From Thermoanaerobaculia bacterium (GTDB lineage Bacteria > Acidobacteriota > Thermoanaerobaculia > UBA5066): a stretch of 64,000 bases of DNA. Positions 1 through 64,000 of this stretch are shown one piece after another; position 1 is the first letter of the stretch; each line of letters starts with the position of its first letter. A program made the position numbers and the translations under genes. The notes under the pieces are model-generated. The model did not search any database. It was not told the DNA's origin and was given only the letters and a program-made list of their open reading frames with translations. Where the stretch lies: contig JBBRRY010000017.1 of the NCBI GenBank assembly GCA_038245905.1, positions 1 to 64,000 on the forward strand, read 5' to 3'.

Positions 1-138
1 AGCTCCTCGGGCGTCATCGTCACAACGAGGTCGGGCTGCTGCTCTCTGTCTCCACGCATCCCAACAAGGTGCTTCCGCACTTCGCTCTCGTCAAGACTTC
101 GAAAGCTAACTCATCCGACTTTTTCAGCAGCCTGCTAG
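1..138. mobile_element. Probable right end of an IS (IS5/IS1182-like) or derived MITE
   Basis: Ends in ...GACTTTTTCAGCAGCCTGCTAG, resembling from memory the CAGGCTGCTGAAAAA-type terminal inverted repeat with a CTAG target. It abuts the truncated P450. No transposase is visible in the window. Confidence 0.5.
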
Positions 139-531
139 CGCCCGTAAGCACGGGCCCGTCTTCAGGACGAAGATGTTCGGCCGTCCCACCGCGGTGATCA
201 CGGGGCCCGATGCGAGCGGCCTCATCATCGACGGGAGCCGCGTGCAGCGCGGGGGCGCGATGCCGGCGCACATCGAGACTCTGTTCGCCGGCCGCGGAGC
301 CTGCCCCTCCTGGATGGCGACGCCCACCGTGACCACGGGCCACAAGGTGCGGGCTTCGAGTTCGCGCCGCTCTTCTTGCAGGTCTTTCTCGCTGAGCTCA
401 CCCGCGGCTACGAGGTGTCGATCTCGCCGTCGCAGGACCTGAGCTACGACTGGAGCCGCGTGCCGCCCGAGCCGAAAGAAGGGCTTAGGGCGCGTGTCAC
501 GAGAAGGAACCTCAGTAGGCCCAGCTCTTGA
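139..531 (+). pseudogene. Cytochrome P450 remnant (frameshifted, large internal deletion)
   Basis: RKHGPVFRTKMFGRPTAVITGPDA (P450 N-terminal strand), then after a frameshift LPLLDGDAHR, then TTGHK/[C]AGFEFAPLFLQVFLAELTRGY...DLSYDWSRVPPEPKEGL, stop at 531. The heme Cys codon is broken by an apparent 1-nt deletion at about 347. Confidence 0.75.
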
Positions 532-565
532 GGCCTGCGGCGATCGCCGGTCGCGTCATGAATCT

Positions 566-997
566 CTAGGGCTTTGCGACGCGGAAGGCGAGCGTCTTGC
601 GGACGGCGCCGTCGACGGAGAGCTCGACCAGGTACGTTCCGGCCGGCCAGCCTTTCGCCGGCTTCGGACACGAAAAAGCGCCCATGTATTCGCCTTTCGC
701 CGAGAAGGTCGACTCGCTCTCGGTGATTTTTGTCTTCGCTTCGAGCCCTTCCACCTTCTCCGCGAACCACACCGCCTTCAACTTCGTTCCTTGAGCCGCA
801 TCCGCAACCTGGTAGACGGCGAAGATCCTGGGAAAATCAGAGGAGAAGACTGTCTGCTCGTTCCGCGAGTACTTGTCGGTCGTCACCATGGCGAGCTTGA
901 GATGGGGTCCGGCGGCGCGGGCGGCGGTTTCCTCGGATGCGGAGACCCCGGACGTCCAAAGTGCCGCCGTGAGCAGCAAGAGAGCGATCGACTTCAT
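566..997 (-). CDS. Secreted hypothetical protein
   Basis: Signal peptide MKSIALLLLTAALWTSGVSA after a purine-rich RBS; beta-rich body ending WPAGTYLVELSVDG. Confidence 0.75.
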   Translation of the reverse strand: MKSIALLLLTAALWTSGVSASEETAARAAGPHLKLAMVTTDKYSRNEQTVFSSDFPRIFAVYQVADAAQGTKLKAVWFAEKVEGLEAKTKITESESTFSAKGEYMGAFSCPKPAKGWPAGTYLVELSVDGAVRKTLAFRVAKP

Positions 998-1125
998 CTC
1001 TTCTTTCTCCCTTCCCGTCCCTTTCCAAAGGTGATGTAAGGGGCAACGAAGCAGCAAGATACAGGTGCATCAGGACGCGTGGTACGGGAGAGGCAGCGGA
1101 CGAGCGGATCTCGTAACATGCACAG

Positions 1126-2043
1126 ATGGACGGACTTCGCCTGCTCGACCTCCTCGAGAAGACGAGTCGCACGTTCGCCCTCTCGATCCCGCCGCTGCCG
1201 GAGCCGACCCGCCGGGAGGTCACGGTGGCCTATCTCCTCTTCCGGATCGCGGACACATTCGAGGACGCAACGCACTTTCCGCCGGAGGCCCGAATTCGTG
1301 CGCTTCGCGGCTTCATCGGCCTGCTCCGCGATCCCTCGCCCGCGGAAGCCGCGCGGCTCTCGGCGGAATGGACGGGTGCCGGTTGGGCCACACACGCCGG
1401 ATACGAGGAGCTCCTCGGAGAAGTCCCTCTCGTGCTGAGTGCCTACTCGACCCTTTCACCAGGAGCGCTCGATGCGATCCGGGGTCCCGTCGTCCGGTCT
1501 GCCGACGGCATGGCGAGCTTCGTCGCAAGGACGCGGGACGGGCGGCTCGCTCTTTCTTCTGTGGACGATCTGAGGGCCTACTGCTACGTCGTTGCGGGTC
1601 TGGTGGGGGAGATGCTGACAGAGCTCTTTCTCCTGGATCGGCCGCGGATGACGGACGTCGCACCGAATCTCCGGAAGCGCGCCTCTGCCTTTGGCGAAGG
1701 CCTGCAACTCGTTAATATCCTGAAGGATGCGGCCCGAGACGCTGCCGAAGGGCGCTCTTACCTGCCGGCGAGCGTTCCCGTCAAAGACGTCTTCACCCTC
1801 GCCCGGCACGACCTCGATTCAGCGGGGGAGTACATCGAAGCGCTCGAGCGGGTCCATGCTCCGCGCGGCATCCTGGAGTTCGCCGCTTTGCCGGTGGAGC
1901 TTGCCTGGGCGACGCTCGACCGGATCGAACGAAAGGGCCCTGGGGCGAAAGTTGGCCGGCCGGAGGTCTATCTCCTTGTCCGGAGGGTCCGGCAGGCGCT
2001 CGACGCGGGCGAATCTGTGGCCGCTCTCTGCAAGCGGCCTTGA
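1126..2043 (+). CDS. Squalene/phytoene synthase family protein
   Basis: SRTFAL, DTFED, YCYVVAGLVG and GLQLVNILKD motifs. Confidence 0.9.
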   Translation: MDGLRLLDLLEKTSRTFALSIPPLPEPTRREVTVAYLLFRIADTFEDATHFPPEARIRALRGFIGLLRDPSPAEAARLSAEWTGAGWATHAGYEELLGEVPLVLSAYSTLSPGALDAIRGPVVRSADGMASFVARTRDGRLALSSVDDLRAYCYVVAGLVGEMLTELFLLDRPRMTDVAPNLRKRASAFGEGLQLVNILKDAARDAAEGRSYLPASVPVKDVFTLARHDLDSAGEYIEALERVHAPRGILEFAALPVELAWATLDRIERKGPGAKVGRPEVYLLVRRVRQALDAGESVAALCKRP

Positions 2044-2059
2044 CGGAAGGGATTCCCGC

Positions 2060-2088
2060 TTGACAGCCTCCGGCTGGGTCTATATTCT
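2060..2088 (+). promoter_or_regulatory. Sigma70-type promoter of the str operon
   Basis: TTGACA (2060-2065), 17 nt, TATTCT (2083-2088) upstream of rpsL. Confidence 0.75.
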
Positions 2089-2201
2089 TCACCGGTTTCC
2101 CCGGGGACCGGCTCGGCTTCAATGTCGGGTCGCGCCTGGAGAAGGCGTCGACGTCCGGTTCTCTCATTTCTGCCGCCGTCTGAAGGAGTCTCGAAAGTCT
2201 C

Positions 2202-2576
2202 ATGCCGACGATCAGCCAGCTCGTGAGGAAGGGGCGCGACGCCGTCCGTTACAAGACGAAGTCGCCCGCTCTGCAGTCCTGCCCGCAGCGCAGGGGCGTC
2301 TGCACCCAGGTCAAGACGACGACGCCGAAGAAGCCGAACTCGGCGCTCCGCAAGATCGCCCGTGTGCGCCTCACGAACGGGATCGAGGTCACGACCTACA
2401 TCCCGGGTATTGGGCACAACCTCCAGGAGCACTCGATCGTCATGATCCGCGGGGGTCGCGTGAAGGACCTCCCGGGCGTGCGCTACCACATCATTCGCGG
2501 CACGCTCGACGCCGTCGGCGTCGCGAACCGCAAGCAGTCGCGCTCGAAGTACGGCGCCAAACGCCCGAAGGCTTAA
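2202..2576 (+). CDS. rpsL: 30S ribosomal protein S12
   Basis: [32 protein letters not shown]. Confidence 0.99.
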
Positions 2577-3056
<480 letters not shown>

Positions 3057-3085
3057 GACTGCACAGATCTTCGGGCGAGCGGAAA

Positions 3086-3221
3086 CCGGCCGGGCGGCGC
3101 TGAAAGGCGCGGAGCCGGACAGGTCCTCTCCAGAAACCCCGACACGCCTCACCGCGTGCGGAATTCCCCGGGCCGCGAACGTCGCTGCTGAAAGAGCTAG
3201 ACACGCAGGCCAGGGAAATTC
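3086..3221 (+). other. Putative structured RNA in the rpsG-fusA spacer
   Basis: Two GCTGAAAG-capped stem-loops (3086-3118 and 3161-3221) plus a small CACGC/GCGTG hairpin. Confidence 0.4.
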
Positions 3222-3257
3222 GACGGCGCAGACACCCCGGGACGGGAAAAACTCGTT

Positions 3258-5333
3258 ATGCCGAGAAATCATCCTCTCGATAAGTGCCGAAACATCGGCA
3301 TCATGGCCCACATCGACGCGGGTAAAACCACGACGACGGAGCGCGTGCTCTATTACACCGGGGTCAACTACAAGATCGGCGAGGTCCACGAAGGGACCGC
3401 GACGATGGACTGGATGGTTCAGGAGCAGGAGCGCGGCATCACGATCACGTCGGCCGCGACGACCTGCCACTGGAAGGGTATCCGCATCAACATCATCGAC
3501 ACCCCGGGTCACGTGGACTTCACGGCCGAGGTGGAGCGTTCGCTACGCGTCCTCGACGGCGCGGTGGCGGTTTTCGACGCCGTATCCGGGGTCGAGCCGC
3601 AATCCGAGACGGTCTGGCGCCAGGCCGACCGCTACGGGGTCCCGCGCCTCGCGTTCATTAACAAGATGGACCGCGTCGGGGCAGACTTCGACCGCTGTAT
3701 CGAGATGATGATCACGAAGCTCGGCGCCAAGCCGACGGCCGTGCAGATCCCCTGGGGCTCTGCCGAGACCCTGAGGGGCGTCATCGACCTCGTCGAGGGC
3801 AAGGCCTACGACTTCACGGACGACGCCCTCGGCGCGGAATTCGAGACCCTTGACGTCCCGGCCGACCACAAGGCCATGTACGACAAGTATCGCGAGCGCC
3901 TCATTGAGCTCCTCGCGGAGACCGACGACGCCCTGATGCAGAAGTTCATGGACGGCCACATCCCGACGCCGGCCGAGATGCGCGCCGCGCTCCGCAAGGC
4001 GACGTGCGCGGGCAAGCTCCATCCGGTCGTCTGCGGCTCGGCGTTCAAGAACAAGGGCGTCCAGCAGCTCCTCGACGCGGTCGTCGAGTACCTGCCATCA
4101 CCCCTCGACATCCCCGCCATCCGCGGCATCGACGAGGACGGGAAGGAAGTCGCTCTCGACACGAAGGACGAGGCCCCGTTCGCGGGTCTCGTGTTCAAGA
4201 TCATGACCGACCCCTTCGTGGGGCAGCTGGCCTTCTTCCGCCTCTATGCGGGCCACCTCGATGCCGGTTCGGGCGTCTACAACTCCACGAAGCAGACGAA
4301 CGAGCGGATCGGCCGGCTTCTCAAGATGCACGCGAACAAGCGCGAAGAGATCAAGGAAGTCTGGGCGGGCGACATCGCCGCGGCGGTCGGCCTCAAGAAC
4401 GTCACGACGGGCGACACGATCTGCGACCGCGACCACATCGTCGTCCTCGAGTCGATGAAGTTTCCCGAGCCCGTGATCACGCTCGCGATCGAGCCGAAGA
4501 CGAAAGCCGACCAGGAAAAGATGGGCATGGCGCTCGCCAAGCTCATGCAGGAAGACCCCACGTTCCGCGTCCACACGGACAAGGAGACGAACCAGACGAT
4601 CATCGCCGGGATGGGCGAGCTCCATCTCGAGATCATCGTCGACCGCATGGTGCGCGAGTTCAACGTCGGCGCGAACGTCGGCAAGCCCCAGGTCGCGTAC
4701 CGCGAGACGATTCGCAAGGACGTCGCCGGCGAAGGCAAGTTCATCCGCCAGTCGGGCGGGAAGGGGCAATACGGCCACGCCAAGATCCGCCTGCGCCCGC
4801 ATCCCGAGGGCAAGGACTACGAGTTCGTGAACGGCATCTCGGGCGGCTCGATCCCCAAGGAGTTCATCAAGCCGATCGACCAGGGCATCCGAGAGGCGAT
4901 TCTCACGGGCGTCCTCGCCGGCTACCCGACGGTGAACATCCAGGTCGAGCTGTACGACGGCTCGTACCACGACGTCGACTCGTCGGAAATGGCCTTCAAG
5001 ATCGCCGGCTCCATGGCGTTCCAGGACGCCGCCAAGAAGGCGAATCCGGTCATACTCGAGCCGATGATGGCCGTCGAGGTCGTCACGCCCGACGAATTCC
5101 TCGGGCCCGTGAACGGCGACCTCAGCTCGCGCCGCGGCCGCATCAACCACATGGAGCCCCGCGTGAACTTCCAGGTCATCACGGCGAGCGTCCCGCTCTC
5201 GGAAATGTTCGGTTACGCGACCACGCTCCGGTCCCTCACGCAGGGCCGGGCCAACTACTCGATGCAGTTCGAAAGATACGACGAGGTTCCGAAGGCGATC
5301 GCCGAGGGAATCATTGCCAAGGTTTCGGTCTAA
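3258..5333 (+). CDS. fusA: Elongation factor G
   Basis: [24 protein letters not shown]. Confidence 0.99.
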
Positions 5334-5371
5334 GACTCTTCGTTCAAGGAAGCGCAGAAGGAGATATCGCG

Positions 5372-6574
<1,203 letters not shown>

Positions 6575-6586
6575 GCCGGGGAACAA

Positions 6587-6904
6587 ATGGCCAACGACAG
6601 AATCCGCATCCGCCTCAAGGCTTATGACTATCGGATCCTCGACCAGTCGACGACGGAAATCGTCGACACGGCGCGGCGTTCGGGCGCGAAGGTCGCGGGG
6701 CCGATCCCGCTTCCGACGACGATCGCGCGCTGGACCGTGAACCGTTCGCCGCACGTCGACAAGAAATCGCGCGAGCAGTTCGAGATGCGGACACACAAGC
6801 GCCTTCTCGATATTTTCGAGTGGACGCCGCAGACAGTCGACGCGCTCACGAAGCTGGAGCTCCCGGCGGGCGTCGAAGTCGAGATCCGGACGATGGGTAA
6901 GTAG
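6587..6904 (+). CDS. rpsJ: 30S ribosomal protein S10
   Basis: [29 protein letters not shown]. Confidence 0.99.
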
Positions 6905-6931
6905 GAATTCGGACGCGGCGAGGAAAGAAAC

Positions 6932-7576
6932 ATGATCAACGGAATTCTGGGACGCAAGATCGGGATGACCCAGGTCTTCGAGGCGGACGGCACGGTCGTG
7001 CCGGTCACCGTCGTCGAAGCCGGGCCCTGCCTGGTCGTCCAGCGCAAGACGAAGGACAACGACGGATACGACGCTGTTCAGCTCGGGCTGGTCGGGCGCG
7101 TCTCGCCGCGGCGCCTCACGGCTCCCGCGAAGGGTCATTTCGAAAAGGCGGGTGTGCCGCCGACGAAGACCCTGGGCGAGGTGCGCTGCGACGCGGACGA
7201 GAAGGCGGCTCCGGGCGACAAGGTGCTCTGCGACATCTTCGCGGAAAAGGAACACGTCGACGTGGTCGGCGTCTCCAAGGGCAAGGGGTTTCAGGGCGTC
7301 ATGAAGCGCCACGGCTTCGCCGGTGGCGGGGCGACGCACGGCTCGATGTTCCACCGGGCCCCGGGCTCGATCGGACCGTCGGCGTTTCCGTCCCGCGTCT
7401 ATCCCGGCACGCGGATGTCGGGACGCATGGGTGGCAAGCAGACGACGATGAAGAACCTCGTCGTCGTCCGGGTGGATGCGGAAAACCATCTGCTTTATCT
7501 CCGGGGAGCGGTTCCGGGCGCGCGAAACACGGTTGTGAAGATCGTGAAGAAGCTGTCCCGGAAACCGGCGGAGTAA
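6932..7576 (+). CDS. rplC: 50S ribosomal protein L3
   Basis: [23 protein letters not shown]. Confidence 0.99.
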
Positions 7577-7583
7577 GGGGACG

Positions 7584-8342
7584 ATGATGGCAACGACCAA
7601 GAAGACGCCTGCCGGAAAAGCGCCTCAGACCCGGAAGCCGGGGGCGGCTCCGGCGAAGACCCACGTCGCGAAGGCCGGCGCCGCGAAGGCGGCCGCCCCG
7701 AGGACGGGCGACGCCGCGTCGCTGACGCTTCCGCTGCGCAACCTCAAGGCCGAGAAGGTCGGTGAGGTCACGCTGCCCGAGGAGATTTTCGGCGTGCCGT
7801 TCCGCCGCCACCTCGTGTGGGAGGTCGTCAAACAGATCCGGGCGCGCGAGCACCGGGGCACGCACAAGACGAAGGTTCGCTCCGAGGTTTCGGGCTCAGG
7901 CAAGAAGCCGTTCAAGCAGAAGGGCACCGGCCGCGCGCGTCAGGGCGGCGGACGCCCGCCGATCCACCGTCACGGCGGCACGGTGTTCGGGCCAAGACCG
8001 CATTCGTACGACCTGAAGGTCAACGCGAAGGCGAAGAAGGCGGCTCTCTGCTGCGTTCTCTCCGAGAAGGCGCGCGGAAACCAGGTGGTCCTCCTCGACA
8101 CGCTCCAGCTCGGCAGCCACAAGACGAAGGACTTCGCGGGCGTGCTCGCGAAGCTCGGCATCCAAGGGAAGGCGCTCATCCTCGACCGGAAGGCCAACCT
8201 CAACCTGTCCCGCGCCGCCGCGAACAACCCGAAGGTCGTCGCCCTCGACGTCCTCGGCCTCAACGTCTACGACGCGCTGAACGCCGGCACGCTCGTCTTC
8301 TCCGAAGACGCGCTTCGGACGGCCATCGAGGTGCTCGCATGA
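7584..8342 (+). CDS. rplD: 50S ribosomal protein L4, Lys/Ala-rich N-terminal extension
   Basis: RSEVSGSGKKPFKQKGTGRARQG. Confidence 0.98.
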   Translation: MMATTKKTPAGKAPQTRKPGAAPAKTHVAKAGAAKAAAPRTGDAASLTLPLRNLKAEKVGEVTLPEEIFGVPFRRHLVWEVVKQIRAREHRGTHKTKVRSEVSGSGKKPFKQKGTGRARQGGGRPPIHRHGGTVFGPRPHSYDLKVNAKAKKAALCCVLSEKARGNQVVLLDTLQLGSHKTKDFAGVLAKLGIQGKALILDRKANLNLSRAAANNPKVVALDVLGLNVYDALNAGTLVFSEDALRTAIEVLA

Positions 8343-8638
8343 GCGAGAGAACGATGCAGTCCGTTCTCGTGCGCCCCGTCCTCACGGAGCGCTCCACGGC
8401 CATGAGCCAGGCGCAGAACGTCCTCACGTTCGACGTCGCCCGGGACGCGAACAAGATCCAGATCCGCAAAGCCGTCGAGGCCCTCTTCCAGGTCAAGGTC
8501 GACGCCGTCCGCGTCGTCGCCGTGTCCGGGAAGATCAAGAAGGTCGGAAAGTCGATCGGCCGGGCCCAGGACCGAAAGAAGGCCTACGTGAAGCTGGCGA
8601 AGGGCCAGAAGCTTCCGGCCCTCTTCGAAGGGGTGTAA
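8339..8638 (+). CDS. rplW: 50S ribosomal protein L23
   Basis: ATGA overlap with rplD; PVLTERS, ANKIQIRKAVE, KKAYVKL. Confidence 0.97.
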   Translation: MSERTMQSVLVRPVLTERSTAMSQAQNVLTFDVARDANKIQIRKAVEALFQVKVDAVRVVAVSGKIKKVGKSIGRAQDRKKAYVKLAKGQKLPALFEGV

Positions 8639-8644
8639 CGCACC

Positions 8645-9466
8645 ATGCCCGTAAAGTCATACAAACCCACGTCTCCCGGTCTCCGTCAGCGGACCACGTC
8701 CGACTTCTCGGAGATCACGAAGACCGGACCCGAGAAGTCGCTCACGAAGGGCAAGCTCAAGACCGGCGGCCGCGACAGCCGCGGCCATCTCACGTCCTGG
8801 TGGCGCGGCGGCGGACACAAGAAGCGCTACCGAACGATCGATTTCAAGCGCGACAAGCACGACATCCCGGCGAAGGTCGCTTCGGTCGAGTACGACCCGA
8901 ACCGGTCCGCACACATCGCCCTTCTGAACTACGCGGACGGCGAGAAGCGTTACATCGTGGCGCCCTCGGGCCTCAAAGTCGGCCAGACGATCGTCTCCGG
9001 CGCCGCCGTCGACATCGTCGTCGGGAACGCGCTTCCGCTCAAGGCGATCCCGCTCGGCACCGTCGTGCATAACATCGAGTTCAAGCCGGGCCGCGGCGGA
9101 CAGATGGCGCGGTCGGCGGGAGCCGGGGCGCAGCTCATGGCGAAGGAGGGCGTATACGCCCTTCTCCGCGTTCCGTCGGGCGAGCTCCGCCGCGTCCGCG
9201 TCGACTGTTACGCCACGATCGGACAGGTTGGAAACCTCGAGCACGAGAACATCTCCATCGGCAAGGCCGGCCGCAATCGCTGGCTCGGCTGGAAGCCGCA
9301 CAACCGCGGTGTCGCGATGAACCCGGTCGACCACCCGATGGGTGGCGGCGAGGGCAAGACTTCGGGCGGACGCCATCCAACCTCGCCGTGGGGCTGGAAG
9401 ACGAAGGGTAAGAAGACGCGCAACAACAAGCGGACCGACGCCTTGATCGTCAAGCGCCGCAAGTAG
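8645..9466 (+). CDS. rplB: 50S ribosomal protein L2
   Basis: [29 protein letters not shown]. Confidence 0.99.
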
Positions 9467-9481
9467 GATTCGAGGAAACAC

Positions 9482-9823
<342 letters not shown>

Positions 9824-9832
9824 GGAACGCCG

Positions 9833-10495
9833 ATGGAAGCCGTCGCACGTCTCCGCCACTACCGAGGCTCGGCCCAGAAGGTCCGCCTCGTCGCCGATCT
9901 AATCCGGATGAAGCCGGTCGGGAAAGCGCTCGCGACTCTGCGCACCACGCGAAAGAGCTGCTCGTCCGATCTCCAGAAGCTCGTCGAGTCCGCGCTCGCG
10001 AACGCCCAGCAGAACGAGTCCGGCGTCGACGCGGACGCGCTCGTCGTCGCGAAGATCCAGGTCGACGAGGCCGGACGCAAGCCTCTGCAGCGCAATTCGA
10101 TGATCCGCTCGGTCTCGAACTACAAGAAGCGCTTCGCGCGCCCACGCTTCATGAGCGGCCCCCAGGGCCGCATGTGGCTCGTGCCGCGCCCGTTCTGCCA
10201 CGTGACGGTCATCCTGTCGGATGCGGCCGCCGCGCGGAAGGAAGCGGGCCTCAAGGCCGAGGCGCCGAAGCCGCTCGTCAAGAAGCGCCAGGGTCGCGTC
10301 GCGGCCGCGGTCTCCGCCGCCGCACACCGCCCCGGCAAGGAGAACCGCGCGGTCGAGCGGGCGCACAAAAAGGTGGCGTCCGACGAGAAGCGCGCCGAGC
10401 GCGTGGAGGCCGCCGAGGCGAGCCACGCCGGGGACAAGAACGAGCACAACGAGAAGAAGTCGAAGAAGCCGGCGAAGCCGGAATCGGCCGGGTAA
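9833..10495 (+). CDS. rplV: 50S ribosomal protein L22 with hairpin insertion and long C-terminal tail
   Basis: SAQKVRLVADLIR, SALANA, HVTVIL; located between rpsS and rpsC. Confidence 0.95.
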   Translation: MEAVARLRHYRGSAQKVRLVADLIRMKPVGKALATLRTTRKSCSSDLQKLVESALANAQQNESGVDADALVVAKIQVDEAGRKPLQRNSMIRSVSNYKKRFARPRFMSGPQGRMWLVPRPFCHVTVILSDAAAARKEAGLKAEAPKPLVKKRQGRVAAAVSAAAHRPGKENRAVERAHKKVASDEKRAERVEAAEASHAGDKNEHNEKKSKKPAKPESAG

Positions 10496-10507
10496 CGGGA
10501 GAACACG

Positions 10508-11155
10508 ATGGGTCAGAAAGTCCACCCTTACGGTTTCCGCATCGGCTACAACCGCACCTGGCACTCGCGCTGGTATGCCGAGAAGGACTACCTCAAGTTC
10601 CTGCACGACGACATCAAGCTCCGTGAGGAGCTCAAGCGGGACCTGGTGAACGCGGCTGTCTCGGAGATCGAGATCGAGCGCGGGAACAAACTGAAGATCA
10701 ACATCATGACCGCCCGTCCCGGCGTCATCATCGGGAAGAAGGGCGCGTCCGTGGACCAGCTGCGCGACCGCCTGCAGCAGCGGCTCGGCAAGGACATCCA
10801 CGTCAACATCGTCGAGATCCAGCGTCCCGAGACCGACGCGCAGCTCGTCGCCGAGTCGATCGCGATGCAGCTCGAGCGCCGCGTTGCGTTCCGCCGCGCG
10901 ATGAAGAAGGGCATGGAGTCCGCGTTCCGCTTCGGCGCGCAGGGAATCAAGATCCGATGCGGCGGCCGCTTGAACGGCGCCGAGATCGCGCGCTCGGAGT
11001 GGTACCAGGAGGGTCGCCTCCCGCTCCACACGCTCAAGGCCGATATCGACTACGGATTCGCCGAGGCGCGCACGACGTACGGAAAGATCGGCGTCAAGTG
11101 CTGGATCTACAAGGGTGACCTCCACCGCGCCAAGAGTCGCCGGAAGGTCGCGTAA
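10508..11155 (+). CDS. rpsC: 30S ribosomal protein S3
   Basis: [25 protein letters not shown]. Confidence 0.99.
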
Positions 11156-11167
11156 GGAACAACGCTG

Positions 11168-11593
11168 ATGTTGATGCCGTCGAAGGTCAAGTACAGGAAG
11201 CAGCAGAGAGGCCGCATGCGCGGAACTGCGTACAAGGGCTCGGAGCTCTCGTTCGGGGAGTACGGGCTGCAGGCGCTCGAGCCGGGCTGGCTCACGGCGC
11301 GCCAGATCGAGGCTGCCCGCGTAGCGGTCCAGCGCCACGTGAAGCGCGGCGGGAAGCTCTGGATCCGCGTCTTCCCCGACAAGCCGATCACGAAGAAGCC
11401 CGCGGAAACACGCATGGGTAAGGGCAAGGGCGCACCCGAAGGCTGGGTCTGCGTCATCAAGCCGGCCCGGATCATGTTCGAGATGGAAGGCGTCGACGAG
11501 AAGACGGCGCGCGAAGCATTCGGCCTCGCGGGGGACAAGATCGGGATCAAGACCCGGTTCGTCTCGCGCACTTTCCTCGCGGCGGTGAGGTAA
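11168..11593 (+). CDS. rplP: 50S ribosomal protein L16
   Basis: [22 protein letters not shown]. Confidence 0.99.
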
Positions 11594-11597
11594 GCGC

Positions 11598-12083
11598 ATG
11601 ACGATGAAGATCCAGGCCATGCTCGACTGGTCTCCCGAGGAGAAGGCGGCGAAGGCGAAGGAGTGGGCCCAGTCCCTCTTCACGCTCCGTCTCCAGAAGG
11701 CCACGGGACAGCTCGAAAATCCGATGAAGATCAAGGAGCTTCGAAAAGACATCGCTCGCCTCAAGACCGCGCAGCACATGGGCGCCGTCGAGACGGCGGC
11801 GGCGGCGGCTCACGAAGTTGCGCCCCATTCGGAGGGGACCGAAGAGAAGAGCTCTGCGAATGTGAAGAGCGCGGTGGGAACGGCGAAGCACAAGGGCCAC
11901 GCGGTCGCGTCCGGCAAGGGCGCGAAGAAGCGCGCTGCGGCTGCGAAGGCGACACACAAGAAGGCGGCCGGCGCCCCTGCGAAGGCTCATTCACCTTCTA
12001 AGAAATCTTCATCTCCGAAAGGCAAGCCCGCTGCTGCCTCGAAGAGCAAGTCCGCCCCCGCGAAGAAAAGCAAAAAGAAGTAG
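11598..12083 (+). CDS. rpmC: 50S ribosomal protein L29 with about 100-aa Lys/Ala-rich tail
   Basis: [31 protein letters not shown]; operon position. Confidence 0.95.
11841..12010. repeat. Dispersed motif, inverted pair in rpmC
   Basis: Degenerate reverse copy GAAGAGAAGAGCTCTGCGAATGTGAAGAG (11841-11869); forward TCACCTTCTAAGAAATCTTC (11991-12010). Confidence 0.65.
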
Positions 12084-12099
12084 TTCGTAACAGGAAGCA

Positions 12100-12522
12100 G
12101 TGAGCACGATCATGAGCAGCACCCCGAATCCCCAGCCGACGCCGGCGGCCGGCGCGTCCGCGGCCGACCAGCCGCGGCGCACCCGCAAGATCGGGATCGT
12201 CGTCTCGAACAAGATGGAGAAGACGGTCGTCGTCGAGGTTTCGCGCACCGTCAAGCACGAGCGCTACGGCCGCTACCAGAAGAAGTCCGCGCGCTTCCTG
12301 GCGGACGACCGTGTTCTCAAGGCGCTGCCCGGCGACACGGTTCAGATCGAGGAGACGCGTCCGCTGTCGGCCCGCAAGCGCTGGCGGGTGATCACGATCG
12401 TGACGAGGGGCCGCCAGGCGGTTTCCGACACGGCCGACGTTCCGGGCAGTGCGAAGAAGATCGCGCCGAAGTCGGTCCCCGATAAGAAGCTGGCGGGTAA
12501 GCCGGCGAAGAGGCAGTCATGA
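12100..12522 (+). CDS. rpsQ: 30S ribosomal protein S17 with terminal extensions
   Basis: [25 protein letters not shown]; the start may be 12112. Confidence 0.97.
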
Positions 12523-12893
12523 TCCAGATGGGGACGATTCTCGAAGTCGCCGACAACTCGGGTGCCCGCCGGCTCTTCTGCATCAAGGTGCAGGGCGGGT
12601 CGACCGGCGACTACGGCCGCATCGGCGACGTCATCACCTGCTCGGTGAAGGAGTCGAATCCCGACGCGCCGGACACGGTCAAGAAGGGCAAGGTCGTCAA
12701 AGCCGTCATCGTGCGCACGGTTCGCGAGCAGCGGCGCCGCGACGGCAGCTACATCAAGTTCGACACGAACGCCGCCGTCCTCGTCAACGCCGAAAAAGAG
12801 CCGATCGGAACCCGTGTGTTCGGGCCGGTCGCTCGTGAGCTCCGCGAGAAGAAATTCATGAAGATCATCTCGCTGGCTCCGGAAGTCATCTGA
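12519..12893 (+). CDS. rplN: 50S ribosomal protein L14
   Basis: [27 protein letters not shown]. Confidence 0.99.
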
Positions 12894-12894
12894 C

Positions 12895-13260
12895 ATGAAG
12901 AAAAAGCAGCCGACATACTCCGGAAAGCGCCGGATTCGCAAGGACGACCTCGTGGTCGTCCTCACGGGGAAAGACCGCGGGGCCCAGGGGAAGATCCTCA
13001 AGATGCTGCCCGACAAGGGCCGCGCCGTCGTCGAGGGCGTGAACAAGATCAAGCGGGCCACGCGCGCGAATCCACAGAAGAACATCAAGGGCGGCATCCT
13101 CGAGCGCGAGGCGCCGATCGCCCTCTCCAACCTCATGCTCGTCGACCCCGAGGGCGGCAAGCCGACGCGCGTGGGAATCCGCCCGGAAGGCGGGGAGTGG
13201 GTGCGCTACGCCAAGAAGAGCAGGACGACCATCGGCACGCTCCGGCCGGCGGGCGAGTGA
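12895..13260 (+). CDS. rplX: 50S ribosomal protein L24
   Basis: [22 protein letters not shown]. Confidence 0.98.
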
Positions 13261-13267
13261 GGAGAGC

Positions 13268-13813
13268 ATGAGCACGCCGCGTCTCGCAGAGAAGTACCGA
13301 AAAGAAGTCGTTCCGGTCCTCAAGAAGGAGTTCGGGATCGACAATCCGATGGCGGTTCCGAAGGTCGAGAAGGTCGTCCTCAACATGGGGATCGGCGAAG
13401 CGATCACGAACGCGAAGCTCGTCGACACCGCCGCCGAGGAGCTCACGAAGATCGCCGGCCAGCGAGCCGTCGTGACCAAGGCGAAGAAGTCCATCGCCAC
13501 GTTCAAGCTGCGCGCGGGCATGCCGATCGGCTGCCGCGTCACGCTGCGCGGCGATCGGATGTACGAGTTCCTGGACCGCCTCATGAACGTCGCGCTTCCC
13601 AGGGTCCGCGACTTCCGCGGCGTGCCGACGCGCGCCTTCGACGGCCGGGGCAACTACACGCTCGGCGTCAAGGATCACCTCATCTTCCCCGAGATCGACC
13701 CCACGAAAATCGACAAGTCCAAGGGTCTCAACGTCACCATCGTCACGACGGCAGGCTCGGATGACCGGGCCCGGGTTCTTCTGAAGGAACTCGGAATGCC
13801 GTTCGGCCGATAG
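13268..13813 (+). CDS. rplE: 50S ribosomal protein L5
   Basis: [19 protein letters not shown]. Confidence 0.99.
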
Positions 13814-13832
13814 CAAGTCAAGGAGCGCAGGC

Positions 13833-14018
13833 ATGGCTCGTCGCGCCGCGATCATCAAGGCAAATTCAAAACTGAAGTACGCGATCCGCAAGCGAAACCG
13901 CTGCATGCGCTGCGGGCGTCCGCGGGCGTTTCTTCGCAAGTTCGGCTTGTGCCGCATTTGCTTCCGGAACCTCGCGCTCGCGGGCTACGTGCCCGGAGTG
14001 ACGAAGGCGTCGTGGTGA
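13833..14018 (+). CDS. rpsN: 30S ribosomal protein S14 (Zn-binding type Z)
   Basis: CMRCGRPR...[12 protein letters not shown]. Confidence 0.98.
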
Positions 14019-14028
14019 GGAGGGGACG

Positions 14029-14427
14029 ATGAACATCAGCGATCCCGTCTCCGATCTCCTCGCGCGCCTCCGGAACGCGCTGTCGGCCCGGCACGAGAAG
14101 GCTGACGTCCCATCGTCGCGCTTCAAGGTCGAGCTGGCCCGCATCCTCAAGGATGAGGGTTACATCAAGAACTTCAAGGTCATGGACGACCGGGGCGGAA
14201 GCCTCCTCCGGCTTTACCTGAAGTACGACGACGCAGGGAACCCGGTCATCCACGGGTTGACGCGATCGAGCAAGCCCGGCCGCCGCCTGTATGCCGGCAA
14301 GGACGAGCTTCCGGAGGTCCTCGGCGGCCTCGGCGTCGCCATCGTCTCCACCTCGCAGGGCCTCCTCTCCGGCAACGACGCGAAAAAGCGCGGCGTTGGC
14401 GGCGAAGTCGTCTGCACGGTGTGGTGA
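14029..14427 (+). CDS. rpsH: 30S ribosomal protein S8
   Basis: DPVSDLLARLRNA, SKPGRRLY, VGGEVVC. Confidence 0.99.
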   Translation: MNISDPVSDLLARLRNALSARHEKADVPSSRFKVELARILKDEGYIKNFKVMDDRGGSLLRLYLKYDDAGNPVIHGLTRSSKPGRRLYAGKDELPEVLGGLGVAIVSTSQGLLSGNDAKKRGVGGEVVCTVW

Positions 14428-14436
14428 GGAACGCAT

Positions 14437-14994
14437 ATGTCGCGAGTCGGTAAGAAACCCATCACCATTCCCAAGGGAGTGGACGTCCAGGTCGCGGGCT
14501 CGACCGTCACCGTCAAGGGGCCGAAGGGCTCCGTCGTGACGCCGATCCTCGCGGGCATCTCGATCGAGAACAAGAGCGGCATTCTCAGCCTCATGCGCCG
14601 CGGCGAGGAGAAGAAGGACAAGGCCCTCCATGGACTGAACCGCGCGCTCCTCCAGAACGCCGTGAAGGGCGTGACCGAGGGCTTCAAGCGGGAGATCGAT
14701 CTCGTCGGAATCGGCTTCAAGGCCGAGAAGAAGGCCAAAGAAGTCGTGTTCTCCGTAGGCTTTTCCCACCAGGTGAAATTCCCCGTGCCGGAGGGAATCA
14801 CGATCGACGTGGCGCCCGACGCGAAAGCCAAGGACATCACGCACGTCATCGTGACCGGCGTCGACAAGCAGAAGGTCGGACAGACGGCCACCGAGATTCG
14901 CGGCATTCGTCCGCCGGACCCGTACAAACTGAAGGGATTCCGCTTTGTCGGCGAAATCCTGAAGAAGAAGGCCGGCAAGGCCACGGGCAAGTAA
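14437..14994 (+). CDS. rplF: 50S ribosomal protein L6
   Basis: [16 protein letters not shown]. Confidence 0.99.
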
Positions 14995-15013
14995 GGTTAA
15001 GGAAGCAGGAACC

Positions 15014-15382
15014 ATGGACAAGGCAAGAGCCCGGGTCGAAGCGAAAACGCGCATCCATGCGCGCATCCGGCAGAAGGTCAAGGGCACGGCCGCGCGGCCG
15101 CGTCTCGCGGTGTCCCGCACCCTTCGCTGGATCTCCGTTCAGGTCATCGACGACGCCGCCGGTGCGACGCTCGCCCACGCGACGTCGCGCGAGGAAGGCG
15201 TGCGCGGAAAAGCGAAGAGCGCGGCCAACAAGACGGCCGCCGTCAAGGTGGGGACGCTCATCGCCGAGCGCGCCCAGGCCAAGGGGATTCAGGCGGTCGT
15301 GTTCGACCGCGGCGGCCATCTCTACCACGGCAACGTGAAAGCGCTCGCGGAAGCCGCCCGCGAGAAGGGGTTGAAGTTTTGA
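15014..15382 (+). CDS. rplR: 50S ribosomal protein L18
   Basis: [20 protein letters not shown]. Confidence 0.99.
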
Positions 15383-16053
15383 GCAGCACTCCGCCAGCCA
15401 ATCGTCCTCCGCGCCCGAACCGTCCCGGCGGCCGCTCCGGCGGTCCCGGCGGCCCGCCCCAGCGCCCCGCCGGCGCTCTCGGTGAAGGCCGCGCGGGAGC
15501 CGACCTCATCGACCACGTCGTCCACATCAACCGCGTCACGAAGGTCGTAAAAGGCGGCAAGAACTTCTCGTTCTCGGCCCTCGTCGTCGTGGGCGACGGG
15601 CATGGCCGCGTCGGCTATGGTGCCGGCAAGGCGAAGGAAGTCCCGATGGCCATCAAGAAGGGCATCGAGATGGCGAAGAAGAAGATGATCAGCGTCCCCC
15701 TGAAGGGCAAGACGATCCCGCATCCGATCGTCGGCCACTACGGCGCCGGCCGGGTCATGCTGAAGCCGGCTTCCGAAGGCACGGGCGTCATCGCAGGCGG
15801 TGCCGTCCGCGCGGTGCTCGAGTCGGCCGGAGTCCAGAACATCCTCACGAAGTCCCTCGGCACGACGAACCCGCACAACGTCGTCAAGGCCACGTTCGAC
15901 GCGCTGCTGCACCTGCAGCTCGAGTCGACGATCGCCCGGGCGCGCGGCCTGGGCAGCAACGAGCCGAAGGCCGCCGAACCCGTGACTGCGCTCGCGCCCA
16001 CAACGGCGCTCGCGCCGGCCGTGGACGTCGATGCCACGGAGAAAATCGGATGA
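15379..16053 (+). CDS. rpsE: 30S ribosomal protein S5
   Basis: [20 protein letters not shown]; TTGA overlap start. Confidence 0.98.
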
Positions 16054-16301
16054 GCGAAGCGCAGAAAAAAGAGAAGAAAAAGCCCACGGCCGCCGCGAAG
16101 GCGGTGGCTCCGAAGCACATTCGCATTCGCCAGATCAAGTCTGGCATCTGCACGCCCGTCGACCAGAAACAGACTCTCTTCGGGCTCGGCCTCCGCCGCA
16201 TCAGGCAGGAAGTCGTCCGCCTCGACACCCCGGCGATCCGGGGCCAGGTCCACAAAGTCCGCCACCTCGTCGAAATCGTCGAGGGCGGCGCGGCGAGGTA
16301 A
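16050..16301 (+). CDS. rpmD: 50S ribosomal protein L30
   Basis: [29 protein letters not shown]. Confidence 0.96.
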
Positions 16302-16304
16302 CGC

Positions 16305-16766
16305 ATGTCGCACGTGTCGCACGGACTCCACAACCTCGGGCCCCGCAAGGGCGCGACCCAGACGAAAAAGCGAGTTGGCCGCGGTCCTGGCTCCGGTCTC
16401 GGCAAGACGTCGGGCAAGGGCCACAAAGGCCAGAACTCGCGCAGCGGCTATTCGCATCTGCGCGGCCACGAAGGCGGACAGAACCCGCTCCACCGCCGGC
16501 TTCCGAAGCGCGGCTTCACGAACATTTTCCGCAAGGAGTGGACGACGGTCAGCGTCGAGGCTCTCGAGCGTATGTTCAAGGCGGGTGACGCGGTCACCCT
16601 CGAGGCCCTCAAGAGCGCTGGAGTCAAGAAGACGAGCCAGGGCGTGAAGGTTCTCGGCTCGGGCGAGCTCAAGAAGGCGCTCGTCGTCTCCGCGCACCAC
16701 TTCACGGAAGGCGCGAAGAAGAAGATCGAAGCCGCCGGCGGCCGCTGCGAGGTCGTGGCTCGGTAA
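16305..16766 (+). CDS. rplO: 50S ribosomal protein L15
   Basis: [37 protein letters not shown]. Confidence 0.99.
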
Positions 16767-18169
16767 TGCAGATCCTCGAGTCGTTCCGCAACATTTTCGC
16801 GATCCCGGACCTGAGGAAACGTGTCCTCTTCACGTTCGGGCTGCTTGCGATCTACCGGATCGGTTCGCACATCCCGACGCCCGGTCTCGACGCGTCCGCC
16901 CTCGAAGAGTTCTTCAAGGCGAGCGCCGGGGGGCTGCTCGGCTTCCTCGACGTGTTCTCGGGCGGGGCGCTCCGGCGGCTGTCCGTGTTCGCGCTCGGCA
17001 TCACGCCATACATCACGGCGTCGATCATCCTTCAGCTCCTGACGGTCGTCTGGCCCTACCTCGAGAAGCTCTCGAAGGAAGGAGAGATGGGACGCCGGAA
17101 GATCACGCAGTACACGCGCTACGGCACGGTCATCCTCTCGGTCGTCCAGGGGACCGGCATCTCGCTCTGGCTCTGGAGCCAGACGACGCCGAGCGGGCGG
17201 TTCCTCGCGCTGCGCGACCCGGGATCGGACGCGGGCAAGCTCGGGTTCGTCCTCATGGCGATCCTGACGCTCACGACGGGCACGGCGTTCGTCATGTGGC
17301 TCGGCGAGCAGATAACGGAACGAGGAATCGGTAACGGGATTTCGCTGATCATCTTCGCAGGCATCGTCGCCGGGTTCCCGGGCGCGGTCATCAACTCGAT
17401 CCAGCAGGTCCAGCGCGGCGCCATGTCGCTCTTCACGGGGCTCATCCTCCTCGTCTTCATGATCGGGGTGGTTGCGGCAATCGTCTTCGTCGAGCGCGCC
17501 CAGCGGCGCATCCCGGTGCAATACGCAAAACGCGTCGTCGGCCGGAAGGTCTACGGAGGCCAGAACACGTACCTGCCCCTGCGCGTGAACACGGGCGGCG
17601 TCATCCCGATCATTTTCGCGGTCTCGATCATCCAGTTCCCGCAGTACATCGCGTCCGCGTTCAAGAGCGACTTCATGAAGAAGATCGCCGAGCAGCTCTC
17701 CATCGGGCAGCCGCTCTACAACCTCTTCTATGCGCTCGGCATCATCTTCTTCTGCTACTTCTACATTTCGATCATCTTCAACCCGAACGACACGGCCGAG
17801 AACATGCGCAAGTACGGCGGCTTCATCCCGGGCATCCGCCCCGGAAAGGCCACGTCGGACTACATCGACAACGTGCTCACGCGCATCACCCTCATCGGCG
17901 CTCTCTATCTCGTGGTCGTCGCCCTCATCCCCGAGTTCCTCACGATGGGCTTCAAGGTGCAGGGCATTCCGGGCATCGGCCCGTGGCTCGACGGGCACCT
18001 GCCCGCGTTCGTGACGCAGGGCCTCGGCATCACGTTCTTCTTCGGCGGCACGTCGCTTCTCATCGTCGTGGGCGTCGCCATGGACACGGTCCAGCAAGTG
18101 GAGTCGCAGCTCGTCATGCGTAACTACGATGGCTTCCTCAAGAAGGGCCGCATCCGGGGGCGTCGCTGA
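16766..18169 (+). CDS. secY: Preprotein translocase SecY
   Basis: LGITPYITASII, WLGEQITERGIGNGISL, GGTSLLIVVGV. Confidence 0.99.
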   Translation: MQILESFRNIFAIPDLRKRVLFTFGLLAIYRIGSHIPTPGLDASALEEFFKASAGGLLGFLDVFSGGALRRLSVFALGITPYITASIILQLLTVVWPYLEKLSKEGEMGRRKITQYTRYGTVILSVVQGTGISLWLWSQTTPSGRFLALRDPGSDAGKLGFVLMAILTLTTGTAFVMWLGEQITERGIGNGISLIIFAGIVAGFPGAVINSIQQVQRGAMSLFTGLILLVFMIGVVAAIVFVERAQRRIPVQYAKRVVGRKVYGGQNTYLPLRVNTGGVIPIIFAVSIIQFPQYIASAFKSDFMKKIAEQLSIGQPLYNLFYALGIIFFCYFYISIIFNPNDTAENMRKYGGFIPGIRPGKATSDYIDNVLTRITLIGALYLVVVALIPEFLTMGFKVQGIPGIGPWLDGHLPAFVTQGLGITFFFGGTSLLIVVGVAMDTVQQVESQLVMRNYDGFLKKGRIRGRR

Positions 18170-18173
18170 CGAC

Positions 18174-18743
18174 ATGCCATCCGCCGTCGTTTTCTTCGGC
18201 CCTCCCGGCTCGGGAAAGGGGACTCAGGCGTCGCGGCTCGCGGCGTCGCTGGGGATTCCCCAGGTCTCGACCGGAGACCTCCTCCGGAGTCACGTCTCAC
18301 GGGGAACGGCGCTCGGCGGAATCGCGAAACCCATCATGGAGTCGGGCGCGCTCGTGCCGGACGATCTCGTGACGAAGATGCTGAAAGAGCGGCTCGCCGA
18401 GGCCGACGCGAAAAGCGGGGCGATTTTCGACGGGTATCCGAGAACGGTCGCACAGGCCCAGTCTCTCGAGGCGCTCCTCGAGGGCGCCGGCGGCCGCGTG
18501 AACCCGGTGCTCTTCATCGACGTGCCCGACACAACGCTCGTCGACCGGTTGCTCAAGCGCGCCACCCTAGAAGGTCGTGCGGACGACACGAAGGAGACAA
18601 TCGCCGAGCGGCTGCGCGTGTATCGCGAGAAGACGGCGCCGCTTGCCGACCTCTACGCGAAGGCCGGTGTTCTCGTGAAGATCGATGGCGACCGCTCCGT
18701 CGAGGCCGTCGCGGTGGACGTGCGCCGGGCGGTGATCGCGTGA
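18174..18743 (+). CDS. adk: Adenylate kinase (short LID)
   Basis: GPPGSGKGTQ, STGDLLR, DGYPR, GRADD. Confidence 0.97.
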   Translation: MPSAVVFFGPPGSGKGTQASRLAASLGIPQVSTGDLLRSHVSRGTALGGIAKPIMESGALVPDDLVTKMLKERLAEADAKSGAIFDGYPRTVAQAQSLEALLEGAGGRVNPVLFIDVPDTTLVDRLLKRATLEGRADDTKETIAERLRVYREKTAPLADLYAKAGVLVKIDGDRSVEAVAVDVRRAVIA

Positions 18744-19558
18744 TCACCTGCAAGGGCAAGTCGGAGATCCTCAAGATGGAGCACGCGGCCCGCATCGTGC
18801 ACGAGACGTTGTCCGAGTGTGTGGCGGCGTGCCTCGCCGGGAGGACGACGGAGGAGATCGACCGCATCGCGGCGGCCGGCATCGCGTCTCGCGGCGGCAA
18901 GCCCGCATTCCCGGGCTATCGCGGCTACCCCAAGACGCTCTGCATCTCGATCAACGACGAGGTGGTTCACGGCATCCCGTCGACGAAGCGCGTCCTCAAG
19001 GCGGGCGACGTCGTGGGGCTGGACCTGGGCGCGATCGTCGAGGGCTACTACGCGGACGCCGCGCGCTCGATCGCCGTCGAGCCGGTGCCCGCCCCGGTGC
19101 GGGAGTTGATCGACACGACGCACGCTGCCCTCCTTGCCGGTATCGGGGCCGTCGTCGTCGGCGGCCGCATCGGCGACATCGGGGCGGCCGTCGAGGCCGT
19201 CGCGAGGAGCAAGAAGTACGGCGTCGTTCGTGAGTTCGTGGGCCACGGGATCGGTACGGCGCTCCATGAAGAGCCGCAGGTTCCGAACTACGGCCCCGGC
19301 GGCAAGCGCGAGATCATCCGCGAGGGGATGGTCCTTGCCATCGAGCCGATGTTCAACCTCGGCGCCGCGGCGGTCACGACCGATGCCGACGGATGGACCG
19401 TGCGCACGAAGGACGGTCGGCCCTCGGCGCATTTCGAGCACACGGTGGTGGCGACGGCCAAGGGGCCGGTCGTCCTCGGGTTCGGGCGATTCACGGCCGG
19501 TTCGGCGCAGACGGGCGCCCCCGGTCTTCACGAGTATCCGCTTCCCGTCGCGGTTTGA
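18740..19558 (+). CDS. map: Methionine aminopeptidase type I
   Basis: SINDEVVHGIP, GHGIG, HEEP, AIEPM, SAHFEHT. Confidence 0.98.
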   Translation: MITCKGKSEILKMEHAARIVHETLSECVAACLAGRTTEEIDRIAAAGIASRGGKPAFPGYRGYPKTLCISINDEVVHGIPSTKRVLKAGDVVGLDLGAIVEGYYADAARSIAVEPVPAPVRELIDTTHAALLAGIGAVVVGGRIGDIGAAVEAVARSKKYGVVREFVGHGIGTALHEEPQVPNYGPGGKREIIREGMVLAIEPMFNLGAAAVTTDADGWTVRTKDGRPSAHFEHTVVATAKGPVVLGFGRFTAGSAQTGAPGLHEYPLPVAV

Positions 19559-19579
19559 CGGCAGCGAGACAGAAGGTTT

Positions 19580-19798
19580 ATGTCGAAGGAAGACGCCATC
19601 GAAGTGACCGCAACGGTGATCGAGCCGCTGCCGAACGCGATGTTCAAGGTCGAGTTGGAAAACAAACATCAGGTGCTCGCACACATCTCCGGCAAGATGC
19701 GGAAACATTTCATCCGAATCCTGCCGGGAGACAAGGTCCTCGTCGAACTCTCGCCGTACGACCTGACGCGCGGGCGCATCATCTACCGGTACAAGTGA
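19580..19798 (+). CDS. infA: Translation initiation factor IF-1
   Basis: [21 protein letters not shown]. Confidence 0.99.
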
Positions 19799-19811
19799 AT
19801 CGAGGTCTCGC

Positions 19812-19925
19812 ATGAAAGTCCGCACGTCCGTCAAGAAGATCTGCAGCAAGTGCAAGGTGATCCGCCGCGCCGGCGTGGTGCGGGTCATTTGCGAGAACGT
19901 CAAGCACAAGCAGCGTCAGGGCTGA
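19812..19925 (+). CDS. rpmJ: 50S ribosomal protein L36 (not in the ORF track)
   Basis: Manual translation [37 protein letters not shown]. Confidence 0.98.
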
Positions 19926-19938
19926 AGAGGAATTCGCA

Positions 19939-20322
19939 ATGGCTCGTATCGCAGGCGTCGACCTTCCCCCGAACAAGCGCGTCGAAATCGGCCTGACCTA
20001 CATTTTCGGGATCGGCCGTCCAAGCTCCGGAAAGATCCTGGAGACCGCAAAGGTCGACCGGAACACGCGCGTCAAGGATCTCTCCGAGGACGAGGTTTCC
20101 CGGATCCGCAAGACGATCCAGGACGACTATGAGGTCGAGGGCGATCTCCGCAAGGAGACGTCCCAGGACATCAAGCGGCTCATGGAGATCGGCTGCTATC
20201 GCGGCGTCCGGCACCGCCGGAACCTCCCCGTCCGCGGTCAGCGCACACACACGAACGCCCGCACGCGGAAGGGGCCCCGCAAGGGCGCCGTGGCCGGCAA
20301 GAAGAAGGCTACGAAAAAGTAG
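19939..20322 (+). CDS. rpsM: 30S ribosomal protein S13
   Basis: [25 protein letters not shown]. Confidence 0.99.
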
Positions 20323-20326
20323 GTAA

Positions 20327-20761
20327 ATGATGGCTACACCAACTGAAGCTTCCGCGACCGCGAAACCCGCGACTCCCAAGGGCAAGAAGAAGGGTCCGAA
20401 AAGGGATAAGAAGAACATCCCACACGCGCTAGCGACGGTGCAGGCGTCCTTCAACAACACGATCGTCTCGATCACCGACCAGCAGGGCAACGTCCTCGCC
20501 TGGTCGTCGGCGGGGCGCATCGGGTTCAAGGGCTCGCGCAAAGGCACCCCCTTCGCGGCGCAGCTGGCCGCCGGGAACGCCGCGCAGATCGCCCAGGAGA
20601 GCGGCGTCCGCTCGCTGGACGTCCGCGTGAACGGACCGGGCGCCGGCCGCGAGAGCGCGATCCGAGCCCTCGCAGCCGCGGGCATCGACATCCGTTCCAT
20701 CAAGGACGCGACGCCGATCCCGCACAACGGCTGCCGCCCGCGCAAGCGGCGGCGGGTCTGA
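20327..20761 (+). CDS. rpsK: 30S ribosomal protein S11
   Basis: [18 protein letters not shown]. Confidence 0.99.
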
Positions 20762-20763
20762 GA

Positions 20764-20793
20764 GGCGCCCCTCTTACCTTCTAAGAATTCTTC
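20764..20793 (+). repeat. Dispersed motif, intergenic near-consensus copy
   Basis: GGCGCCCCTCTTACCTTCTAAGAATTCTTC directly after the rpsK stop. Confidence 0.75.
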
Positions 20794-20886
20794 GGAATTC
20801 TTCGTCCGTAAACCGAGCTCTCGATTCCGGGCCGGGAAGAAGGACGCAATGAAATGACGGAATCGGACGAGAGGTCGTGATTTCCC

Positions 20887-21513
20887 GTGGCTCGTTATCG
20901 TGAATCGGTCTGCCGGCTCTGCCGGCGCGAAGCAATGAAGCTGTTCCTCAAGGGGGACCGCTGTTTCACCAACAAGTGCGCGATCGAGCGCCGCAATTTT
21001 CCGCCCGGCCAGCACGGCAAGCGTCGCTCCAAGATCCTCGGCTACGGCATCCAGCTTCGTGAGAAGCAGAAGCTGAAGAGGTTCTACGGGGTGCTCGAGG
21101 GCCAGTTCCGGCTCACGTTCGAGGCCGCCGAGCGCATGCGCGGCGTCACGGGCGAGAACCTCCTCTCGCTCCTGGAACGCCGTCTCGACAACGTCGTTCA
21201 CCGCCTCGGCTTCTCCGGCTCGCGCGCTCAGGCGCGCCAGCTCGTCCGTCACGGGCATGTCCGCGTGAACGGCAAGAAGGTGAACGTGCCGAGCTATGTC
21301 GTCGGCACGGGCGCCCTCGTCTCCGTCAAGGAGAAGAGCAAGGCGAATCCGCTCATCGCCGGCGCCGTCGAAACGGCCAAGGGCCGCGGAATCCCGGCGT
21401 GGCTCGAGCTGAACGCGGCGGAATTCCAGGGCAAGGTCGTCAAGCTTCCGAAGCGCGAAGACGTCGCGCTGCAGGTCAACGAAAAGCTCATCGTCGAGCT
21501 GTACTCGAAGTAG
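20887..21513 (+). CDS. rpsD: 30S ribosomal protein S4
   Basis: [24 protein letters not shown]. Confidence 0.99.
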
Positions 21514-21576
21514 TTCCGTCACGAACACTCCCGCGCGCGCCGCTCAGCGGATCAGTCGCAGGGACAGGAGAAACAG

Positions 21577-22548
21577 ATGTTGTGGAAGGGTTTTCAACGT
21601 CCGAACCGTCTCGAGGTCGATGAAGAGAAGGGCAACTACGGCCGTTTCACGGCGCAACCGCTCGAGCGGGGCTGGGGCACGACGGTCGGCAACGCGCTTC
21701 GCCGCGTTCTTCTCTCGTCGATCGAGGGTGCCGCGGTCACCGCGGTGAAGATCGAGGGCGTGGAGCACGAGTTCACGGCCGTCCCGGGCGTCGTCGAAGA
21801 CGTCACGGACATCATCCTCAATCTCAAGGGCCTCGCGATTCGTCTGCACGATGACGGCCCGCGCGCGCTCACGCTCGACGTCAAGACGAAGGGCGGCGTG
21901 ACCGCCGACGCCTTCGAGGACGACGCGCAGCTCGAGATTCTCAATCCCGACGCCCCCGTCGCGACGCTGGCCGACGGAGGCCGCCTGCGTCTCGAGGCCA
22001 CGGTCAGCAAGGGCCGTGGCTATGTGCCGGCCGACCGCAACTTCGACCCGGAGGCACCGATCGGAACGATTCCGCTCGATTCGGCCCACTCGCCCGTGCG
22101 CCGCGTGAACTATCACGTCGAGGCGGCTCGCGTCGGCCAGGCGACGGACTACGACAAGCTCGTCATCGAAGTCTGGACGAACGGCACGATCACTCCGCGC
22201 GACGCCGTTGGCGTGGCCGCGGTTCTCATCCGCGACCATCTCGCGATTTTCGTGAACGTCGAGACGGACGAGGCGGCCCAGGCGGCCGGAGCCGAGATGC
22301 CCCAGAGCGAGCTCGACGCTCTGCTCGACACGAACGTCGAGGAGCTCGAGCTTTCCGTGCGCAGCGCGAATTGCCTCAAGAACGCCGGCATCCGCACGCT
22401 TCGCGAGCTGGTCCAGAAGACCGAAAGGGACATGCTCGAGACGAAGAACTTCGGGCGGAAGAGCCTGAACGAGATCAAGGACATCCTGCGCGACAAGGGC
22501 CTCGCCTTCGGCATGAAGCTCGAGTCTCCGGCCGGCGCGGGTCGCTGA
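21577..22548 (+). CDS. rpoA: RNA polymerase alpha subunit
   Basis: [37 protein letters not shown]. Confidence 0.99.
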
Positions 22549-22555
22549 GGAATCC

Positions 22556-23194
22556 ATGCAGCACAATCGAGCGGGCCGCAAGCTCGGCCGGACGACAGCG
22601 CATCGCAAGTCGCTGTTTCGGAACCAGCTTTCGTCCCTCATTACCCACGAGCGGATCCAGACGACGCTGCCGAAGGCGAAAGACCTCCGGCCGCTCATCG
22701 AGAAGATGGTCACCCTCGGAAAGCGGGGCGGTCTACACGCGCGACGTCTCGCCCTGAAGACCATCCCTGAGGCGACGACTGTCAAGAAGCTCTTCGAGGA
22801 GATCGCGCCGCGCTTCAAAGAGCGGGCCGGTGGCTACACTCGCATCATGAAGCTCGGACGGCGTCAAGGCGACGGCGCCGAGATGGCAATCCTCGAGTTC
22901 ATCGACTTCGACTGGGCGCACCGCCAGGCGGCCAAGAAGGTTGCCGCGAAGGCCGCCGACGAGAAAAAGCAGTCGCTTCTCGAGAAGGCCAAGAAGCTCG
23001 TCTCGGGCAAGAGTGACGACAAGGCCGAGAAAAAGGGCGACGGCGCCGAAGGCTCTGATGACGCCGAGAAGGCCGAGAAAAAGGCCAAGGTGCCTGTCGA
23101 AAAGAAGAAGGGCTACACGGCTCCGAAGGGACCCAGAGGCTCAGGACCGAAGAGCGGCGGCTCCCACGGCGGCGGCAAGCGCAAGACCGGCTAG
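22556..23194 (+). CDS. rplQ: 50S ribosomal protein L17 with long charged tail
   Basis: [32 protein letters not shown]. Confidence 0.98.
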
Positions 23195-23228
23195 GTAGAC
23201 AGGAAAGATAGAGAAGAGACTCGGATAC

Positions 23229-23254
23229 GGATTTTCTTAAAAGGTTAAGAGGGG
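23229..23254 (-). repeat. Dispersed motif, intergenic reverse copy
   Basis: Reverse complement CCCCTCTTAACCTTTTAAGAAAATCC, abutting the terminator. Confidence 0.7.
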
Positions 23255-23278
23255 CCCCGGTTCGCCGGGGCCTTTTTT
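23253..23278 (+). terminator. Rho-independent terminator of the alpha operon
   Basis: GGCCCCGG-TTCG-CCGGGGCC followed by TTTTTT. Confidence 0.9.
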
Positions 23279-23292
23279 CATGAGGGGGGCTT

Positions 23293-23685
23293 CTACCCGA
23301 GCGCTTTCTCGATCTCCTGTATGAGGACCTTCGTCGAGAAGGGTTTCGTGATGTAGCTCGACGCCCCGAGCCGGAGTCCGAGGTCGCGCTCCGACGGCAG
23401 CGTGCGCGCCGTCAGCATCACGATCGGCAGACGGGACGTGGCCGGGTTTTCCTTCAGGATGCGGCAGACGTCGAAGCCCGTGAGGCCGGGCGTGAGGGAC
23501 ACGTCGAGGAGCACGAGGTCGGGCGCTTCCTCGCGCACCATCCGGAGGGCCTCTTCGCCGCCGGTCGCCTCCACAGGCAGGAGTCCCGTCAGGCGGAGCT
23601 TGAAGGAGAGGATCTTCAGGATCGTCGGTTCGTCGTCCACGACCAGGATCTTTCGGCCCGCAAGGCCCGGGGGAAGGCTGCTCAT
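23293..23685 (-). CDS. Single-domain response regulator
   Basis: ILVVDDE, DLVLLD, MLTA, KPF. Confidence 0.93.
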   Translation of the reverse strand: MSSLPPGLAGRKILVVDDEPTILKILSFKLRLTGLLPVEATGGEEALRMVREEAPDLVLLDVSLTPGLTGFDVCRILKENPATSRLPIVMLTARTLPSERDLGLRLGASSYITKPFSTKVLIQEIEKALG

Positions 23686-23692
23686 CGAGCCG

Positions 23693-24130
23693 TCATTCTA
23701 GCGAGAGCGCGGCGCCGGTCAGCACGACGACAGCGGCGGCCATCTCCCGCGTGTGGGTGATCGTGACGTGGGCGCCCGTGACGCCGAGGCGCGCTCCGTG
23801 GAGGCGGGCCCGTCCGAAGAGGGCGAGCCGGGGCGGACCGCCGGGACTGCGCACGATGGCGAGCTCGCGAAACGCGATTCCGCGCATTCCTGTCCCGAGC
23901 GCTTTCATCGCCGCCTCTTTCGCCGCGAAGAGCCCCGCGACATGCTCCGCGTACGCCGGCGATTCGGGGGGGCGGCGGACCTCGCCCGGCCGGAAGAGCC
24001 TCTCGGCAAAGCGCGCTCCGTGGCGTGCGATCGCGCGCGCCACCCGTGGAATCTCGCAGAGGTCGACGCCGAGTCCGACCACTCCCGATCCCGGAGGAAG
24101 GCCGTCCTCCGGACCGACGCGGCTGCTCAC
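23693..24130 (-). CDS. acpS: Holo-[acyl-carrier-protein] synthase
   Basis: GLGVDLCEI, AGLFAAKEAAMKALGTG, VTITH; the GTG start overlaps the upstream stop. Confidence 0.92.
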   Translation of the reverse strand: MSSRVGPEDGLPPGSGVVGLGVDLCEIPRVARAIARHGARFAERLFRPGEVRRPPESPAYAEHVAGLFAAKEAAMKALGTGMRGIAFRELAIVRSPGGPPRLALFGRARLHGARLGVTGAHVTITHTREMAAAVVVLTGAALSLE

Positions 24131-24408
24131 GCAGGCTCCCGCGAGTCCGGCGAAGCCGCATCGCCCTTCATCTCGCGCCTCCACGTCTCGATCTCGGAAA
24201 CTGCGGCCCAGAGGTGCAGGAGCCCGAACCCGAGGAGGAAACTCCGGAAATAGGGCGATTCCAGGAAGGGACGCGTTTTCTCCGGAGACCGTCCGACGAC
24301 GCGCACCGTCCAGTACCGGCCCCACGGCGCGAGAGTCAGGAACGCACCGGCCTCGAGGGCGTAGAGGACGAAGAGCGCCCTGAGAAGCCTGCCGCCGGTT
24401 CGTGCCAC
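24127..24408 (-). CDS. Small membrane protein
   Basis: Two hydrophobic segments; TACAAT 6 nt before the GTG; coupled to acpS. Confidence 0.7.
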   Translation of the reverse strand: MARTGGRLLRALFVLYALEAGAFLTLAPWGRYWTVRVVGRSPEKTRPFLESPYFRSFLLGFGLLHLWAAVSEIETWRREMKGDAASPDSREPA

Positions 24409-24439
24409 CCCCGGATTGTAGAGGGAGGTCGCCGGCGGG

Positions 24440-26245
24440 TCAGGCGCGGCGGAATGCGGCGGCGTGTGCCGATGCGTCGAATGTCCGAAGCGCGCCTTCG
24501 CGCCGCGCCGGGGGAGCCGCGGGAGCCTGAGGCACTGGCGCCGCCGGCTGAGGCGCGGGGGCCGGCGCGGAATGAGGCGCCTCGCGGGGAGCGGGTGCGG
24601 ATTCCCGGTGGGTCACAGGAGCCTCGCGAGGAGCGGGCGCGGATTCCCGGGCCGGGGGCGCCTCGCGCGAGCGCTCGACCACGCGGGGCTGCGGCGCACG
24701 CCATCCCGAGTCGTCGTGACGAACCGGCCGTGCCTCCTCGACGCGCCTCGGAATCGGGGCCGGGGCCGGCGAGGAAGGGGAGCGCCACCCATCGTCTCGA
24801 AGGCGTCGATAGGCGGGGTCCTGGCCAACGCGCACGGCGGTCTTCTTCAGCTCCTCGATCGCTGCCGGCGAAGGCGTGCTTTCGCGGCGGAGAATCGCCG
24901 TCAGGCCCTCGCTCACGGGAGCCCGGCGAGCGCTCTCGGCGCCTGGCAAACGGTGAAGCGCATCCTGGATCGACGCGGCCGGGTTTCCGCCACGCTCGAA
25001 GCGGAGGGGAGTTGTCGCGATCGTCCCGATCTCACCGGGCCGGAAGCTCACGCGATCCCCGCGCACGATGTCCCGGGCCGGATCCAGCCGGACGACGATC
25101 CGCCCGGACGGCACGTAGTTCCAGCCGCGCGGATCGATCTGCGAGACTGCGACACGCCCGCGAAGATGCGGGTAGACGGGAACGCGTCCGTCGCTGACGT
25201 TCACGCGGGCGTGCCGGGAACGGGGCTCCCACGAGCCGTAGGTCCCGATCGGGCACCAGCCTATCCAGCCGGGCGTGTAATTCCAGTAGACCCACGCGGG
25301 CGAGTAGTCGTCGCCGGGGCACCACATCCAGCCCAGCATCGAGTCGAAGACCCACGTCCCATAGTGGTACGGGAGCCATCCCCATGGCTCCGAAGAGACC
25401 CACGTGAGGCCCGCAGGCGTCCACCGCCAGTAACCGAGCGCGTACGGCGTCCAGCCGGCGCCCACGCGAGGCCTCCAGCAGGTGCAGCCACACGTCGACG
25501 AGTACGTCCAGCTTCCAAAGTCGTCGAACGAGGCGTTGTCGTAGTCGTAGCCGAAATCCGAGGAGACGTAACGGGTCGTGTTGCGGCTGTCCGTCCGGTC
25601 GCGCCGTTCCTCGATGAACCGCGCGAAGCGGTCGCGCGGCGAAGCGGACACCTCCACCTCGACGTCGCCGTCGCTGCTCACGAACGCGTATTCGCCCGCG
25701 CGGACGAGGGCGCGTCCGGCCCGGCCCGAGACCTCGACCTTGCCCGACAGAGCGTAGATCTCCGTGCCGCGCCTGCCGGCGTCCACGCGGAACAGCGCGC
25801 GCGAAGGCGCCAGGATCGTCGCGTCGTCCGTGTCGAGACGCAGGGCGCGCTCGCGCGTCGTCTCTCTCGCCGCCACGTCACGGACCTCGACCGCCACCGT
25901 GCCGCGCGCGAGGAAGAGGAGGTCACGGTCGTCTTCGGCTTCGTACGTGCGGGCCATCCGGTCGAAGCGCAGGTCCGTGTATCCGTCCACGCGCACCACG
26001 TTGCCGTCCGCGAGGACCGCTTCCGCACGCGACCCGACTCCCGTCACGAGGCTGTCTCCCGGGAGAACCGGCATGTTGATCCGGGCCGCGGAGTCGTCTT
26101 CGGCCTTCGAGAGCAGGGAGACGTCGGGCTGTACGTACGAGAGGTACGTGTAGCCCTCCCGCTGGGCGTCCGCGCGACCCGGCGCCAGGGCGGCGGCGAG
26201 AAGGGCGGCTGCGAGAGCGGTGGGCGCCGTCTGGCGGGCGTTCAT
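24440..26245 (-). CDS. Secreted FecR-like plus Trp-rich (DUF6600-like) protein
   Basis: Signal peptide; INMPVLPGD..SRAE FecR-like segment; WRP..WTPY..WVSSEPWGWLPYHYG; Pro/Arg-rich tail. Confidence 0.8.
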   Translation of the reverse strand: MNARQTAPTALAAALLAAALAPGRADAQREGYTYLSYVQPDVSLLSKAEDDSAARINMPVLPGDSLVTGVGSRAEAVLADGNVVRVDGYTDLRFDRMARTYEAEDDRDLLFLARGTVAVEVRDVAARETTRERALRLDTDDATILAPSRALFRVDAGRRGTEIYALSGKVEVSGRAGRALVRAGEYAFVSSDGDVEVEVSASPRDRFARFIEERRDRTDSRNTTRYVSSDFGYDYDNASFDDFGSWTYSSTCGCTCWRPRVGAGWTPYALGYWRWTPAGLTWVSSEPWGWLPYHYGTWVFDSMLGWMWCPGDDYSPAWVYWNYTPGWIGWCPIGTYGSWEPRSRHARVNVSDGRVPVYPHLRGRVAVSQIDPRGWNYVPSGRIVVRLDPARDIVRGDRVSFRPGEIGTIATTPLRFERGGNPAASIQDALHRLPGAESARRAPVSEGLTAILRRESTPSPAAIEELKKTAVRVGQDPAYRRLRDDGWRSPSSPAPAPIPRRVEEARPVRHDDSGWRAPQPRVVERSREAPPARESAPAPREAPVTHRESAPAPREAPHSAPAPAPQPAAPVPQAPAAPPARREGALRTFDASAHAAAFRRA

Positions 26246-26411
26246 GTCGGGCCTCCGGGCCATCCTATGCGACCTCCGTACCACTATGGGCGGCGCCTCT
26301 CTCGTCCCCCCGCGGGGACGCTTGACCGCGCCCGGGAAGCCCTGCAATCTCAACGTGCTGGCCGACGCTCCTGAAAAGGGGAGAAGAGCCGTCCCGTCCT
26401 CCGGAGTGCAG

Positions 26412-26927
26412 GTGGCCATTCGAGAAATCGTCAAGTACGGGGATCCGCGGCTCGTCGCGAAGAACCGGGCCGTCGACGTGTTCGACGATCCCGGCCTCGC
26501 CGCCTTGCTTCAGGACCTGAAAGAGACCTGCTGGGCGGCTCCCGGCCTCGGTCTCGCCGCCCCCCAGATCGGGGTGAACCTCCGCGTCGCGATCGTCGAT
26601 CTCTCGATCGGGAAGGATCCGGCCCAGGTCATCGTGCTCGTGAACCCCGTCGTCGTGGACGTGCAGGGGCTCATTCGGGAAGAGGAGGGCTGTCTCTCCT
26701 TTCCCGACATGGTGGAGACGGTCGAGCGGCCCGAGAGAGTGACGGTGGAGGCCCTCGACGCCCTCGGAAAGAAGCAGACGTTCGACGGGCGAGACCTTCT
26801 CGCGCGGGCATTCTGCCACGAGGTGGACCACCTCGACCAGCGGCTCTTCGTCGACCGGCTCTCGTCCCTGAAGAAAGGCCTCCTGCTGCGCCAGGTCGTC
26901 AAACGCCAGAAAAGGGGGGTGTGGTAG
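26412..26927 (+). CDS. def: Peptide deformylase
   Basis: GLGLAAPQIG, EGCLS, HEVDHL. Confidence 0.96.
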   Translation: MAIREIVKYGDPRLVAKNRAVDVFDDPGLAALLQDLKETCWAAPGLGLAAPQIGVNLRVAIVDLSIGKDPAQVIVLVNPVVVDVQGLIREEEGCLSFPDMVETVERPERVTVEALDALGKKQTFDGRDLLARAFCHEVDHLDQRLFVDRLSSLKKGLLLRQVVKRQKRGVW

Positions 26928-26963
26928 ACGGCGTCAACAGCCACGATGCCGCGACGCCCGACA

Positions 26964-27866
26964 CTACGCTCCGGCTTTCGCGCGCAGCTCGTCGACGAGG
27001 TTGAGCCGGTGGAGGGTGCGGCCGAGGTGCGCGGCGAACGCCATCAAATGCTCGAGCTCGGGTGATTCGCCTGGTGGAGGAAGCGGTCCGCGCCGATAGA
27101 GGCGCAGCGTGCCGAGGAGCTCCTTGCCGCCGAAGACCGGAGCGGCGGTGATGGTCCAGTCCGGGGTGGCATCGCCCGGGAGGCGCGGCGCGCGCGCCGT
27201 GCGCGGATCCTCGTCGAGGCCGAGCGTCGCGACGAAGCCGGGAGGACTTCCGCCCGGCCAGGTGCTGGAGGCGGCCGCGAGCAGGTCTACGTGGCCCGTG
27301 CGCCGCACGTGCAGCGTGACGCCGTCGGCGCCGAACACGGACGCGATCCGGTCGAGGATCGGGACGAGGAGGCGCGCCCGGAAGTCTTCGGTCGTGACGC
27401 CGTCCTCTTCGACCTTCGCGGAGATCTCCTGCTGCAGCTCGAGAATCTGCGTGCGCGCCGTGAGGGCGTCCAGTAGCTCCTTGATGCGAAGCGCGTTCTT
27501 CACGCGCGCCTTCAGCTCGCGGGCCGAGAACGGCTTCGTGACGTAGTCGTTCGCGAGCGCTTCGAAACCCTGCAGGAGGTCTTCCTCCTCAGTGCGCGCC
27601 GTTACGAAGATGACCTGCGTGCCCGCCGTCGCGCCGACGGTCTTGATCCGGCGGCAGACCTCGTAACCGGAGAGATCGGGCATACGCACGTCGAGGAGGA
27701 CGACGTCGGGCCGGCGGGCGTCCACTTTCTCGAGGGCCTCGGTGCCGGACAGCGCGCTTTCGAAGTCGCAGCCCAGCTCGTAGGCGATGTACGACGCCAC
27801 CTCGGCCTGGTAAGGGTCGTCGTCCACGAGGAGGAGCAGGGGCGCGGAGGCGGGCGATCGGAACAT
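26964..27866 (-). CDS. Response regulator with GAF-like C-terminal domain
   Basis: LLVDDD, LLDVRMP, KPFS, then a GAF-like region. Confidence 0.85.
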   Translation of the reverse strand: MFRSPASAPLLLLVDDDPYQAEVASYIAYELGCDFESALSGTEALEKVDARRPDVVLLDVRMPDLSGYEVCRRIKTVGATAGTQVIFVTARTEEEDLLQGFEALANDYVTKPFSARELKARVKNALRIKELLDALTARTQILELQQEISAKVEEDGVTTEDFRARLLVPILDRIASVFGADGVTLHVRRTGHVDLLAAASSTWPGGSPPGFVATLGLDEDPRTARAPRLPGDATPDWTITAAPVFGGKELLGTLRLYRRGPLPPPGESPELEHLMAFAAHLGRTLHRLNLVDELRAKAGA

Positions 27867-27993
27867 GGCGACCGAGGGTATAGCAGAACCAGGGAGCGAT
27901 CAGGGAGCGCTTTTGCCTGGACCGACCTGCGACAGCGCGGATTCGACCCGATGCGCTAGCGAAATCCCTCGCGGTCGTCGAGAATCGCCCGTC

Positions 27994-29475
27994 GTGACTC
28001 TTCGCCTTTACAACACCATGAGCCGCTCGCTCGAGGAGTTTCGTCCCGTCTACCCGGGAAAGATCGGCCTCTACACATGCGGACCCACCGTCTACAACCG
28101 GGTGCACATCGGAAACCTCAGGACATTCGTCTGGGAAGACGTGATGTGCCGCGTCTTTCGCGCCCTCGGCTACGAGACGACCCAGGTGATGAACCTCACG
28201 GACATCGACGACAAGACGATCCGGGGCGCGTTGGCCGCCGGGCTGCCGCTGCGCGCGTTCACGGACCTTCACATCGCGACGTTCTTCGAGGACCTGAAGA
28301 CGCTCGGCGTCGAGCCGGCGGCGCTCTATCCGCGCGCCACGGAGCACATCCCCGAGATGGTCACGATCGTCCAGAAGCTCGCCGCCCGTGGGCACACGTA
28401 CGAGAGCGACGGATCGGTCTGGTTCCGGATCTCGACGTTCCCGGGCTACGGAAGTCTCTCTAAGATCGACCTCACGGCCGTGAAGCGCGGCGCGCGCGTG
28501 GCCGACGACGAGTACGAGAAGGAAGATGTGCGCGACTTCGCGGTATGGAAGGGAGCGAAGGAGGGCGAGCCCGAGTCCGCGACGTGGGCCACGGCGCTTG
28601 GCCGCGGGCGGCCCGGCTGGCACCTCGAGTGCAGCGCCATGGCGATGAAGTACCTCGGCGAAACGCTCGACATCCACACGGGCGCCGTCGACAACATCTT
28701 CCCGCATCACGAGAACGAGATCGCGCAGAGCGAAGGCGCGACCGGGAAACCGTTCGTCCATTACTGGCTCCACGCCGAGCACCTCCTCGTGGACGGCGAG
28801 AAGATGTCGAAGAGCAAGGGGAACTTCTACACGCTTCCCGACCTCCTCGAGAGGGGCTTCTCTCCGCGCGCGATCCGCTACCTCCTCATCTCGGTCCCGT
28901 ATCGGATGAAGCTCAACTTCACCTTCGACGGCCTGAAGGCCGCGACCTCCGCGGTCGAGCGGCTGGAGTCGCTCGACCTGCGGCTCAGGGAAAGAGAGAA
29001 AGAGAAGAACAGTTCTTTGAAAGGGGAAGAGGGGGGGAGAGAGGGATTCGAGGGGCGACTGGCGGAGGCGCGGCGTGCGGTCTTTGCCGCCCTCGAGGAC
29101 GACCTCAACACGGCCGGCGCTCTCGGGGCGCTGTTCTCGTTCGTCAAGGCGACCAACGTCGATCTCGAGGCGGGCCATCTGTCGGCCTCCGACGCAACCG
29201 CGGCGCGCGGTCTTCTCCATGAAGTCGCCGGGAACGTCTTCGGAGTCATTGAAAAGACCGCAGGCGACGATGCGCCCTCTTCACCTTCTCAGAAATCTTC
29301 ATCCGAATCCCCCGAATCCGATGATGCGTGGATCCTGGAGCGCATCGAGGCCCGAAAGGGGGCTAGAAAGGCCCGGGATTTCAAGGCCGCCGACGCGATC
29401 CGCGACGAGCTCCTGGGCAAGGGAGTCATCCTCGAAGACACGCCCCAGGGCGTTCGCTGGAAGAGGAAGCCTTGA
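27994..29475 (+). CDS. cysS: Cysteine--tRNA ligase
   Basis: LYNT, YTCGPTVY, HIGN, GRPGWHLECSAM, KMSKS. Confidence 0.98.
   Translation: MTLRLYNTMSRSLEEFRPVYPGKIGLYTCGPTVYNRVHIGNLRTFVWEDVMCRVFRALGYETTQVMNLTDIDDKTIRGALAAGLPLRAFTDLHIATFFEDLKTLGVEPAALYPRATEHIPEMVTIVQKLAARGHTYESDGSVWFRISTFPGYGSLSKIDLTAVKRGARVADDEYEKEDVRDFAVWKGAKEGEPESATWATALGRGRPGWHLECSAMAMKYLGETLDIHTGAVDNIFPHHENEIAQSEGATGKPFVHYWLHAEHLLVDGEKMSKSKGNFYTLPDLLERGFSPRAIRYLLISVPYRMKLNFTFDGLKAATSAVERLESLDLRLREREKEKNSSLKGEEGGREGFEGRLAEARRAVFAALEDDLNTAGALGALFSFVKATNVDLEAGHLSASDATAARGLLHEVAGNVFGVIEKTAGDDAPSSPSQKSSSESPESDDAWILERIEARKGARKARDFKAADAIRDELLGKGVILEDTPQGVRWKRKP
29003..29300. repeat. Dispersed motif, inverted pair in cysS
   Basis: Reverse AGAAGAACAGTTCTTTGAAAGGGGAAGAGGGG (29003-29034); forward CCCTCTTCACCTTCTCAGAAATCTTC (29275-29300). 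Confidence 0.7.
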
Positions 29476-29510
29476 CAGTGGCGCGCCACTTCGGGTCTAC
29501 TTCCGGAGTC

Positions 29511-29552
29511 ATGATCTTCGTCGCGCGCCACTGGCACGTTCATCACACCTGA
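29511..29552 (+). CDS. Putative His/Trp leader peptide MIFVARHWHVHHT
   Basis: GGAG RBS; ATG ATC TTC GTC GCG CGC CAC TGG CAC GTT CAT CAC ACC TGA; upstream of the aro-his-trp operon. Confidence 0.85.
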   Translation: MIFVARHWHVHHT

Positions 29553-29622
29553 GTCGGCTGCGCCTCGCGCCGCCGGCCCATAGAGGTTCGGAGGCACGCG
29601 GGTTTTCCAACAAGGTCACCCC

Positions 29623-29653
29623 AACCCCTCCGGATCGGAGGGGTTTTCGTTTT
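29623..29653 (+). terminator. Attenuator terminator hairpin
   Basis: AACCCCTCCG-GAT-CGGAGGGGTT followed by TTCGTTTT; upstream CGGAGG (29589-29594) and GGGTT (29600-29604) can pair with its 5' arm. Confidence 0.85.
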
Positions 29654-31214
29654 GGTCCTCACCGCGGAGAAAACACTTCTCGTCGCGTCCCTCGCACCGG
29701 CTTCTAACGCCGAGGCTCTGGGGGGGCGCGCGGCTCTCGCCGACCTGCCTCCGTCGACGGCTGTCGAGCTGCGCCTGGATGCGATGACCGAGGCGCCTGC
29801 GTTCGGCGCGCTGCGCGCGTGCTTCGAAGGCAGAACGCTCATCGCAACCGTTCGATCCAAAGCCGAGGGCGGCGGGTTCCGGGGGAGCGAGGAGGAAGAG
29901 CGGGATTTCCTAGAAGGTGCCCTCTCTGCGGGCTTCGATCTCGCAGACGTTGAATTTCGCCGCGACCTTGGTACTCGCTTCGCCGGAATACCTCCTTCTA
30001 AGAAGATTTCTTCTCTCCACGACCCCGAAGGGGTACCAGCCGACCTCGACAGCGTCGTCTCGAGGATGCTCGCTTCCCCCTCGCGCTTCGTGAAAGTCGC
30101 GGCGACGGCAAACGATTCCGGCGACGCCCGCCGCCTTCTCGAGCTTCAGGCCGCGAACCCAGGGGGGCGCCTCACCGTATTCGGCATGGGCGAGGCCGGG
30201 ATCGCCACGCGCGTCCTCTCGCCCTATCTCGGCGCGGCGCTCGCGTACGGGGCGCTCGTCCCCGGGCGCGCCACGGCACCCGGCCAGCTTCTTGCGCGCG
30301 ACCTCAACGAGATCTACGGCGTCGGCTGCGCGCGGAGCGTCTCGCGGCTCTTCGGGATCCTGGGCGGCGTCGTCTCGCACTCCCTCTCTCCCGCTCTCCA
30401 CAACGCGAATTTCGAGGCTCTCGAAGAGGACGCGCTCTACGTCCCGTTTGCGATGCGGATGCTCGGGAGGGAGCTCGAGCCCCTCGTCGCCTCCCTCGAC
30501 GCGCTCGGCCTTCCTCTCGGGGGCGTCTCGGTGACGATCCCGTTCAAGGAAGAGGCCGCGCTCCTTTCGGGCGCGGCCGAGGGCGGCGAGAGGGCGGTCA
30601 ACACGCTCCTGAGGTCGAGCGCCCCGGGCCTGCCGCTCCAGTGGCGCGCGGAAAACACCGACCGTGCGGCATTCGAGGCCGTGATTGAAGATGCTTCCGA
30701 GAGAGGGAGAACCGAGACGAGCGCGAATGCGCGGGTGGCGATCGTCCTCGGGGCTGGTGGTACGGCACGGGTTGCCGTGGATGTTCTCCGAAAAAGGGGA
30801 TTCGGAGTCTTTCTGGTGAACCGAGGCGAGGAGCGTGGCGAGGCGCTTGCGGCTGCCACGGGCGCCCATTACCTTTCTAATAAATCCTCGGCGCCGTGGC
30901 CCGAGGCTGGAGTCATCGTCAACGCGACGGCCCTCGGGCTTCTCCCGGGGGATCCTCTTCCCTGCGAGCAAAATATTCTCCGCCCCGGGATGCTCGTGAT
31001 CGACGCGCCGTATCGCGCCGGCGGAACAGAGCTCGTCCGGGCGGCGCGCGCAGCGGGCGCGCGCGTCGTAGACGGCCAGACACTGCTCCTGCTTCAGGCC
31101 GCGGGCCAGGCAACGCTCTTCACCGGGCGGCAGACGAGCCCGCGGGATCTGCTCTCGCGTCTCGCGCCGCGCCTTCGCTCCCTGTTTTCGTCCTTCGAGG
31201 AGTTTTCTCCTTGA
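29652..31214 (+). CDS. aroDE: Fused type I 3-dehydroquinate dehydratase / shikimate dehydrogenase
   Basis: VELRLD, IATVRSKAEGG, SLH, APGQ (AroD); HSLSPALHN, SVTIPFK, AVNT, NTD, GAGGTA (AroE). Start uncertain. Confidence 0.9.
   Translation: MVLTAEKTLLVASLAPASNAEALGGRAALADLPPSTAVELRLDAMTEAPAFGALRACFEGRTLIATVRSKAEGGGFRGSEEEERDFLEGALSAGFDLADVEFRRDLGTRFAGIPPSKKISSLHDPEGVPADLDSVVSRMLASPSRFVKVAATANDSGDARRLLELQAANPGGRLTVFGMGEAGIATRVLSPYLGAALAYGALVPGRATAPGQLLARDLNEIYGVGCARSVSRLFGILGGVVSHSLSPALHNANFEALEEDALYVPFAMRMLGRELEPLVASLDALGLPLGGVSVTIPFKEEAALLSGAAEGGERAVNTLLRSSAPGLPLQWRAENTDRAAFEAVIEDASERGRTETSANARVAIVLGAGGTARVAVDVLRKRGFGVFLVNRGEERGEALAAATGAHYLSNKSSAPWPEAGVIVNATALGLLPGDPLPCEQNILRPGMLVIDAPYRAGGTELVRAARAAGARVVDGQTLLLLQAAGQATLFTGRQTSPRDLLSRLAPRLRSLFSSFEEFSP
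29902..30018. repeat. Dispersed motif, inverted pair in the aroD domain
   Basis: Reverse GGGATTTCCTAGAAGGTG (29902-29919); forward CCTCCTTCTAAGAAGATTTCTTCTCTCC (29991-30018). Confidence 0.7.
30779..30889. repeat. Dispersed motif, pair in the aroE domain
   Basis: Degenerate reverse GGATGTTCTCCGAAAAAGGGGA (30779-30800); forward GGCGCCCATTACCTTTCTAATAAATCCTC (30861-30889). Confidence 0.6.
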
Positions 31215-32842
31215 AGATCGAGCGGCCCGACCCGAACCTGCCGCGAGGCGTGCAGGCATTTCTCTTCGACGCGGCCGAGCGCCGCCGGAAGGCGGAAGAC
31301 TCGGTCGTGCGACGGCTTCAGGAGGCCGGTCTGCGTGAGGTGATTCTCCCCGTCCTGGATTTCGCGGCCCCCTATGCCGGCGTGACGGCCGAGGGAGACG
31401 ATCGCCTTTATCGGTTCCTCGACCGGCAGGGGAATACTCTGGCGCTTCGGGCGGACTTCACGCCGATGGCGGCGCGCGTCGTGGCGCCACGGCTCAGCGC
31501 GCTCTCCGGAGCCGTCTCCCTCTTCTACCGCGGAGACGTCGTGCGCGACGAGGAGACTGGTGTCGGGCGCCGGCGCGAGTTCGCGCAGGTCGGCGCAGAG
31601 CGTTACGGCGATGGCCGCCCGGAGGCCGACGGCGAAATGCTCGCGCTGGCTCTCTCCTGCCTCGGAGATCTTCCGGCCGAGCGCCTCAGGCTCACCCTCG
31701 GCTGGTCGGGCCTCCTGGAACGCCTGCTCGCCATACTCGCCCCGGGACTCGAAGTGAACGGCGCGTCCGAACTCGCCGTTGCCTTGTCGGCCGCGCGCGC
31801 GCGGCACATCACGGAGCTGGAGACGCGGCTTTCGACCGCGGGCGCCGCGCCGGCCGTCGCTGCGGAAGCCGCCCGGGCCCTCCTCGTCGGCTTCGACCCC
31901 TCTTCCGATCTCTTCCACTCGACTGCCCTTGCGGGCGCGGCCGCGGAGCTCGCGCGCGCGGTCGCAATTGCGAGGGCCGCCCGGCCCGGTCTCTCGGTCG
32001 TCGTCGACCTTGCCGACACTCCCCAGGCCCCCTATTACACGGGGCTCACGTTCAGCGTGGACGCCGCGAGCGGGGGCGGCACGATTGCCGGAGGCGGACG
32101 GTACGACGGCCTCCTCGGGCGTTTCGGCACGGCGGCGCCCGCGCTCGGCTTCTGTATCGGCCTCGAGGCTCTCGGTGCTGCCGCCGATGTAACCGAGAGA
32201 GACGCGCGCCCTCTCCGAATCGCGGTCGGGAAGGGCCGGCTCCTGCCGCAGGCGCTCGAGGCGCTCGACGCCGGAGGCGCCTCGTTCGGCGAGCCGGACG
32301 GCCGGCGCCTTCTCGTGCTTTCCTCGGACGGCGCGTTCGAGCTGCTTCTCCTCAAGGACGACGACGTCCCGACCTACGTGGCTCACGGTGGCGCCGACCT
32401 CGGGATCGTGGGGAGCGACCGCGTCCTCGAGAGCGGCGAGGACGTGACCTCCCCCGTGGAGCTTCCGTTCGGCGCCTGCCGCCTCTCCCTCATCGGGCGG
32501 GCGGGGGAGCCGTTCCGCCCGAACGGCGCGCCCGTTCGCGTGGGAACGAAGTACCGCCGCCTCGCGGCCCGCTATTTCGATGAGCGGAAGATCGCCCATG
32601 AGATCGTCCCGCTCGCGGGTTCGGTCGAGCTCGCTGCCGCGCTCGGGCTCACGGACGTCGTCGTGGACCTCATCGAATCTGGCTCCACGATGGCCGCGAA
32701 CGGTCTCGCCGAGATCGAGACCATCCTCACGAGCCGCGCGACCCTCGTCCTCGGGCGTTCCGCGCTCATCGCCCGCCGGGCCGAGATCGCGGAGTTCGTC
32801 CAGCGCCTCAGGGCTCATGCGGGCAAGGCGCTGACTTCATGA
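31211..32842 (+). CDS. hisZG: Fused HisZ-HisG(short) ATP phosphoribosyltransferase
   Basis: LPRGVQ, LALRADFT, REFAQVGAE, GGGRYD (HisZ), then RIAVGKGRL, DVPTYV, ADLGIVG, GSVELA, DLIESGST (HisG) in one frame. Confidence 0.92.
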   Translation: MKIERPDPNLPRGVQAFLFDAAERRRKAEDSVVRRLQEAGLREVILPVLDFAAPYAGVTAEGDDRLYRFLDRQGNTLALRADFTPMAARVVAPRLSALSGAVSLFYRGDVVRDEETGVGRRREFAQVGAERYGDGRPEADGEMLALALSCLGDLPAERLRLTLGWSGLLERLLAILAPGLEVNGASELAVALSAARARHITELETRLSTAGAAPAVAAEAARALLVGFDPSSDLFHSTALAGAAAELARAVAIARAARPGLSVVVDLADTPQAPYYTGLTFSVDAASGGGTIAGGGRYDGLLGRFGTAAPALGFCIGLEALGAAADVTERDARPLRIAVGKGRLLPQALEALDAGGASFGEPDGRRLLVLSSDGAFELLLLKDDDVPTYVAHGGADLGIVGSDRVLESGEDVTSPVELPFGACRLSLIGRAGEPFRPNGAPVRVGTKYRRLAARYFDERKIAHEIVPLAGSVELAAALGLTDVVVDLIESGSTMAANGLAEIETILTSRATLVLGRSALIARRAEIAEFVQRLRAHAGKALTS

Positions 32843-34149
32843 TGAAGATCGTCGACGCGGATACGCTTGCGGGCAAGAAGGAGCTGGAGCGGTTGCTAAA
32901 GAGCCGCCGGGGAGCCGCTCCTGACTTCGCGACGCTGAAGCAGGTCCTGCCGATCGTGGAGGATGTTCTGCGAAGAGGGGAGCCTGCGCTCCGGAAATAC
33001 GTGAAGTGCTTCGACCCGTTGCGCGGCGCCCCTTCTTACCCTTCTAAGAAGCTCTTGATCACTCCCCGACGTGAGGAGTCTTCTCGGGTGGATCCGGCGT
33101 TTCAGGCGGCGTTTGTCTTCGCCCGCAAGCGCATCGAGGCTTATCACCGCAAGCAGCTCTCGTCCGTCTCGCCGGGTTTCTCCTTCAAGGACTCTCTCGG
33201 CGTCTCCTTCGTGGAGAGGCCCACGCCGTTCGATTCGGTGGGCGTCTATGTGCCCGGGGGCCGCGCCTTCTATCCGTCCTCGCTTCTCATGGGGGTCGTG
33301 CCCGCGCGCGTCGCGGGCGTCAGGCGAGTCGTCGTCGCGACGCCGCGCGGGGCGTGGGCGTCGAGCCCCGAGCTCCGGTGGGCGGCGGCCGAGCTGGGAG
33401 TCGACGAGGTGCTCCTCGCGGGAGGGGCCCACGGTATCGCCGGCCTCGTGTCCGTCGCGGGCGTCGCGAAGATCGTCGGCCCCGGGAACCGGTTCGTCGC
33501 GGCGGCGAAGCACCTCGTCTCGGGCCTCGTGGCGGTGGACATGCCGGCAGGGCCTTCGGAAGTCGCAATCCTCGCGTCGGCCGATGCGGACCCGGCGCTC
33601 GTGGCGGCGGATCTTCTCGCGCAAGCGGAGCACGATCCCGACGCAAAGTGCTTGCTGTTTACGAGCTCGAGAAGGCTGGCGGACGCCGTTCGATGCGCGG
33701 CGCTCTCGCAGATGGATGCCTTCGAAGAGGATTCTTCTTTGATGGTGATGAGAGCGGCCTTGCGCCGCGGTGGGCGGATCTTTCTATTCAAAGAAATCTC
33801 CCGCGCCGCGTCGGCCTGCGCTGCCGTGTTCGCGGAGCACGTTCAGGTCATGGGCCGGTCTGTCGAGCGCTCGGCGGGTTCTCTCTTTCCCGCTGCCGGA
33901 ACCTTGTTCATTGGCCCGTCGACGCCGACCGCGCTCGGGGACTACGTCCTCGGCCCGAATCACGTACTGCCCACAGGCGGTGCCGCGCGCAGCTTCTCGG
34001 GTCTCTCGGTGCGCGACTTCCTGCGCTGGGGGCGATCGGTCTCGGCCCCCGTGAAGGCGGCCCGCCGCCTCGCGCCCGCGGCAGCGGTCCTGGCGCGATT
34101 CGAAGGTCTCGTCGCCCACGCGAGCGCGCTCGACCGGAGAGTCCGGTGA
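32839..34149 (+). CDS. hisD: Histidinol dehydrogenase
   Basis: GVYVPGG, GPGNRFV, DMPAGPSE, LAQAEH, GPNHVLPT. Confidence 0.96.
   Translation: MMKIVDADTLAGKKELERLLKSRRGAAPDFATLKQVLPIVEDVLRRGEPALRKYVKCFDPLRGAPSYPSKKLLITPRREESSRVDPAFQAAFVFARKRIEAYHRKQLSSVSPGFSFKDSLGVSFVERPTPFDSVGVYVPGGRAFYPSSLLMGVVPARVAGVRRVVVATPRGAWASSPELRWAAAELGVDEVLLAGGAHGIAGLVSVAGVAKIVGPGNRFVAAAKHLVSGLVAVDMPAGPSEVAILASADADPALVAADLLAQAEHDPDAKCLLFTSSRRLADAVRCAALSQMDAFEEDSSLMVMRAALRRGGRIFLFKEISRAASACAAVFAEHVQVMGRSVERSAGSLFPAAGTLFIGPSTPTALGDYVLGPNHVLPTGGAARSFSGLSVRDFLRWGRSVSAPVKAARRLAPAAAVLARFEGLVAHASALDRRVR
32958..33056. repeat. Dispersed motif, pair in the 5' part of hisD
   Basis: Degenerate reverse GGAGGATGTTCTGCGAAGAGGGGA (32958-32981); forward GGCGCCCCTTCTTACCCTTCTAAGAAGCTCTT (33025-33056). 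Confidence 0.65.
33724..33800. repeat. Dispersed motif, pair in the 3' part of hisD
   Basis: Reverse GAAGAGGATTCTTCTTTGATGGTGATGAGAG (33724-33754); forward TTTCTATTCAAAGAAATCTC (33781-33800). Confidence 0.55.
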
Positions 34150-35213
34150 CCGGCCGGCCCATCCCGGTCCGCGAGGAGATCCGGTCGCTCAGGGCCTATC
34201 GCCTCGAGTCCGAGGACGCCCCCCCTCTCCGAGCGAAGCTGGACTTCAACGAGTCGCCGTTCGACGTGCCCGAGGAAATCCGCGCGGAGGTCCTCGCGCG
34301 CCTCGCGGCGAAGAGATGGGGCCGCTACCCCGAGTTCGGCGCGCCGCGTCTGAAGAGGGCGGTCGCCGAGGCGATTGGCCGGCGGCCCGAAGAGATCGTG
34401 GTCGGCAACGGGTCTGGTGAGGTCCTTCTCGCGGCGGTCTCCGTCTTCGCGGGGGGCGGCTCTCTCGTCCTTCCGACGCCCACGTTCTCGCTCTACGGAC
34501 AGATCGCGGCGATCGCGGCGGCCCGCGTCGTGGACGTGCCGCGCACGGGGCCGGATTTCGAGCTCGTCGAGGACGCATTTCTCGCCGCGGTGTCCCGGCC
34601 GCACGCCGTTCCTCTCGTCTGCTCGCCGAACAACCCGACGGGCGGCGTCGTACGGCGGGAATTCCTGGAGAGGCTGCTCACGGCCGCGCCCGTCGTGCTC
34701 CTCGATCAGGCCTACGTGGATTTCGCGGGGCCCGGCGACGACGGCCTCTCGCTCCTCGATGCCTATCCGAACCTCGTCGTCTTCCGGACGCTCTCGAAGG
34801 CGTACGCGGCCGCGGGCTTCCGGATCGGGTACGCAGTCGCGCCGCCGGAGCTCGCGCGGGAGATCGAGAAGGCCGTCCTGCCGTTCAGCGTCGACCTCGC
34901 GGCCGAGGAGTTGGCGGTCGCCGTCCTCGGGCGTCCAGAGGTTGCGCGGGCCCACCTGGGCAAGATCGTGGCCGAGAGGTTGCGCGTGGCCGCGGCGCTC
35001 ACGGCGGCCGGCTGCCTCGTGGCTTCGTCGTCCGCAAATTTTCTCTTCGTGCGTCCGCCGGGCGGCCAGGCGGAGCCGGTCCGCCGGGCGCTTCTCGACA
35101 GGGGAATCCTCGTGCGCGAAATGACCGCGGCGGCGCCCGGGCGCCTCCGTGTTTCGATCGGATCCCGTGAGGAGAACGATCTTTTCCTCGAAGCGCTTCG
35201 GGAGGTGTTATGA
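34146..35213 (+). CDS. hisC: Histidinol-phosphate aminotransferase
   Basis: KLDFNESP, GNGSGE, SPNNPTG, DQAY, RTLSKAYAAAGFRIG. Confidence 0.96.
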   Translation: MTGRPIPVREEIRSLRAYRLESEDAPPLRAKLDFNESPFDVPEEIRAEVLARLAAKRWGRYPEFGAPRLKRAVAEAIGRRPEEIVVGNGSGEVLLAAVSVFAGGGSLVLPTPTFSLYGQIAAIAAARVVDVPRTGPDFELVEDAFLAAVSRPHAVPLVCSPNNPTGGVVRREFLERLLTAAPVVLLDQAYVDFAGPGDDGLSLLDAYPNLVVFRTLSKAYAAAGFRIGYAVAPPELAREIEKAVLPFSVDLAAEELAVAVLGRPEVARAHLGKIVAERLRVAAALTAAGCLVASSSANFLFVRPPGGQAEPVRRALLDRGILVREMTAAAPGRLRVSIGSREENDLFLEALREVL

Positions 35214-35806
35214 GCAGGGTCGGAACAGTCGAGCGGAAGACGAAGGAGACGGACGTGTCCCTGTCGCTGACGCTCGACGGAGCGGGGCGAACGGACGTGA
35301 CTACGCCCGTCGGGTTTCTCTCCCACATGCTCGAGACGATCGCGAAGCACGCGCGCGTCGATCTCACGGTCCGGGCGTCGGGCGACGTGCACATCGACGC
35401 CCACCACACGGTCGAGGACGTCGGCCTCGCCTTCGGCGAGGCGCTGGCTCAGGCCCTCGGGTCGCGCGCGGGAATCGAGCGCTTCGGCGAGAGCCTCGTG
35501 CCGCTCGACGAGGCTCTCGCGCGTTCGGTCGTCGACCTCTCTGGCCGGCCGTACATCGTGTTCGAGTCTCCCATCGACAAAGAGCTCCTCCTTGTCACGA
35601 ACGACTTCCCGTTCGCGCTCGTCGAAGAGTTCTGGAAGTCCGCGGCGTTTCGCGGCAAGTTCAACCTCCATGTGGACGTGATCCGCGCCCGGAACGGCCA
35701 TCACGCGGCCGAGGCTGTCTTCAAGTCGGCCGCGCGCGCGCTGCGCCAGGCCATGACGATCACGGGCTCAGAGGTTCTCTCGACGAAAGGGACGCTGACG
35801 GCATGA
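35210..35806 (+). CDS. hisB: Imidazoleglycerol-phosphate dehydratase
   Basis: RKTKET, DAHHTVED, NGHHAAEAVFK, STKG. Confidence 0.97.
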   Translation: MSRVGTVERKTKETDVSLSLTLDGAGRTDVTTPVGFLSHMLETIAKHARVDLTVRASGDVHIDAHHTVEDVGLAFGEALAQALGSRAGIERFGESLVPLDEALARSVVDLSGRPYIVFESPIDKELLLVTNDFPFALVEEFWKSAAFRGKFNLHVDVIRARNGHHAAEAVFKSAARALRQAMTITGSEVLSTKGTLTA

Positions 35807-36432
35807 GCGAAGCCCCCGCGCCGGTGGTCACGCTCGTGGACTACGGGGTCGGTAACACGGCTTCCGTCATCCGCGCCTTCCGCCGGCTCGGCGCCGAGGT
35901 GGACTTCACGGCCGATCTCGACCGGGTCGCGGCCGCCCGCCGCCTCGTGCTGCCCGGCGTCGCCGCGTTCGCCCCGGCGATGAACCGGCTGCTCGAGACC
36001 GGCCTCGAATCGGCCGTGCGGGCAGCCGTGAAGCGGGGAGGGCGTCTGCTCGGGCTCTGCCTGGGTTTTCAGCTTCTCTTCGAAGAAAGCGAGGAGCACG
36101 GCGTTCACCGGGGGCTCGGCCTCGTGTCCGGCCGTATCCGGCCCTTCCCGGGCAGCGTGCGGTCGCCTCACGTGGGCTGGAACCGGCTCCTCACTCGCCG
36201 GCCGGACGGTTTCGTCGCGGGGCTTCAGGACCGGAGCTTCGTCTACTTCGTCCATTCCTTCAGACCCGAGGGCGCCGAAGCCGCGGACGTCGCGGCGGCC
36301 TGCGACCACGGCGGAGAGTTCCCGGCGATCGTGCAGCGCGGGAACGTCTGGGGTTGTCAGTTCCACCCGGAAAAGTCGTCGGAGAACGGCCGGCTCCTGC
36401 TCTCGAATTTTCTCGAGGGGGATCCGGCGTGA
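35803..36432 (+). CDS. hisH: IGP synthase glutaminase subunit
   Basis: DYGVGN, GLCLGFQ, PHVGWN, YFVHS, QFHPEKS. Confidence 0.97.
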   Translation: MSEAPAPVVTLVDYGVGNTASVIRAFRRLGAEVDFTADLDRVAAARRLVLPGVAAFAPAMNRLLETGLESAVRAAVKRGGRLLGLCLGFQLLFEESEEHGVHRGLGLVSGRIRPFPGSVRSPHVGWNRLLTRRPDGFVAGLQDRSFVYFVHSFRPEGAEAADVAAACDHGGEFPAIVQRGNVWGCQFHPEKSSENGRLLLSNFLEGDPA

Positions 36433-37214
36433 ACGGCGGCCGGCTTGCGCTGTGGCCCGCGATCGACCTCATGGGCGGCCGCGTGGTCCGGCTGCTCAGG
36501 GGCAAGCGCGAGGCCGTGACGTTCTACGACGAGCAGCCTTCCGAGGCCGCGAGGCGATTTGCGGCGGAAGGCGCCGACGGCATCCACGTGGTGGATCTCG
36601 ATGCGGCATTCGGAACGGGGGACAACGAAAGCAATCGGAAAGAGATTGAAGAAATACTTTCTGTTTCGGAGGCTTCCGGGGTGGCAGTGCAAGTCGGGGG
36701 AGGGCTGCGCGCCACCGCGGCCGTCGAAGATTTCTTAGAAGGGGTGAGTACCGCTAGGGCAGTTGTCGGCAGCCTGCCGTTCCTCGACCGCCCCGCGTTC
36801 ACACACCTTCTAAGAAAATCTTCCTCTTCCGTCTCGGCCCGCATCGTGGTGGCCCTCGATTGCAAGGATGGCCGTCCGACCGTCCGCGGCTGGACCGAGG
36901 ACGCGGGAGCGGGTGACGCCGTGTCCGTGGCACGCGAGATGTGGGGCCTCGGCGTCCGGGCGCTCCTCGTCACGGACGTCGCGTGCGACGGGGCCATGAC
37001 GGGCCCGAATCTCGAACTCCTCGCCGGAGTGCGCGCCGTCTTTCCGGGCGAGATCCTGGCGTCCGGCGGCATGCGAGGAGAACGGGATCTCGATCCGGTC
37101 GACCGCACGCTCGCGGGTGGGCCCCGCGGCGCCATCTTCGGCCGCGCATTGCACGGCGGAGTCACCACCATGGCGAAGCTCAAGGCGGCGCGCGACCTCG
37201 GGAGGCCTTCATGA
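36429..37214 (+). CDS. hisA: ProFAR isomerase
   Basis: [40 protein letters not shown]. Confidence 0.95.
36726..36823. repeat. Dispersed motif, best inverted pair (hisA)
   Basis: GAAGATTTCTTAGAAGG (36726-36742), 63 nt, CCTTCTAAGAAAATCTTC (36806-36823); complementary apart from one extra A. Confidence 0.8.
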
Positions 37215-38644
37215 CCCTCGCCGTCCGCGTCATCCCGTGTCTGGACGTCTCGGAAGGCCGCGTCGTAAAGGGCGTCTCGTTCGAAAATCTCCGCGACGCG
37301 GGAGATCCGGTCGAAGCGGCCACGCGCTACGAGGCCGAGGGGGCCGACGAGGTGGCTTTCCTCGACATCGCGGCCGCGCACGAGAAGCGAGGGACGTTCG
37401 TGGGGCTCGTGGGGCGCGTGGCCGAGGCGCTGTCTATTCCCTTCACCGTCGGCGGCGGCGTGCGTTCCGTGGAGGACGCGGACGCGCTCCTCAAGGCCGG
37501 GGCCGACCGGGTCACGGTGAACACAGCCGCGGTCGAGGACCCTTCCCTCATCACGCGCCTCTCCGAGCGGTTCGGAGCGCAGTGCGTCGTCGTCGCAATC
37601 GACGGAAAGAGGCTGCGCGATCCGAACGGCCTCGCGGTGATGCGCGTGACGACTCACGGGGGGAGGCGGCCCGTAGACCGCACGGTCACATCCTGGGCGG
37701 CCGCGGCGGCGGCAGCAGGAGCCGGCGAGATTCTGCTCACGTCCGTCGACGCGGACGGCACCCAGGCGGGGTTCGATCTCGAAATGCTCCGCGCCGTTCG
37801 CTCCGTCGTGGATGTGCCGGTCGTGGCCTCGGGAGGCGCGGGCCGGCTCGAAGACTTCGCGAAGGCGGTTCTCATCGGGGGCGCCGACGCCGTGCTCGCG
37901 GCGTCCGTCTTCCACGACCGCGTCTTCACGATTGGCGCGGTCAAGGAGGCGATGCGGCGTGCCGGCCTCGTCGTGCGCCCCGCTCCGGCCCGCGCACGTA
38001 CGCTGCTTCCCCGCTACGACGAGAACGGGCTCGTGCCCGTGATCATGCGGGACGTCGCGACCGGCAGGGTCCTCACGCTCGCGTGGGCGAACGCGGACGC
38101 GATCGCAAAGACCCGCGAGACCGGCCTCGCGCACTTCTACAGCCGGTCCCGGAAGTCCCTGTGGCGGAAGGGGGAGACGTCGGGGAACATCCAGCACGTC
38201 GCGGGAATTTCCCTCGACTGCGACGACGATGCCGTGCTGTACGACGTGCGCCCGTCGGGTCCCGCCTGCCACACGGGAGCGGAATCGTGCTTCACGCGCG
38301 TGGAGAGCTTCGACTCCTTCGACGTCCATGGCGCAGTCGCCGACGGGCTCGACCTCACCGAACTGTTCGCCGTCGTGAGGAGCCGGAAGGAATCGCCGGT
38401 CGCCGGCTCGTATACGAGCAAGCTCTTTGACGACGGAATAGCGCGCATCGCACAGAAAGTGGGGGAGGAAGCCGTCGAGACGGCGCTCGCCTCGGTGACA
38501 GGCGACGGCAATGCGCTCGCGGGAGAGGCGGCCGATCTTCTTTATCACCTCGCGGTCCTGCTCACGGCGCGCGGCGTCGCACCGGGCGACGTCGCCGCGA
38601 AACTCGCTGAGCGCCGAGGCGCCGCGAGGCGCGAGAAGCCGTGA
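37211..38644 (+). CDS. hisFIE: Fused HisF-HisI-HisE
   Basis: [24 protein letters not shown] (HisF); [23 protein letters not shown] (HisI); [23 protein letters not shown] (HisE). Confidence 0.95.
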
Positions 38645-40017
38645 GGAATCTCCACCGCCTCGTCGTGGTCGAGAGGCCGGCGGACCTTACGACGCCCGTT
38701 GCGCTCATGAAGGGCCTTCTTGCCGGCGAGGGGCCGTGCTTCCTTCTCGAATCGGTCGAGGGGGGCGACCGCGTGGCGCGGTGGTCCTTCCTCGGGGCGT
38801 CGCCCTCGGGAGAGATCTCCGGCCAGGATACGGATCCGTTCGCCGCCCTCCGCGCGCTGCCTCGCGGCGAAATGGCGGCAGGCGGGGACGACCTCCCTCC
38901 CTTCACGGGCGGAGCCGTCGGTTACGCGGGCTACGACGCCGTGAGGCGCCTCGAACGCCTCCCCGAAACGAACCCGGACCCGATCGGGCTGCCGGACGCG
39001 TGGTTCGGGATCTTCGACGCGGTCATCGCGTTCGACCATGTGCGGCACCGCCTTCTCTTCGTGACGCATGCCGAAGAGGGCCGGGAGGAAGAGGCGCGCG
39101 CTCGTCTGCACGCGCTCGAGGCGCGCACCCTCACCCGAGGTGGTGAAACGCGCACAGAGACTCTCTCTTCTCTTACCTTCAAAGAATCTTCTCCTCGTTC
39201 CTCCTACATCGCGGCGGTCGAGCGCGCGAAGGAGCACATTCGGGCGGGCGACGTGTTTCAGGTCGTCCTCTCGCGCCGCTGGTCCGCACCCTTCGACGGC
39301 GACGCCTTCGCTGTCTACCGCGCGCTCCGGTCCATCAGCCCGTCGCCGTACCAGTACTTCCTGAGGACGCCGCACGGCGCGATCTTCGGAGCCTCGCCCG
39401 AGCGACTCGTGCGCGTCGCGGCGGCCCTCGGCGGCGCGGCCGTGGAGACGATTCCTCTCGCCGGCACCCGCGCGCGCGGCGCGACGCGCGAAGAGGACCT
39501 CGCCCTCGAGAAGGAGCTCCTCGCGGACCCGAAGGAGCGCGCGGAGCACGTGATGCTCGTGGATCTCGGGAGAAACGACCTCGGCCGAGTCGCGAAGGCC
39601 GGGAGCGTGCGCGTGGAAGATTTTTTCCGCGTCGAGCGCTATTCCCACGTGATGCACATCGCCTCGCGCGTGACCGGCGTTCTCGCCGAGGGGAAGGACG
39701 CCGTCGACGCTCTCGTGGCGACGTTTCCGGCCGGGACGCTTACGGGAGCGCCGAAAATACGCGCGATGGAGATCATCGAGGACCTCGAGCCGGTGCGGCG
39801 CGGCGCCTACGGCGGCACCGTGGGCTACCTCGACTTCGCCGGAAACCTCGACGTGGCTATCGCGATCCGCACGGCGGTCGTCGCGAACGGCATTCTCCAC
39901 GTGCAGGCCGGCGCCGGCATCGTCGCCGACTCCGACCCCGAGGCCGAAGCGACCGAGTGCGAGAACAAGGCCCGTGCTCTCATGGGCGCCGTTGCGAAGG
40001 CGGGGACGTACCGATGA
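38641..40017 (+). CDS. trpE: Anthranilate synthase component I
   Basis: [49 protein letters not shown]. Confidence 0.95.
39161..39191 (+). repeat. Dispersed motif, single copy in trpE
   Basis: CTCTCTCTTCTCTTACCTTCAAAGAATCTTC. Confidence 0.7.
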
Positions 40018-40583
40018 TCCTCGTCGTCGACAACTACGACTCCTTCACGTACAACCTCGTCCAGATCCTCTCCATGTTCGACGGCGACGTACGCGTCGTG
40101 CGAAACGACGCGCTCAGCGTGGACGCGATCCTCGCTGCGAAGCCGGACCGGCTCGTCGTGTCTCCGGGGCCGGGCCGGCCGGAAGACGCGGGAGTCTCGT
40201 GCGAGCTGATCCGCCGGAACGAGCGGATCCCTCTCTTAGGAGTCTGCCTCGGGCATCAGGCCCTCGGGGCCGTCTTCGGCGGAACGGTCTCCCGCGCGCC
40301 GGTCCTCATGCACGGCAAGACTTCGGAAATCTCGCACGAGGGAGCGGGCCTTTTCGCGGGGCTCCCGAGCCCGTTCACGGCCACGCGGTACCACTCCCTC
40401 GTCGTGGAGCGGGACTCGGTTCCCGCGGCGCTCCGGATCACCGCCACGACCGATGACGGGCTCGTGATGGGCCTCGCCCATCGGACCCGCCCTCTCGTCG
40501 GCGTGCAGTTCCATCCCGAGTCGATCCTGACGAAAGAGGGGGAGCGGCTCCTGAAGAACTTCGTGGACGGGCGGCTCGCGTGA
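40014..40583 (+). CDS. trpG: Anthranilate synthase component II
   Basis: DNYDSFTYNL, SPGPG, GVCLGHQ, QFHPES. Confidence 0.96.
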   Translation: MILVVDNYDSFTYNLVQILSMFDGDVRVVRNDALSVDAILAAKPDRLVVSPGPGRPEDAGVSCELIRRNERIPLLGVCLGHQALGAVFGGTVSRAPVLMHGKTSEISHEGAGLFAGLPSPFTATRYHSLVVERDSVPAALRITATTDDGLVMGLAHRTRPLVGVQFHPESILTKEGERLLKNFVDGRLA

Positions 40584-41620
40584 CGACGGCCGCCCATCGC
40601 GCGCTCTGGACGGTGGCGCGTGGCGCGCATCTGACCCGCGCGGAAGCGCGGGCAGCCGTGACGGCGCTTCTCGACGAGGACATCCCCGGGACGATCGTGG
40701 CCGGCCTCCTCGCGGCGCTGGCGGCCCGGGGCGAGACGATCGAGGTCGTGGCGGGCGCCGTGGATGTCCTCCGGGCGCGGGCGGCGCGGCCTCCCGTGGA
40801 CGCGGCACTGGCCGCCCGCTCCATCGACGTCTGCGGAACCGGGGGCGACGGGTTCGGCACCTTCAATGTCTCGACGGCCGCCGCGTTCGTGGTCGCGGGC
40901 GCAGGGACGCCCGTCGCCAAACACGGGAACCGTGCCGTCTCCTCGGCATGCGGCTCGGCCGACGTCCTCGCAGCGCTTGGTGTCGAAATCGAGATGTCTC
41001 CCGTCCGGGCCGCCGAGGCGCTCGCGCGCGCGAACGTCACTTTCTTCTTCGCGCCGCTCTATCACCCCTCGATGAAGAAGGTAGGCCCGATCCGGCGCGA
41101 GCTGGGAGTCCGCACGGTATTCAACCTCGCCGGACCCCTTTCGAATCCGCTCGGCGTGACGCGGCAGATCGTGGGGGTGGATCATCCCGAGCGGGTGCCC
41201 GTGATCGCGGGAGCCCTCGCGGAGCTCAACACCGAGCGCGCGCTGGTGTTCTCGCACGAGACCGGCGGCGACGAGCTGCTGCCCTTCGGGCGCACGTTCG
41301 CGGCAGACGTGCGCGGGACCCATGTCGAGCTTCTCGAGCTCTCTGCCCCGGATTTCGGCCTCGAGGAGGGCGAGGGGGCCGATCCCTTGAAGGGCGGGGA
41401 CGCCCACACGAACGCGGAGATCCTGCGCGCGATCCTGGGAGGCTTCCGGCGCGACGCGCGGGACGTCGTCCTGATGAACGCTGCAGCTGCGCTCGTCGTC
41501 TCGGGACTGGCCGCTGATTACCGGGAAGGCGTCACGCGGGCGGAACACGCCATCGACGAGGGGAGTGCCCGGGAGGCGCTCGATGCGCTCGTGAGAATCT
41601 CGAACGGGGTCCCGTCCTAA
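40580..41620 (+). CDS. trpD: Anthranilate phosphoribosyltransferase
   Basis: DVCGTGGDG, NVST, KHGNR, GSADVL, RTVFNL. Confidence 0.97.
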   Translation: MTTAAHRALWTVARGAHLTRAEARAAVTALLDEDIPGTIVAGLLAALAARGETIEVVAGAVDVLRARAARPPVDAALAARSIDVCGTGGDGFGTFNVSTAAAFVVAGAGTPVAKHGNRAVSSACGSADVLAALGVEIEMSPVRAAEALARANVTFFFAPLYHPSMKKVGPIRRELGVRTVFNLAGPLSNPLGVTRQIVGVDHPERVPVIAGALAELNTERALVFSHETGGDELLPFGRTFAADVRGTHVELLELSAPDFGLEEGEGADPLKGGDAHTNAEILRAILGGFRRDARDVVLMNAAAALVVSGLAADYREGVTRAEHAIDEGSAREALDALVRISNGVPS

Positions 41621-41635
41621 GAGGAGTAAGAGGGA

Positions 41636-41885
41636 GAGAAATTTCTTAGAAAGGGTAAGAGGAAGAGGGGATGGGCGGATCGATTCTTGGGGAGATTCTC
41701 GCCGCCAAGCGGCGCCGGATCGCCCGTGGGGAGTTCACGGCCGAGACGGGCGCGCGCGCACGCACCAGCGGGGGTAGGGGCGCGCAGCCCGCGGCGCGGC
41801 CCGACGGCGCGCGCTTCGCCGCGGCCCTTAGGTCTCACCCTTCTCTTTCTTCCTCCTCCATTTCTAAGCAAGTCTTTCCTCTTCC
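41636..41885. repeat. Dispersed motif, pair spanning the trpD-trpCF spacer and trpC
   Basis: Reverse GAGAAATTTCTTAGAAAGGGTAAGAGG (41636-41662); forward CCTCCTCCATTTCTAAGCAAGTCTTTCCTCTTCC (41852-41885). Confidence 0.7.
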
Positions 41886-43182
41886 TCTCCTTCTTTCCGA
41901 GATCAAGCACCGCTCCCCGAGCGCGGGCCTGATTCTTCCCGACGCGTCCTCGCGAATCGAGTCCCTCGCGCGCGCCTATCGGCGCGGCGGGGCGTCGGTC
42001 CTCTCCGTCGTCGTCGAGCAGGACTTCTTCGGCGGCGATCCGTCATGGCTGCCCCGCGCGAAGGCTGCGTCCGGGCTGCCCGTCCTGATGAAGGACTTCA
42101 TCGTGGACGAGGCACAGCTGGACTTCGCCGCGGCCCTCGGCGCCGACGCGGTGCTCCTCCTCGTGTCTGCCCTCGAGGACGAGGGGCTTTCGCGCCTCCA
42201 TGCGGCCGCGCGCTCCCGCGGTCTCGCGGTCCTCGTGGAGGCGCACGACGAGGCCGAGACCCGGCGGGCGCTGGATGTGGGCGCGGAGGTTGTCGGCGTG
42301 AACGCGCGGGATCTCGAGACGTTCGCCGTCGACCTGCCTGGAATGGCCCGCCTCGGTTCGCTCCTGCCGACGTCAGTCGTCCGCGTGGCCGAGAGCGGCA
42401 TCAGGACCCGAGCGGACATCGAGGCTCTCTCCATGGCGGGCTATGGGGCTTTTCTCGTCGGTGAGACGCTCCTCCGCGCGTCCGACCCGGCGCGCGCCCT
42501 GCGCGAGCTCAAGGGCGAGAACGCGACCGAGATCAAGATCTGCGGCGTCACCCGGGAAGAAGACGTCGACGCGTGCCTGGAGTTCGGCGTGGACTGGATC
42601 GGGCTCATCTTCGCGGAGCGCTCGCCGCGGAAATTGACGCCAGAGAGAGGAAGAATTCTTCGAATGAGGGCAATGGGGGAGCGCGGTGCGCGACGAGAGG
42701 AAGGCGGGGCTGCGGGCGCCGTCAAGGGTGTGGTGGTTGTCTTCGACGGGGGCGACGAGGAAGAGATTCTTCGAGTCATTGAACTCGTTCGTCCGGACGT
42801 CGTTCAAATGCCAGATCCCCCTCTTACCCTTCAAAAGAAATTCTCTTCTTTCTCTTTTCTTTCGCTGTGGAACACCCTTCGTGTCGGGAGAGATGACTTG
42901 TCGAGTGCGAATGAGCGGCGCGGCGCCGCTCTCCACTTCGATACGTCGGTGGCCGGGGCGAGCGGTGGCACCGGCAAGACATTCGACTGGACTCTTCTGG
43001 ACGCCGTCGATCGATCGCGCCCGCTGATTCTCGCGGGCGGCCTGAATCCCGGAAACGTGGCGGACGCCGTCAGAAGAGTGAAGCCGGACGTCGTGGACGT
43101 GGCGTCGGGAGTGGAGTCCGCGCCCGGAATCAAGGATCGGGCGAAAATCGCCGCATTCGTGAGGGAGGTCCGTGGTGCCTGA
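41671..43182 (+). CDS. trpCF: Fused indole-3-glycerol-phosphate synthase / PRA isomerase
   Basis: [26 protein letters not shown] (TrpC); [27 protein letters not shown] (TrpF). Confidence 0.95.
42650..42848. repeat. Dispersed motif cluster in the trpF domain
   Basis: Reverse GAAGAATTCTTCGAATGAGGG (42650-42670) and GAAGAGATTCTTCGAG (42760-42775); forward CCCCCTCTTACCCTTCAAAAGAAATTCTCTTC (42817-42848). Confidence 0.7.
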
Positions 43183-44395
43183 CGCGACTGGAGAGGCATT
43201 TCGCCCGCCCGAGGCCGACGCCGAGGGGCGCTTTGGAGCGTTCGGCGGGCGCTTCGTCCCGGAGACGCTGATGGCGCCCCTCGAGGAGCTGACGCGCGCC
43301 TACAAGGACGCCCGCCGCGATCCCGCCTTCCGGCGCGAGCTGGACGGACTCCTGAAGACCTACGCCGGCCGGCCGACACCGCTCACGTATGCGAAGCGCC
43401 TCTCCGAGAATCTGGGCGGCGCGAGGATCTTCCTGAAGCGCGAAGACCTCCTCCACACGGGAGCGCACAAGATCAACAACGCGCTCGGACAGGCGCTTCT
43501 CACGAAGAGGATGGGCAAGGCGCGCGTCATCGCGGAGACCGGAGCCGGACAACATGGCGTGGCCACGGCGACGGCGTGCGCCCTCCTCGGCCTCGAGTGC
43601 GTCGTTTACATGGGAGCCGTCGACGTGGAGCGGCAGGCTCTGAATGTCTACCGGATGAAGCTGCTCGGCGCGACGGTCGTGCCCGTGACGGCCGGCTCGC
43701 GCACGCTCAAGGACGCGATCAACGAGGCCATGCGCGACTGGGTCGCCACGACCGCGACGACGCACTACATCCTGGGTTCGGTTCTGGGGCCGCATCCGTT
43801 CCCGACCATGGTGCGCGATTTCCAATCCGTGATCGGGCGGGAAGCCCTCGCGCAGAGCCGCAAGGTCCTCGGAAAGCTGCCCGACCTCCTCGTGGCATGC
43901 GTGGGCGGAGGCTCGAACGCGATCGGCCTCTTCCGGGAATTCCTGCCGTTCCAGGACGTCGAGATGGTCGGCGTCGAGGCCGGAGGGCGCAGCCTCGAGC
44001 CCGGCGAGCACGCAGCCCGTTTCGGGCCGGGTTCCGTCGGCGTCCTCCATGGCACGCGCACCTTGATCCTTCAGGACGCCGACGGGCAGGTGCTACCGAC
44101 TCACTCCGTGTCCGCGGGCCTCGACTATCCGGCCGTGGGGCCCGAGCATGCGCGTCTTGCCGAGCTCGGACGGACCCAATATGTCTCGGTCCCGGACGAC
44201 GCCGCGCTCGCGGCGTTCCACCGCCTCGCGGAGACCGAAGGGATCATTCCGGCCCTCGAGACAGCGCACGCCGTTGCCTGGGCCATCGAAGAGGCGCGCC
44301 GCCGGCCGAAGAGCGCCACGCTCCTCGTGAATCTCTCCGGCCGTGGTGACAAAGACGTCGTCCAGGTCGCGCGGCGCGAGGGCGTCGAGCTGTGA
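43175..44395 (+). CDS. trpB: Tryptophan synthase beta chain
   Basis: [40 protein letters not shown]. Confidence 0.98.
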
Positions 44396-45210
44396 GCACT
44401 GTGAATCGCATCGGGCGAGCCTTCGCGACGGCCCGGGCCTCCGGACGGGCGGCGCTGATCGTCTTCGTGGAGGCGGGCGATCCCGATCTCGAGACGACCC
44501 GCCGGCTTCTTCCCGCGCTCGCGGAGGCGGGAGCCGACGTAATCGAGCTCGGGATCCCGTTCAGCGATCCGCTTGCGGACGGACCGGTCATCCAGCGCGC
44601 GAGCGAACGCGCCCTCGCGGCGGGGACGACGCTCCCGGCCGCGCTCTCCGTCCTCGCGGAGCTTCGGGCCGAGCGCTTCGTGGCGCCCGTCGTGATCTTC
44701 AGCTACGCGAATCCGGTACTCGCGATGGGGGAGGCCGAGTTCGCTCTCCGGGCGGCGCAGGCCGGCGCGGACGGAGTTCTCGTGACCGACCTCCCACCGG
44801 AAGAAGGCCGCCCCTTCGCGTCGGTCTTGAAGAGCGCGAAGCTCGATCCCGTCTACCTTGTCGCGCCGACGTCGCCGGACGAGCGCATCCGCAGGGCCGG
44901 GTCGCTCTCGCGCGGCTTCCTCTACGTCGTGTCGCGGGCCGGCATCACGGGCGCGCGCACGGCCCTGCCCGAGGGGCTCCCCGCCCTCGTGTCTCGCGTG
45001 CGGCAGCAGGTGCCGCGTCTTCCGATCGCGGTGGGCTTCGGCCTCTCGACGCCCGAGCAGGTCCGCGAGGTCGCTGCTTTGGCGGACGGCGTCGTCGTGG
45101 GGAGCGCGATCGTGGCCGCAATGGAAGCCGCCCGCGCGGCCGGCAGGGACCCCGTCGAGGCGGCGGCCGCTCTCGTCCGTTCGCTCGCCGCGGCCACGCC
45201 GAAAGGCTGA
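44392..45210 (+). CDS. trpA: Tryptophan synthase alpha chain
   Basis: [33 protein letters not shown]. Confidence 0.98.
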
Positions 45211-45211
45211 C

Positions 45212-45976
45212 GTGACCCGAGACGACTCGGGGCTGTCCGCCCGGATCTCGAAGGCCGACCGAAGAGCACTTGCCGCGCTGATCGCGGAAGAGCTTCCCCG
45301 CCTCACGGAACGCGACGCGCTTCAGGCGCTCCGTCACCCGCATGCCTCGGAGGCGATGATCGAGGAGATCCTCTCCTCGAAGACGCTGCTCTCGTTCCGG
45401 GGCGTTCGCCGGCTCGTCGCGGCGCACCCTCTCACGCCGCGGCATGCGGCGCTGCGCTGCCTCGACGATCTCCTGTGGCGCGACCTCCTCGACGTCGGCC
45501 GCGAGGTGCGCACACCTCCGCCCGTGAGGGTCGCGGCCAACCGCAAGCTCGAAGGGGCGCTCCAGTTTCTCGCCGTCGGCGAGAAAATCGCGGTGGCCCG
45601 GTTCGCGTCGCCCTCGCTCTTTTCGGTGCTTCTCGACGAGCCGGACGTCCGCGTTCTCGAGGCGGTCCTCGCCAACCCGAGGCTCATGACCGAGGACCTT
45701 CAGCGCTGGCTCGCCACGGGGCATCCCCGGCCGGAATCGCTCGCTCTTCTCGCGTGCGACGCGCGCTGGGCGAGGCGGCCCGCGATCCGGATCGCGCTGC
45801 TGACTCATCGAGCGACACCCCGTGCGGCGGCGCTCTCGCTCCTGACCTCGGCCTCGCGCGGCGAGTGGCTGCGGCTCGCGGAGGACCCGAACGCGGACGC
45901 CCTTCTTTCCGCCTGTGCGCGAAAATTGCTCGAAAAAGGTCTCAAGCCCGTTGACAGAAGCGGTAAGTCGCCGTAG
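45212..45976 (+). CDS. Hypothetical helical-repeat (HEAT/LRV-like) protein
   Basis: Repeated HPxTP/NPR helical units; GTG directly after the trpA stop. Confidence 0.7.
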   Translation: MTRDDSGLSARISKADRRALAALIAEELPRLTERDALQALRHPHASEAMIEEILSSKTLLSFRGVRRLVAAHPLTPRHAALRCLDDLLWRDLLDVGREVRTPPPVRVAANRKLEGALQFLAVGEKIAVARFASPSLFSVLLDEPDVRVLEAVLANPRLMTEDLQRWLATGHPRPESLALLACDARWARRPAIRIALLTHRATPRAAALSLLTSASRGEWLRLAEDPNADALLSACARKLLEKGLKPVDRSGKSP

Positions 45977-45979
45977 GCT
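45951..45979 (+). promoter_or_regulatory. Sigma70-type promoter for rodZ
   Basis: TTGACA, 17 nt, TAGGCT. Confidence 0.65.
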
Positions 45980-45999
45980 AACACGTTACGGGGATTCGG

Positions 46000-46827
46000 G
46001 TGACTGCGGAGACTGCCCAGGAATTCGGCGAAGAACTTCGCCGTGAACGCGAGCTTCGAGACGTAAGCCGGGAACAGCTTTCGGCGGCGACGAAGGTTTC
46101 GCTGCGGCATATCGGCGCGCTCGAGTCCGGCCGTTACGACCAGCTTCCCGCCGGCGTCTTCTCGAAGGGCTTCGTCAAGGTGATTGCGCTGCATCTCGGT
46201 CTCGACGCCGAGCGCGCCGTCGCCGCCTTCCGGCACGTGCACACGGGCTGGGAGGAGGACTGCGCGAAGCGTGAGCGCCAGGCGCCGATGAGCACGGCCG
46301 GTCTTCGCCTTTCGACGCCGCGGCGCGCGGTGTCTTCCTCGACGACGCTTCGCGGGATCGCGATCGCGCTGGTCCTCGCCGCCGTGACCGGCGCCGCGGC
46401 GTTCTTCCGGACGCGCGGCGCGGATCGCCGTGGTCCGGCCGCCTCGGCGACTCCGGTCGCCCGCGCCGAGAGCGGCCCGGCGTCCCTGGCCCTTCCGCCC
46501 GCGATCGCGGCCGCGACGGTGGCCCTGCCGGCGGGCACTTCTCTGCCGAGCGCCTTCTCCTCCCCGGCGTCGGGGCGCGGGAGAACGCTCTCCCTGACTT
46601 TCCGCGAAGAGTGCTGGGCCGAAGTGCTCGTGGACGGAAAGCTCGTCGTGCGCGGGTTCTTCCCGAAGGGTTCGCGCCGCGAGTTTTCGAACGGCGGCAC
46701 ATTTACGCTTACGCTTGGAAACGCCGGCGCCGTCGAGGTCGTCGTCGATGGTCGTTCGCTCGGCACGCTGGGCGGCGAGCACGAGATCATCAAGAACTAC
46801 GTGATCGAAGCGGCCCGTAAGGGCTGA
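46000..46827 (+). CDS. rodZ: RodZ-like protein (HTH + TM + DUF4115)
   Basis: FGEELRRERE, ALESGRYDQLP, TM segment, CWAEVLVDG, LGNAGAV. Confidence 0.85.
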   Translation: MTAETAQEFGEELRRERELRDVSREQLSAATKVSLRHIGALESGRYDQLPAGVFSKGFVKVIALHLGLDAERAVAAFRHVHTGWEEDCAKRERQAPMSTAGLRLSTPRRAVSSSTTLRGIAIALVLAAVTGAAAFFRTRGADRRGPAASATPVARAESGPASLALPPAIAAATVALPAGTSLPSAFSSPASGRGRTLSLTFREECWAEVLVDGKLVVRGFFPKGSRREFSNGGTFTLTLGNAGAVEVVVDGRSLGTLGGEHEIIKNYVIEAARKG

Positions 46828-46866
46828 CCCAAGGGAACGCCGAGGGACCGGGCGTAAGCTCGACCC

Positions 46867-47889
46867 GTGGCCGACACCGCCCCCGAAGGTGACCTCCTCA
46901 CCCAGATCGAGCGGGGCGAAGCCGCGCCCCAGATCCTCGATTTCGCGGCGAGGGGGATGGTCCCCCTGCCCCCCGAAGAGCTGGTCCGCGCGATCGCCAG
47001 CATCATGGCGTCGGGCGACCCCCGCCTGGCCGCCATCGCCGCGGAATCCTTCAAGCGGTTCGACGCAGGGTCGCTGAAGAGCGCCGTCTTGAGTCCGGGG
47101 GTCCGGGCCGAGCAGCTCGCCGCCGTGGCGCATCACACGGAGGACGCCTTAGTGCTGGAGCCCCTCATACGGCACAAGGCCGTATCGGACGAAACTCTGG
47201 CCTGGCTCGCCGAGCGCGTGGACGCTCCACTTCAAGACATCATTGTCACGAACCAGACGCGCCTGCTCGCAGCTCCGGTCATCGTCGAACGGCTTTTCGA
47301 GAACCCGAGGCTCTCGCCCGAAATTCGGCGCCGGGCGGACGAGTTTCTCGAGGAGTTCTTTCTCAAGCAGGAGCGCGAGCGGGACGCCGCCGGGGAAACG
47401 GAGGAGGCGGCTCCGGAGGAGGCCCCGGCACCGGCGCCCGCCGCGGAGGTGGACGAGGCGGGGCTCACCGAGGCCGCCAAGAAGAGCCTCTTCGCCCGGG
47501 TCGCGACGATGTCCGTGGTCCAGAGGATCCGCCTCGCATACCGTGGAAACAAAGAGGAGCGGATGTTCCTCGTACAGGACCGCAACCGGCTGGTTTCGGC
47601 CGCCGTCCTGAAGTCCCCGAAGACCCGGGATGGGGACGCCGAATCCATCGCGAACATGAAGAACGTCGCGGAGGACGTTCTCCGGGGCATCACGTGGCGG
47701 CGCGACTGGATGCGCCACTACACCATCATGCGGAATATCGTGAAGAACCCGAGGGCGCCGATCGACGTCACGCTTTCGCTCGTCGGTCGCTTGAACGCGA
47801 AGGATCAGAAGACTCTCGCGGGCGACCGGAACGTCCCCGAGGCCGTCCGCGCCTTCGCGCGCCGCGAGGTCTCCCGCAAGGAGACGTGA
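46867..47889 (+). CDS. Hypothetical helical-repeat protein
   Basis: Typical codon usage; C-terminus resembles the 45212-45976 protein. Confidence 0.8.
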   Translation: MADTAPEGDLLTQIERGEAAPQILDFAARGMVPLPPEELVRAIASIMASGDPRLAAIAAESFKRFDAGSLKSAVLSPGVRAEQLAAVAHHTEDALVLEPLIRHKAVSDETLAWLAERVDAPLQDIIVTNQTRLLAAPVIVERLFENPRLSPEIRRRADEFLEEFFLKQERERDAAGETEEAAPEEAPAPAPAAEVDEAGLTEAAKKSLFARVATMSVVQRIRLAYRGNKEERMFLVQDRNRLVSAAVLKSPKTRDGDAESIANMKNVAEDVLRGITWRRDWMRHYTIMRNIVKNPRAPIDVTLSLVGRLNAKDQKTLAGDRNVPEAVRAFARREVSRKET

Positions 47890-47988
47890 CGTCGCTCACG
47901 GATTGTTTGAAATTGGGGCTCCCGGTGTGAGAATCTGAAGCGTGCCGACAATCTGGATCGTGTGGGCGGGGCGCCCCTCGAGGTTTCG

Positions 47989-48645
47989 TTGACGAGTTAC
48001 TACGACGTGCTCGGGGTTCCTCGCGACGCGTCCGAGACGGAAGTCCGCGCGAAATTCCGGCTCCTGGCCCGGGAGGGTCATCCCGACCGATTTCGGGAGC
48101 TCGCCGAAAAGAAGACTGCCGAGGAGCGCTTCCAGCTTCTCACCGAGGCGATGAACGTCCTTACGAACCCGGCGCGGCGCAAGGCTCACGACATCGAGCT
48201 CGAGAAGAACCGCCCCCTTTCCCAGGATCCGGCGGCGCTCGCGCGCCTCTATCTCGCCAAGGGGGTGAAGGCTTATCGCGAAGGTAATTTTCCGGAGGCG
48301 ATTACGGAGTTCGACCTCGCCGTCAAGCATTACGACAAGGATGCCAAGGCGTTTCACTATCTTGCACTGTCCTGCATGAAGGTCGTCGGACAGGTGCGCC
48401 GGGGCGTCGACGCGATCGAGGCGGCAATCAAGCTGGACGGCAACAATGCGCTCTTCCATCGCGACGCCGGCAAGCTCTTCATCCTGGCCGGCCTGAATTC
48501 GAAAGCCGAGCGTCACCTCGAGCAGGCCCTTACGTGGCTTCCCGAGGACGCCGAGACCCTGAAGCTCCTTCAGGACGTGCGCCCGAAGAAGGGAACCAGC
48601 GGGGAACGCAAGGTCCCGAGCGGTATCTTCGGGCGGAAGGGATAA
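47989..48645 (+). CDS. DnaJ-domain plus TPR protein
   Basis: YYDVLGV, HPD motif, TPR-like helices; start uncertain. Confidence 0.88.
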   Translation: MTSYYDVLGVPRDASETEVRAKFRLLAREGHPDRFRELAEKKTAEERFQLLTEAMNVLTNPARRKAHDIELEKNRPLSQDPAALARLYLAKGVKAYREGNFPEAITEFDLAVKHYDKDAKAFHYLALSCMKVVGQVRRGVDAIEAAIKLDGNNALFHRDAGKLFILAGLNSKAERHLEQALTWLPEDAETLKLLQDVRPKKGTSGERKVPSGIFGRKG

Positions 48646-48652
48646 TCGCGGC

Positions 48653-49549
48653 GTGAGCGTCTCTGCATTCGGACTAACAGACGTCGGCCGTAAGAGGCGA
48701 CATAACGAGGACGCGTACCTCCTCGATGCCGAACGCGGCCTTTTCGTCGTCGCCGACGGCATGGGGGGCCACGCGGCCGGCGAGGTCGCCTCGCGGATCA
48801 CCGTCGAGTCTATTCAGGAGTACATCGCCGCCACCGAAGAAGAGCACGAGAGCTCGTGGCCCTTCGGCTTCAACAGCCGCGTGTCCGTCGAAGGGAACCG
48901 TCTGACGACGGCGGTCGAGAAGGCGAACGAGAAAGTCATGCGCGCCGTGCAGAACAGGCCCGAATTGAAGGGCATGGGCACCACGGTCGTCGCGGCGCTC
49001 TTCGACGCCGATCGCGCGACGCTCGTCCACGTCGGCGACAGCCGCGCCTATCTTTTTCGCGACGGGGAGCTGCGGCGCCTGACGGACGACCACTCCTGGG
49101 TTCAGGAGCAGGTCAACGCCGGCATCCTCAGCGAGGACGAGGCGAAGAGCCACCCGCTCAAGAACGTCGTGACGCGCGCGCTCGGCGGCGCGGCGCACGT
49201 CTCGGTCGATCTCATCGAGGTCCCCGTGCGTCCGGGCGACCGGTTCCTTCTCTGTTCCGATGGCCTGACGGGCATGGTTCCCGACGAGGATCTCTTCGCC
49301 GCCTTCCGTTCAGACGGCCTCATCGAGAAGACGGTGCGTCAGCTCATCGACACGGCAAATGACCGCGGGGGCGTGGACAACATCACCGCGATCGTCGTCC
49401 AGGTCGTTGGCGAGGCGGGCAATGATTCGGGGCGCGCCGCGAGCGAGCCGGTCCGGCGGGCTGTGTCCACGTCTGGGGAGAGCACGGCCGTCAATCTCGA
49501 ACCGCCGGGAATGCCGCCGCGCGATTCCGATCCCGAACCGAAGAGCTGA
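48653..49549 (+). CDS. PP2C (Stp1/PrpC-type) Ser/Thr phosphatase
   Basis: RRHNED, VADGMGGH, HVGDSRAY, LCSDGL, GGVDNIT. Confidence 0.95.
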   Translation: MSVSAFGLTDVGRKRRHNEDAYLLDAERGLFVVADGMGGHAAGEVASRITVESIQEYIAATEEEHESSWPFGFNSRVSVEGNRLTTAVEKANEKVMRAVQNRPELKGMGTTVVAALFDADRATLVHVGDSRAYLFRDGELRRLTDDHSWVQEQVNAGILSEDEAKSHPLKNVVTRALGGAAHVSVDLIEVPVRPGDRFLLCSDGLTGMVPDEDLFAAFRSDGLIEKTVRQLIDTANDRGGVDNITAIVVQVVGEAGNDSGRAASEPVRRAVSTSGESTAVNLEPPGMPPRDSDPEPKS

Positions 49550-52019
49550 CGCCGCTCTCGTCGTCGCCGTTCCGGACGGGAAGCTCGCCCGTCTTCACGC
49601 GCGCGAAGAACTCCCGGGTGGCCTGGCCGATCTCGATGCAGGCCAGCTCGCCGGGGTCGTCGAGATACCAGTCGTCCGGCAGGTAACGGCTGTAGGGCTC
49701 CTGGAGGAAACGCCGGCAGGCCAGGACGACGACGCCGGTATCCGTTCCCGACCGGATGAGGCGCCCTGCGCTCTGGACGACGCGCGTCATGCCGGGGATG
49801 ACGTAGGCGTATTCGAACCCTCGTTCGAAGCGCTCCTCGAAGTAGCGGCGCATGCGCTCCTGCTCGAAACGGACCATCGGCAGGGCAGGCGAGACGACGA
49901 CGACGGCCTGGAGCATTTCGCCGGGATAGTCCACGCCCTCGGCGAAGGCGCCTCCGGAGACGGCGAAGACGAGCACGGGCGCGCCGCCGTCGCGCATCGC
50001 TGCGAGGACCGAATTCCGTTCGAGCTCGGTCGAGCGGTCGGAGGGACGGAGCACGCGGCGGCCGGGGAGGGCGGGGAGGTGGGTACGCACCTCGTCGAGA
50101 AACCGGTAGGACGGAAACAGGGCGAGCACGTTGCCCGGGCACGCCCGCGCGACGTCCGCGACGAGAGCCGCGAGGCGCGGGGCGCCCCGCCCGCGCGCGG
50201 CGAACGTCGTGTCGACGTCCGGGGCGACGAATACGGCACGGTTCTCCCGCGGGAAGGGCGAGGGCAGGCGGAGTACCGTCGTGCGATCGGGGTCCAGCCC
50301 GAGGAGGTCGCGGTAAAACTCCGGAGGGGAAAGCGTCGCCGACATCGAGACGGTCGCCGCGGCCGCGTTCAGGGTCTCGCCGAGGAGCTTCGACGGGTCC
50401 TTGCAGAGAATCGCGAGACGCGCGCCGCTCCTTCCGCGCGCGGCCAGGACGTCGAAGGCGGGATCGGGCCGCCCCTCCGAGGGCTGCGCCCGCTTGCTCA
50501 CGTCGTGGAAGCGCGCGAACGTGAAGTAGAGCTCGAGGACGGGATCGTTCGGGACTCGTTCGCCTCCGGCGCGCAGGTCCGCGAGATGGCGCACGAGAAG
50601 CGACTCGAAGTCGAGCCTGAGGTCGTCGAGGCGCGTCTCGTCCAGCGTCACGAGGCCCACGGGCTCGGGCTCTTCGTCCGAGAGGCCTGCGGCGGCGTCG
50701 GCGACGAGCCGCCGCAGGCGGCGCGCGGCCTCGCCCGCGTCCCACGAGGTCTTTGCGTTCGAGGCGCCGATCCGCTGCTCGAGCGTTGCGAGGGCGGCGT
50801 CGGAAAGTTCAGGTGAGTAGTATCCGCGCCCGCGGTCCACGAGGTTGTGAGCCTCGTCCACGAGGAGGAACGACTGCGCCAAGGCAGAAGGGTCGCGCGC
50901 CCCCGCGAGCGCCACGACCGGGTCGAAGACGTAGTTGTAGTCGCCGATGACGACATCGGCCTCTTCTGCGAGCTCGAGTGAGACCTCGAAGGGGCAGACG
51001 ACCTCGTTGCGCGCCTCCTCGAAGACCGTGTCCGGGTCCAGGTGACGGTGGCTCTCGAGGAGCCGCTCGCGGAGACCCGAGGCCTCCATCTTGGCACCGT
51101 AGTCCTTCGCATACGCGCAGTGGTTCTCGTGGCAGAGGACGACGTCGTTCGCGCACATGCGCTCTTTTGCCCGGAGCCGCACGGAGCGGAACGACTCGCC
51201 GTCGATGGCCGCGAGCGTCTTCATGTAGATGTCCTGCTGCGTCGTCTTGGCCGTGAGGATGAAGAGGCGCCGGTGGGATTCGAGAGCGCCGACGAGGAGG
51301 GGATAGAGGGCGGCTGCGGTCTTTCCGATTCCGGTCGGGGCCTGGGCGAGGAGGTGTTCGCCATGCGCGGCCGCGTGAGCGGCCGCCGCGGCCATATCCC
51401 GCTGCCCGGGCCGGAACCGCGCGTGCGGGAAGACGAGCGTCGCGGCCTCGGCGGCCTTCGCCTCGGCGAGGGCGCGCTCCTCGAGAAACGCGTCGAGGAG
51501 GACTCGCGTGCGCCTGACGAGGTCGTCGAGCGTCTTCTCGGGCTCGTGCGGCACGTCGAGGACCTTCGTCGCGCCCGTCTCGATGTCCGCCAGGACGAGG
51601 CGGCCGTGCACGGAGCGGCCCTCGGCGGCGGCGACCGCCTGCATGTACCAGCGGAGCTGGAGCTGGAAACGTTCGAGGCGCGGGGAGCCGGGCAGCTTCC
51701 CGAGGTCTTCGGCGAAATGGAGAGATTTCACCTCGTCCACGACGACGCGTCCGTTCTCCTCGAATCGACCGTCGAGCCGGCCCTCGAGCACGACCGTGAA
51801 GTCGTCCACCGCATACGTCAGGCGGATGGATTTCTCGACCGCGTATCCGGGGACGTTCGCGAGGTTCTCGCCGAGCACGCGGCGATGCACCGCCTGGCCG
51901 ATCCAGAGCCGCTCGAATCCCTCGCCCCGGTCGAAGCCCGCCCGGCGTGCGACGCCGCCGAGGAGGGCCCCTGGAGAGAGCGCGATCGTTTTCTTCTCGA
52001 GGTCGACCGTCAGCGCCAC
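49491..52019 (-). CDS. DinG/XPD-family Fe-S helicase with N-terminal PD-(D/E)XK-like nuclease domain
   Basis: GRLDG..DEVKS, QLRWY; APTGIGKT; Cys cluster ..CPFE; DEAHN; SATL; EGVD; QSAGRLIR. Confidence 0.9.
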   Translation of the reverse strand: MALTVDLEKKTIALSPGALLGGVARRAGFDRGEGFERLWIGQAVHRRVLGENLANVPGYAVEKSIRLTYAVDDFTVVLEGRLDGRFEENGRVVVDEVKSLHFAEDLGKLPGSPRLERFQLQLRWYMQAVAAAEGRSVHGRLVLADIETGATKVLDVPHEPEKTLDDLVRRTRVLLDAFLEERALAEAKAAEAATLVFPHARFRPGQRDMAAAAAHAAAHGEHLLAQAPTGIGKTAAALYPLLVGALESHRRLFILTAKTTQQDIYMKTLAAIDGESFRSVRLRAKERMCANDVVLCHENHCAYAKDYGAKMEASGLRERLLESHRHLDPDTVFEEARNEVVCPFEVSLELAEEADVVIGDYNYVFDPVVALAGARDPSALAQSFLLVDEAHNLVDRGRGYYSPELSDAALATLEQRIGASNAKTSWDAGEAARRLRRLVADAAAGLSDEEPEPVGLVTLDETRLDDLRLDFESLLVRHLADLRAGGERVPNDPVLELYFTFARFHDVSKRAQPSEGRPDPAFDVLAARGRSGARLAILCKDPSKLLGETLNAAAATVSMSATLSPPEFYRDLLGLDPDRTTVLRLPSPFPRENRAVFVAPDVDTTFAARGRGAPRLAALVADVARACPGNVLALFPSYRFLDEVRTHLPALPGRRVLRPSDRSTELERNSVLAAMRDGGAPVLVFAVSGGAFAEGVDYPGEMLQAVVVVSPALPMVRFEQERMRRYFEERFERGFEYAYVIPGMTRVVQSAGRLIRSGTDTGVVVLACRRFLQEPYSRYLPDDWYLDDPGELACIEIGQATREFFARVKTGELPVRNGDDESGVSSSVRDRNRAAAFPAVRD

Positions 52020-52078
52020 GGCCGATTGTAAGGGCGCCCCGGATATCGCACGACGCGTTGTTCAGCTAAAATGCACCG

Positions 52079-53569
52079 ATGTCACGGTTTGCTCGGTCTC
52101 TCGTCGGCGCGGCTGTCGGTTTTCTTCTCGCTCTCGCCCCGGCCGCCGAGGGCGCCAGGAAACCTGCGAGGCCGGCGCCGCCCCAGACCCTCGAGCAGCG
52201 GTTGAACGCCTTGCTGCGCAGGGGCCCCGTCAGGCGCTCCGAGATCGGCGTCGTCGTCACACGACTGGGCGAGGCAGCGCCTCTCGCTTCCCTGAACCCC
52301 CAGCGGTCTCTCATCCTCGCCTCCACGACGAAGCTTTTCACGACCGCCGCCGCCCTCGACCGCCTCGGGCCCGAGTACAAGTTCAGGACGCGCCTCTATC
52401 GCGACGCGGACGTCGGCGAGGACGGCGTCCTGCCCGGTCACCTCGTCGTCATGGGAGGCGGCGATCCGGGAATCTCCGGCCGCTGGTACGACGACGATCC
52501 CCTGGCCGTGTTTCGGCCGTGGGCGGCGTCCCTCGCGAAGAAAGGTCTTCGCAGCGTTCGGGACGGGCTGCTTCTCGACGTTTCATTCTTCGACGACGTT
52601 CAGACTCATCCCGACTGGCCGAGCGAGCAGGAGCAACGGTGGTACCAGGCTCCCGTTTCGGCGCTCTCCTACAACGACAACATCGTCCTCGTGCGCGCGT
52701 CGGGAGGCCTTCGCCCAGGGAGCCCGGCTCTCCTCGGATTCGATCCTCTCGGGCCGCCTCTCCTGAATCTCATCTCGAACGTCGTCACCGCCTCGCGAAA
52801 GACGTGGGTCGGCGTGCGCCGCGAGGCCGGCAGCCACACCGTCGTGGCGGCGGGGCGCGTCGGCCGGAACCGGACGTGGGTCGGCGACGTGACGGTGCCC
52901 GACCCGCCGCTCTATTTCGCCGCGGCCCTCTCTCAGGTCCTCCGTGAAGCCGGCATCCGGATCGACGCCCCGCCCACCGTGAGGACGGAACCGGGCACCC
53001 CGCTTCCGATCTCGGGTCGCGTGCTCCTCCATACTCATGAGACGCCGCTCCTCTCCGCGATCGCCGTGTGCAATAAGCGCTCGCAATCCCTCTTCGCCGA
53101 AGAGATCCTCAAGACGCTCGGCGCCGAGAAGCGTGGCCGTGGAACGTGGGAGAACGGCCGGGCCGAGGTCGCGGCGTTCCTGACCTCGCTCGGTCTCGAC
53201 GCTTCGCGCTACCAGCTCGCCGACGGGTCCGGGCGCGCGCATTCCAACCGCGCCTCCGCGGCCGCGTACGTGGATTTCCTCACGGCGCTCGCGTCGCGCT
53301 GGAAACACTTCGAGACGTTCAAGGGCACGATGGCGGTATCGGGTGCACCCGACGGGACGTTGCGTCATCGCCTGCAGGGCGACGCGACGATCGGCAAGGT
53401 GTGGGCGAAAACGGGGAACGTGTCGGGTGTCGTGACGCTGTGCGGCTACGTGCAGGCCCAGAGCGGCCAGACGTACGCCTTCAGCATTCTCCTGAACGGC
53501 GGCGCCCGTGACGTCCGCGGCCACGCGTTCCAGGACCGTCTCGTGAGCGAGCTGGCTAAATTCGGCTAG
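52079..53569 (+). CDS. dacB: D-Ala-D-Ala carboxypeptidase/endopeptidase PBP4
   Basis: Signal peptide, ASTTK (SxxK), GGGDP, DGSG, AKTG. Confidence 0.93.
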   Translation: MSRFARSLVGAAVGFLLALAPAAEGARKPARPAPPQTLEQRLNALLRRGPVRRSEIGVVVTRLGEAAPLASLNPQRSLILASTTKLFTTAAALDRLGPEYKFRTRLYRDADVGEDGVLPGHLVVMGGGDPGISGRWYDDDPLAVFRPWAASLAKKGLRSVRDGLLLDVSFFDDVQTHPDWPSEQEQRWYQAPVSALSYNDNIVLVRASGGLRPGSPALLGFDPLGPPLLNLISNVVTASRKTWVGVRREAGSHTVVAAGRVGRNRTWVGDVTVPDPPLYFAAALSQVLREAGIRIDAPPTVRTEPGTPLPISGRVLLHTHETPLLSAIAVCNKRSQSLFAEEILKTLGAEKRGRGTWENGRAEVAAFLTSLGLDASRYQLADGSGRAHSNRASAAAYVDFLTALASRWKHFETFKGTMAVSGAPDGTLRHRLQGDATIGKVWAKTGNVSGVVTLCGYVQAQSGQTYAFSILLNGGARDVRGHAFQDRLVSELAKFG

Positions 53570-54443
53570 CGCGCGACGTTCGGAACAGCGCAATCTGCGT
53601 TTTCGTTCCCTTGGCTCTATACATTGCCGTATCGGCATTCTTGAAGAGAACGTCCGCCGTTCTTCCATCGGCGGGATAGACGGCAATGCCGATACTGGCT
53701 CTTATCGAAAGCGTGGTCCCCTTCAACTCGCAGGCTTCGGCGATCCGAGACTGCATCTTCTGTGCAAGCCGCGTCACCACGGCGTCCTGCTTGACCTCGA
53801 GCAACAGACAGACGAATTCGTCGCCTCCCCAGCGACTGACCATGTCTTCCGCGCGGACGGAAGACCGTAAACGGTTCGCCACCATCAACAGCACCTGGTC
53901 TCCCAGATCATGGCCATGAGAGTCGTTGATTTTCTTGAAGTCATCGATATCGATGAACAGGACCGCGAGCTTCCAGCCGTGCCGTTTTGCCTGGATCAAC
54001 CCATGGTCGAGGCGCTGCTCGAATGACACGCGGTTCGGAAGGCCGGTGAGCGCGTCCTGAAGCGCGAGTTGTTGCGCTTCTTCCTCCTTGAGCTGGGATT
54101 TCGACAGATCGTCCCGCACGTCGGCCAGGTCGGTCTTCGTGTCCGCGAGCTCGGATTCGATGACGATTCGCTCAGCGACTTCTCTGGCGAGCTGGGCGTT
54201 GACCAGCTTCAAATCGTCCGCGGCTTTCGCTACCTTGTGTTCGACATCCTCGTTCTCGGCGAGAAGATGTTTGATGGTCTGAACAGGGACGTTGTCCTGC
54301 CGGAGGATTTCATTAACCGATGTGAGTTCAGTGGCCGCCTCCTTGACGGTGTCCTTGATCTTCTCGTTCTTCTTGAGCACGCCTCCAAGCGAAGCTCTCC
54401 TGGCGGACGCGTGTGGTTTCAGCCCTTTTGATCTTGACTTCAT
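53556..54443 (-). CDS. Diguanylate cyclase (coiled coil + GGDEF)
   Basis: DALTGLPNR, DIDDFK, RWGGDEF; visibly lower GC than neighbours. Confidence 0.92.
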   Translation of the reverse strand: MKSRSKGLKPHASARRASLGGVLKKNEKIKDTVKEAATELTSVNEILRQDNVPVQTIKHLLAENEDVEHKVAKAADDLKLVNAQLAREVAERIVIESELADTKTDLADVRDDLSKSQLKEEEAQQLALQDALTGLPNRVSFEQRLDHGLIQAKRHGWKLAVLFIDIDDFKKINDSHGHDLGDQVLLMVANRLRSSVRAEDMVSRWGGDEFVCLLLEVKQDAVVTRLAQKMQSRIAEACELKGTTLSIRASIGIAVYPADGRTADVLFKNADTAMYRAKGTKTQIALFRTSRASRI

Positions 54444-54524
54444 CACGAGCTCTCCATGCACCCCGCATCAGTAATCAGTTTACTGCGATTCTCGGACTCC
54501 TAGACCCGCAGTAGACTGGACGCG

Positions 54525-55811
54525 ATGGACTATCGCCTTCTCCTGAAGAACGTCGAGAAGACCCTCGAAGCCATCGAGGGCGGCGACGACGTGCTCGTGA
54601 CGATCGTGAGCGTCGGCGAGGCGATCGTCCGGAACTTCCAGAGGGAGCTCGGGATCCTGGGCGGTCGGCTCTACGTGCGCCGGGAGAACCAGTACGTCCT
54701 CGAGCGGGGATTCGGCCGCTCGCGACGCGTCCCGACGGGCATCTCCGTTTCCGCCGAGTACGGCCCCATCCGCCGCGCGGAGGAAGACGGGATGGCGCTT
54801 GCCGATCTCGACGATCCGTCCATCGACAAGGCGTTCGAGAAGAGCCTCGGCGTCTCGCGCTTCGCCGCCGTCTCGTTCGGTGAGGAGCGCTATCTCCTCT
54901 CCTTCGACGTCCACCCGAGGGCGCGCGAAGAGGACCTCCTCCTCGCGCTCGGCATCATCCGGACCGTGGTCGACTCGAAGGTGCGCACGGAGCGCCTCGA
55001 GGGCCTCCTGCAGGACGCCCGGCGTATCCAGCAGTCGATTCTCCCGCGCGCGATTCCCCAGGTGGGCGACTTCGAGCTCTTCGGACTGTCGGTTCCGGCC
55101 GAGGCGGTCGGCGGGGACTTCTACGATTTCATTCCGCTCGGCGACCTGAGCTTCGGCGCGGCCATCGCGGACGCGTCCGGCCACGGACTTCTCGCGGCGC
55201 TGCTCGTGCGCGACATCTACGTCGGTCTCCGGATGGGGATCGGAAACGACTTCAAGATCGCCCGCACGATCGAGCGGCTGAACCGCATCCTGAACAAGAG
55301 CCGACTCACGACGAAGTTCGTCTCCCTCTTCTACGGCGAGTTCGAGACGAATGGCGACATCGTTTACGTGAACGCGGGGCACCCGTCACCCCTCCATCTG
55401 CATGCCGTGACGGGCTCGTTCAGCGAGCTTGCCTCGACGGGAATGGTCCTCGGCCCCGCGCCCGACGCCGTTTACAGCCGGCGGGCGGCTCACATGGAGC
55501 CGGGCGACCTCGTGCTTCTCTATACGGACGGAGTCGTCGAGGCCCACGATTCGAAGGGTCGCGAGTTCGGGATGTCCCGGCTTAAGCGACTGCTCATCGA
55601 GGCGAGGCGCGAATCGGCGCGCGAGGTCGTGCACCGGGTCGTCAATGCGGCGCGCTCGTGGTCGCACGGAGCCCCCGTGGAGGACGACATGACGGCCGTC
55701 GCGATCCGGCGCGTGCCGCAGCGGGCCGGCGACCGTCCGCACCGGTCGGGCGAGCATCCACGCGTCAAGCCCGAGACGACGCCTCACGGAACCAGGCCGC
55801 GGTCCGCCTGA
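54525..55811 (+). CDS. SpoIIE/RsbU-type PP2C phosphatase
   Basis: IQQSILP, VGGDFYD, DASGHG, NAGHP, YTDG, DDMT. Confidence 0.93.
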   Translation: MDYRLLLKNVEKTLEAIEGGDDVLVTIVSVGEAIVRNFQRELGILGGRLYVRRENQYVLERGFGRSRRVPTGISVSAEYGPIRRAEEDGMALADLDDPSIDKAFEKSLGVSRFAAVSFGEERYLLSFDVHPRAREEDLLLALGIIRTVVDSKVRTERLEGLLQDARRIQQSILPRAIPQVGDFELFGLSVPAEAVGGDFYDFIPLGDLSFGAAIADASGHGLLAALLVRDIYVGLRMGIGNDFKIARTIERLNRILNKSRLTTKFVSLFYGEFETNGDIVYVNAGHPSPLHLHAVTGSFSELASTGMVLGPAPDAVYSRRAAHMEPGDLVLLYTDGVVEAHDSKGREFGMSRLKRLLIEARRESAREVVHRVVNAARSWSHGAPVEDDMTAVAIRRVPQRAGDRPHRSGEHPRVKPETTPHGTRPRSA

Positions 55812-56709
55812 GACCCTCGGCGAGACGGACGGGCTCCGGCAGGCCGAGGGCGGCCCGCCCTTTCGCGACGTCGAGGACGCTCCGGCGCTGCTCTCCAGGC
55901 TTGGCGGCCTCGTGCGGGGCCTTCGCGGAGGAGCCGCAGGACCGCACGACTTCGTCCCAGAGGGCGTTTACGTTCGTCTCGACGCCGGTCCCGACGTTGT
56001 AAACGCCCGCGAGGCGCTTCGAGGCCGCCGCGCGGTTTGCGGAGACGACGTCCCCGACGTAGACGAAGTCGCGGGAGTTGAGGCCGTCGCCGTAGATGAC
56101 GCAGGGCTTTCCTTGGAGGAGGCGCGCCATCCAGATCCCGACGACGCCGGCCTCGCCCCGCCCGTCCTGGCGCGGGCCGTAGACGTTCGCGTAGCGGAGG
56201 GCCGTCACGAGAAGCGGCGTCCCGTGCGCGAGGCCGAAGAGATACTTCTCGCCCGCGAGCTTCGCGACGCCATAGGGCGACACGGGGTTCGTCGCGTGGC
56301 TCTCGTCGGCGGCGAATCCCTCGGGGTCGCCGTAGATCGCGCCGCCGCTGGAGGCGAAGATGATCTGCGTGACACCTGCCTCGATCGCAGCCTTGGCGAT
56401 GCGGATCGTCCCGAGGACGTTGACCTCCGCGTCGAAGACGGGATCCTCGACCGATTTGCGCACGTCGATCTGCGCGGCATGGTGGACGATCGTGTCGATC
56501 TTCTCGGCTTCGAGGAGAGCCGCGAAATCGAAGTTCCGGATATCGCCTTCGACGAAACGGGCCGGGCCGGGGAGACGCGATGCCTGGCCCGTCGAGAGAT
56601 CGTCGAGGATGACGACCCGCTTGCCTTCGGCCAGGAAGGCGTCGGCGAGATGGGAGCCGATGAAACCGGCTCCGCCGGTGACGAGGACGGAACGCGTCTC
56701 GGGCATCAT
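55765..56709 (-). CDS. NAD-dependent epimerase (UDP-glucose 4-epimerase-like)
   Basis: VTGGAGFIG, YGVAK, NVYGPRQ. Confidence 0.93.
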   Translation of the reverse strand: MMPETRSVLVTGGAGFIGSHLADAFLAEGKRVVILDDLSTGQASRLPGPARFVEGDIRNFDFAALLEAEKIDTIVHHAAQIDVRKSVEDPVFDAEVNVLGTIRIAKAAIEAGVTQIIFASSGGAIYGDPEGFAADESHATNPVSPYGVAKLAGEKYLFGLAHGTPLLVTALRYANVYGPRQDGRGEAGVVGIWMARLLQGKPCVIYGDGLNSRDFVYVGDVVSANRAAASKRLAGVYNVGTGVETNVNALWDEVVRSCGSSAKAPHEAAKPGEQRRSVLDVAKGRAALGLPEPVRLAEGLRRTAAWFREASSRA

Positions 56710-56725
56710 GGGTGTGGAGGATAGC

Positions 56726-57343
56726 GTGCCCTCTCGCCGACCGCTCCCCGCCACCTTTTTCCGCCGCGACACCGAGGTCATCGCGCGTGATCTCCTGGGC
56801 TGCCGGCTCACGCGGCGGCTGCCCGACGGCACCACGCGATCCGTGATCCTGGTCGAAACGGAGGCCTATCTCGGCGTGAAGGACCGCGCGGCGCACACGT
56901 GGAACGGCCGTCGTACCGCCCGCGTCGAGCCGATGTGGGGGGCGGGCGGCCACGCGTACGTCTATTTCGTCTACGGGATGCACTTCTGCATGAACGTCGT
57001 AGCGGGCGAAGAAGGGATTCCGGAGGCGGTCTTGCTGAGAGCGGGGATTCCGGAGGGAGAAGAGAAGGTTTCTTTGAAGGTGAATAGGGGAGGGGAGGCG
57101 TCCGGGCCCGCGAAGCTGTGCGCCTATCTGGGCGTGACCACCGCGCTGTCCGGCGCCTCGCTCTCCGGCCCCGAGCTGGTCCTCTCGCGCGGGCCGCGTC
57201 GGCGGTTCTCGATCGTCGCCGGGCCGCGCGTGGGCGTGGACTACGCGGGGGAGGCCGCGGCGTGGCCGCTGCGCTTCGCGATGGCCGGGTGCAAGGCCGT
57301 GACGAAGCCCAAGGGGCTCCGTCCTTTCCGTGTCATCGCATGA
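56726..57343 (+). CDS. mpg: DNA-3-methyladenine glycosylase (Mpg/AAG)
   Basis: VETEAY, YVYFVYGMHFCMN, AVLLRA, GPAKL, PRVGV. Confidence 0.93.
   Translation: MPSRRPLPATFFRRDTEVIARDLLGCRLTRRLPDGTTRSVILVETEAYLGVKDRAAHTWNGRRTARVEPMWGAGGHAYVYFVYGMHFCMNVVAGEEGIPEAVLLRAGIPEGEEKVSLKVNRGGEASGPAKLCAYLGVTTALSGASLSGPELVLSRGPRRRFSIVAGPRVGVDYAGEAAAWPLRFAMAGCKAVTKPKGLRPFRVIA
57064..57090 (-). repeat. Dispersed motif, single copy in mpg
   Basis: Reverse complement CCCCTATTCACCTTCAAAGAAACCTTC. Confidence 0.7.
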
Positions 57344-58175
57344 TCGCGATGACGTCGAAGAACGGAGCCGCGAGCCTCTCGTCCCCGCTCACGGTGGTAC
57401 GGCGTCTCGCCTCCTCGCGCGAGAGGCCGCCCGTGAGGATCCGCCACGCGGTCTCGCCGCCCATCGCGATGCGGGCCTTCGGCGAATCCGCGGGGCCTCT
57501 CTCGAGGAGCCAGGTGCGTCCCTCGCGGCGCAGCGCATAGACGCGGTCGACTGGCGACTGGGTCGCGATCTCGAGGGACTCGCCGTCGCTCGCGGCGACG
57601 TCCCGATACGTGAACGGCAAGGCGCGGGCGAACGTGTCCATTACGGGCCCCGCGTAGCGCGCTTCCAGAAGAAGCGGAATCCCTGCGGCGAGACGGATCT
57701 GCTGTTGGTGGTGCCAGTGCTCGGTGAAATCCCGCGCGAGGTCGAACCATGCGGCCGACCGCGCCTCGCCGGCCCACGACACCGCGAAGACCGCGAACCC
57801 GAAGGGGTCCGTCGCGCGCGCGGTCTCCGCGAGGCGAGGGGCGGCCCATTCGAGGAGCTCGATCAGGACGCGAGGACTGAGCCGGCGGCTCGTCTCGACG
57901 AAGCCCGCGTTCAGGCCGTTCAAGAAGCGCACGAGGTCGTCATACCCCCGAATCGGGGTGCCCGGCGGCGGAGGCACGTGCCCGTCGCGCTGCGCCGAGA
58001 TGCGGCGGAGCTGGCCGTCGAGGATGTGCGCGACGATCTCCTTGACGCGCCAGAGGCGGCTCGTCGTCGGGAGATCCCACGCGCCTGCCGGGAGGCCGCG
58101 GAGGACGCCGAGGAGCTCCTCCTGGAGCGGAAGGAACAAGTCCTGGACGAGCGTTGGGGCCAGCGGTCCTGCCAT
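57333..58175 (-). CDS. Maleylpyruvate-isomerase-N/DinB-superfamily protein
   Basis: WDLPT..WRVKEIVAH, EHWHHQQQI. Confidence 0.8.
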   Translation of the reverse strand: MAGPLAPTLVQDLFLPLQEELLGVLRGLPAGAWDLPTTSRLWRVKEIVAHILDGQLRRISAQRDGHVPPPPGTPIRGYDDLVRFLNGLNAGFVETSRRLSPRVLIELLEWAAPRLAETARATDPFGFAVFAVSWAGEARSAAWFDLARDFTEHWHHQQQIRLAAGIPLLLEARYAGPVMDTFARALPFTYRDVAASDGESLEIATQSPVDRVYALRREGRTWLLERGPADSPKARIAMGGETAWRILTGGLSREEARRRTTVSGDERLAAPFFDVIAIMR

Positions 58176-58177
58176 GC

Positions 58178-59893
58178 TTACAGGGTCTTGAGATCGGCGA
58201 GCGCCGAGGCGGTCACGAGGCAGTTCTTTCCGCTGCGCTTCGCCTGATAGAGGGCCTGGTCGGCGCGCTCGACGAGGAGGCGCTTCGTGCCCGCGTCCTC
58301 CGGGAAGCACGAAAGGCCGAGCGAAATCGTCACGCCGAGAGCGTGATCGAGATTCGGTGCGACGAAGAGGCGTCCGGCCACGCGATTGCGGAGGCGGTCG
58401 GCGACGACCCAGGCCTTCGCAGGCGTCGTTTCGGGAAAGATGAGCGCGAATTCCTCTCCGCCGTACCGGGCGACCGTGTCCATCTCACGCACGCCCTTGG
58501 TCAGCTCCTCGACGAGCCCGCGCAGCACGAGGTCTCCGACGGGGTGTCCCCAGCGATCGTTGATCTTCTTGAAGTCGTCGATGTCGAGCATGACGAGGGC
58601 GAGCGGCTGACCGCTCCGCTCGTGGCGGGCGAGCTCGCGGGCAAGCGTCTCCTGGAAGTAACGGTGGTTGAACGCCTCGGTCAGAGAGTCGCGCACCGAC
58701 ATCTGCCGGGTCGTCTCGTAGGCGCGCGCCGACTGGATCGCCGTCACGGCCTGATTCGAGAATATTTCGAGGGCCTGGACGTCCTCGAGTCGCGGCACGA
58801 GTCCGCTCCGCGGCTGGTCGACCTGAAGGACCCCGACGAGCAGGTCGCCGGCGGTGAGCGGAACGAAGAGAAGATCGTTCGGGTGCCAGGCGCCCACGGC
58901 CGTGCTGCGCCGGCGGCGCTCGATGCGGCCGGAGTCGTCGACGAGCGTGCCCACGTCCTTGCGATCGAGGTGGCTCACGAAGTACGACTTCGAGATCCGG
59001 TAGCGTTCGCCGAACCATCGCGCGATCTCCTCGCGCGCAAGTTTTCGGGGCGGTGCCCCTTGCGCCGTGTCGTCGATCCCTACCTGCGCGCGGCGTTCGA
59101 AGACGTTCTCCGCGGGGTCGAATAGGGAGAGCACGACGACCCGGTAGCCGAGGCTGTGATGGACTGCCTGCACGATGCTTTGCACGAGGTGCTCGAGGGT
59201 CAGGTGCGACTTCAGCTCGTTCGAGACTTCGAGGATGCGCTGGAGCATCTCGGCGCGCCCCTGGAGGCGCTCGTTCACGGCCTGCATCTGCCGCCTGAGG
59301 TTTCGGTCCTGAAGGGCGAGGGCCACGTGATCCGACACGACCGAGAGTTCCTGCAAGGTCTGCGGTGTCACGAGCGACGGGTCGTCCGATTCCGCGATCA
59401 GGACGCCCGCGATCAAGGCCGGAGTCTGGAGCGGCAGGAACACCTGATGGGAGAAACGCGGGTTGAGGACGAGATCGCGGTCGGGACCGCTTGCGACGCG
59501 CGGCGTGGGCGAGGCCGGAAGGAACGGTGACTCGAGATCCTTCTGCGAGGCGAGCCAGTCGAGGAACGGCCGCCGCTCGAGAGTCACGTCGCCGCCGAAC
59601 GACACGAGCGCCTGGCCATCCGGGTCCTCTTCGTAGGACACGGCCGCGAGGGCGCGGATGGGGAGCGCCTGGCGGAGCGCGTCGAAGAGTCGCGCGAAGA
59701 TCTCTTCTCCGGCCGCGACACTCGAGACGATGGCGGTGAGCTCGCGGAGCGTCGCAAGCTCGCGGTTCTTGCGGGACAGCTCGGTGGTGCCGGAACGGGC
59801 CTGCGCGAGCTTTCGGGTGACGACGACGACCGTGACGAGGAGTCCCAGCGCGACGGACGCGATCAGGGCGGGCGGGAGATCGAGGCTCCACAT
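58178..59893 (-). CDS. Membrane-anchored GAF-GAF-GGDEF diguanylate cyclase
   Basis: N-terminal TM, two GAF-like regions, DSLTEAFN, RYGGEEF; TGATG overlap with the upstream gene. Confidence 0.92.
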   Translation of the reverse strand: MWSLDLPPALIASVALGLLVTVVVVTRKLAQARSGTTELSRKNRELATLRELTAIVSSVAAGEEIFARLFDALRQALPIRALAAVSYEEDPDGQALVSFGGDVTLERRPFLDWLASQKDLESPFLPASPTPRVASGPDRDLVLNPRFSHQVFLPLQTPALIAGVLIAESDDPSLVTPQTLQELSVVSDHVALALQDRNLRRQMQAVNERLQGRAEMLQRILEVSNELKSHLTLEHLVQSIVQAVHHSLGYRVVVLSLFDPAENVFERRAQVGIDDTAQGAPPRKLAREEIARWFGERYRISKSYFVSHLDRKDVGTLVDDSGRIERRRRSTAVGAWHPNDLLFVPLTAGDLLVGVLQVDQPRSGLVPRLEDVQALEIFSNQAVTAIQSARAYETTRQMSVRDSLTEAFNHRYFQETLARELARHERSGQPLALVMLDIDDFKKINDRWGHPVGDLVLRGLVEELTKGVREMDTVARYGGEEFALIFPETTPAKAWVVADRLRNRVAGRLFVAPNLDHALGVTISLGLSCFPEDAGTKRLLVERADQALYQAKRSGKNCLVTASALADLKTL

Positions 59894-61290
59894 CACTTGA
59901 AGGTGATGATGCCGCTCTTGTGAAGCTTGTGAAAGATGCGCGTGACCTCGGCTTCGGGGAAGGGCGAGATGCGGGCGATCGAGCGCACGTCCCAGATCCC
60001 GTTGATGCGCGACACGATAAAGGCCTCGGGGGGCGTGAACGGGAAGTTCATGAGCTCTTCCATGGGTTTGCCCAGGACAGGAATGGACCCGGCGGGGATT
60101 TTGGGCAGGGGCTCGGAAGGGGGGGGCGGCGCGGCGGGGCCGGGGGAGGCTGCCGGCGCGGGGGAGGGAGGCGGCGAAGCGGGCACGCGCGCGGCCGGAG
60201 GCGCGGCGGCCGGGGAAGGTCCCGCGGTCGCGACGGTCTTGGCGGCCTTGGCGGCGGGCGGAGGCTTGACGGCCGGCACCGGCGCGGGCGGCGCCTGGGT
60301 CTTTGCGGCCTGGTCGATCTTTGCGTTGGGCAGTGTGTCCGCGCTGTCGGCGGGCCGCGGAGCCGGACGCCTCGATAGGGAGGCCCCGGAATCGCGCTTC
60401 AGAAACTGGTTGAAGTGGGTCGGGACCGGTGTGCGGGGCCCCGGGGGGGCGAGCCGGAATTCGTCCCCGGGCACGGCGGTATGGGCACTCTCGGGAATCG
60501 AGTGCAGATCGCCCGACATCAGCGGGTCGAACGAGGACGAATCCTCCTCGATCGGCTCGATCTCGGCGAACACGGACTCGGTGGGCGCCTCCTCGCGTTC
60601 GCCCACGATCATCACGTGGCCCGTGAGCATGAGGTCGTAGATCAGCTTGGCGACGTGGAAGTCCGGATTGTGGGTCTCGAGTGCGATCTGATCGATCGCG
60701 CGCCGGCCGTTCGTCGCGCCGAGGATCATCTTGTCGCGCTCGGGGAGCTCTTCCTCGACCGGCATCACGACCACGGGAATGACGCGCATCGTGGGGATAC
60801 GGGTTTTGATGCGTTGCCACTCGTCGTAACGGCGGAGGCCCTCCATCACGATGCCCGTGACGTCGGAGGAGATCGGGACCATGGGAAGGCTCGGGATCTC
60901 GCCGTCGATGAACGCGAAGGAGCCTTCGGTCCACAGGAAAATGTCGTAGATCGTCTCGGCGGCCTTCAGGCGGACGAGGTCCGCGAGCTCCTCTTCCTTG
61001 ATGGCGCCGATCATGACGAGAATCTTGCCGAGGAGGATGCGAGATTCCTGCTGGACCTCCAGCGCGCGGATGAGCTCTTCCTCGGTAATGAACCCGAAAC
61101 CAACGAGAAAGCGGCCGAGGTGCTCGCGCTCGAGCGTGGACGAGGAGGACGTGACCCGGCCGTTGTTGAAGTAGATGCGCTTCTCGCCGGGCGCACCGCG
61201 CACGACGAGCGTTCCGGTCTTGAGGCCCGTCGAGAGCCACTGGAGCAGCTCCGACAACTGCATCGTGCGCAGATTTCCTGCGATGGCCAT
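59893..61290 (-). CDS. DUF4388 (PATAN-like) domain protein
   Basis: MAIAGNLRTMQLSELLQWL..KTGTL, WTEGSFAF, EGLRRYDEW; Pro-rich linker. Confidence 0.85.
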   Translation of the reverse strand: MAIAGNLRTMQLSELLQWLSTGLKTGTLVVRGAPGEKRIYFNNGRVTSSSSTLEREHLGRFLVGFGFITEEELIRALEVQQESRILLGKILVMIGAIKEEELADLVRLKAAETIYDIFLWTEGSFAFIDGEIPSLPMVPISSDVTGIVMEGLRRYDEWQRIKTRIPTMRVIPVVVMPVEEELPERDKMILGATNGRRAIDQIALETHNPDFHVAKLIYDLMLTGHVMIVGEREEAPTESVFAEIEPIEEDSSSFDPLMSGDLHSIPESAHTAVPGDEFRLAPPGPRTPVPTHFNQFLKRDSGASLSRRPAPRPADSADTLPNAKIDQAAKTQAPPAPVPAVKPPPAAKAAKTVATAGPSPAAAPPAARVPASPPPSPAPAASPGPAAPPPPSEPLPKIPAGSIPVLGKPMEELMNFPFTPPEAFIVSRINGIWDVRSIARISPFPEAEVTRIFHKLHKSGIITFK

Positions 61291-61331
61291 GCGGGGCGAT
61301 TGTAACCCGTAAGCACCTGACGGGAGCGGAT

Positions 61332-62519
61332 TTACTCCATCGGAGGGTTGTACGAGGGGATCCCCGTCACGGCCTGCCCGAGCACGAGCGTGTGGATGTC
61401 GTGCGTGCCTTCGTATGTGAAGACCGACTCGATGTTCGCGAGATGCCGGAAGACGGGGTACTCGCCCGCAATGCCGTTCGCGCCGAGGATCTCGCGCGCG
61501 AGCTTCGCGCACTCGCGCGCGACCCACACGTTGTTCCGTTTCACCATGGACACGTGCTCGGGCTTCATCGTGCCGGCGTCCTTCATCCGCCCGAGCCGGA
61601 GCGCGAGGAGCTGGCCCTTCGTGATCTCCGTGATCATGAACGCGAACTTTGCCTGCACGAGCTGGTGCGACGCGATGGGGCGGTCTTTAAACTGCTTGCG
61701 GCTCTTCGCGTAGTCGAGGGCGCACGTATACGTGGCCATCGCCGAGCCGAGGGCGCCCCACGAGATGCCGTACCGCGCCTGCGTCAGGCATGAGAGCGGG
61801 CCCTTCAGCCCTTCGACGCCCGGCAGGACGCTTGCCGCCGGCACGCGCACGTCCTCGAAGGCGAGCTGCGACGTGACCGAGGCGCGGAGGGACATCTTCA
61901 TCCGGTGCTCGGGCGCGGTGAACCCCTTCATGCCCTTCTCGACGAGGAACCCTCTCACGGGACCGTTCAGGTCGCCGACCTTCGCCCAGACGACGGCGAC
62001 GTCCGCAATCGAGCCGTTCGTGATCCAGGCTTTCGCGCCGTTCAGGATCCAGTCGTTCCCGTCCTTCTTCGCGACGGTGCGCATACCGGCGGGGTTCGAG
62101 CCGAAGTCCGGCTCCGTCAGGCCGAAACAGCCGATCTTCTCGCCCCTCGAGAGAGCCGGAATCCAGCGGTCCTTCTGCTCCTTCGAGCCATACGTGAAGA
62201 TCGGGTACATCACGAGCGACGACTGGACGGACACGAATGAACGCAGGCCGGAATCGCCGCGCTCGAGCTCTTCCGTGATGAGCCCGTATGCGACGTTGTT
62301 CAGGCCCGGCAGGCCGTACTCCGAGATCGTGGAACCGAAGAGGTTCAGCGCGGCCATCTTCGGGATCAGCTCTTTCGGGAACCGCCCCTCGTAGGCGCAC
62401 GCTTCGATGATGGGAAGGATGTACTCATCCACGAAGCTGCGCACGAGGTCGCGCACGGCTCGCTCGTCGTCCGAGAGCATGTCTTCGATGCCCAGAAAGT
62501 CGACTCCTGAAAAGCTCAC
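61332..62519 (-). CDS. Acyl-CoA dehydrogenase (glutaryl-CoA dehydrogenase-like)
   Basis: CFGLTEPDFGS, KAWITNG, TYEGTHDIH. Confidence 0.93.
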   Translation of the reverse strand: MSFSGVDFLGIEDMLSDDERAVRDLVRSFVDEYILPIIEACAYEGRFPKELIPKMAALNLFGSTISEYGLPGLNNVAYGLITEELERGDSGLRSFVSVQSSLVMYPIFTYGSKEQKDRWIPALSRGEKIGCFGLTEPDFGSNPAGMRTVAKKDGNDWILNGAKAWITNGSIADVAVVWAKVGDLNGPVRGFLVEKGMKGFTAPEHRMKMSLRASVTSQLAFEDVRVPAASVLPGVEGLKGPLSCLTQARYGISWGALGSAMATYTCALDYAKSRKQFKDRPIASHQLVQAKFAFMITEITKGQLLALRLGRMKDAGTMKPEHVSMVKRNNVWVARECAKLAREILGANGIAGEYPVFRHLANIESVFTYEGTHDIHTLVLGQAVTGIPSYNPPME

Positions 62520-62569
62520 GGTTCCTCCAGCGGCCGAAGAGTATCGGCTCCCGGTGCTAATGTCTCCTC

Positions 62570-62827
62570 ATGGCGAATCCTGCGTGGAAGGTGGCGGCGG
62601 ACGTGGCGGAGGGTTACGTCTCGCTCAACCCGGTTGTCTTGAAGAAGTACGAGAAGCACGAGGTGGACGTGCTTCTCAAGGAGCTCGAGAAGCTCACGCG
62701 GGACACGCGCTCACAGGTCGTGCCCCAGGACGACGCAGAGGCTAGCGCGACCCGAAGCCGCAGGCTGCTTCGACTCTCGCAGGCGAACGTCGTCCTTCAG
62801 AGCTGGCGAATGAGGATGCTGAAGTGA
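62570..62827 (+). CDS. Small hypothetical protein
   Basis: Typical codon usage, TAATGT 6 nt upstream, stop overlaps the asnS start. Confidence 0.7.
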
Positions 62828-64000
62828 TGATTTCGGAGCTGCCCGGCCACGTGGGCGAGACCGTCCGCCTCAAGGGGTGGCTCTACAACTGGCGCAAGGG
62901 CGGGAAGATCTGGTTCCTCGTGCTGCGCGACGGCAGCGGATATCTCCAATGCGTCGTCTCGAAGGCGGATGTCGCGGAGGCCGTCTGGGAGGCCGCGACG
63001 AGCGCGACCCAGGAGTCCACGCTCGAAGTGACCGGCGTCGTGAAGTCAGACGCGCGCTCGGTAGGCGGCGTCGAGCTGGGCGTCGCGGACGTAAAGATCC
63101 TCGACCTCTGCCACGACTGGCCGATCACGCCGAAGGAGCATGGCGTCGACTTCCTCATGTCGCAGCGCCACCTCTGGCTGCGCTCGTCGAGGCAGGTCGC
63201 CGTCCTCAAGGTTCGGAGCGAAGTCGAGAGCGCGATCCACGACTTTTTCTATTCGCGCGGTTTCACGCGCCTCGATTCGCCCATCCTGACGCCGGCGGCG
63301 TGCGAGGGCACGTCGAACCTGTTCGAAACGCAGTACACGGAGGACGAGAAGGCCTATCTTTCGCAATCCGGCCAGCTCTACCTCGAGCCCGCGGCCGCCG
63401 CGCTCGGGAAGGTCTACTGCTTCGGGCCGACGTTCCGGGCCGAGAAGTCCAAGACGCGCCGGCACCTGCGCGAGTTCTGGATGGTCGAGCCCGAGGTCGC
63501 TTTTCTCGAGATCGAAGGGCTGATGGACCTCGCCGAGGAGTTCGTCAAGGAGCTCACGGCCCGCGTTCTCGACCGCCGGAAGGAAGATCTCAAGCGGCTC
63601 GAGCGCGACGTCGCGAAGCTCGAGGTCGTCACGGCGAAGAAGTTTCCGCGTATCTCCTATCGCGAGGCGGTCGAGATCCTCCAGAAGAAGGGCTTCCCGG
63701 TGAAGTTCGGTGACGACCTCGGCGGAGACGAAGAGACCGCGCTCACCGAGGGTTTCGACACACCGGTCATGGTCACGCGCTACCCGACGTCCATCAAGGC
63801 GTTCTACATGCAGCCCGATCCGGAGGATCCCGAGGTCGTGCTCGGGCTCGACATGCTCGCGCCCGAGGGCTACGGCGAGATCATCGGCGGGTCGCAGCGC
63901 ATCCATGACCACGATCTCCTGCTCTCGCGCATCCAGCAGCACAACCTGCCGCTCGAGGCCTTCCAGTGGTACCTCGACGTCCGGAAGTACGGCACCTTCC
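62827..64000 (+). CDS. asnS: Asparagine--tRNA ligase (partial, runs off the window)
   Basis: Manual translation: [57 protein letters not shown]. Confidence 0.95.

Follow-up and report, generated by a model that had tools for sequence, protein, structure and literature searches.

Divergently paired copies of a lineage-restricted DNA motif in a genus of Thermoanaerobaculia

Here, we analysed a dispersed DNA motif in a 64,000-nucleotide stretch from an uncultured Thermoanaerobaculia bacterium (the window) and traced it across the 3.8-Mb genome and related genomes. Each copy, or arm, is an AT-rich word of about 30 bp in a GC-rich genome, in which a pyrimidine tract is followed by CnTTCnAAGAAA and a second pyrimidine tract, and the functional unit is not the single dispersed site but two divergent arms that enclose native DNA. 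The arms are conserved at orthologous positions in one genus and part of its sister genus, under constraint at the level of the nucleic acid, and their density changes between the replication origin and the terminus. Tentatively, we read the units as paired, lineage-specific sites for a putative DNA-binding factor that would take part in organising the chromosome. The motif that the initial annotation had noticed in the window is real and stronger than first reported; the divergent pairs, the genome-wide extent and the restriction to a genus and part of its sister genus had been overlooked.

Abundance and divergent pairing

A 30-nt weight matrix, trained on the same genome that it scores, finds 840 merged copies at a threshold of at least 12 bits and 444 at 24 bits or more; 78% of the copies lie within genes, according to our own rough gene calls. 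The position table bears out a strong core of about 12 bp flanked on both sides by weaker pyrimidine tracts, with conservation declining gradually at either edge of the information-bearing stretch of about 30 bp and without a sharp terminus. The core, TTCTWAGAA, is nearly palindromic, the palindrome of a single arm being limited to 4+1+4. Exact CCTTCTAAGAAA occurs 76 times, against a single occurrence of the back-to-front control, and a literal 26-mer with up to 3 mismatches is found once in the window, where shuffles predict 0.00. Among 12 synonymous-codon shuffles, which preserve the proteins, in-gene copies of at least 16 bits averaged 109.9 (maximum 121) versus 524 in the real genome, and those of at least 24 bits averaged 22.4 (maximum 28) versus 335. 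The copies are balanced in orientation relative to genes (340 on the gene strand, 322 on the opposite one), use all reading frames and avoid stops. The tracts also occur in independent assemblies, those of 28 further genomes of the genus and Logan contigs from 4 runs in 3 studies, which speaks against an assembly artefact; nor do they match an element already described, to judge from an Rfam search of the window (0 matches) and from literature searches, which returned no description of the motif or of a matching element.

Genome-wide, 227 pairs diverge at distances of 25–320 nt, compared with 16 in the opposite arrangement. Neighbours in the (−,+) order lie within 300 nt of each other in 224 of 248 cases (median 119), those in the (+,−) order in 16 of 224 (median 3470). 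For 339 of 437 strong arms (78%) a partner stands on the expected side, for 15 (3%) on the other side, and about 20% have no detectable partner. Within genes, 174 divergent pairs contrast with 13.6 in the synonymous-codon shuffles. The spacing has its mode at 80–120 bp and the units measure about 90–380 bp; a 10.5-bp helical periodicity was looked for in the centre-to-centre spacing and is absent. The units themselves are approximately Poisson-spaced (coefficient of variation 1.25 versus 1.11 simulated) and, therefore, form no regular domain lattice.

Arms in the window

The matrix recovered, at 12 bits or more, 19 of the 22 copies that had first been listed, namely, all 11 forward and 8 of 11 reverse ones. 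The 3 reverse copies that fall below the threshold (starting at 29902, 30779 and 32958) each lie about 90–100 nt upstream of a strong forward copy, at the place where one would look for a degenerate partner. Pfam agrees with the host genes first assigned (rpmC/L29, cysS, aroD-aroE, hisD, hisA, trpE, trpC-trpF and mpg), and 3 copies, with centres at 20783, 23238 and 41647, are intergenic, as had been stated, by our own rough gene calls.

The Lys/Ala-rich C-terminal tail of rpmC carries a left arm at 11843..11872 (−, 20.1 bits), purine-rich on the + strand, and, 144 nt away centre to centre, a right arm at 11984..12013 (+, 35.2 bits). In cysS, the left arm at 29004..29033 (−, 27.9 bits) lies between the catalytic and DALR domains, and its partner at 29274..29303 (+, 33.0 bits), 273 nt distant, past the DALR domain. 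The aroD-aroE region contains two right arms, at 29984..30013 (+, 24.1 bits) and 30863..30892 (+, 24.5 bits), preceded, respectively, by a weak or degenerate left arm at 29902..29936 (−, 6.0 bits at best) that scores as an arm in 5 related genomes and by a weak one at 30779..30813 (−, 9.3 bits) that does so in 9. A third weak left arm, at the start of hisD (32958..32992, −, 9.4 bits), accompanies a right arm at 33030..33059 (+, 31.3 bits) found in 16 syntenic sources; farther along hisD, arms at 33726..33755 (−, 23.6 bits) and 33775..33804 (+, 26.3 bits), 52 nt apart, are present in 23 and 22 sources, respectively.

In hisA, the left arm at 36723..36752 (−, 26.4 bits), found in 25 syntenic sources, codes for EDFLEG with a rare TTA, and the right arm 76 nt away, at 36796..36825 (+, 33.5 bits), codes for LLRKSS ahead of a poly-Ser tract, the length of which differs among species. 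The trpE arm at 39166..39195 (+, 32.8 bits), present in 26 sources, has no partner here, but six related genomes show a scoring left partner around 39090-39120. The intergenic left arm between trpD and trpC (41634..41663, −, 37.9 bits), with a purine run that overlaps the trpC ribosome-binding region, is paired across 219 nt with an arm in an N-terminal loop of trpC (41850..41879, +, 23.8 bits), and a further pair in trpC-trpF occupies 42647..42676 (−, 24.7 bits) and 42818..42847 (+, 32.6 bits), 174 nt apart. Three further arms are unpaired: at 20767..20796 (+, 28.9 bits), between rpsK (S11) and rpsD (S4); at 57061..57090 (−, 37.2 bits), in mpg, the methylpurine-DNA glycosylase gene; and at 23225..23254 (−, 33.1 bits), between the convergent rplQ and a response-regulator gene. 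A GC-rich hairpin adjoins the last of these.

Origin by substitution and lineage distribution

The HisA spacer aligns to motif-less homologues without any change in length and codes for conserved core residues; more generally, the spacers are native host sequence that differs from unit to unit and adds no length. Thus, the units are not insertions. New arms come from substitution at sites that are already motif-like, and copies lie in loops of low conservation and in low-complexity stretches. Arms occupy orthologous positions in 19–26 of 30 syntenic sources and do not vary by insertion. Third-codon-position identity is 0.838 in arm cores (n = 36) versus 0.634 outside arms (n = 3775) and, among 20 relatives, HisA keeps the rare TTA in 12 and CTT CTA AGA, with the likewise rare CTA and AGA, in 15. 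Together with the codon shuffles, these observations uphold the initial proposal that conservation acts on the nucleic acid itself and prevails over codon bias.

The motif is present in all 28 other genomes of the genus and in 7 of 8 genomes of the sister genus, and in none of 26 from eight other genera. The exceptional sister-genus genome, G040, has approximately background density, shows no arm at 6 of the 8 orthologous positions aligned and retains just weak, GC-shifted remnants in hisA. The suggestion that gene families might co-occur with the motif led to none among those examined: genomes with and without the motif both have about two copies of ParB_N, and ComEC, HHH_3 and secretin are found in 5 of 5 genomes tested.

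Chromosomal position and competing interpretations

The bias between origin and terminus that the initial annotation had proposed to look for is present. Arm density is 4–10 times lower around the replication origin and higher near the terminus; the position of these landmarks rests on dnaA in two genomes and on GC skew in just one. Contigs of equal codon usage differ up to 10-fold in density; all 5 low-density contigs tested (C2, C3, C10, C18 and C20) map, in two nearly closed relatives, to the region that bears dnaA, and both high-density ones tested (C4 and C14) map 0.4–0.8 Mb from the GC-skew terminus. Along contig C1 of genome G011, exact 13-mers number 2, 5, 5, 13, 10, 7, 8 and 2 per 0.5 Mb, the skew switching at about 2.08 Mb. 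Given that units are scarce around the origin and dense in the terminus-centred part, we tentatively place their function in the organisation of the chromosome or nucleoid; for the same reason, of the roles first considered, chromosome organisation is favoured over DNA uptake. Alternatively, the gradient could arise because genes near the origin are more strongly constrained or because recombination is uneven along the chromosome.

Under our preferred interpretation, each arm would be an asymmetric site, most likely recognised by a sequence-specific DNA-binding protein, and two divergent arms 25–320 bp apart would make a two-fold symmetric unit that a dimeric or oligomeric factor could bind cooperatively, bending or looping the spacer. 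The approximately 230 units per genome would have been made by base substitution over native coding and intergenic DNA, where the proteins tolerate it, and selection acting on the nucleotide sequence would have kept them in all sampled species of the genus. Their role might be, for example, to mark or compact the non-origin domain rather than to control individual genes. A rigid looped complex might impose helical periodicity, so that its absence counts against this reading, which is also weakened by the partnerless strong arms, about 20% of the total, and by the missing domain lattice.

Among known organisational sites, matS/MatP, NBS/Noc and SBS/SlmA sites lie in genes, are confined to or excluded from particular domains and mark the domain for a nucleoid protein, and the origin-proximal domain is likewise depleted of the motif described here. 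However, matS, NBS and SBS are single palindromes of 13–16 bp, present in tens per genome and with known cognate proteins, whereas here there are some 230 paired asymmetric units, and the ParB_N paralogues do not track them. The abundance of AIMS increases towards the replication terminus (PMC5993296), and our motif resembles AIMS and KOPS-type polar octamers in this rise and in a strand bias near the terminus of G011, where the purine form of exact copies is found 26 times on the leading and 7 times on the lagging strand and the bias flips at the skew switch. Unlike AIMS, which are 8-mers defined by leading-strand bias, the arms pooled show none (140/271), as a consequence of their two-fold symmetric pairing. 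The octamers with the strongest skew in the lineage are G-rich, such as GAAGGGGA and the GGGGGAG type, and not the arm core.

Molecular drive akin to that of uptake sequences or HIP1 is an unlikely alternative. A biased process would favour motif-bearing alleles, for instance by taking up, packaging or transferring such DNA preferentially or through repair or gene conversion with a sequence bias, and copies would build up by point mutation where proteins tolerate them, continually renewed and without a function for the cell. The likeness to USS of Pasteurellaceae and DUS of Neisseriaceae is extensive: hundreds of lineage-specific copies, mostly coding, with a core of about 10–12 bp and weaker flanks, in both orientations and all frames, avoiding stops, placed at poorly conserved residues and in low-complexity stretches, arising by substitution, and spread within a genus with decay in one sister species. 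The same placement rules are given for USS, which are mostly coding, occur in all frames and both orientations and at poorly conserved residues, and arise by substitution (PMC2817400). ComEC, ComEA-like and secretin genes are present as well, but competence genes are equally found in the motif-less G040 and G066. Unlike USS and DUS, 78% of the strong copies stand in divergent pairs 25–320 bp apart, the informative part extends over about 30 bp, and density thins 4–10-fold near the origin in conserved core DNA of normal codon usage, whereas uptake bias alone predicts an even spread. Obligate divergent pairing is not known as a property of USS, DUS or HIP1. Cyanobacterial HIP1 (GCGATCGC) is periodically spaced. 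It is described as hyper-abundant, conserved within and between ORFs and kept by selection, with peptide, RNA and gene-regulation roles unsupported and a role in chromosome or nucleoid structure proposed (PMC5861425), and our G·U and codon-shuffle tests point the same way. Yet HIP1, which is linked to methyltransferases, is a perfect palindrome of 8 bp (PMC4390886), unlike the 30-nt asymmetric, obligately paired, approximately Poisson-spaced and origin-depleted word found here.

We consider an RNA element decidedly improbable. Transcription of either strand of a divergent pair would yield a purine arm on the 5′ side and, complementary to it, a pyrimidine arm on the 3′ side, and the resulting long-range stem could serve RNase III processing, mRNA stabilisation or Shine-Dalgarno-like/anti-Shine-Dalgarno-like interplay. 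The purine-then-pyrimidine order is fixed in every transcript, as a hairpin of defined sequence would give; short intergenic units can fold as hairpins; of 32 fully intergenic units, just 6 are flanked by divergent genes; the pyrimidine arm resembles, in two blocks, the 16S 3′ end and the spacer junction; and the overlap at trpC involves a purine arm. The arms can indeed pair, at a mean of −28.7 kcal/mol within pairs versus −18.1 kcal/mol with a shuffled partner, but pairing between arms of different pairs is similar (−27.5 kcal/mol), no pair class is clearly different (weakest p = 0.04, for genic pairs) and flank identity is 8.45 of 21 within pairs versus 8.43 between pairs. Thus, within-pair covariation is absent, which points to reading of the arms by consensus and not by arm-to-arm pairing. 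At the mRNA level, G·U-type mismatches are not in excess over A·C-type ones on the gene strand (504 versus 490). The Rfam result and the strong arms that lack a partner also count against this reading, and the density gradient along the replication axis is not readily derived from RNA function.

A tie to mobile elements, whether as transposase or recombinase sites, as relics (MITEs, REPINs, transposon ends) or as targets of a domesticated enzyme, is very improbable. The fixed inverted orientation, unit lengths within the MITE range, hundreds of copies and lineage-specific distribution recall such elements, and REP/REPIN with RAYT and BIMEs also comprise hundreds of short lineage-specific repeats, often as inverted doublets of about 100 bp. 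REPs, however, are extragenic, each forms a hairpin, and doublets, which have a fixed spacer and are associated with a RAYT gene, are copied as units, whereas here most copies are genic, the arm palindrome is short, and the spacers are native and variable. Y1_Tnp/RAYT is lacking in this genome and occurs in only 4 of the 28 others of the genus, but all 17 genomes examined in a motif-less genus carry it. The gradual fading of the arm edges, the orthology of copies across species and the lack of any longer autonomous copy between arms 0.3–6 kb apart also speak against this origin. Rickettsia palindromic elements, too, reside in housekeeping protein genes with the frame intact, but these are selfish in-frame insertions of 100–150 bp that add a peptide segment, whereas the arms here overwrite native codons.

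Finally, although inverted repeats of common consensus and nearly palindromic core flank short in-gene segments, intragenic invertons, in which a site-specific invertase would flip the inter-arm segment and recode the protein, are hardly credible: the hisA spacer codes for conserved core residues, some centre-to-centre distances are merely 28–50 nt, spacing modulo 3 (86/73/68) shows no frame bias, strand-change joints are absent among the joints listed from contigs of 4 runs, which hide minority forms, and 42.0% of 169 in-gene units are stop-free after in-silico inversion versus 58.8% of length-matched controls from the same genes.

A paired motif constrained at the DNA level

The 3.80-Mb genome of this Thermoanaerobaculia bacterium (113 contigs, 67.8% G+C) carries a dispersed motif of ~30 nt, each copy of which, hereafter an arm, consists of a G-poor pyrimidine tract of ~10–15 nt, the core C-n-TTC-n-AAGAAA and a second pyrimidine tract of ~20 nt. 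With a 30-nt weight matrix built from the genome's own copies, that is, trained on the genome that it scores, we found 840 merged copies of at least 12 bits and 444 of at least 24 bits. The exact 12-mer CCTTCTAAGAAA occurs 76 times, as compared with ~0.05 occurrences expected from base composition arithmetic, and once when the word is read backwards. According to rough gene calls from our own codon-score caller, which cover 92% of the genome, 662 of the 840 copies reside within genes, in all three reading frames and on both strands (340 on the gene strand and 322 on the opposite one); at its variable base, the core has T, A or G, so that an in-frame TAA can be avoided. The initial annotation had proposed that such copies, read in different frames and orientations, are conserved at the level of the nucleic acid, and the codon-shuffled controls support this view. 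Indeed, when synonymous codons were permuted within each gene, leaving the proteins unchanged, and 12 such shuffles were scored with the same matrix, a mean of 109.9 in-gene copies of at least 16 bits was obtained (maximum 121) versus 524 in the real genome, and 22.4 copies of at least 24 bits (maximum 28) versus 335. Furthermore, in a 14-kb syntenic block compared across up to 29 loci of the genus, identity to the window at third codon positions is 0.838 in arm cores (n=36) and 0.774 in whole arms (n=88), as opposed to 0.634 outside the arms (n=3775).

All 22 positions originally listed in the window correspond to recognisable copies of one word; 19 of these reach at least 12 bits, whereas the other three score 6.0–9.4 bits and are located where a partner is expected. 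Pfam likewise bears out the housekeeping nature of the host genes, namely, L29, CysS, AroD-AroE, HisD, HisA, TrpE, TrpC-TrpF and Mpg. An assembly artefact was dismissed given that 28 further genomes of the genus, representing many assemblies, have the motif, as do contigs of four sequencing runs from three studies, one of them possibly the source of this genome. A promoter was rejected as well: sigma-70-like −35/−10 geometry is absent on inspection in both orientations, and copies inside one-directional operons use both strands equally. Among the matches listed in a full-text literature search with the core word, only eukaryotic or unrelated papers appeared; a search for Thermoanaerobaculia with inverted repeat returned no paper, and the papers on Thermoanaerobaculia, repeat and motif, going by their titles and the opening of their abstracts, do not deal with such an element.

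Although the motif itself was correctly recognised in the initial annotation, its divergent pairing was overlooked. When strands are assigned by the pyrimidine form, 224 of the 248 neighbouring copies in (−,+) order lie within 300 nt of each other (median 119), compared with 16 of the 224 in (+,−) order (median 3470), and pair orientation played no part in the training of the matrix. A partner of at least 12 bits is found on the expected side for 78% of the 437 strong, high-scoring arms, and on the other side for 3%. Thus, copies pair divergently, such that a unit reads 5′-purine arm, spacer, pyrimidine arm-3′ on either strand. There are 227 pairs within 320 nt, of which 169 have both arms inside a single gene and 32 lie entirely between genes. 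The spacing of paired arms ranges from 28 to 320 nt (10th–90th percentile, 67–213); helical phasing of 10.5 bp was not detected at periods of 10–11 bp, a 9-nt periodic signal reached p=0.008 with 15 periods tested, and regular spacing of the units along the genome was not seen.

The DNA between the arms is native rather than foreign. The spacer in HisA encodes a conserved stretch of 22 residues that aligns without change in length with HisA of motif-less relatives, and the left arm adds one residue only; in CysS, the pair flanks the DALR domain. New arms originate through substitutions where the sequence was already motif-like, as at window position 31710, where most species have CTTCTCGAA and a clade of three species has CTTCTTAGAAGG; the same clade also gained the partner arm, ~130 nt downstream. 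The pyrimidine flank beside the arms differs in length among species.

The lineage carrying the motif is uncultured and known from metagenome-assembled genomes (MAGs) only, and the nearest HisA relatives of our genome are MAGs labelled Acidobacteriota, class Thermoanaerobaculia. The exact 12-mer is present in all 28 other genomes of the genus (21–210 copies each) and in 7 of the 8 genomes of one sister genus (1–16 copies). None of 26 genomes from eight further genera in the family has it, and a 14-mer is absent from 12 genomes that belong to two other families in the order. Matrix scoring of 400-kb samples from other genera yielded 57 copies in the sister-genus genome G039, paired in the same manner (16 vs 1), 9 copies in G040, of the same sister genus, and 2 in a genome of a third genus. 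In G040, 6 of the 8 aligned orthologous arm positions score below 8 bits, and what is left of the two HisA arms has shifted towards GC and scores 16.2 and 7.2 bits. Across the genus, orthologous sites carry arms in 19–26 of 30 syntenic sources, some gains being clade-specific.

Distribution along the chromosome

Arm density varies up to 10-fold among the large contigs of the genome, with 2.7–11 arms per 100 kb in the low-density contigs C18, C20, C3, C10 and C2, and 27–39 in the high-density contigs C1, C4, C5, C14, C17 (the one containing the window) and C24. Recent horizontal transfer of the motif-poor contigs can be discarded because their codon usage, codon score and GC3 are the same as those of the rest, and because they represent syntenic core DNA, 72–89% identical in two relatives. 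To place contigs, 20-kb pieces were mapped onto G011 and G050, two genomes of the same genus that are nearly closed. Each of the five low-density contigs tested falls either next to dnaA or within ~0.5 Mb of it (0.74–1.36 Mb of G050 contig C2, with dnaA at 0.84 Mb), or else on the G011 contig that bears dnaA and the adjoining start of the large G011 contig; C10, which has no match in G050, is placed by G011 alone. The two high-density contigs tested map to 2.44–2.89 Mb of the large G011 contig, C1, and the window maps to 2.66 Mb, with the sign of the GC skew changing at ~2.08 Mb.

Counts of exact words in the two relatives, on which the densities there are based (12- and 13-mers), follow the same axis, with origin and terminus defined by dnaA in both genomes and by GC skew in G011, so that the origin of G050 is placed by dnaA only. 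In G011, an assembly with a listed contamination of 7%, successive 0.5-Mb segments of C1 contain 2, 5, 5, 13, 10, 7, 8 and 2 exact 13-mers, and the dnaA contig contains 3; G050 has 8 of them in a 1.12-Mb stretch that surrounds dnaA and extends past it, versus 56 in the remaining 2.8 Mb. The terminus-centred 800 kb of G011 harbour 271 arms, or 34 per 100 kb. Taken together, contig mapping, 13-mer counts and terminus density show that the element is scarce in the conserved DNA near the origin and accumulates in the part of the chromosome centred on the terminus. In the same 800 kb, the arms are strand-balanced, with the purine form on the leading strand in 140 of the 271 (p=0.63), and our genome shows no association with replication-strand polarity when GC skew is taken as a proxy.

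Several further observations concern the same axis. Around 2.08 Mb of G011 C1, the exact 12-mers have the pyrimidine form on the lagging strand in 26 cases and on the leading strand in 7 (Fisher p=0.0008), with the preference flipping at the skew switch. Between 1.79 and 2.59 Mb of this contig (loci L151–L190), G-rich octamers are skewed towards the leading strand (GAAGGGGA, 60 vs 19; TGGGGGAG, 26 vs 2), as are several other GGGGGAG-type octamers near the skew switch; these are candidate KOPS/AIMS-like words of the lineage, and there is overlap between GAAGGGGA and a purine-arm variant. One 20-kb piece of C10 matches G011 contig C2 twice, at 36–55 kb (79% identity) and 740–761 kb (75–88%), which reflects either a large duplication or two merged strains. 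Two ParB_N matches are found in 48 of the 63 genomes of the family, including ours; in G011, one is next to dnaA and the second lies ~40 kb from the GC-skew terminus (C1, 2038405–2038674). ParB_N paralogues occur in all genera, with or without the motif.

Possible readers of the arms

We tentatively favour a reading under which the arms are recognised by a trans-acting reader of double-stranded DNA that plays a role at the level of the chromosome. Such a reader is suggested by conservation towards the consensus, the lack of covariation within pairs, neutrality with respect to gene strand, occurrence in coding as well as intergenic DNA, restriction to one lineage with decay in one sister-genus species, and the density gradient along the replication axis, the last of these suggesting that the element acts on the chromosome as a whole and not in the control of single genes. 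The strictly divergent arrangement would make the unit two-fold symmetric, as would suit a dimeric or oligomeric protein; it should be emphasized that we infer the protein as well as its looping of DNA and its role. Among the genes beside the best intergenic units, none stood out as a candidate autoregulated factor. Eukaryotic domain borders are marked by back-to-back pairs of CTCF sites. It is conceivable, albeit improbable, that the divergent pairs serve as bacterial boundary elements, with a lineage-specific protein binding each arm as a polar site. Arranged back to back, two arms would then stop or load a loop-extruding or translocating machine from either side, and the terminus-centred two-thirds of the chromosome would be split into ~230 loops, with the origin domain left free. 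If true, this would amount to a sequence-encoded chromosome-folding code running through housekeeping coding sequences.

The main rival to a chromosome-level reader, namely, a drive like that of uptake sequences or HIP1, would account for the placement of the words within proteins. Alone, however, it explains neither the pairing nor the depletion near the origin, and we regard it as unlikely. Uptake sequences (USS and DUS) are over-represented words that occur equally on both strands and largely in genes, and competent cells prefer DNA that carries them; each copy functions by itself, and core DNA contains them at a roughly even density. The present motif shares with them the strong in-gene excess and the even use of strands (compare Findlay and Redfield, PMC2817400) but differs in that 78% of its strong copies are in divergent pairs and in its 4–10 times lower density near the origin, in conserved DNA. 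Genes for ComEC, an HHH_3 (ComEA-like) protein and secretin occur in genomes with and without the motif alike. HIP1 is a short perfect palindrome that is recognised by cognate methyltransferases. Conservation within and between ORFs across genomes, evident here from third positions and orthologous sites, is a feature in common with HIP1, whereas the word studied here is asymmetric, being palindromic in TTCTWAGAA only. For HIP1, Xu, Lawrence and Durand (PMC5861425) argue for selection, find a gene-level role unsupported and propose a nucleoid function, a position similar to the one reached here.

Chromosomal words offer a second set of comparisons. The matS, NBS and SBS sites are confined to, or excluded from, one domain of the replication axis and have a cognate DNA-binding protein; similarly, the motif is depleted around the dnaA region in our genome, G011 and G050. 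Its abundance rises towards the terminus, as that of AIMS/KOPS does (compare Hendrickson et al., PMC5993296), according to both 13-mers of G011 C1 and contig mapping, but the arms overall show no leading-strand bias, only exact 12-mers being biased. Thus, the element resembles uptake sequences and HIP1 in gene placement and AIMS/KOPS or matS/NBS/SBS in chromosome distribution, and lacks defining features of each of these.

An RNA (or DNA) hairpin formed by the paired arms appears still less probable than drive. The arms can pair through their common consensus, with a mean duplex energy of −28.7 kcal/mol compared with −18.1 for a shuffled partner; nevertheless, the energy is nearly as low between pairs (−27.5), and flank identity over 21 positions is 8.45 within and 8.43 between pairs. 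Values within and between pairs do not differ for intergenic, short or long units, and differ weakly for genic units (p = 0.04); G·U mismatches in the mRNA sense are about as numerous as A·C mismatches (504 vs 490). With no greater likeness or complementarity within pairs than between them and no G·U excess, each arm is constrained to the consensus independently. Unlike in structured RNA elements, there are no compensatory changes that would maintain a stem, and the window has no match in Rfam.

We see little chance that the pairs are relics of a mobile element of the REPIN or MITE type. REP sequences and REPINs are extragenic and associated with a Y1 (RAYT) transposase gene, and their doublets are copied whole, with a characteristic spacer. 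Here, by contrast, most copies are in genes (662 of 840), the spacing is variable, the spacers are native gene sequence, and our genome lacks a match to the Y1 transposase family (PF01797). MITEs and the Rickettsia palindromic element are insertions that add length and have internal sequence common to the copies, whereas the HisA spacer is homologous to motif-less HisA and arms were gained by substitution. An autonomous parent element was not found between arms 0.3–6 kb apart, and three genes flanked by such arm pairs encode, once translated, proteins that look ordinary by eye. PF01797 is found in 4 of the 28 other genomes of the genus, in all 17 genomes of one motif-less genus and in 7 of the 8 sister-genus genomes, a distribution opposite to that of the motif.

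Intragenic invertons are extremely unlikely, given that the inverted state fails to keep frames open (in-silico inversion leaves 42.0% of the 169 in-gene units stop-free vs 58.8% of matched controls); in Logan contigs of four runs, which drop minority forms, no strand change was observed among the joints listed, beyond which there are 17 more. What probability remains is left to other explanations, for example that the purine–pyrimidine tracts matter only for their structure.

To our knowledge, few genome-wide words are kept in bacterial genes against codon preference, namely, uptake sequences, Chi, KOPS/AIMS and HIP1. Each of these opened work on DNA uptake, repair or chromosome segregation. 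The present motif is set apart by its length, its obligate divergent pairs and its avoidance of the origin region, and, if a protein reads it, would represent a new encoding of chromosome-scale information in coding DNA, in an uncultured but widespread group of Acidobacteriota. In practical terms, it provides a sharp marker for binning contigs of the genus.

Host genes and neighbouring sequences

The DNA-level signal reshapes the proteins in which it is embedded, as illustrated by HisA, an enzyme on which EDFLEG, LLRKSS and a variable poly-Ser tract are imposed. The two peptides are encoded by the arms via TTA, CTA and AGA, of which TTA is the rarest and CTA the third-rarest sense codon in our own training set; in related loci, TTA is found in 12 of 20, and CTT CTA AGA in 15 of 20. 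The poly-Ser tract that follows the right arm (window 36796–36860; loci L001–L024) varies from 0 to ~30 residues among relatives, suggesting slippage in the TCT/TCC sequence that flanks the arm. In one related locus, L015, hisA is out of frame between the arms, both arm words still being present; this is probably an assembly indel error at the low-complexity tracts.

In the L29 gene (11598–12083), the Pfam domain spans residues 12–60 and is followed by a C-terminal extension of ~100 residues rich in Lys, Ala and Ser, and it is this tail that contains both arms of one pair. The amino-acid biosynthesis cluster includes four fused genes, encoding AroD-AroE (29652–31214), a HisS-like (HisZ-type) domain joined to HisG (31211–32842), HisF joined to HisI-HisE (37211–38644), and TrpC-TrpF (41671–43182); from 31211 to 44395, most consecutive genes overlap by their stop and start codons. 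Between rplQ and a convergent response-regulator gene (23225–23300), an unpaired arm adjoins a GC-rich hairpin (GGGGCCCCGG..CCGGGGCC) resembling a bidirectional terminator. Finally, the 3′ end of the 16S gene together with the start of the spacer reads GGATCACCTCCTTTCTAAAGGA in three genomes of the genus (loci L077–L079), and the 16S spacer starts with CTAAGGG in loci L075 and L076. GGATCACCTCCTTTCTAAAGGA and the pyrimidine arm TTCACCTTCTAAGAAA have two blocks in common, TCACC and TTCTAA, a likeness that may be a coincidence of pyrimidine-rich words.

What the first reader, a model, noticed from the sequence alone, without database searches (positions are those of the whole stretch)
29472..29653. 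Candidate joint histidine + tryptophan attenuator (leader peptide MIFVARHWHVHHT)
Seen: after cysS there is TTGACA (29472), a GGAG RBS and a 13-codon ORF (29511-29552) with four His codons around one Trp codon, plus one Phe. A strong terminator follows (29623-29653). CGGAGG (29589) and GGGTT (29600) can sequester its 5' arm as an antiterminator, and GCCTC near 29562 can pair with GAGGC (29591) as a protector. Established: hisL and trpL attenuators each sense one amino acid, and multivalent leaders exist (thrL, ilvL). Inference: one leader reads both His-tRNA and Trp-tRNA to control the merged aroDE-his-trp operon, an OR gate for two PRPP-consuming pathways. I do not know of a described His/Trp dual leader.
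Basis: partly seen in the sequence, partly recalled or inferred. Interest (0 to 1): 0.82.

Follow-up and report, generated by a model that had tools for sequence, protein, structure and literature searches.

The report
Joint histidine–tryptophan leader-peptide attenuator
A 13-codon leader with four histidine codons around one tryptophan codon, followed by switchable RNA hairpins and a terminator, most likely lets one merged operon for histidine and tryptophan synthesis switch on when either amino acid runs short.

Summary
Window 29511-29552 encodes MIFVARHWHVHHT*. A 10-bp terminator with a U tract (29623-29653) follows, directly ahead of a 14-gene operon, aroDE-hisZG-D-C-B-H-A-F/IE-trpE-G-D-CF-B-A (29652-45210).

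Comparative data support the dual-sensor reading. I tabulated 74 related Thermoanaerobaculia loci.
- In 46 of 46 loci where his genes follow aroDE, the leader has at least 3 His and at least 1 Trp codon.
- In 28 of 28 loci where trpE follows aroDE directly, the leader has 1-3 Trp and at most 1 His codon.
- Three genomes with a stand-alone his operon carry a homologous His-only leader (RHPHHHEVNG*).
- On the aroDE tree these counts reduce to three independent contrasts, all concordant.

The terminator, the antiterminator and a protector hairpin are conserved, with compensatory changes.

- The GGAG "RBS" is not conserved, and the uORF is probably leaderless.
- The protector is 29567-79/29585-97, not GCCTC/GAGGC.

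Limits:
- No RNA or starvation data exist.
- Ribosome-masked folding gives only a weak switch for the window's own sequence.

Verdict: a new variant of a known kind, a multivalent attenuator spanning two unrelated pathways. I found no published description of one.

The parts
29472..29477 (+). -35-like hexamer TTGACA of the leader promoter
   Evidence: TTGAC lies 35-40 nt upstream of the uORF start in 69 of 74 related leaders, and exactly 39 nt in 44. The tool's strict promoter scan did not call it.
29496..29501 (+). -10-like hexamer TCTACT, ending 10 nt before the uORF ATG. This implies a transcript start at or within a few nt of the ATG (leaderless uORF; inferred).
   Evidence: A hexamer sits at the same distance in relatives (TCTACT, TCCAAT, TTCAAT, CAGAAT, TAGGCT, TAACGT, GATGAT). 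None of 74 leaders has an SD-like motif at -16..-4.
29511..29552 (+). Leader peptide uORF, MIFVARHWHVHHT*
   Evidence: R-H-W-H-x-H-H is conserved in 24 genus members, with synonymous and non-synonymous changes around it. It is the only such ORF among 10,899 in the genome.
29529..29546 (+). Regulatory codons: His7, Trp8, His9, (Val10), His11, His12
   Evidence: His codons track the his genes, and Trp codons track the trp genes.
29522..29534 (+). Candidate region A (uORF codons 4-8), able to pair with 29588-29600 and hide the antiterminator strand when no ribosome covers it
   Evidence: 85.6% of cells are paired against 34-58% when slid, but only 1 pair shows compensatory change. Weakly supported.
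29553..29577 (+). Hairpin H1 just after the stop codon (29553-63 with 29567-77)
   Evidence: -17.7 kcal/mol, z -2.56; helices 1-2 are 92% and 81% paired, and 6 pairs show compensatory change. RNAalifold predicts it independently.
29567..29597 (+). Protector (anti-antiterminator) hairpin H2: the 3' arm of H1 (29567-79) pairs with 29585-97 and hides CGGAGG
   Evidence: 89.8% paired, 3 pairs with compensatory change. (-14.7 kcal/mol, z -1.9). It is weaker in the window than in relatives because of T29588 and A29596.
29588..29633 (+). Antiterminator H3: 29588-29594 pairs with the terminator 5' arm 29627-29633 (an optional extension is 29600-04 with 29623-27)
   Evidence: core 97.1% paired; GC to AU in 8 rows and AU to GC in 9 rows. 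RNAalifold predicts it independently. (-19.6 kcal/mol, z -2.71).
29623..29653 (+). Intrinsic terminator H4 (stem 29623-32 with 29636-45) plus U tract
   Evidence: A terminal hairpin (tail fold -15.5 to -30.8 kcal/mol) precedes the U tract in all 74 relatives. A compensatory C-G to U-A change is seen in L014.
29637..29654 (+). aroDE ribosome-binding site GGAGG (29637-41), inside the terminator 3' arm, and the TTG start (29652-54), inside the U tract
   Evidence: One relative (L153) has ATG at the equivalent position. SD sequestration by the terminator is inferred.
29652..45210 (+). Controlled operon: aroDE, hisZ-hisG, hisD, hisC, hisB, hisH, hisA, hisF-hisIE, trpE, trpG, trpD, trpCF, trpB, trpA
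   Evidence: Pfam; tblastn layout. Genes overlap or lie at most 50 nt apart. hisD, trpD and trpA are single-copy in the genome.

Best explanation
This is a ribosome-mediated (leader-peptide) transcription attenuator that senses two amino acids, histidine and tryptophan.

Layout. A promoter (TTGACA-N18-TCTACT) probably starts the transcript at or next to the AUG of a 13-codon uORF. Four overlapping helices follow:
- H1, a hairpin right after the stop codon.
- H2, a protector formed by the 3' arm of H1 and the CGGAGG strand.
- H3, the antiterminator, formed by the CGGAGG strand and the terminator 5' arm.
- H4, the terminator.

Proposed switch (inferred):
- When charged tRNA-His or tRNA-Trp is scarce, the ribosome stalls at codons 7-12. 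H1 stays intact and the uORF segment 29522-34 is covered. The CGGAGG strand is then free to pair with the terminator 5' arm, and RNA polymerase reads on into aroDE-his-trp.
[quoted passage not shown] The freed 3' arm, and/or the re-exposed uORF segment, captures CGGAGG. The terminator then forms.
- Because the aroDE Shine-Dalgarno lies in the terminator 3' arm, the same switch may also gate translation.

What is shown and what is inferred:
- Shown: the anatomy, its conservation, the covariation, and the co-variation of leader codons with operon content.
- Inferred: the transcript start, the ribosome-position logic, and the response to starvation.
For: 1. Anatomy is at the stated coordinates. 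The four helices are of similar strength: -17.7, -14.7, -19.6 and -17.9 kcal/mol.

2. Leader codons follow operon content in 74 loci, i.e. the window plus 73 other genomes of the same order.
- hisZG next to aroDE: 46 loci, all 46 with at least 3 His and at least 1 Trp.
- trpE next to aroDE: 28 loci, all 28 with 0-1 His and 1-3 Trp.

3. Full operons were checked.
- 6 of 6 genus members have aroDE-his-trp.
- 4 of 4 his-positive genomes of the sister family have it too.
- 6 of 6 sister genomes with Trp-only leaders have aroDE-trp with no his genes between.

4. Three genomes with a separate his operon have a homologous leader with 4 His and 0 Trp, (V/M)S..ARHPHHHEVNG*. Two of the three have an aroDE-trp leader that could be read, and it is Trp-only..WWRLEKRR*. 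The third has aroDE at its contig start, so that leader was not seen.

5. One genome without hisD (G033) nests inside a his-positive clade (96*). Its leader has lost all four His codons (T-HHWHH-EVDR against G-NGWRN-EVNR). TGG and the downstream codons are kept.

6. Structure on 40 family members:
- H1+H3: 84.4% of cells paired against 32-48% when slid. 55 compensatory cells against 21.1 in shuffles (0 of 500 reach it).
- H2+H4: 87.8% against 40-66%. 23 compensatory cells against 7.9 (0 of 500).
- RNAalifold on its own predicts H1, inner H2 and H3.

7. Ribosome-masked folds show a clean switch in typical relatives (L007, L016). The family mean that the terminator 5' arm is held upstream is 0.71 for A-site codons -8..-3 and 0.51-0.59 for -2..stop.

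8. hisD, trpD and trpA are single-copy, and trpE overlaps the hisIE stop. This leader is therefore the only leader available to both pathways.

9. The element travels with aroDE, not with cysS. At least 17 loci keep it with no cysS match in the ~1.5 kb of upstream flank held.
Against: - No RNA run holds the locus, so there is no transcript start, 3' end or starvation response.
- The 46/46 and 28/28 counts are phylogenetically clustered. The aroDE tree needs only 3 changes of state. All 3 independent pairs agree, but the sign test gives p = 0.25.
- For the window's own sequence the masked-fold switch is weak: 0.60 when stalled, 0.36-0.39 at codons -2/-1, and 0.60 again at the stop.
- Full-length equilibrium folding keeps the terminator regardless of ribosome position in most sequences.
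- The whole leader folds no better than shuffles (z -0.93).
- The strict promoter scan calls nothing here.
- Covariation controls can be exceeded by related sequences alone, and the tested structures were derived from the window sequence.
- With only one Trp codon in this genus, sensitivity to Trp may be low.
Confidence: 0.85

Rival explanations
1. A histidine-only attenuator. On this reading the single TGG codon is a relic of an ancestral Trp leader, or is kept for RNA pairing (it lies in the segment 29522-34 that can pair with 29588-29600), and Trp limitation has no regulatory effect.
For: There is only one Trp codon against four His codons in this genus. The CAC-TGG codons lie in a segment that is complementary to the antiterminator strand in 85.6% of cells. 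Modelling of the E. coli trp and his attenuators attributes the his attenuator's higher sensitivity to its larger number and fraction of regulatory codons (PMC1183508, passages read).
Against: TGG is present in 46 of 46 merged-operon leaders, across two families with different flanking codons. It rises to 2-3 copies in other genera (LWHWHH, WHWHWHH). It is absent from the 3 stand-alone his-operon leaders (RHPHHH). The trp genes have no other leader and are single-copy.
Confidence: 0.07
2. Control is mainly translational. On this reading the hairpin at 29623-45 acts by hiding the aroDE Shine-Dalgarno (29637-41), and uORF translation or stalling opens it. Transcription termination would be minor.
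For: GGAGG lies in the 3' arm of the hairpin and the TTG start lies in the U tract. This arrangement is conserved in relatives.
Against: The U tract right after the stem is conserved in both families, as expected for an intrinsic terminator. Its conservation may, however, partly reflect the start codon embedded in it. The two modes do not exclude each other.
Confidence: 0.06
3. The hairpin is simply the cysS terminator, and the short ORF is a chance ORF in an intergenic spacer.
For: The hairpin lies 148 nt after the cysS stop. The generic scan finds as many terminator-like sites in the operon as in shuffles: 9 against 10.0.
Against: A conserved promoter-like element sits between cysS and the uORF. 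The uORF, helices and terminator stay attached to aroDE in at least 17 loci with no cysS match in the ~1.5 kb of upstream flank held. The codon content follows the downstream genes. Only 1 of 10,899 short ORFs has this composition.
Confidence: 0.01

Closest known systems
hisL, the his operon attenuator of Salmonella and E. coli (leader-peptide attenuation with a chain of alternative helices A:B, B:C, C:D, D:E, E:F; recalled from textbook knowledge)
   Same: A short leader with a run of His codons. A chain of overlapping helices in which every second helix forms. The last helix is an intrinsic terminator. A ribosome that reaches the stop codon flips the chain to the terminating set.
   Different: No sequence or structure match to any Rfam leader family. 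The His run is interrupted by Trp codon(s). The controlled operon also holds aroDE and all the trp genes. The uORF is probably leaderless. The phylum is Acidobacteriota.
trpL, the trp operon attenuators (E. coli; Actinobacteria, PMC1262725, passages read; Deinococcus deserti trpEGD leader, PMC4007540, passages read)
   Same: Trp codons in a short leader ahead of a terminator and trp genes. Sister lineages of this very element are ordinary Trp leaders (..WWWREATR*) in front of aroDE-trpEGD(CF)BA.
   Different: Here only one Trp codon remains, embedded among four His codons, and 7.4 kb of his genes lie between aroDE and trpE.
Multivalent leaders thrL (Thr, Ile), ilvL (Leu, Val, Ile) and ivbL (Val, Leu) (recalled)
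   Same: One leader peptide carries regulatory codons for more than one amino acid, so limitation of any of them relieves termination.
   Different: In those cases the amino acids come from one branched pathway that shares enzymes. Here two biosynthetically separate pathways, plus a shikimate-pathway gene, are joined. I found no His/Trp leader in print.
Leaderless leader peptides: 14 predicted in Deinococcus deserti (PMC4007540, passages read) and polycysteine leaderless sORF attenuators in mycobacteria (bioRxiv 10.1101/834739; search listing and start of abstract only)
   Same: The uORF seems to start at the 5' end of the transcript. There is no Shine-Dalgarno, and the distance from the -10-like hexamer to the ATG is fixed.
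   Different: The transcript start is inferred here, not mapped.
Bacillus subtilis aromatic supraoperon, with hisC inside and trp genes under TRAP control (recalled; PMC1173090 seen only in a search listing)
   Same: It is a precedent for linking histidine and aromatic amino-acid genes in one transcription unit.
   Different: The mechanism differs (an RNA-binding protein, not a leader peptide), and only one his gene is involved there.

Membership tests
Ribosome-mediated leader-peptide transcription attenuators | Short ORF upstream of the operon, enriched in codons for the operon's end products | tested here: met
   4 His and 1 Trp in 13 codons, ahead of the his and trp genes. It is the only such ORF among 10,899 short ORFs in the genome.
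Ribosome-mediated leader-peptide transcription attenuators | Intrinsic terminator between the leader ORF and the first structural gene | tested here: met
   Stem 29623-45 plus U tract. -17.9 kcal/mol, and 0 of 200 shuffles fold as well. A terminal hairpin before the U tract is present in 74 of 74 relatives.
Ribosome-mediated leader-peptide transcription attenuators | Antiterminator helix mutually exclusive with the terminator, conserved in relatives | tested here: met
   The core is 97.1% paired, with GC/AU exchanges in 8-9 rows. RNAalifold predicts it without guidance.
Ribosome-mediated leader-peptide transcription attenuators | Choice between the two foldings depends on where the ribosome stands on the leader | tested here: inconclusive
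   Masked folds give a clean switch in L007 and L016. The family mean is 0.71 against 0.51-0.59. The switch is weak for the window itself, and there is none at full-length equilibrium. The masks are crude and no kinetics were modelled.
Ribosome-mediated leader-peptide transcription attenuators | Regulatory codons match the pathway controlled, across relatives | tested here: met
   46 of 46 and 28 of 28 loci. The leader of the stand-alone his operon is His-only in 3 of 3 genomes. 3 of 3 independent contrasts agree.
Ribosome-mediated leader-peptide transcription attenuators | Read-through rises when the cognate amino acid or charged tRNA is limiting | not testable with these tools
   The organism is an uncultured MAG, and no RNA run is listed for the locus.
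Rfam leader families (His_leader, Trp_leader, Thr_leader and the like) and T-box | Match to the family covariance model | tested here: not met
   cmscan of 27000-32000 at E up to 10 gave 7 matches. All had E of 4 or more, all were far below gathering score, and none was a leader or T-box family.
Leaderless leader peptides (Deinococcus/mycobacterial type) | Transcription start at or within about 1 nt of the uORF start codon | tested here: inconclusive
   Only promoter geometry and the lack of an SD support it. No 5'-end data exist.

The most novel reading that the evidence does not exclude
The element is an evolvable, modular attenuator whose input specificity is rewritten codon by codon as the operon's content changes.

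States seen within one bacterial order:
- merged aroDE-his-trp operon: interleaved His/Trp leader (HWHxHH, WHWHH, WHWHWHH, HHWHH)
- his block lost: all His codons replaced, Trp kept
- his operon split off: His-only copy of the same leader
- DAHP synthase added after trpA: Trp/Tyr leader (WYWYW)

On this reading the mixed leader works as a true two-input OR gate. It co-induces a shikimate step and two PRPP-consuming pathways. The His:Trp codon ratio (4:1, 3:2, 4:3) would tune the relative sensitivity to each amino acid.
Probability: 0.5. Interest if true: 0.78.

Novelty: new variant of a known kind. Interest (0 to 1): 0.66.

Why it matters
- Leader-peptide attenuation is a textbook mechanism, but known multivalent leaders combine amino acids of one branched pathway. 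This one joins two separate pathways under a single leader, in a little-studied, uncultured lineage (Thermoanaerobaculia, Acidobacteriota).
- Close relatives provide a ready-made series of natural codon swaps: Trp-only, His-only, His+Trp and Trp+Tyr leaders on one homologous RNA scaffold. That makes it directly testable how leader codon content sets regulatory specificity and sensitivity.
- It also shows that leader codon composition can be used to predict what an operon responds to in organisms that cannot be grown.
- It flags probable histidine auxotrophy in most members of the two sister families.

Tried and rejected
- Rfam at permissive thresholds found no known leader, T-box or riboswitch.
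- The look-up of sequencing runs listed no RNA holder. There is therefore no expression evidence either way, and read laying was not used.
- Full-length equilibrium folding with ribosome masks did not separate stalled from non-stalled states in most sequences. I then folded transcripts truncated before the terminator 3' arm. That gave the expected direction, but only a modest effect, and a weak one for the window itself.
- The exact-pattern scan of 185,579 species genomes returned 105 stretches.
  - 23 encode the short RHWHxHH ORF, and 21 of those also matched my terminator regex.
  - The titles shown for these are Thermoanaerobaculia or Acidobacteriota MAGs. Titles of 2 of the 23 were beyond the 80 rows listed.
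  - The other 82 are chance matches. Two are Polynucleobacter hits; one was checked and lies antisense inside a coding gene.
- A crude scan of the window's own genome looked for a short ORF rich in one residue followed by a perfect-stem terminator. It gave 32 rows, many of them nested duplicates. This leader was the only convincing case. Two other rows were checked and are C-terminal tails of longer ORFs. The scan is too strict to say that no other attenuators exist.

Rows dropped before the 74-locus table:
- L008 (contig end, no leader region)
- L171 (aroDE at contig start)
- L169, L175 and L176 (duplicates of G053; L172 was used)
- L173, L174 and L177 (weak paralogue matches)
- L179 and L183 (unpublished genomes G146 and G152)
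- matches for which no locus was issued

Three rows (L024, L025, L172) were dropped from the aroDE tree because the open frame was under 400 aa.

Unpublished genomes: the tallies include G025 and G030, and the tally includes G025, G146 and G152. No leader sequence, table row or tree row comes from them.

Papers I could not see that may bear on the novelty claim:
- the supplementary tables of PMC4007540 (its list of 14 leader peptides)
- Lopatovskaya et al. 2010
- Vitreschak et al. 2004 (recalled; not in the library)
Full report
**1. What is in the sequence**

cysS (Pfam tRNA-synt_1e, 27865-29475) ends at 29475. The spacer after it holds these features:
- TTGACA at 29472-77.
- A 13-codon ORF, 29511-29552, reading MIFVARHWHVHHT*.
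- A hairpin directly after the stop codon.
- The strand CGGAGG at 29589-94.
- A 10-bp hairpin, 29623-45, followed by TTTTCGTTTTGG.

The terminator scan calls that last hairpin (10 pairs, 7 G-C, loop of 3). Alone it folds at -17.9 kcal/mol, and 0 of 200 shuffles fold as well.

The next ORF starts with TTG at 29652, inside the U tract. It is a fused type I dehydroquinase / shikimate dehydrogenase (aroDE). Behind it, overlapping or at most 50 nt apart, lie hisZ-hisG, hisD, hisC, hisB, hisH, hisA, hisF-hisIE, trpE, trpG, trpD, trpCF, trpB and trpA, ending at 45210 (Pfam; layout).

hisD, trpD and trpA are single-copy in the 3.8-Mb assembly. trpE overlaps the hisIE stop. Both pathways therefore depend on whatever controls transcription entering aroDE.

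Of 10,899 ATG-started ORFs of 8-25 codons in the genome, only this one has at least 4 His and at least 1 Trp. Rfam has no family for it.

**2. Relatives: the leader codons follow the operon content**

Record titles of exact-pattern matches place the element in Thermoanaerobaculia (Acidobacteriota) MAGs.

I collected the region upstream of aroDE from the window and 73 other genomes of the same order. For each I tabulated the leader peptide and the gene that follows aroDE.

| Gene after aroDE | Loci | Leader content |
|---|---|---|
| hisZG | 46 (40 from the window's family f1, 6 from sister family f2) | all 46 have at least 3 His and at least 1 Trp |
| trpE | 28 (26 from f2, 2 from f3) | all 28 have 0-1 His and 1-3 Trp |

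- Merged-operon leaders include RHWHVHH and RHWHSHH (window's genus), LWHWHH, RWHWHH, WHWHWHH and PWHGHH (other f1 genera), and THHWHHEVNR (f2).
- The commonest Trp-only leader is ..WWWREATR*.

Longer fetches confirm the full operons:
- 6 of 6 genus members have aroDE-his-trp.
- 4 of 4 his-positive f2 genomes have it.
- 6 of 6 genomes with Trp-only leaders have aroDE-trpEGD(CF)BA with no his genes between.

The Pfam hisD family was found in 57 of 62 f1 genomes, 9 of 81 f2 genomes and 1 of 7 f3 genomes. It was found in 14 of 14 control genomes.

Three f2 genomes keep a separate hisZ-G-D-C-B-H-A-F-IE operon on another contig.
- Its leader sits on the same scaffold: a TTGAC promoter, a hairpin over the stop codon, and a terminator.
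- It reads ..ARHPHHHEVNG*, with four His and no Trp.
- The aroDE-trp leader could be read in two of these genomes and is ..WWRLEKRR*. In the third, aroDE lies at the contig start.

One genome without hisD (G033, 97% complete) nests inside a his-positive clade (96*).
- Its leader differs from its neighbours' exactly at the four His codons (T-HHWHH-EVDR against G-NGWRN-EVNR).
- TGG and the following codons are kept.

**3. How independent is this?**

Not 74-fold. On an aroDE tree of 71 rows, the state "his genes follow" needs 3 changes, and so does "His-rich leader". All 3 independent pairs go the same way. With three pairs a sign test cannot go below p = 0.25.

A HisZ tree puts the f2 merged and f2 stand-alone copies in one clade (100*), apart from f1. 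The stand-alone copies nest next to one merged copy (95*).

Together with the identical gene order in f1 and f2, this suggests three steps. This order of events is inference, because the trees are unrooted.
- An old merged operon.
- Later deletions of the his block.
- One fission of the operon.

**4. RNA structure**

On an alignment of 40 f1 leaders I counted two mutually exclusive sets of helices.

| Set | Helices (window coordinates) | Cells paired | Slid controls | Compensatory cells | Shuffle mean |
|---|---|---|---|---|---|
| A | H1 (29553-63 / 29567-77) + antiterminator H3 (29588-93 and 29600-04 with 29623-33) | 84.4% | 32-48% | 55 | 21.1 (0 of 500 reach it) |
| B | protector H2 (29567-79 / 29585-97) + terminator H4 | 87.8% | 40-66% | 23 | 7.9 (0 of 500 reach it) |

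- The H3 core is 97.1% paired, with GC to AU in 8 rows and AU to GC in 9 rows.
- RNAalifold, given no structure, returns H1, the inner part of H2 and H3. 7 of its 21 pairs show compensatory change.
- A fifth pairing, uORF codons 4-8 (29522-34) with 29588-29600, is possible in 85.6% of cells. It has almost no covariation, so I treat it as a candidate only.
- In the window the four helices fold at -17.7, -14.7, -19.6 and -17.9 kcal/mol.
- The window's H2 is weaker than in relatives, because of T29588 and A29596 where most relatives have C and G.

**5. Mechanism**

The geometry fits a his-type chain of helices.
- A ribosome whose A site is on codons 7-12 covers roughly 29514-29556. H1 stays folded and 29522-34 stays covered. 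CGGAGG is then free to take the terminator 5' arm, which gives read-through.
- A ribosome at the stop codon covers the 5' arm of H1. The 3' arm, or the re-exposed uORF segment, takes CGGAGG, and the terminator forms.

Masked folding supports the direction only moderately.
- With transcripts cut before the terminator 3' arm, typical relatives (L007, L016) switch cleanly.
- The f1 mean probability that the terminator 5' arm is held upstream falls from 0.71 (codons -8..-3) to 0.53, 0.51 and 0.59 (codons -2, -1, stop).
- The window itself goes 0.60, then 0.36-0.39, then back to 0.60.
- At full-length equilibrium the terminator wins in most sequences whatever the mask.

These are equilibrium calculations of a kinetic process.

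**6. Transcript start and translation of aroDE**

- TTGAC lies 35-40 nt before the uORF start in 69 of 74 leaders.
- A -10-like hexamer ends 10 nt before the start.
- No leader has an SD-like motif at -16..-4.

The window's GGAG is therefore incidental, and the uORF is probably translated from a leaderless or nearly leaderless mRNA. Such leader peptides have been reported in Deinococcus deserti (PMC4007540, passages read). The strict promoter scan does not call this site.

The aroDE Shine-Dalgarno (29637-41) lies in the terminator 3' arm. The same switch could therefore also gate translation (inference).

**7. Comparison with what is known, and novelty**

It works like hisL and trpL and is multivalent like thrL and ilvL. 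It matches no Rfam leader model, and it combines amino acids of two separate pathways.

Eight full-text searches found no description of a His/Trp leader or of this operon. Older Russian-school surveys and supplementary tables could not be seen.

I file it as a new variant of a known kind. The attraction is the natural series of Trp-only, His-only, His+Trp and Trp+Tyr leaders on one scaffold.

**8. Verdict**

- Confidence in a dual His/Trp ribosome-mediated attenuator is 0.85.
- Interest is 0.66.

Noticed in passing
L139 (G028) 212-364 and 8186-9526; L140 (G036) 180-336: In the third family the homologous leader alternates Trp and Tyr codons (RWYWYWSDTR*, SWYWYNEATR*). The operon there is aroDE-trpEGD(CF)BA followed by a DAHP synthase (Pfam DAHP_synth_1 plus the ferredoxin-like domain). 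This may be a Trp/Tyr dual leader.
   Followed up: partly
Sister families f2 and f3: The hisD Pfam family was not found in 72 of 81 f2 genomes or in 6 of 7 f3 genomes sampled. Several of these are 96-99% complete and in 1-5 contigs. It was found in 14 of 14 control genomes. Most members of these families may be histidine auxotrophs. These tallies include the unpublished genomes G025 and G030.
   Followed up: partly
L200 about 4190-4640(-), L201 200-660(+), L202 about 2880-3340(-): The stand-alone his operon in three f2 genomes has a His-only leader (..ARHPHHHEVNG*). It sits on the same promoter, hairpin and terminator scaffold as the aroDE leader, so it is a paralogous copy of the attenuator within one genome.
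   Followed up: yes
window 31211-32842 and 37220-38644: Two gene fusions occur in this genus: hisZ-hisG (tRNA-synt_His plus HisG domains in one ORF) and hisF-hisI-hisE (His_biosynth plus PRA-CH plus PRA-PH). In family f2 the same pieces give separate tblastn segments.
   Followed up: no
window 29477-29490 and 29521-29534: The spacer between the -35 and -10 elements holds a palindrome (GTGGCGCGCCAC) that is also complementary to uORF codons 4-8. It surfaced as a spurious mir-275 hit on the minus strand. The spacer sequence varies among relatives, so it is probably incidental.
   Followed up: partly
window 45210-46000: About 790 nt lie between trpA and the rodZ-like gene (46000-46827). The only ORF tested there (44858-45976) has no Pfam match. 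In f3 a DAHP synthase occupies the corresponding position.
   Followed up: no
L032 83-104, L036 1293-1314(-): Polynucleobacter contigs matched the leader pattern and give a short ORF ..SLRHWHAHH... In L036 it lies antisense inside a 300-aa coding ORF, so it is a chance match.
   Followed up: yes
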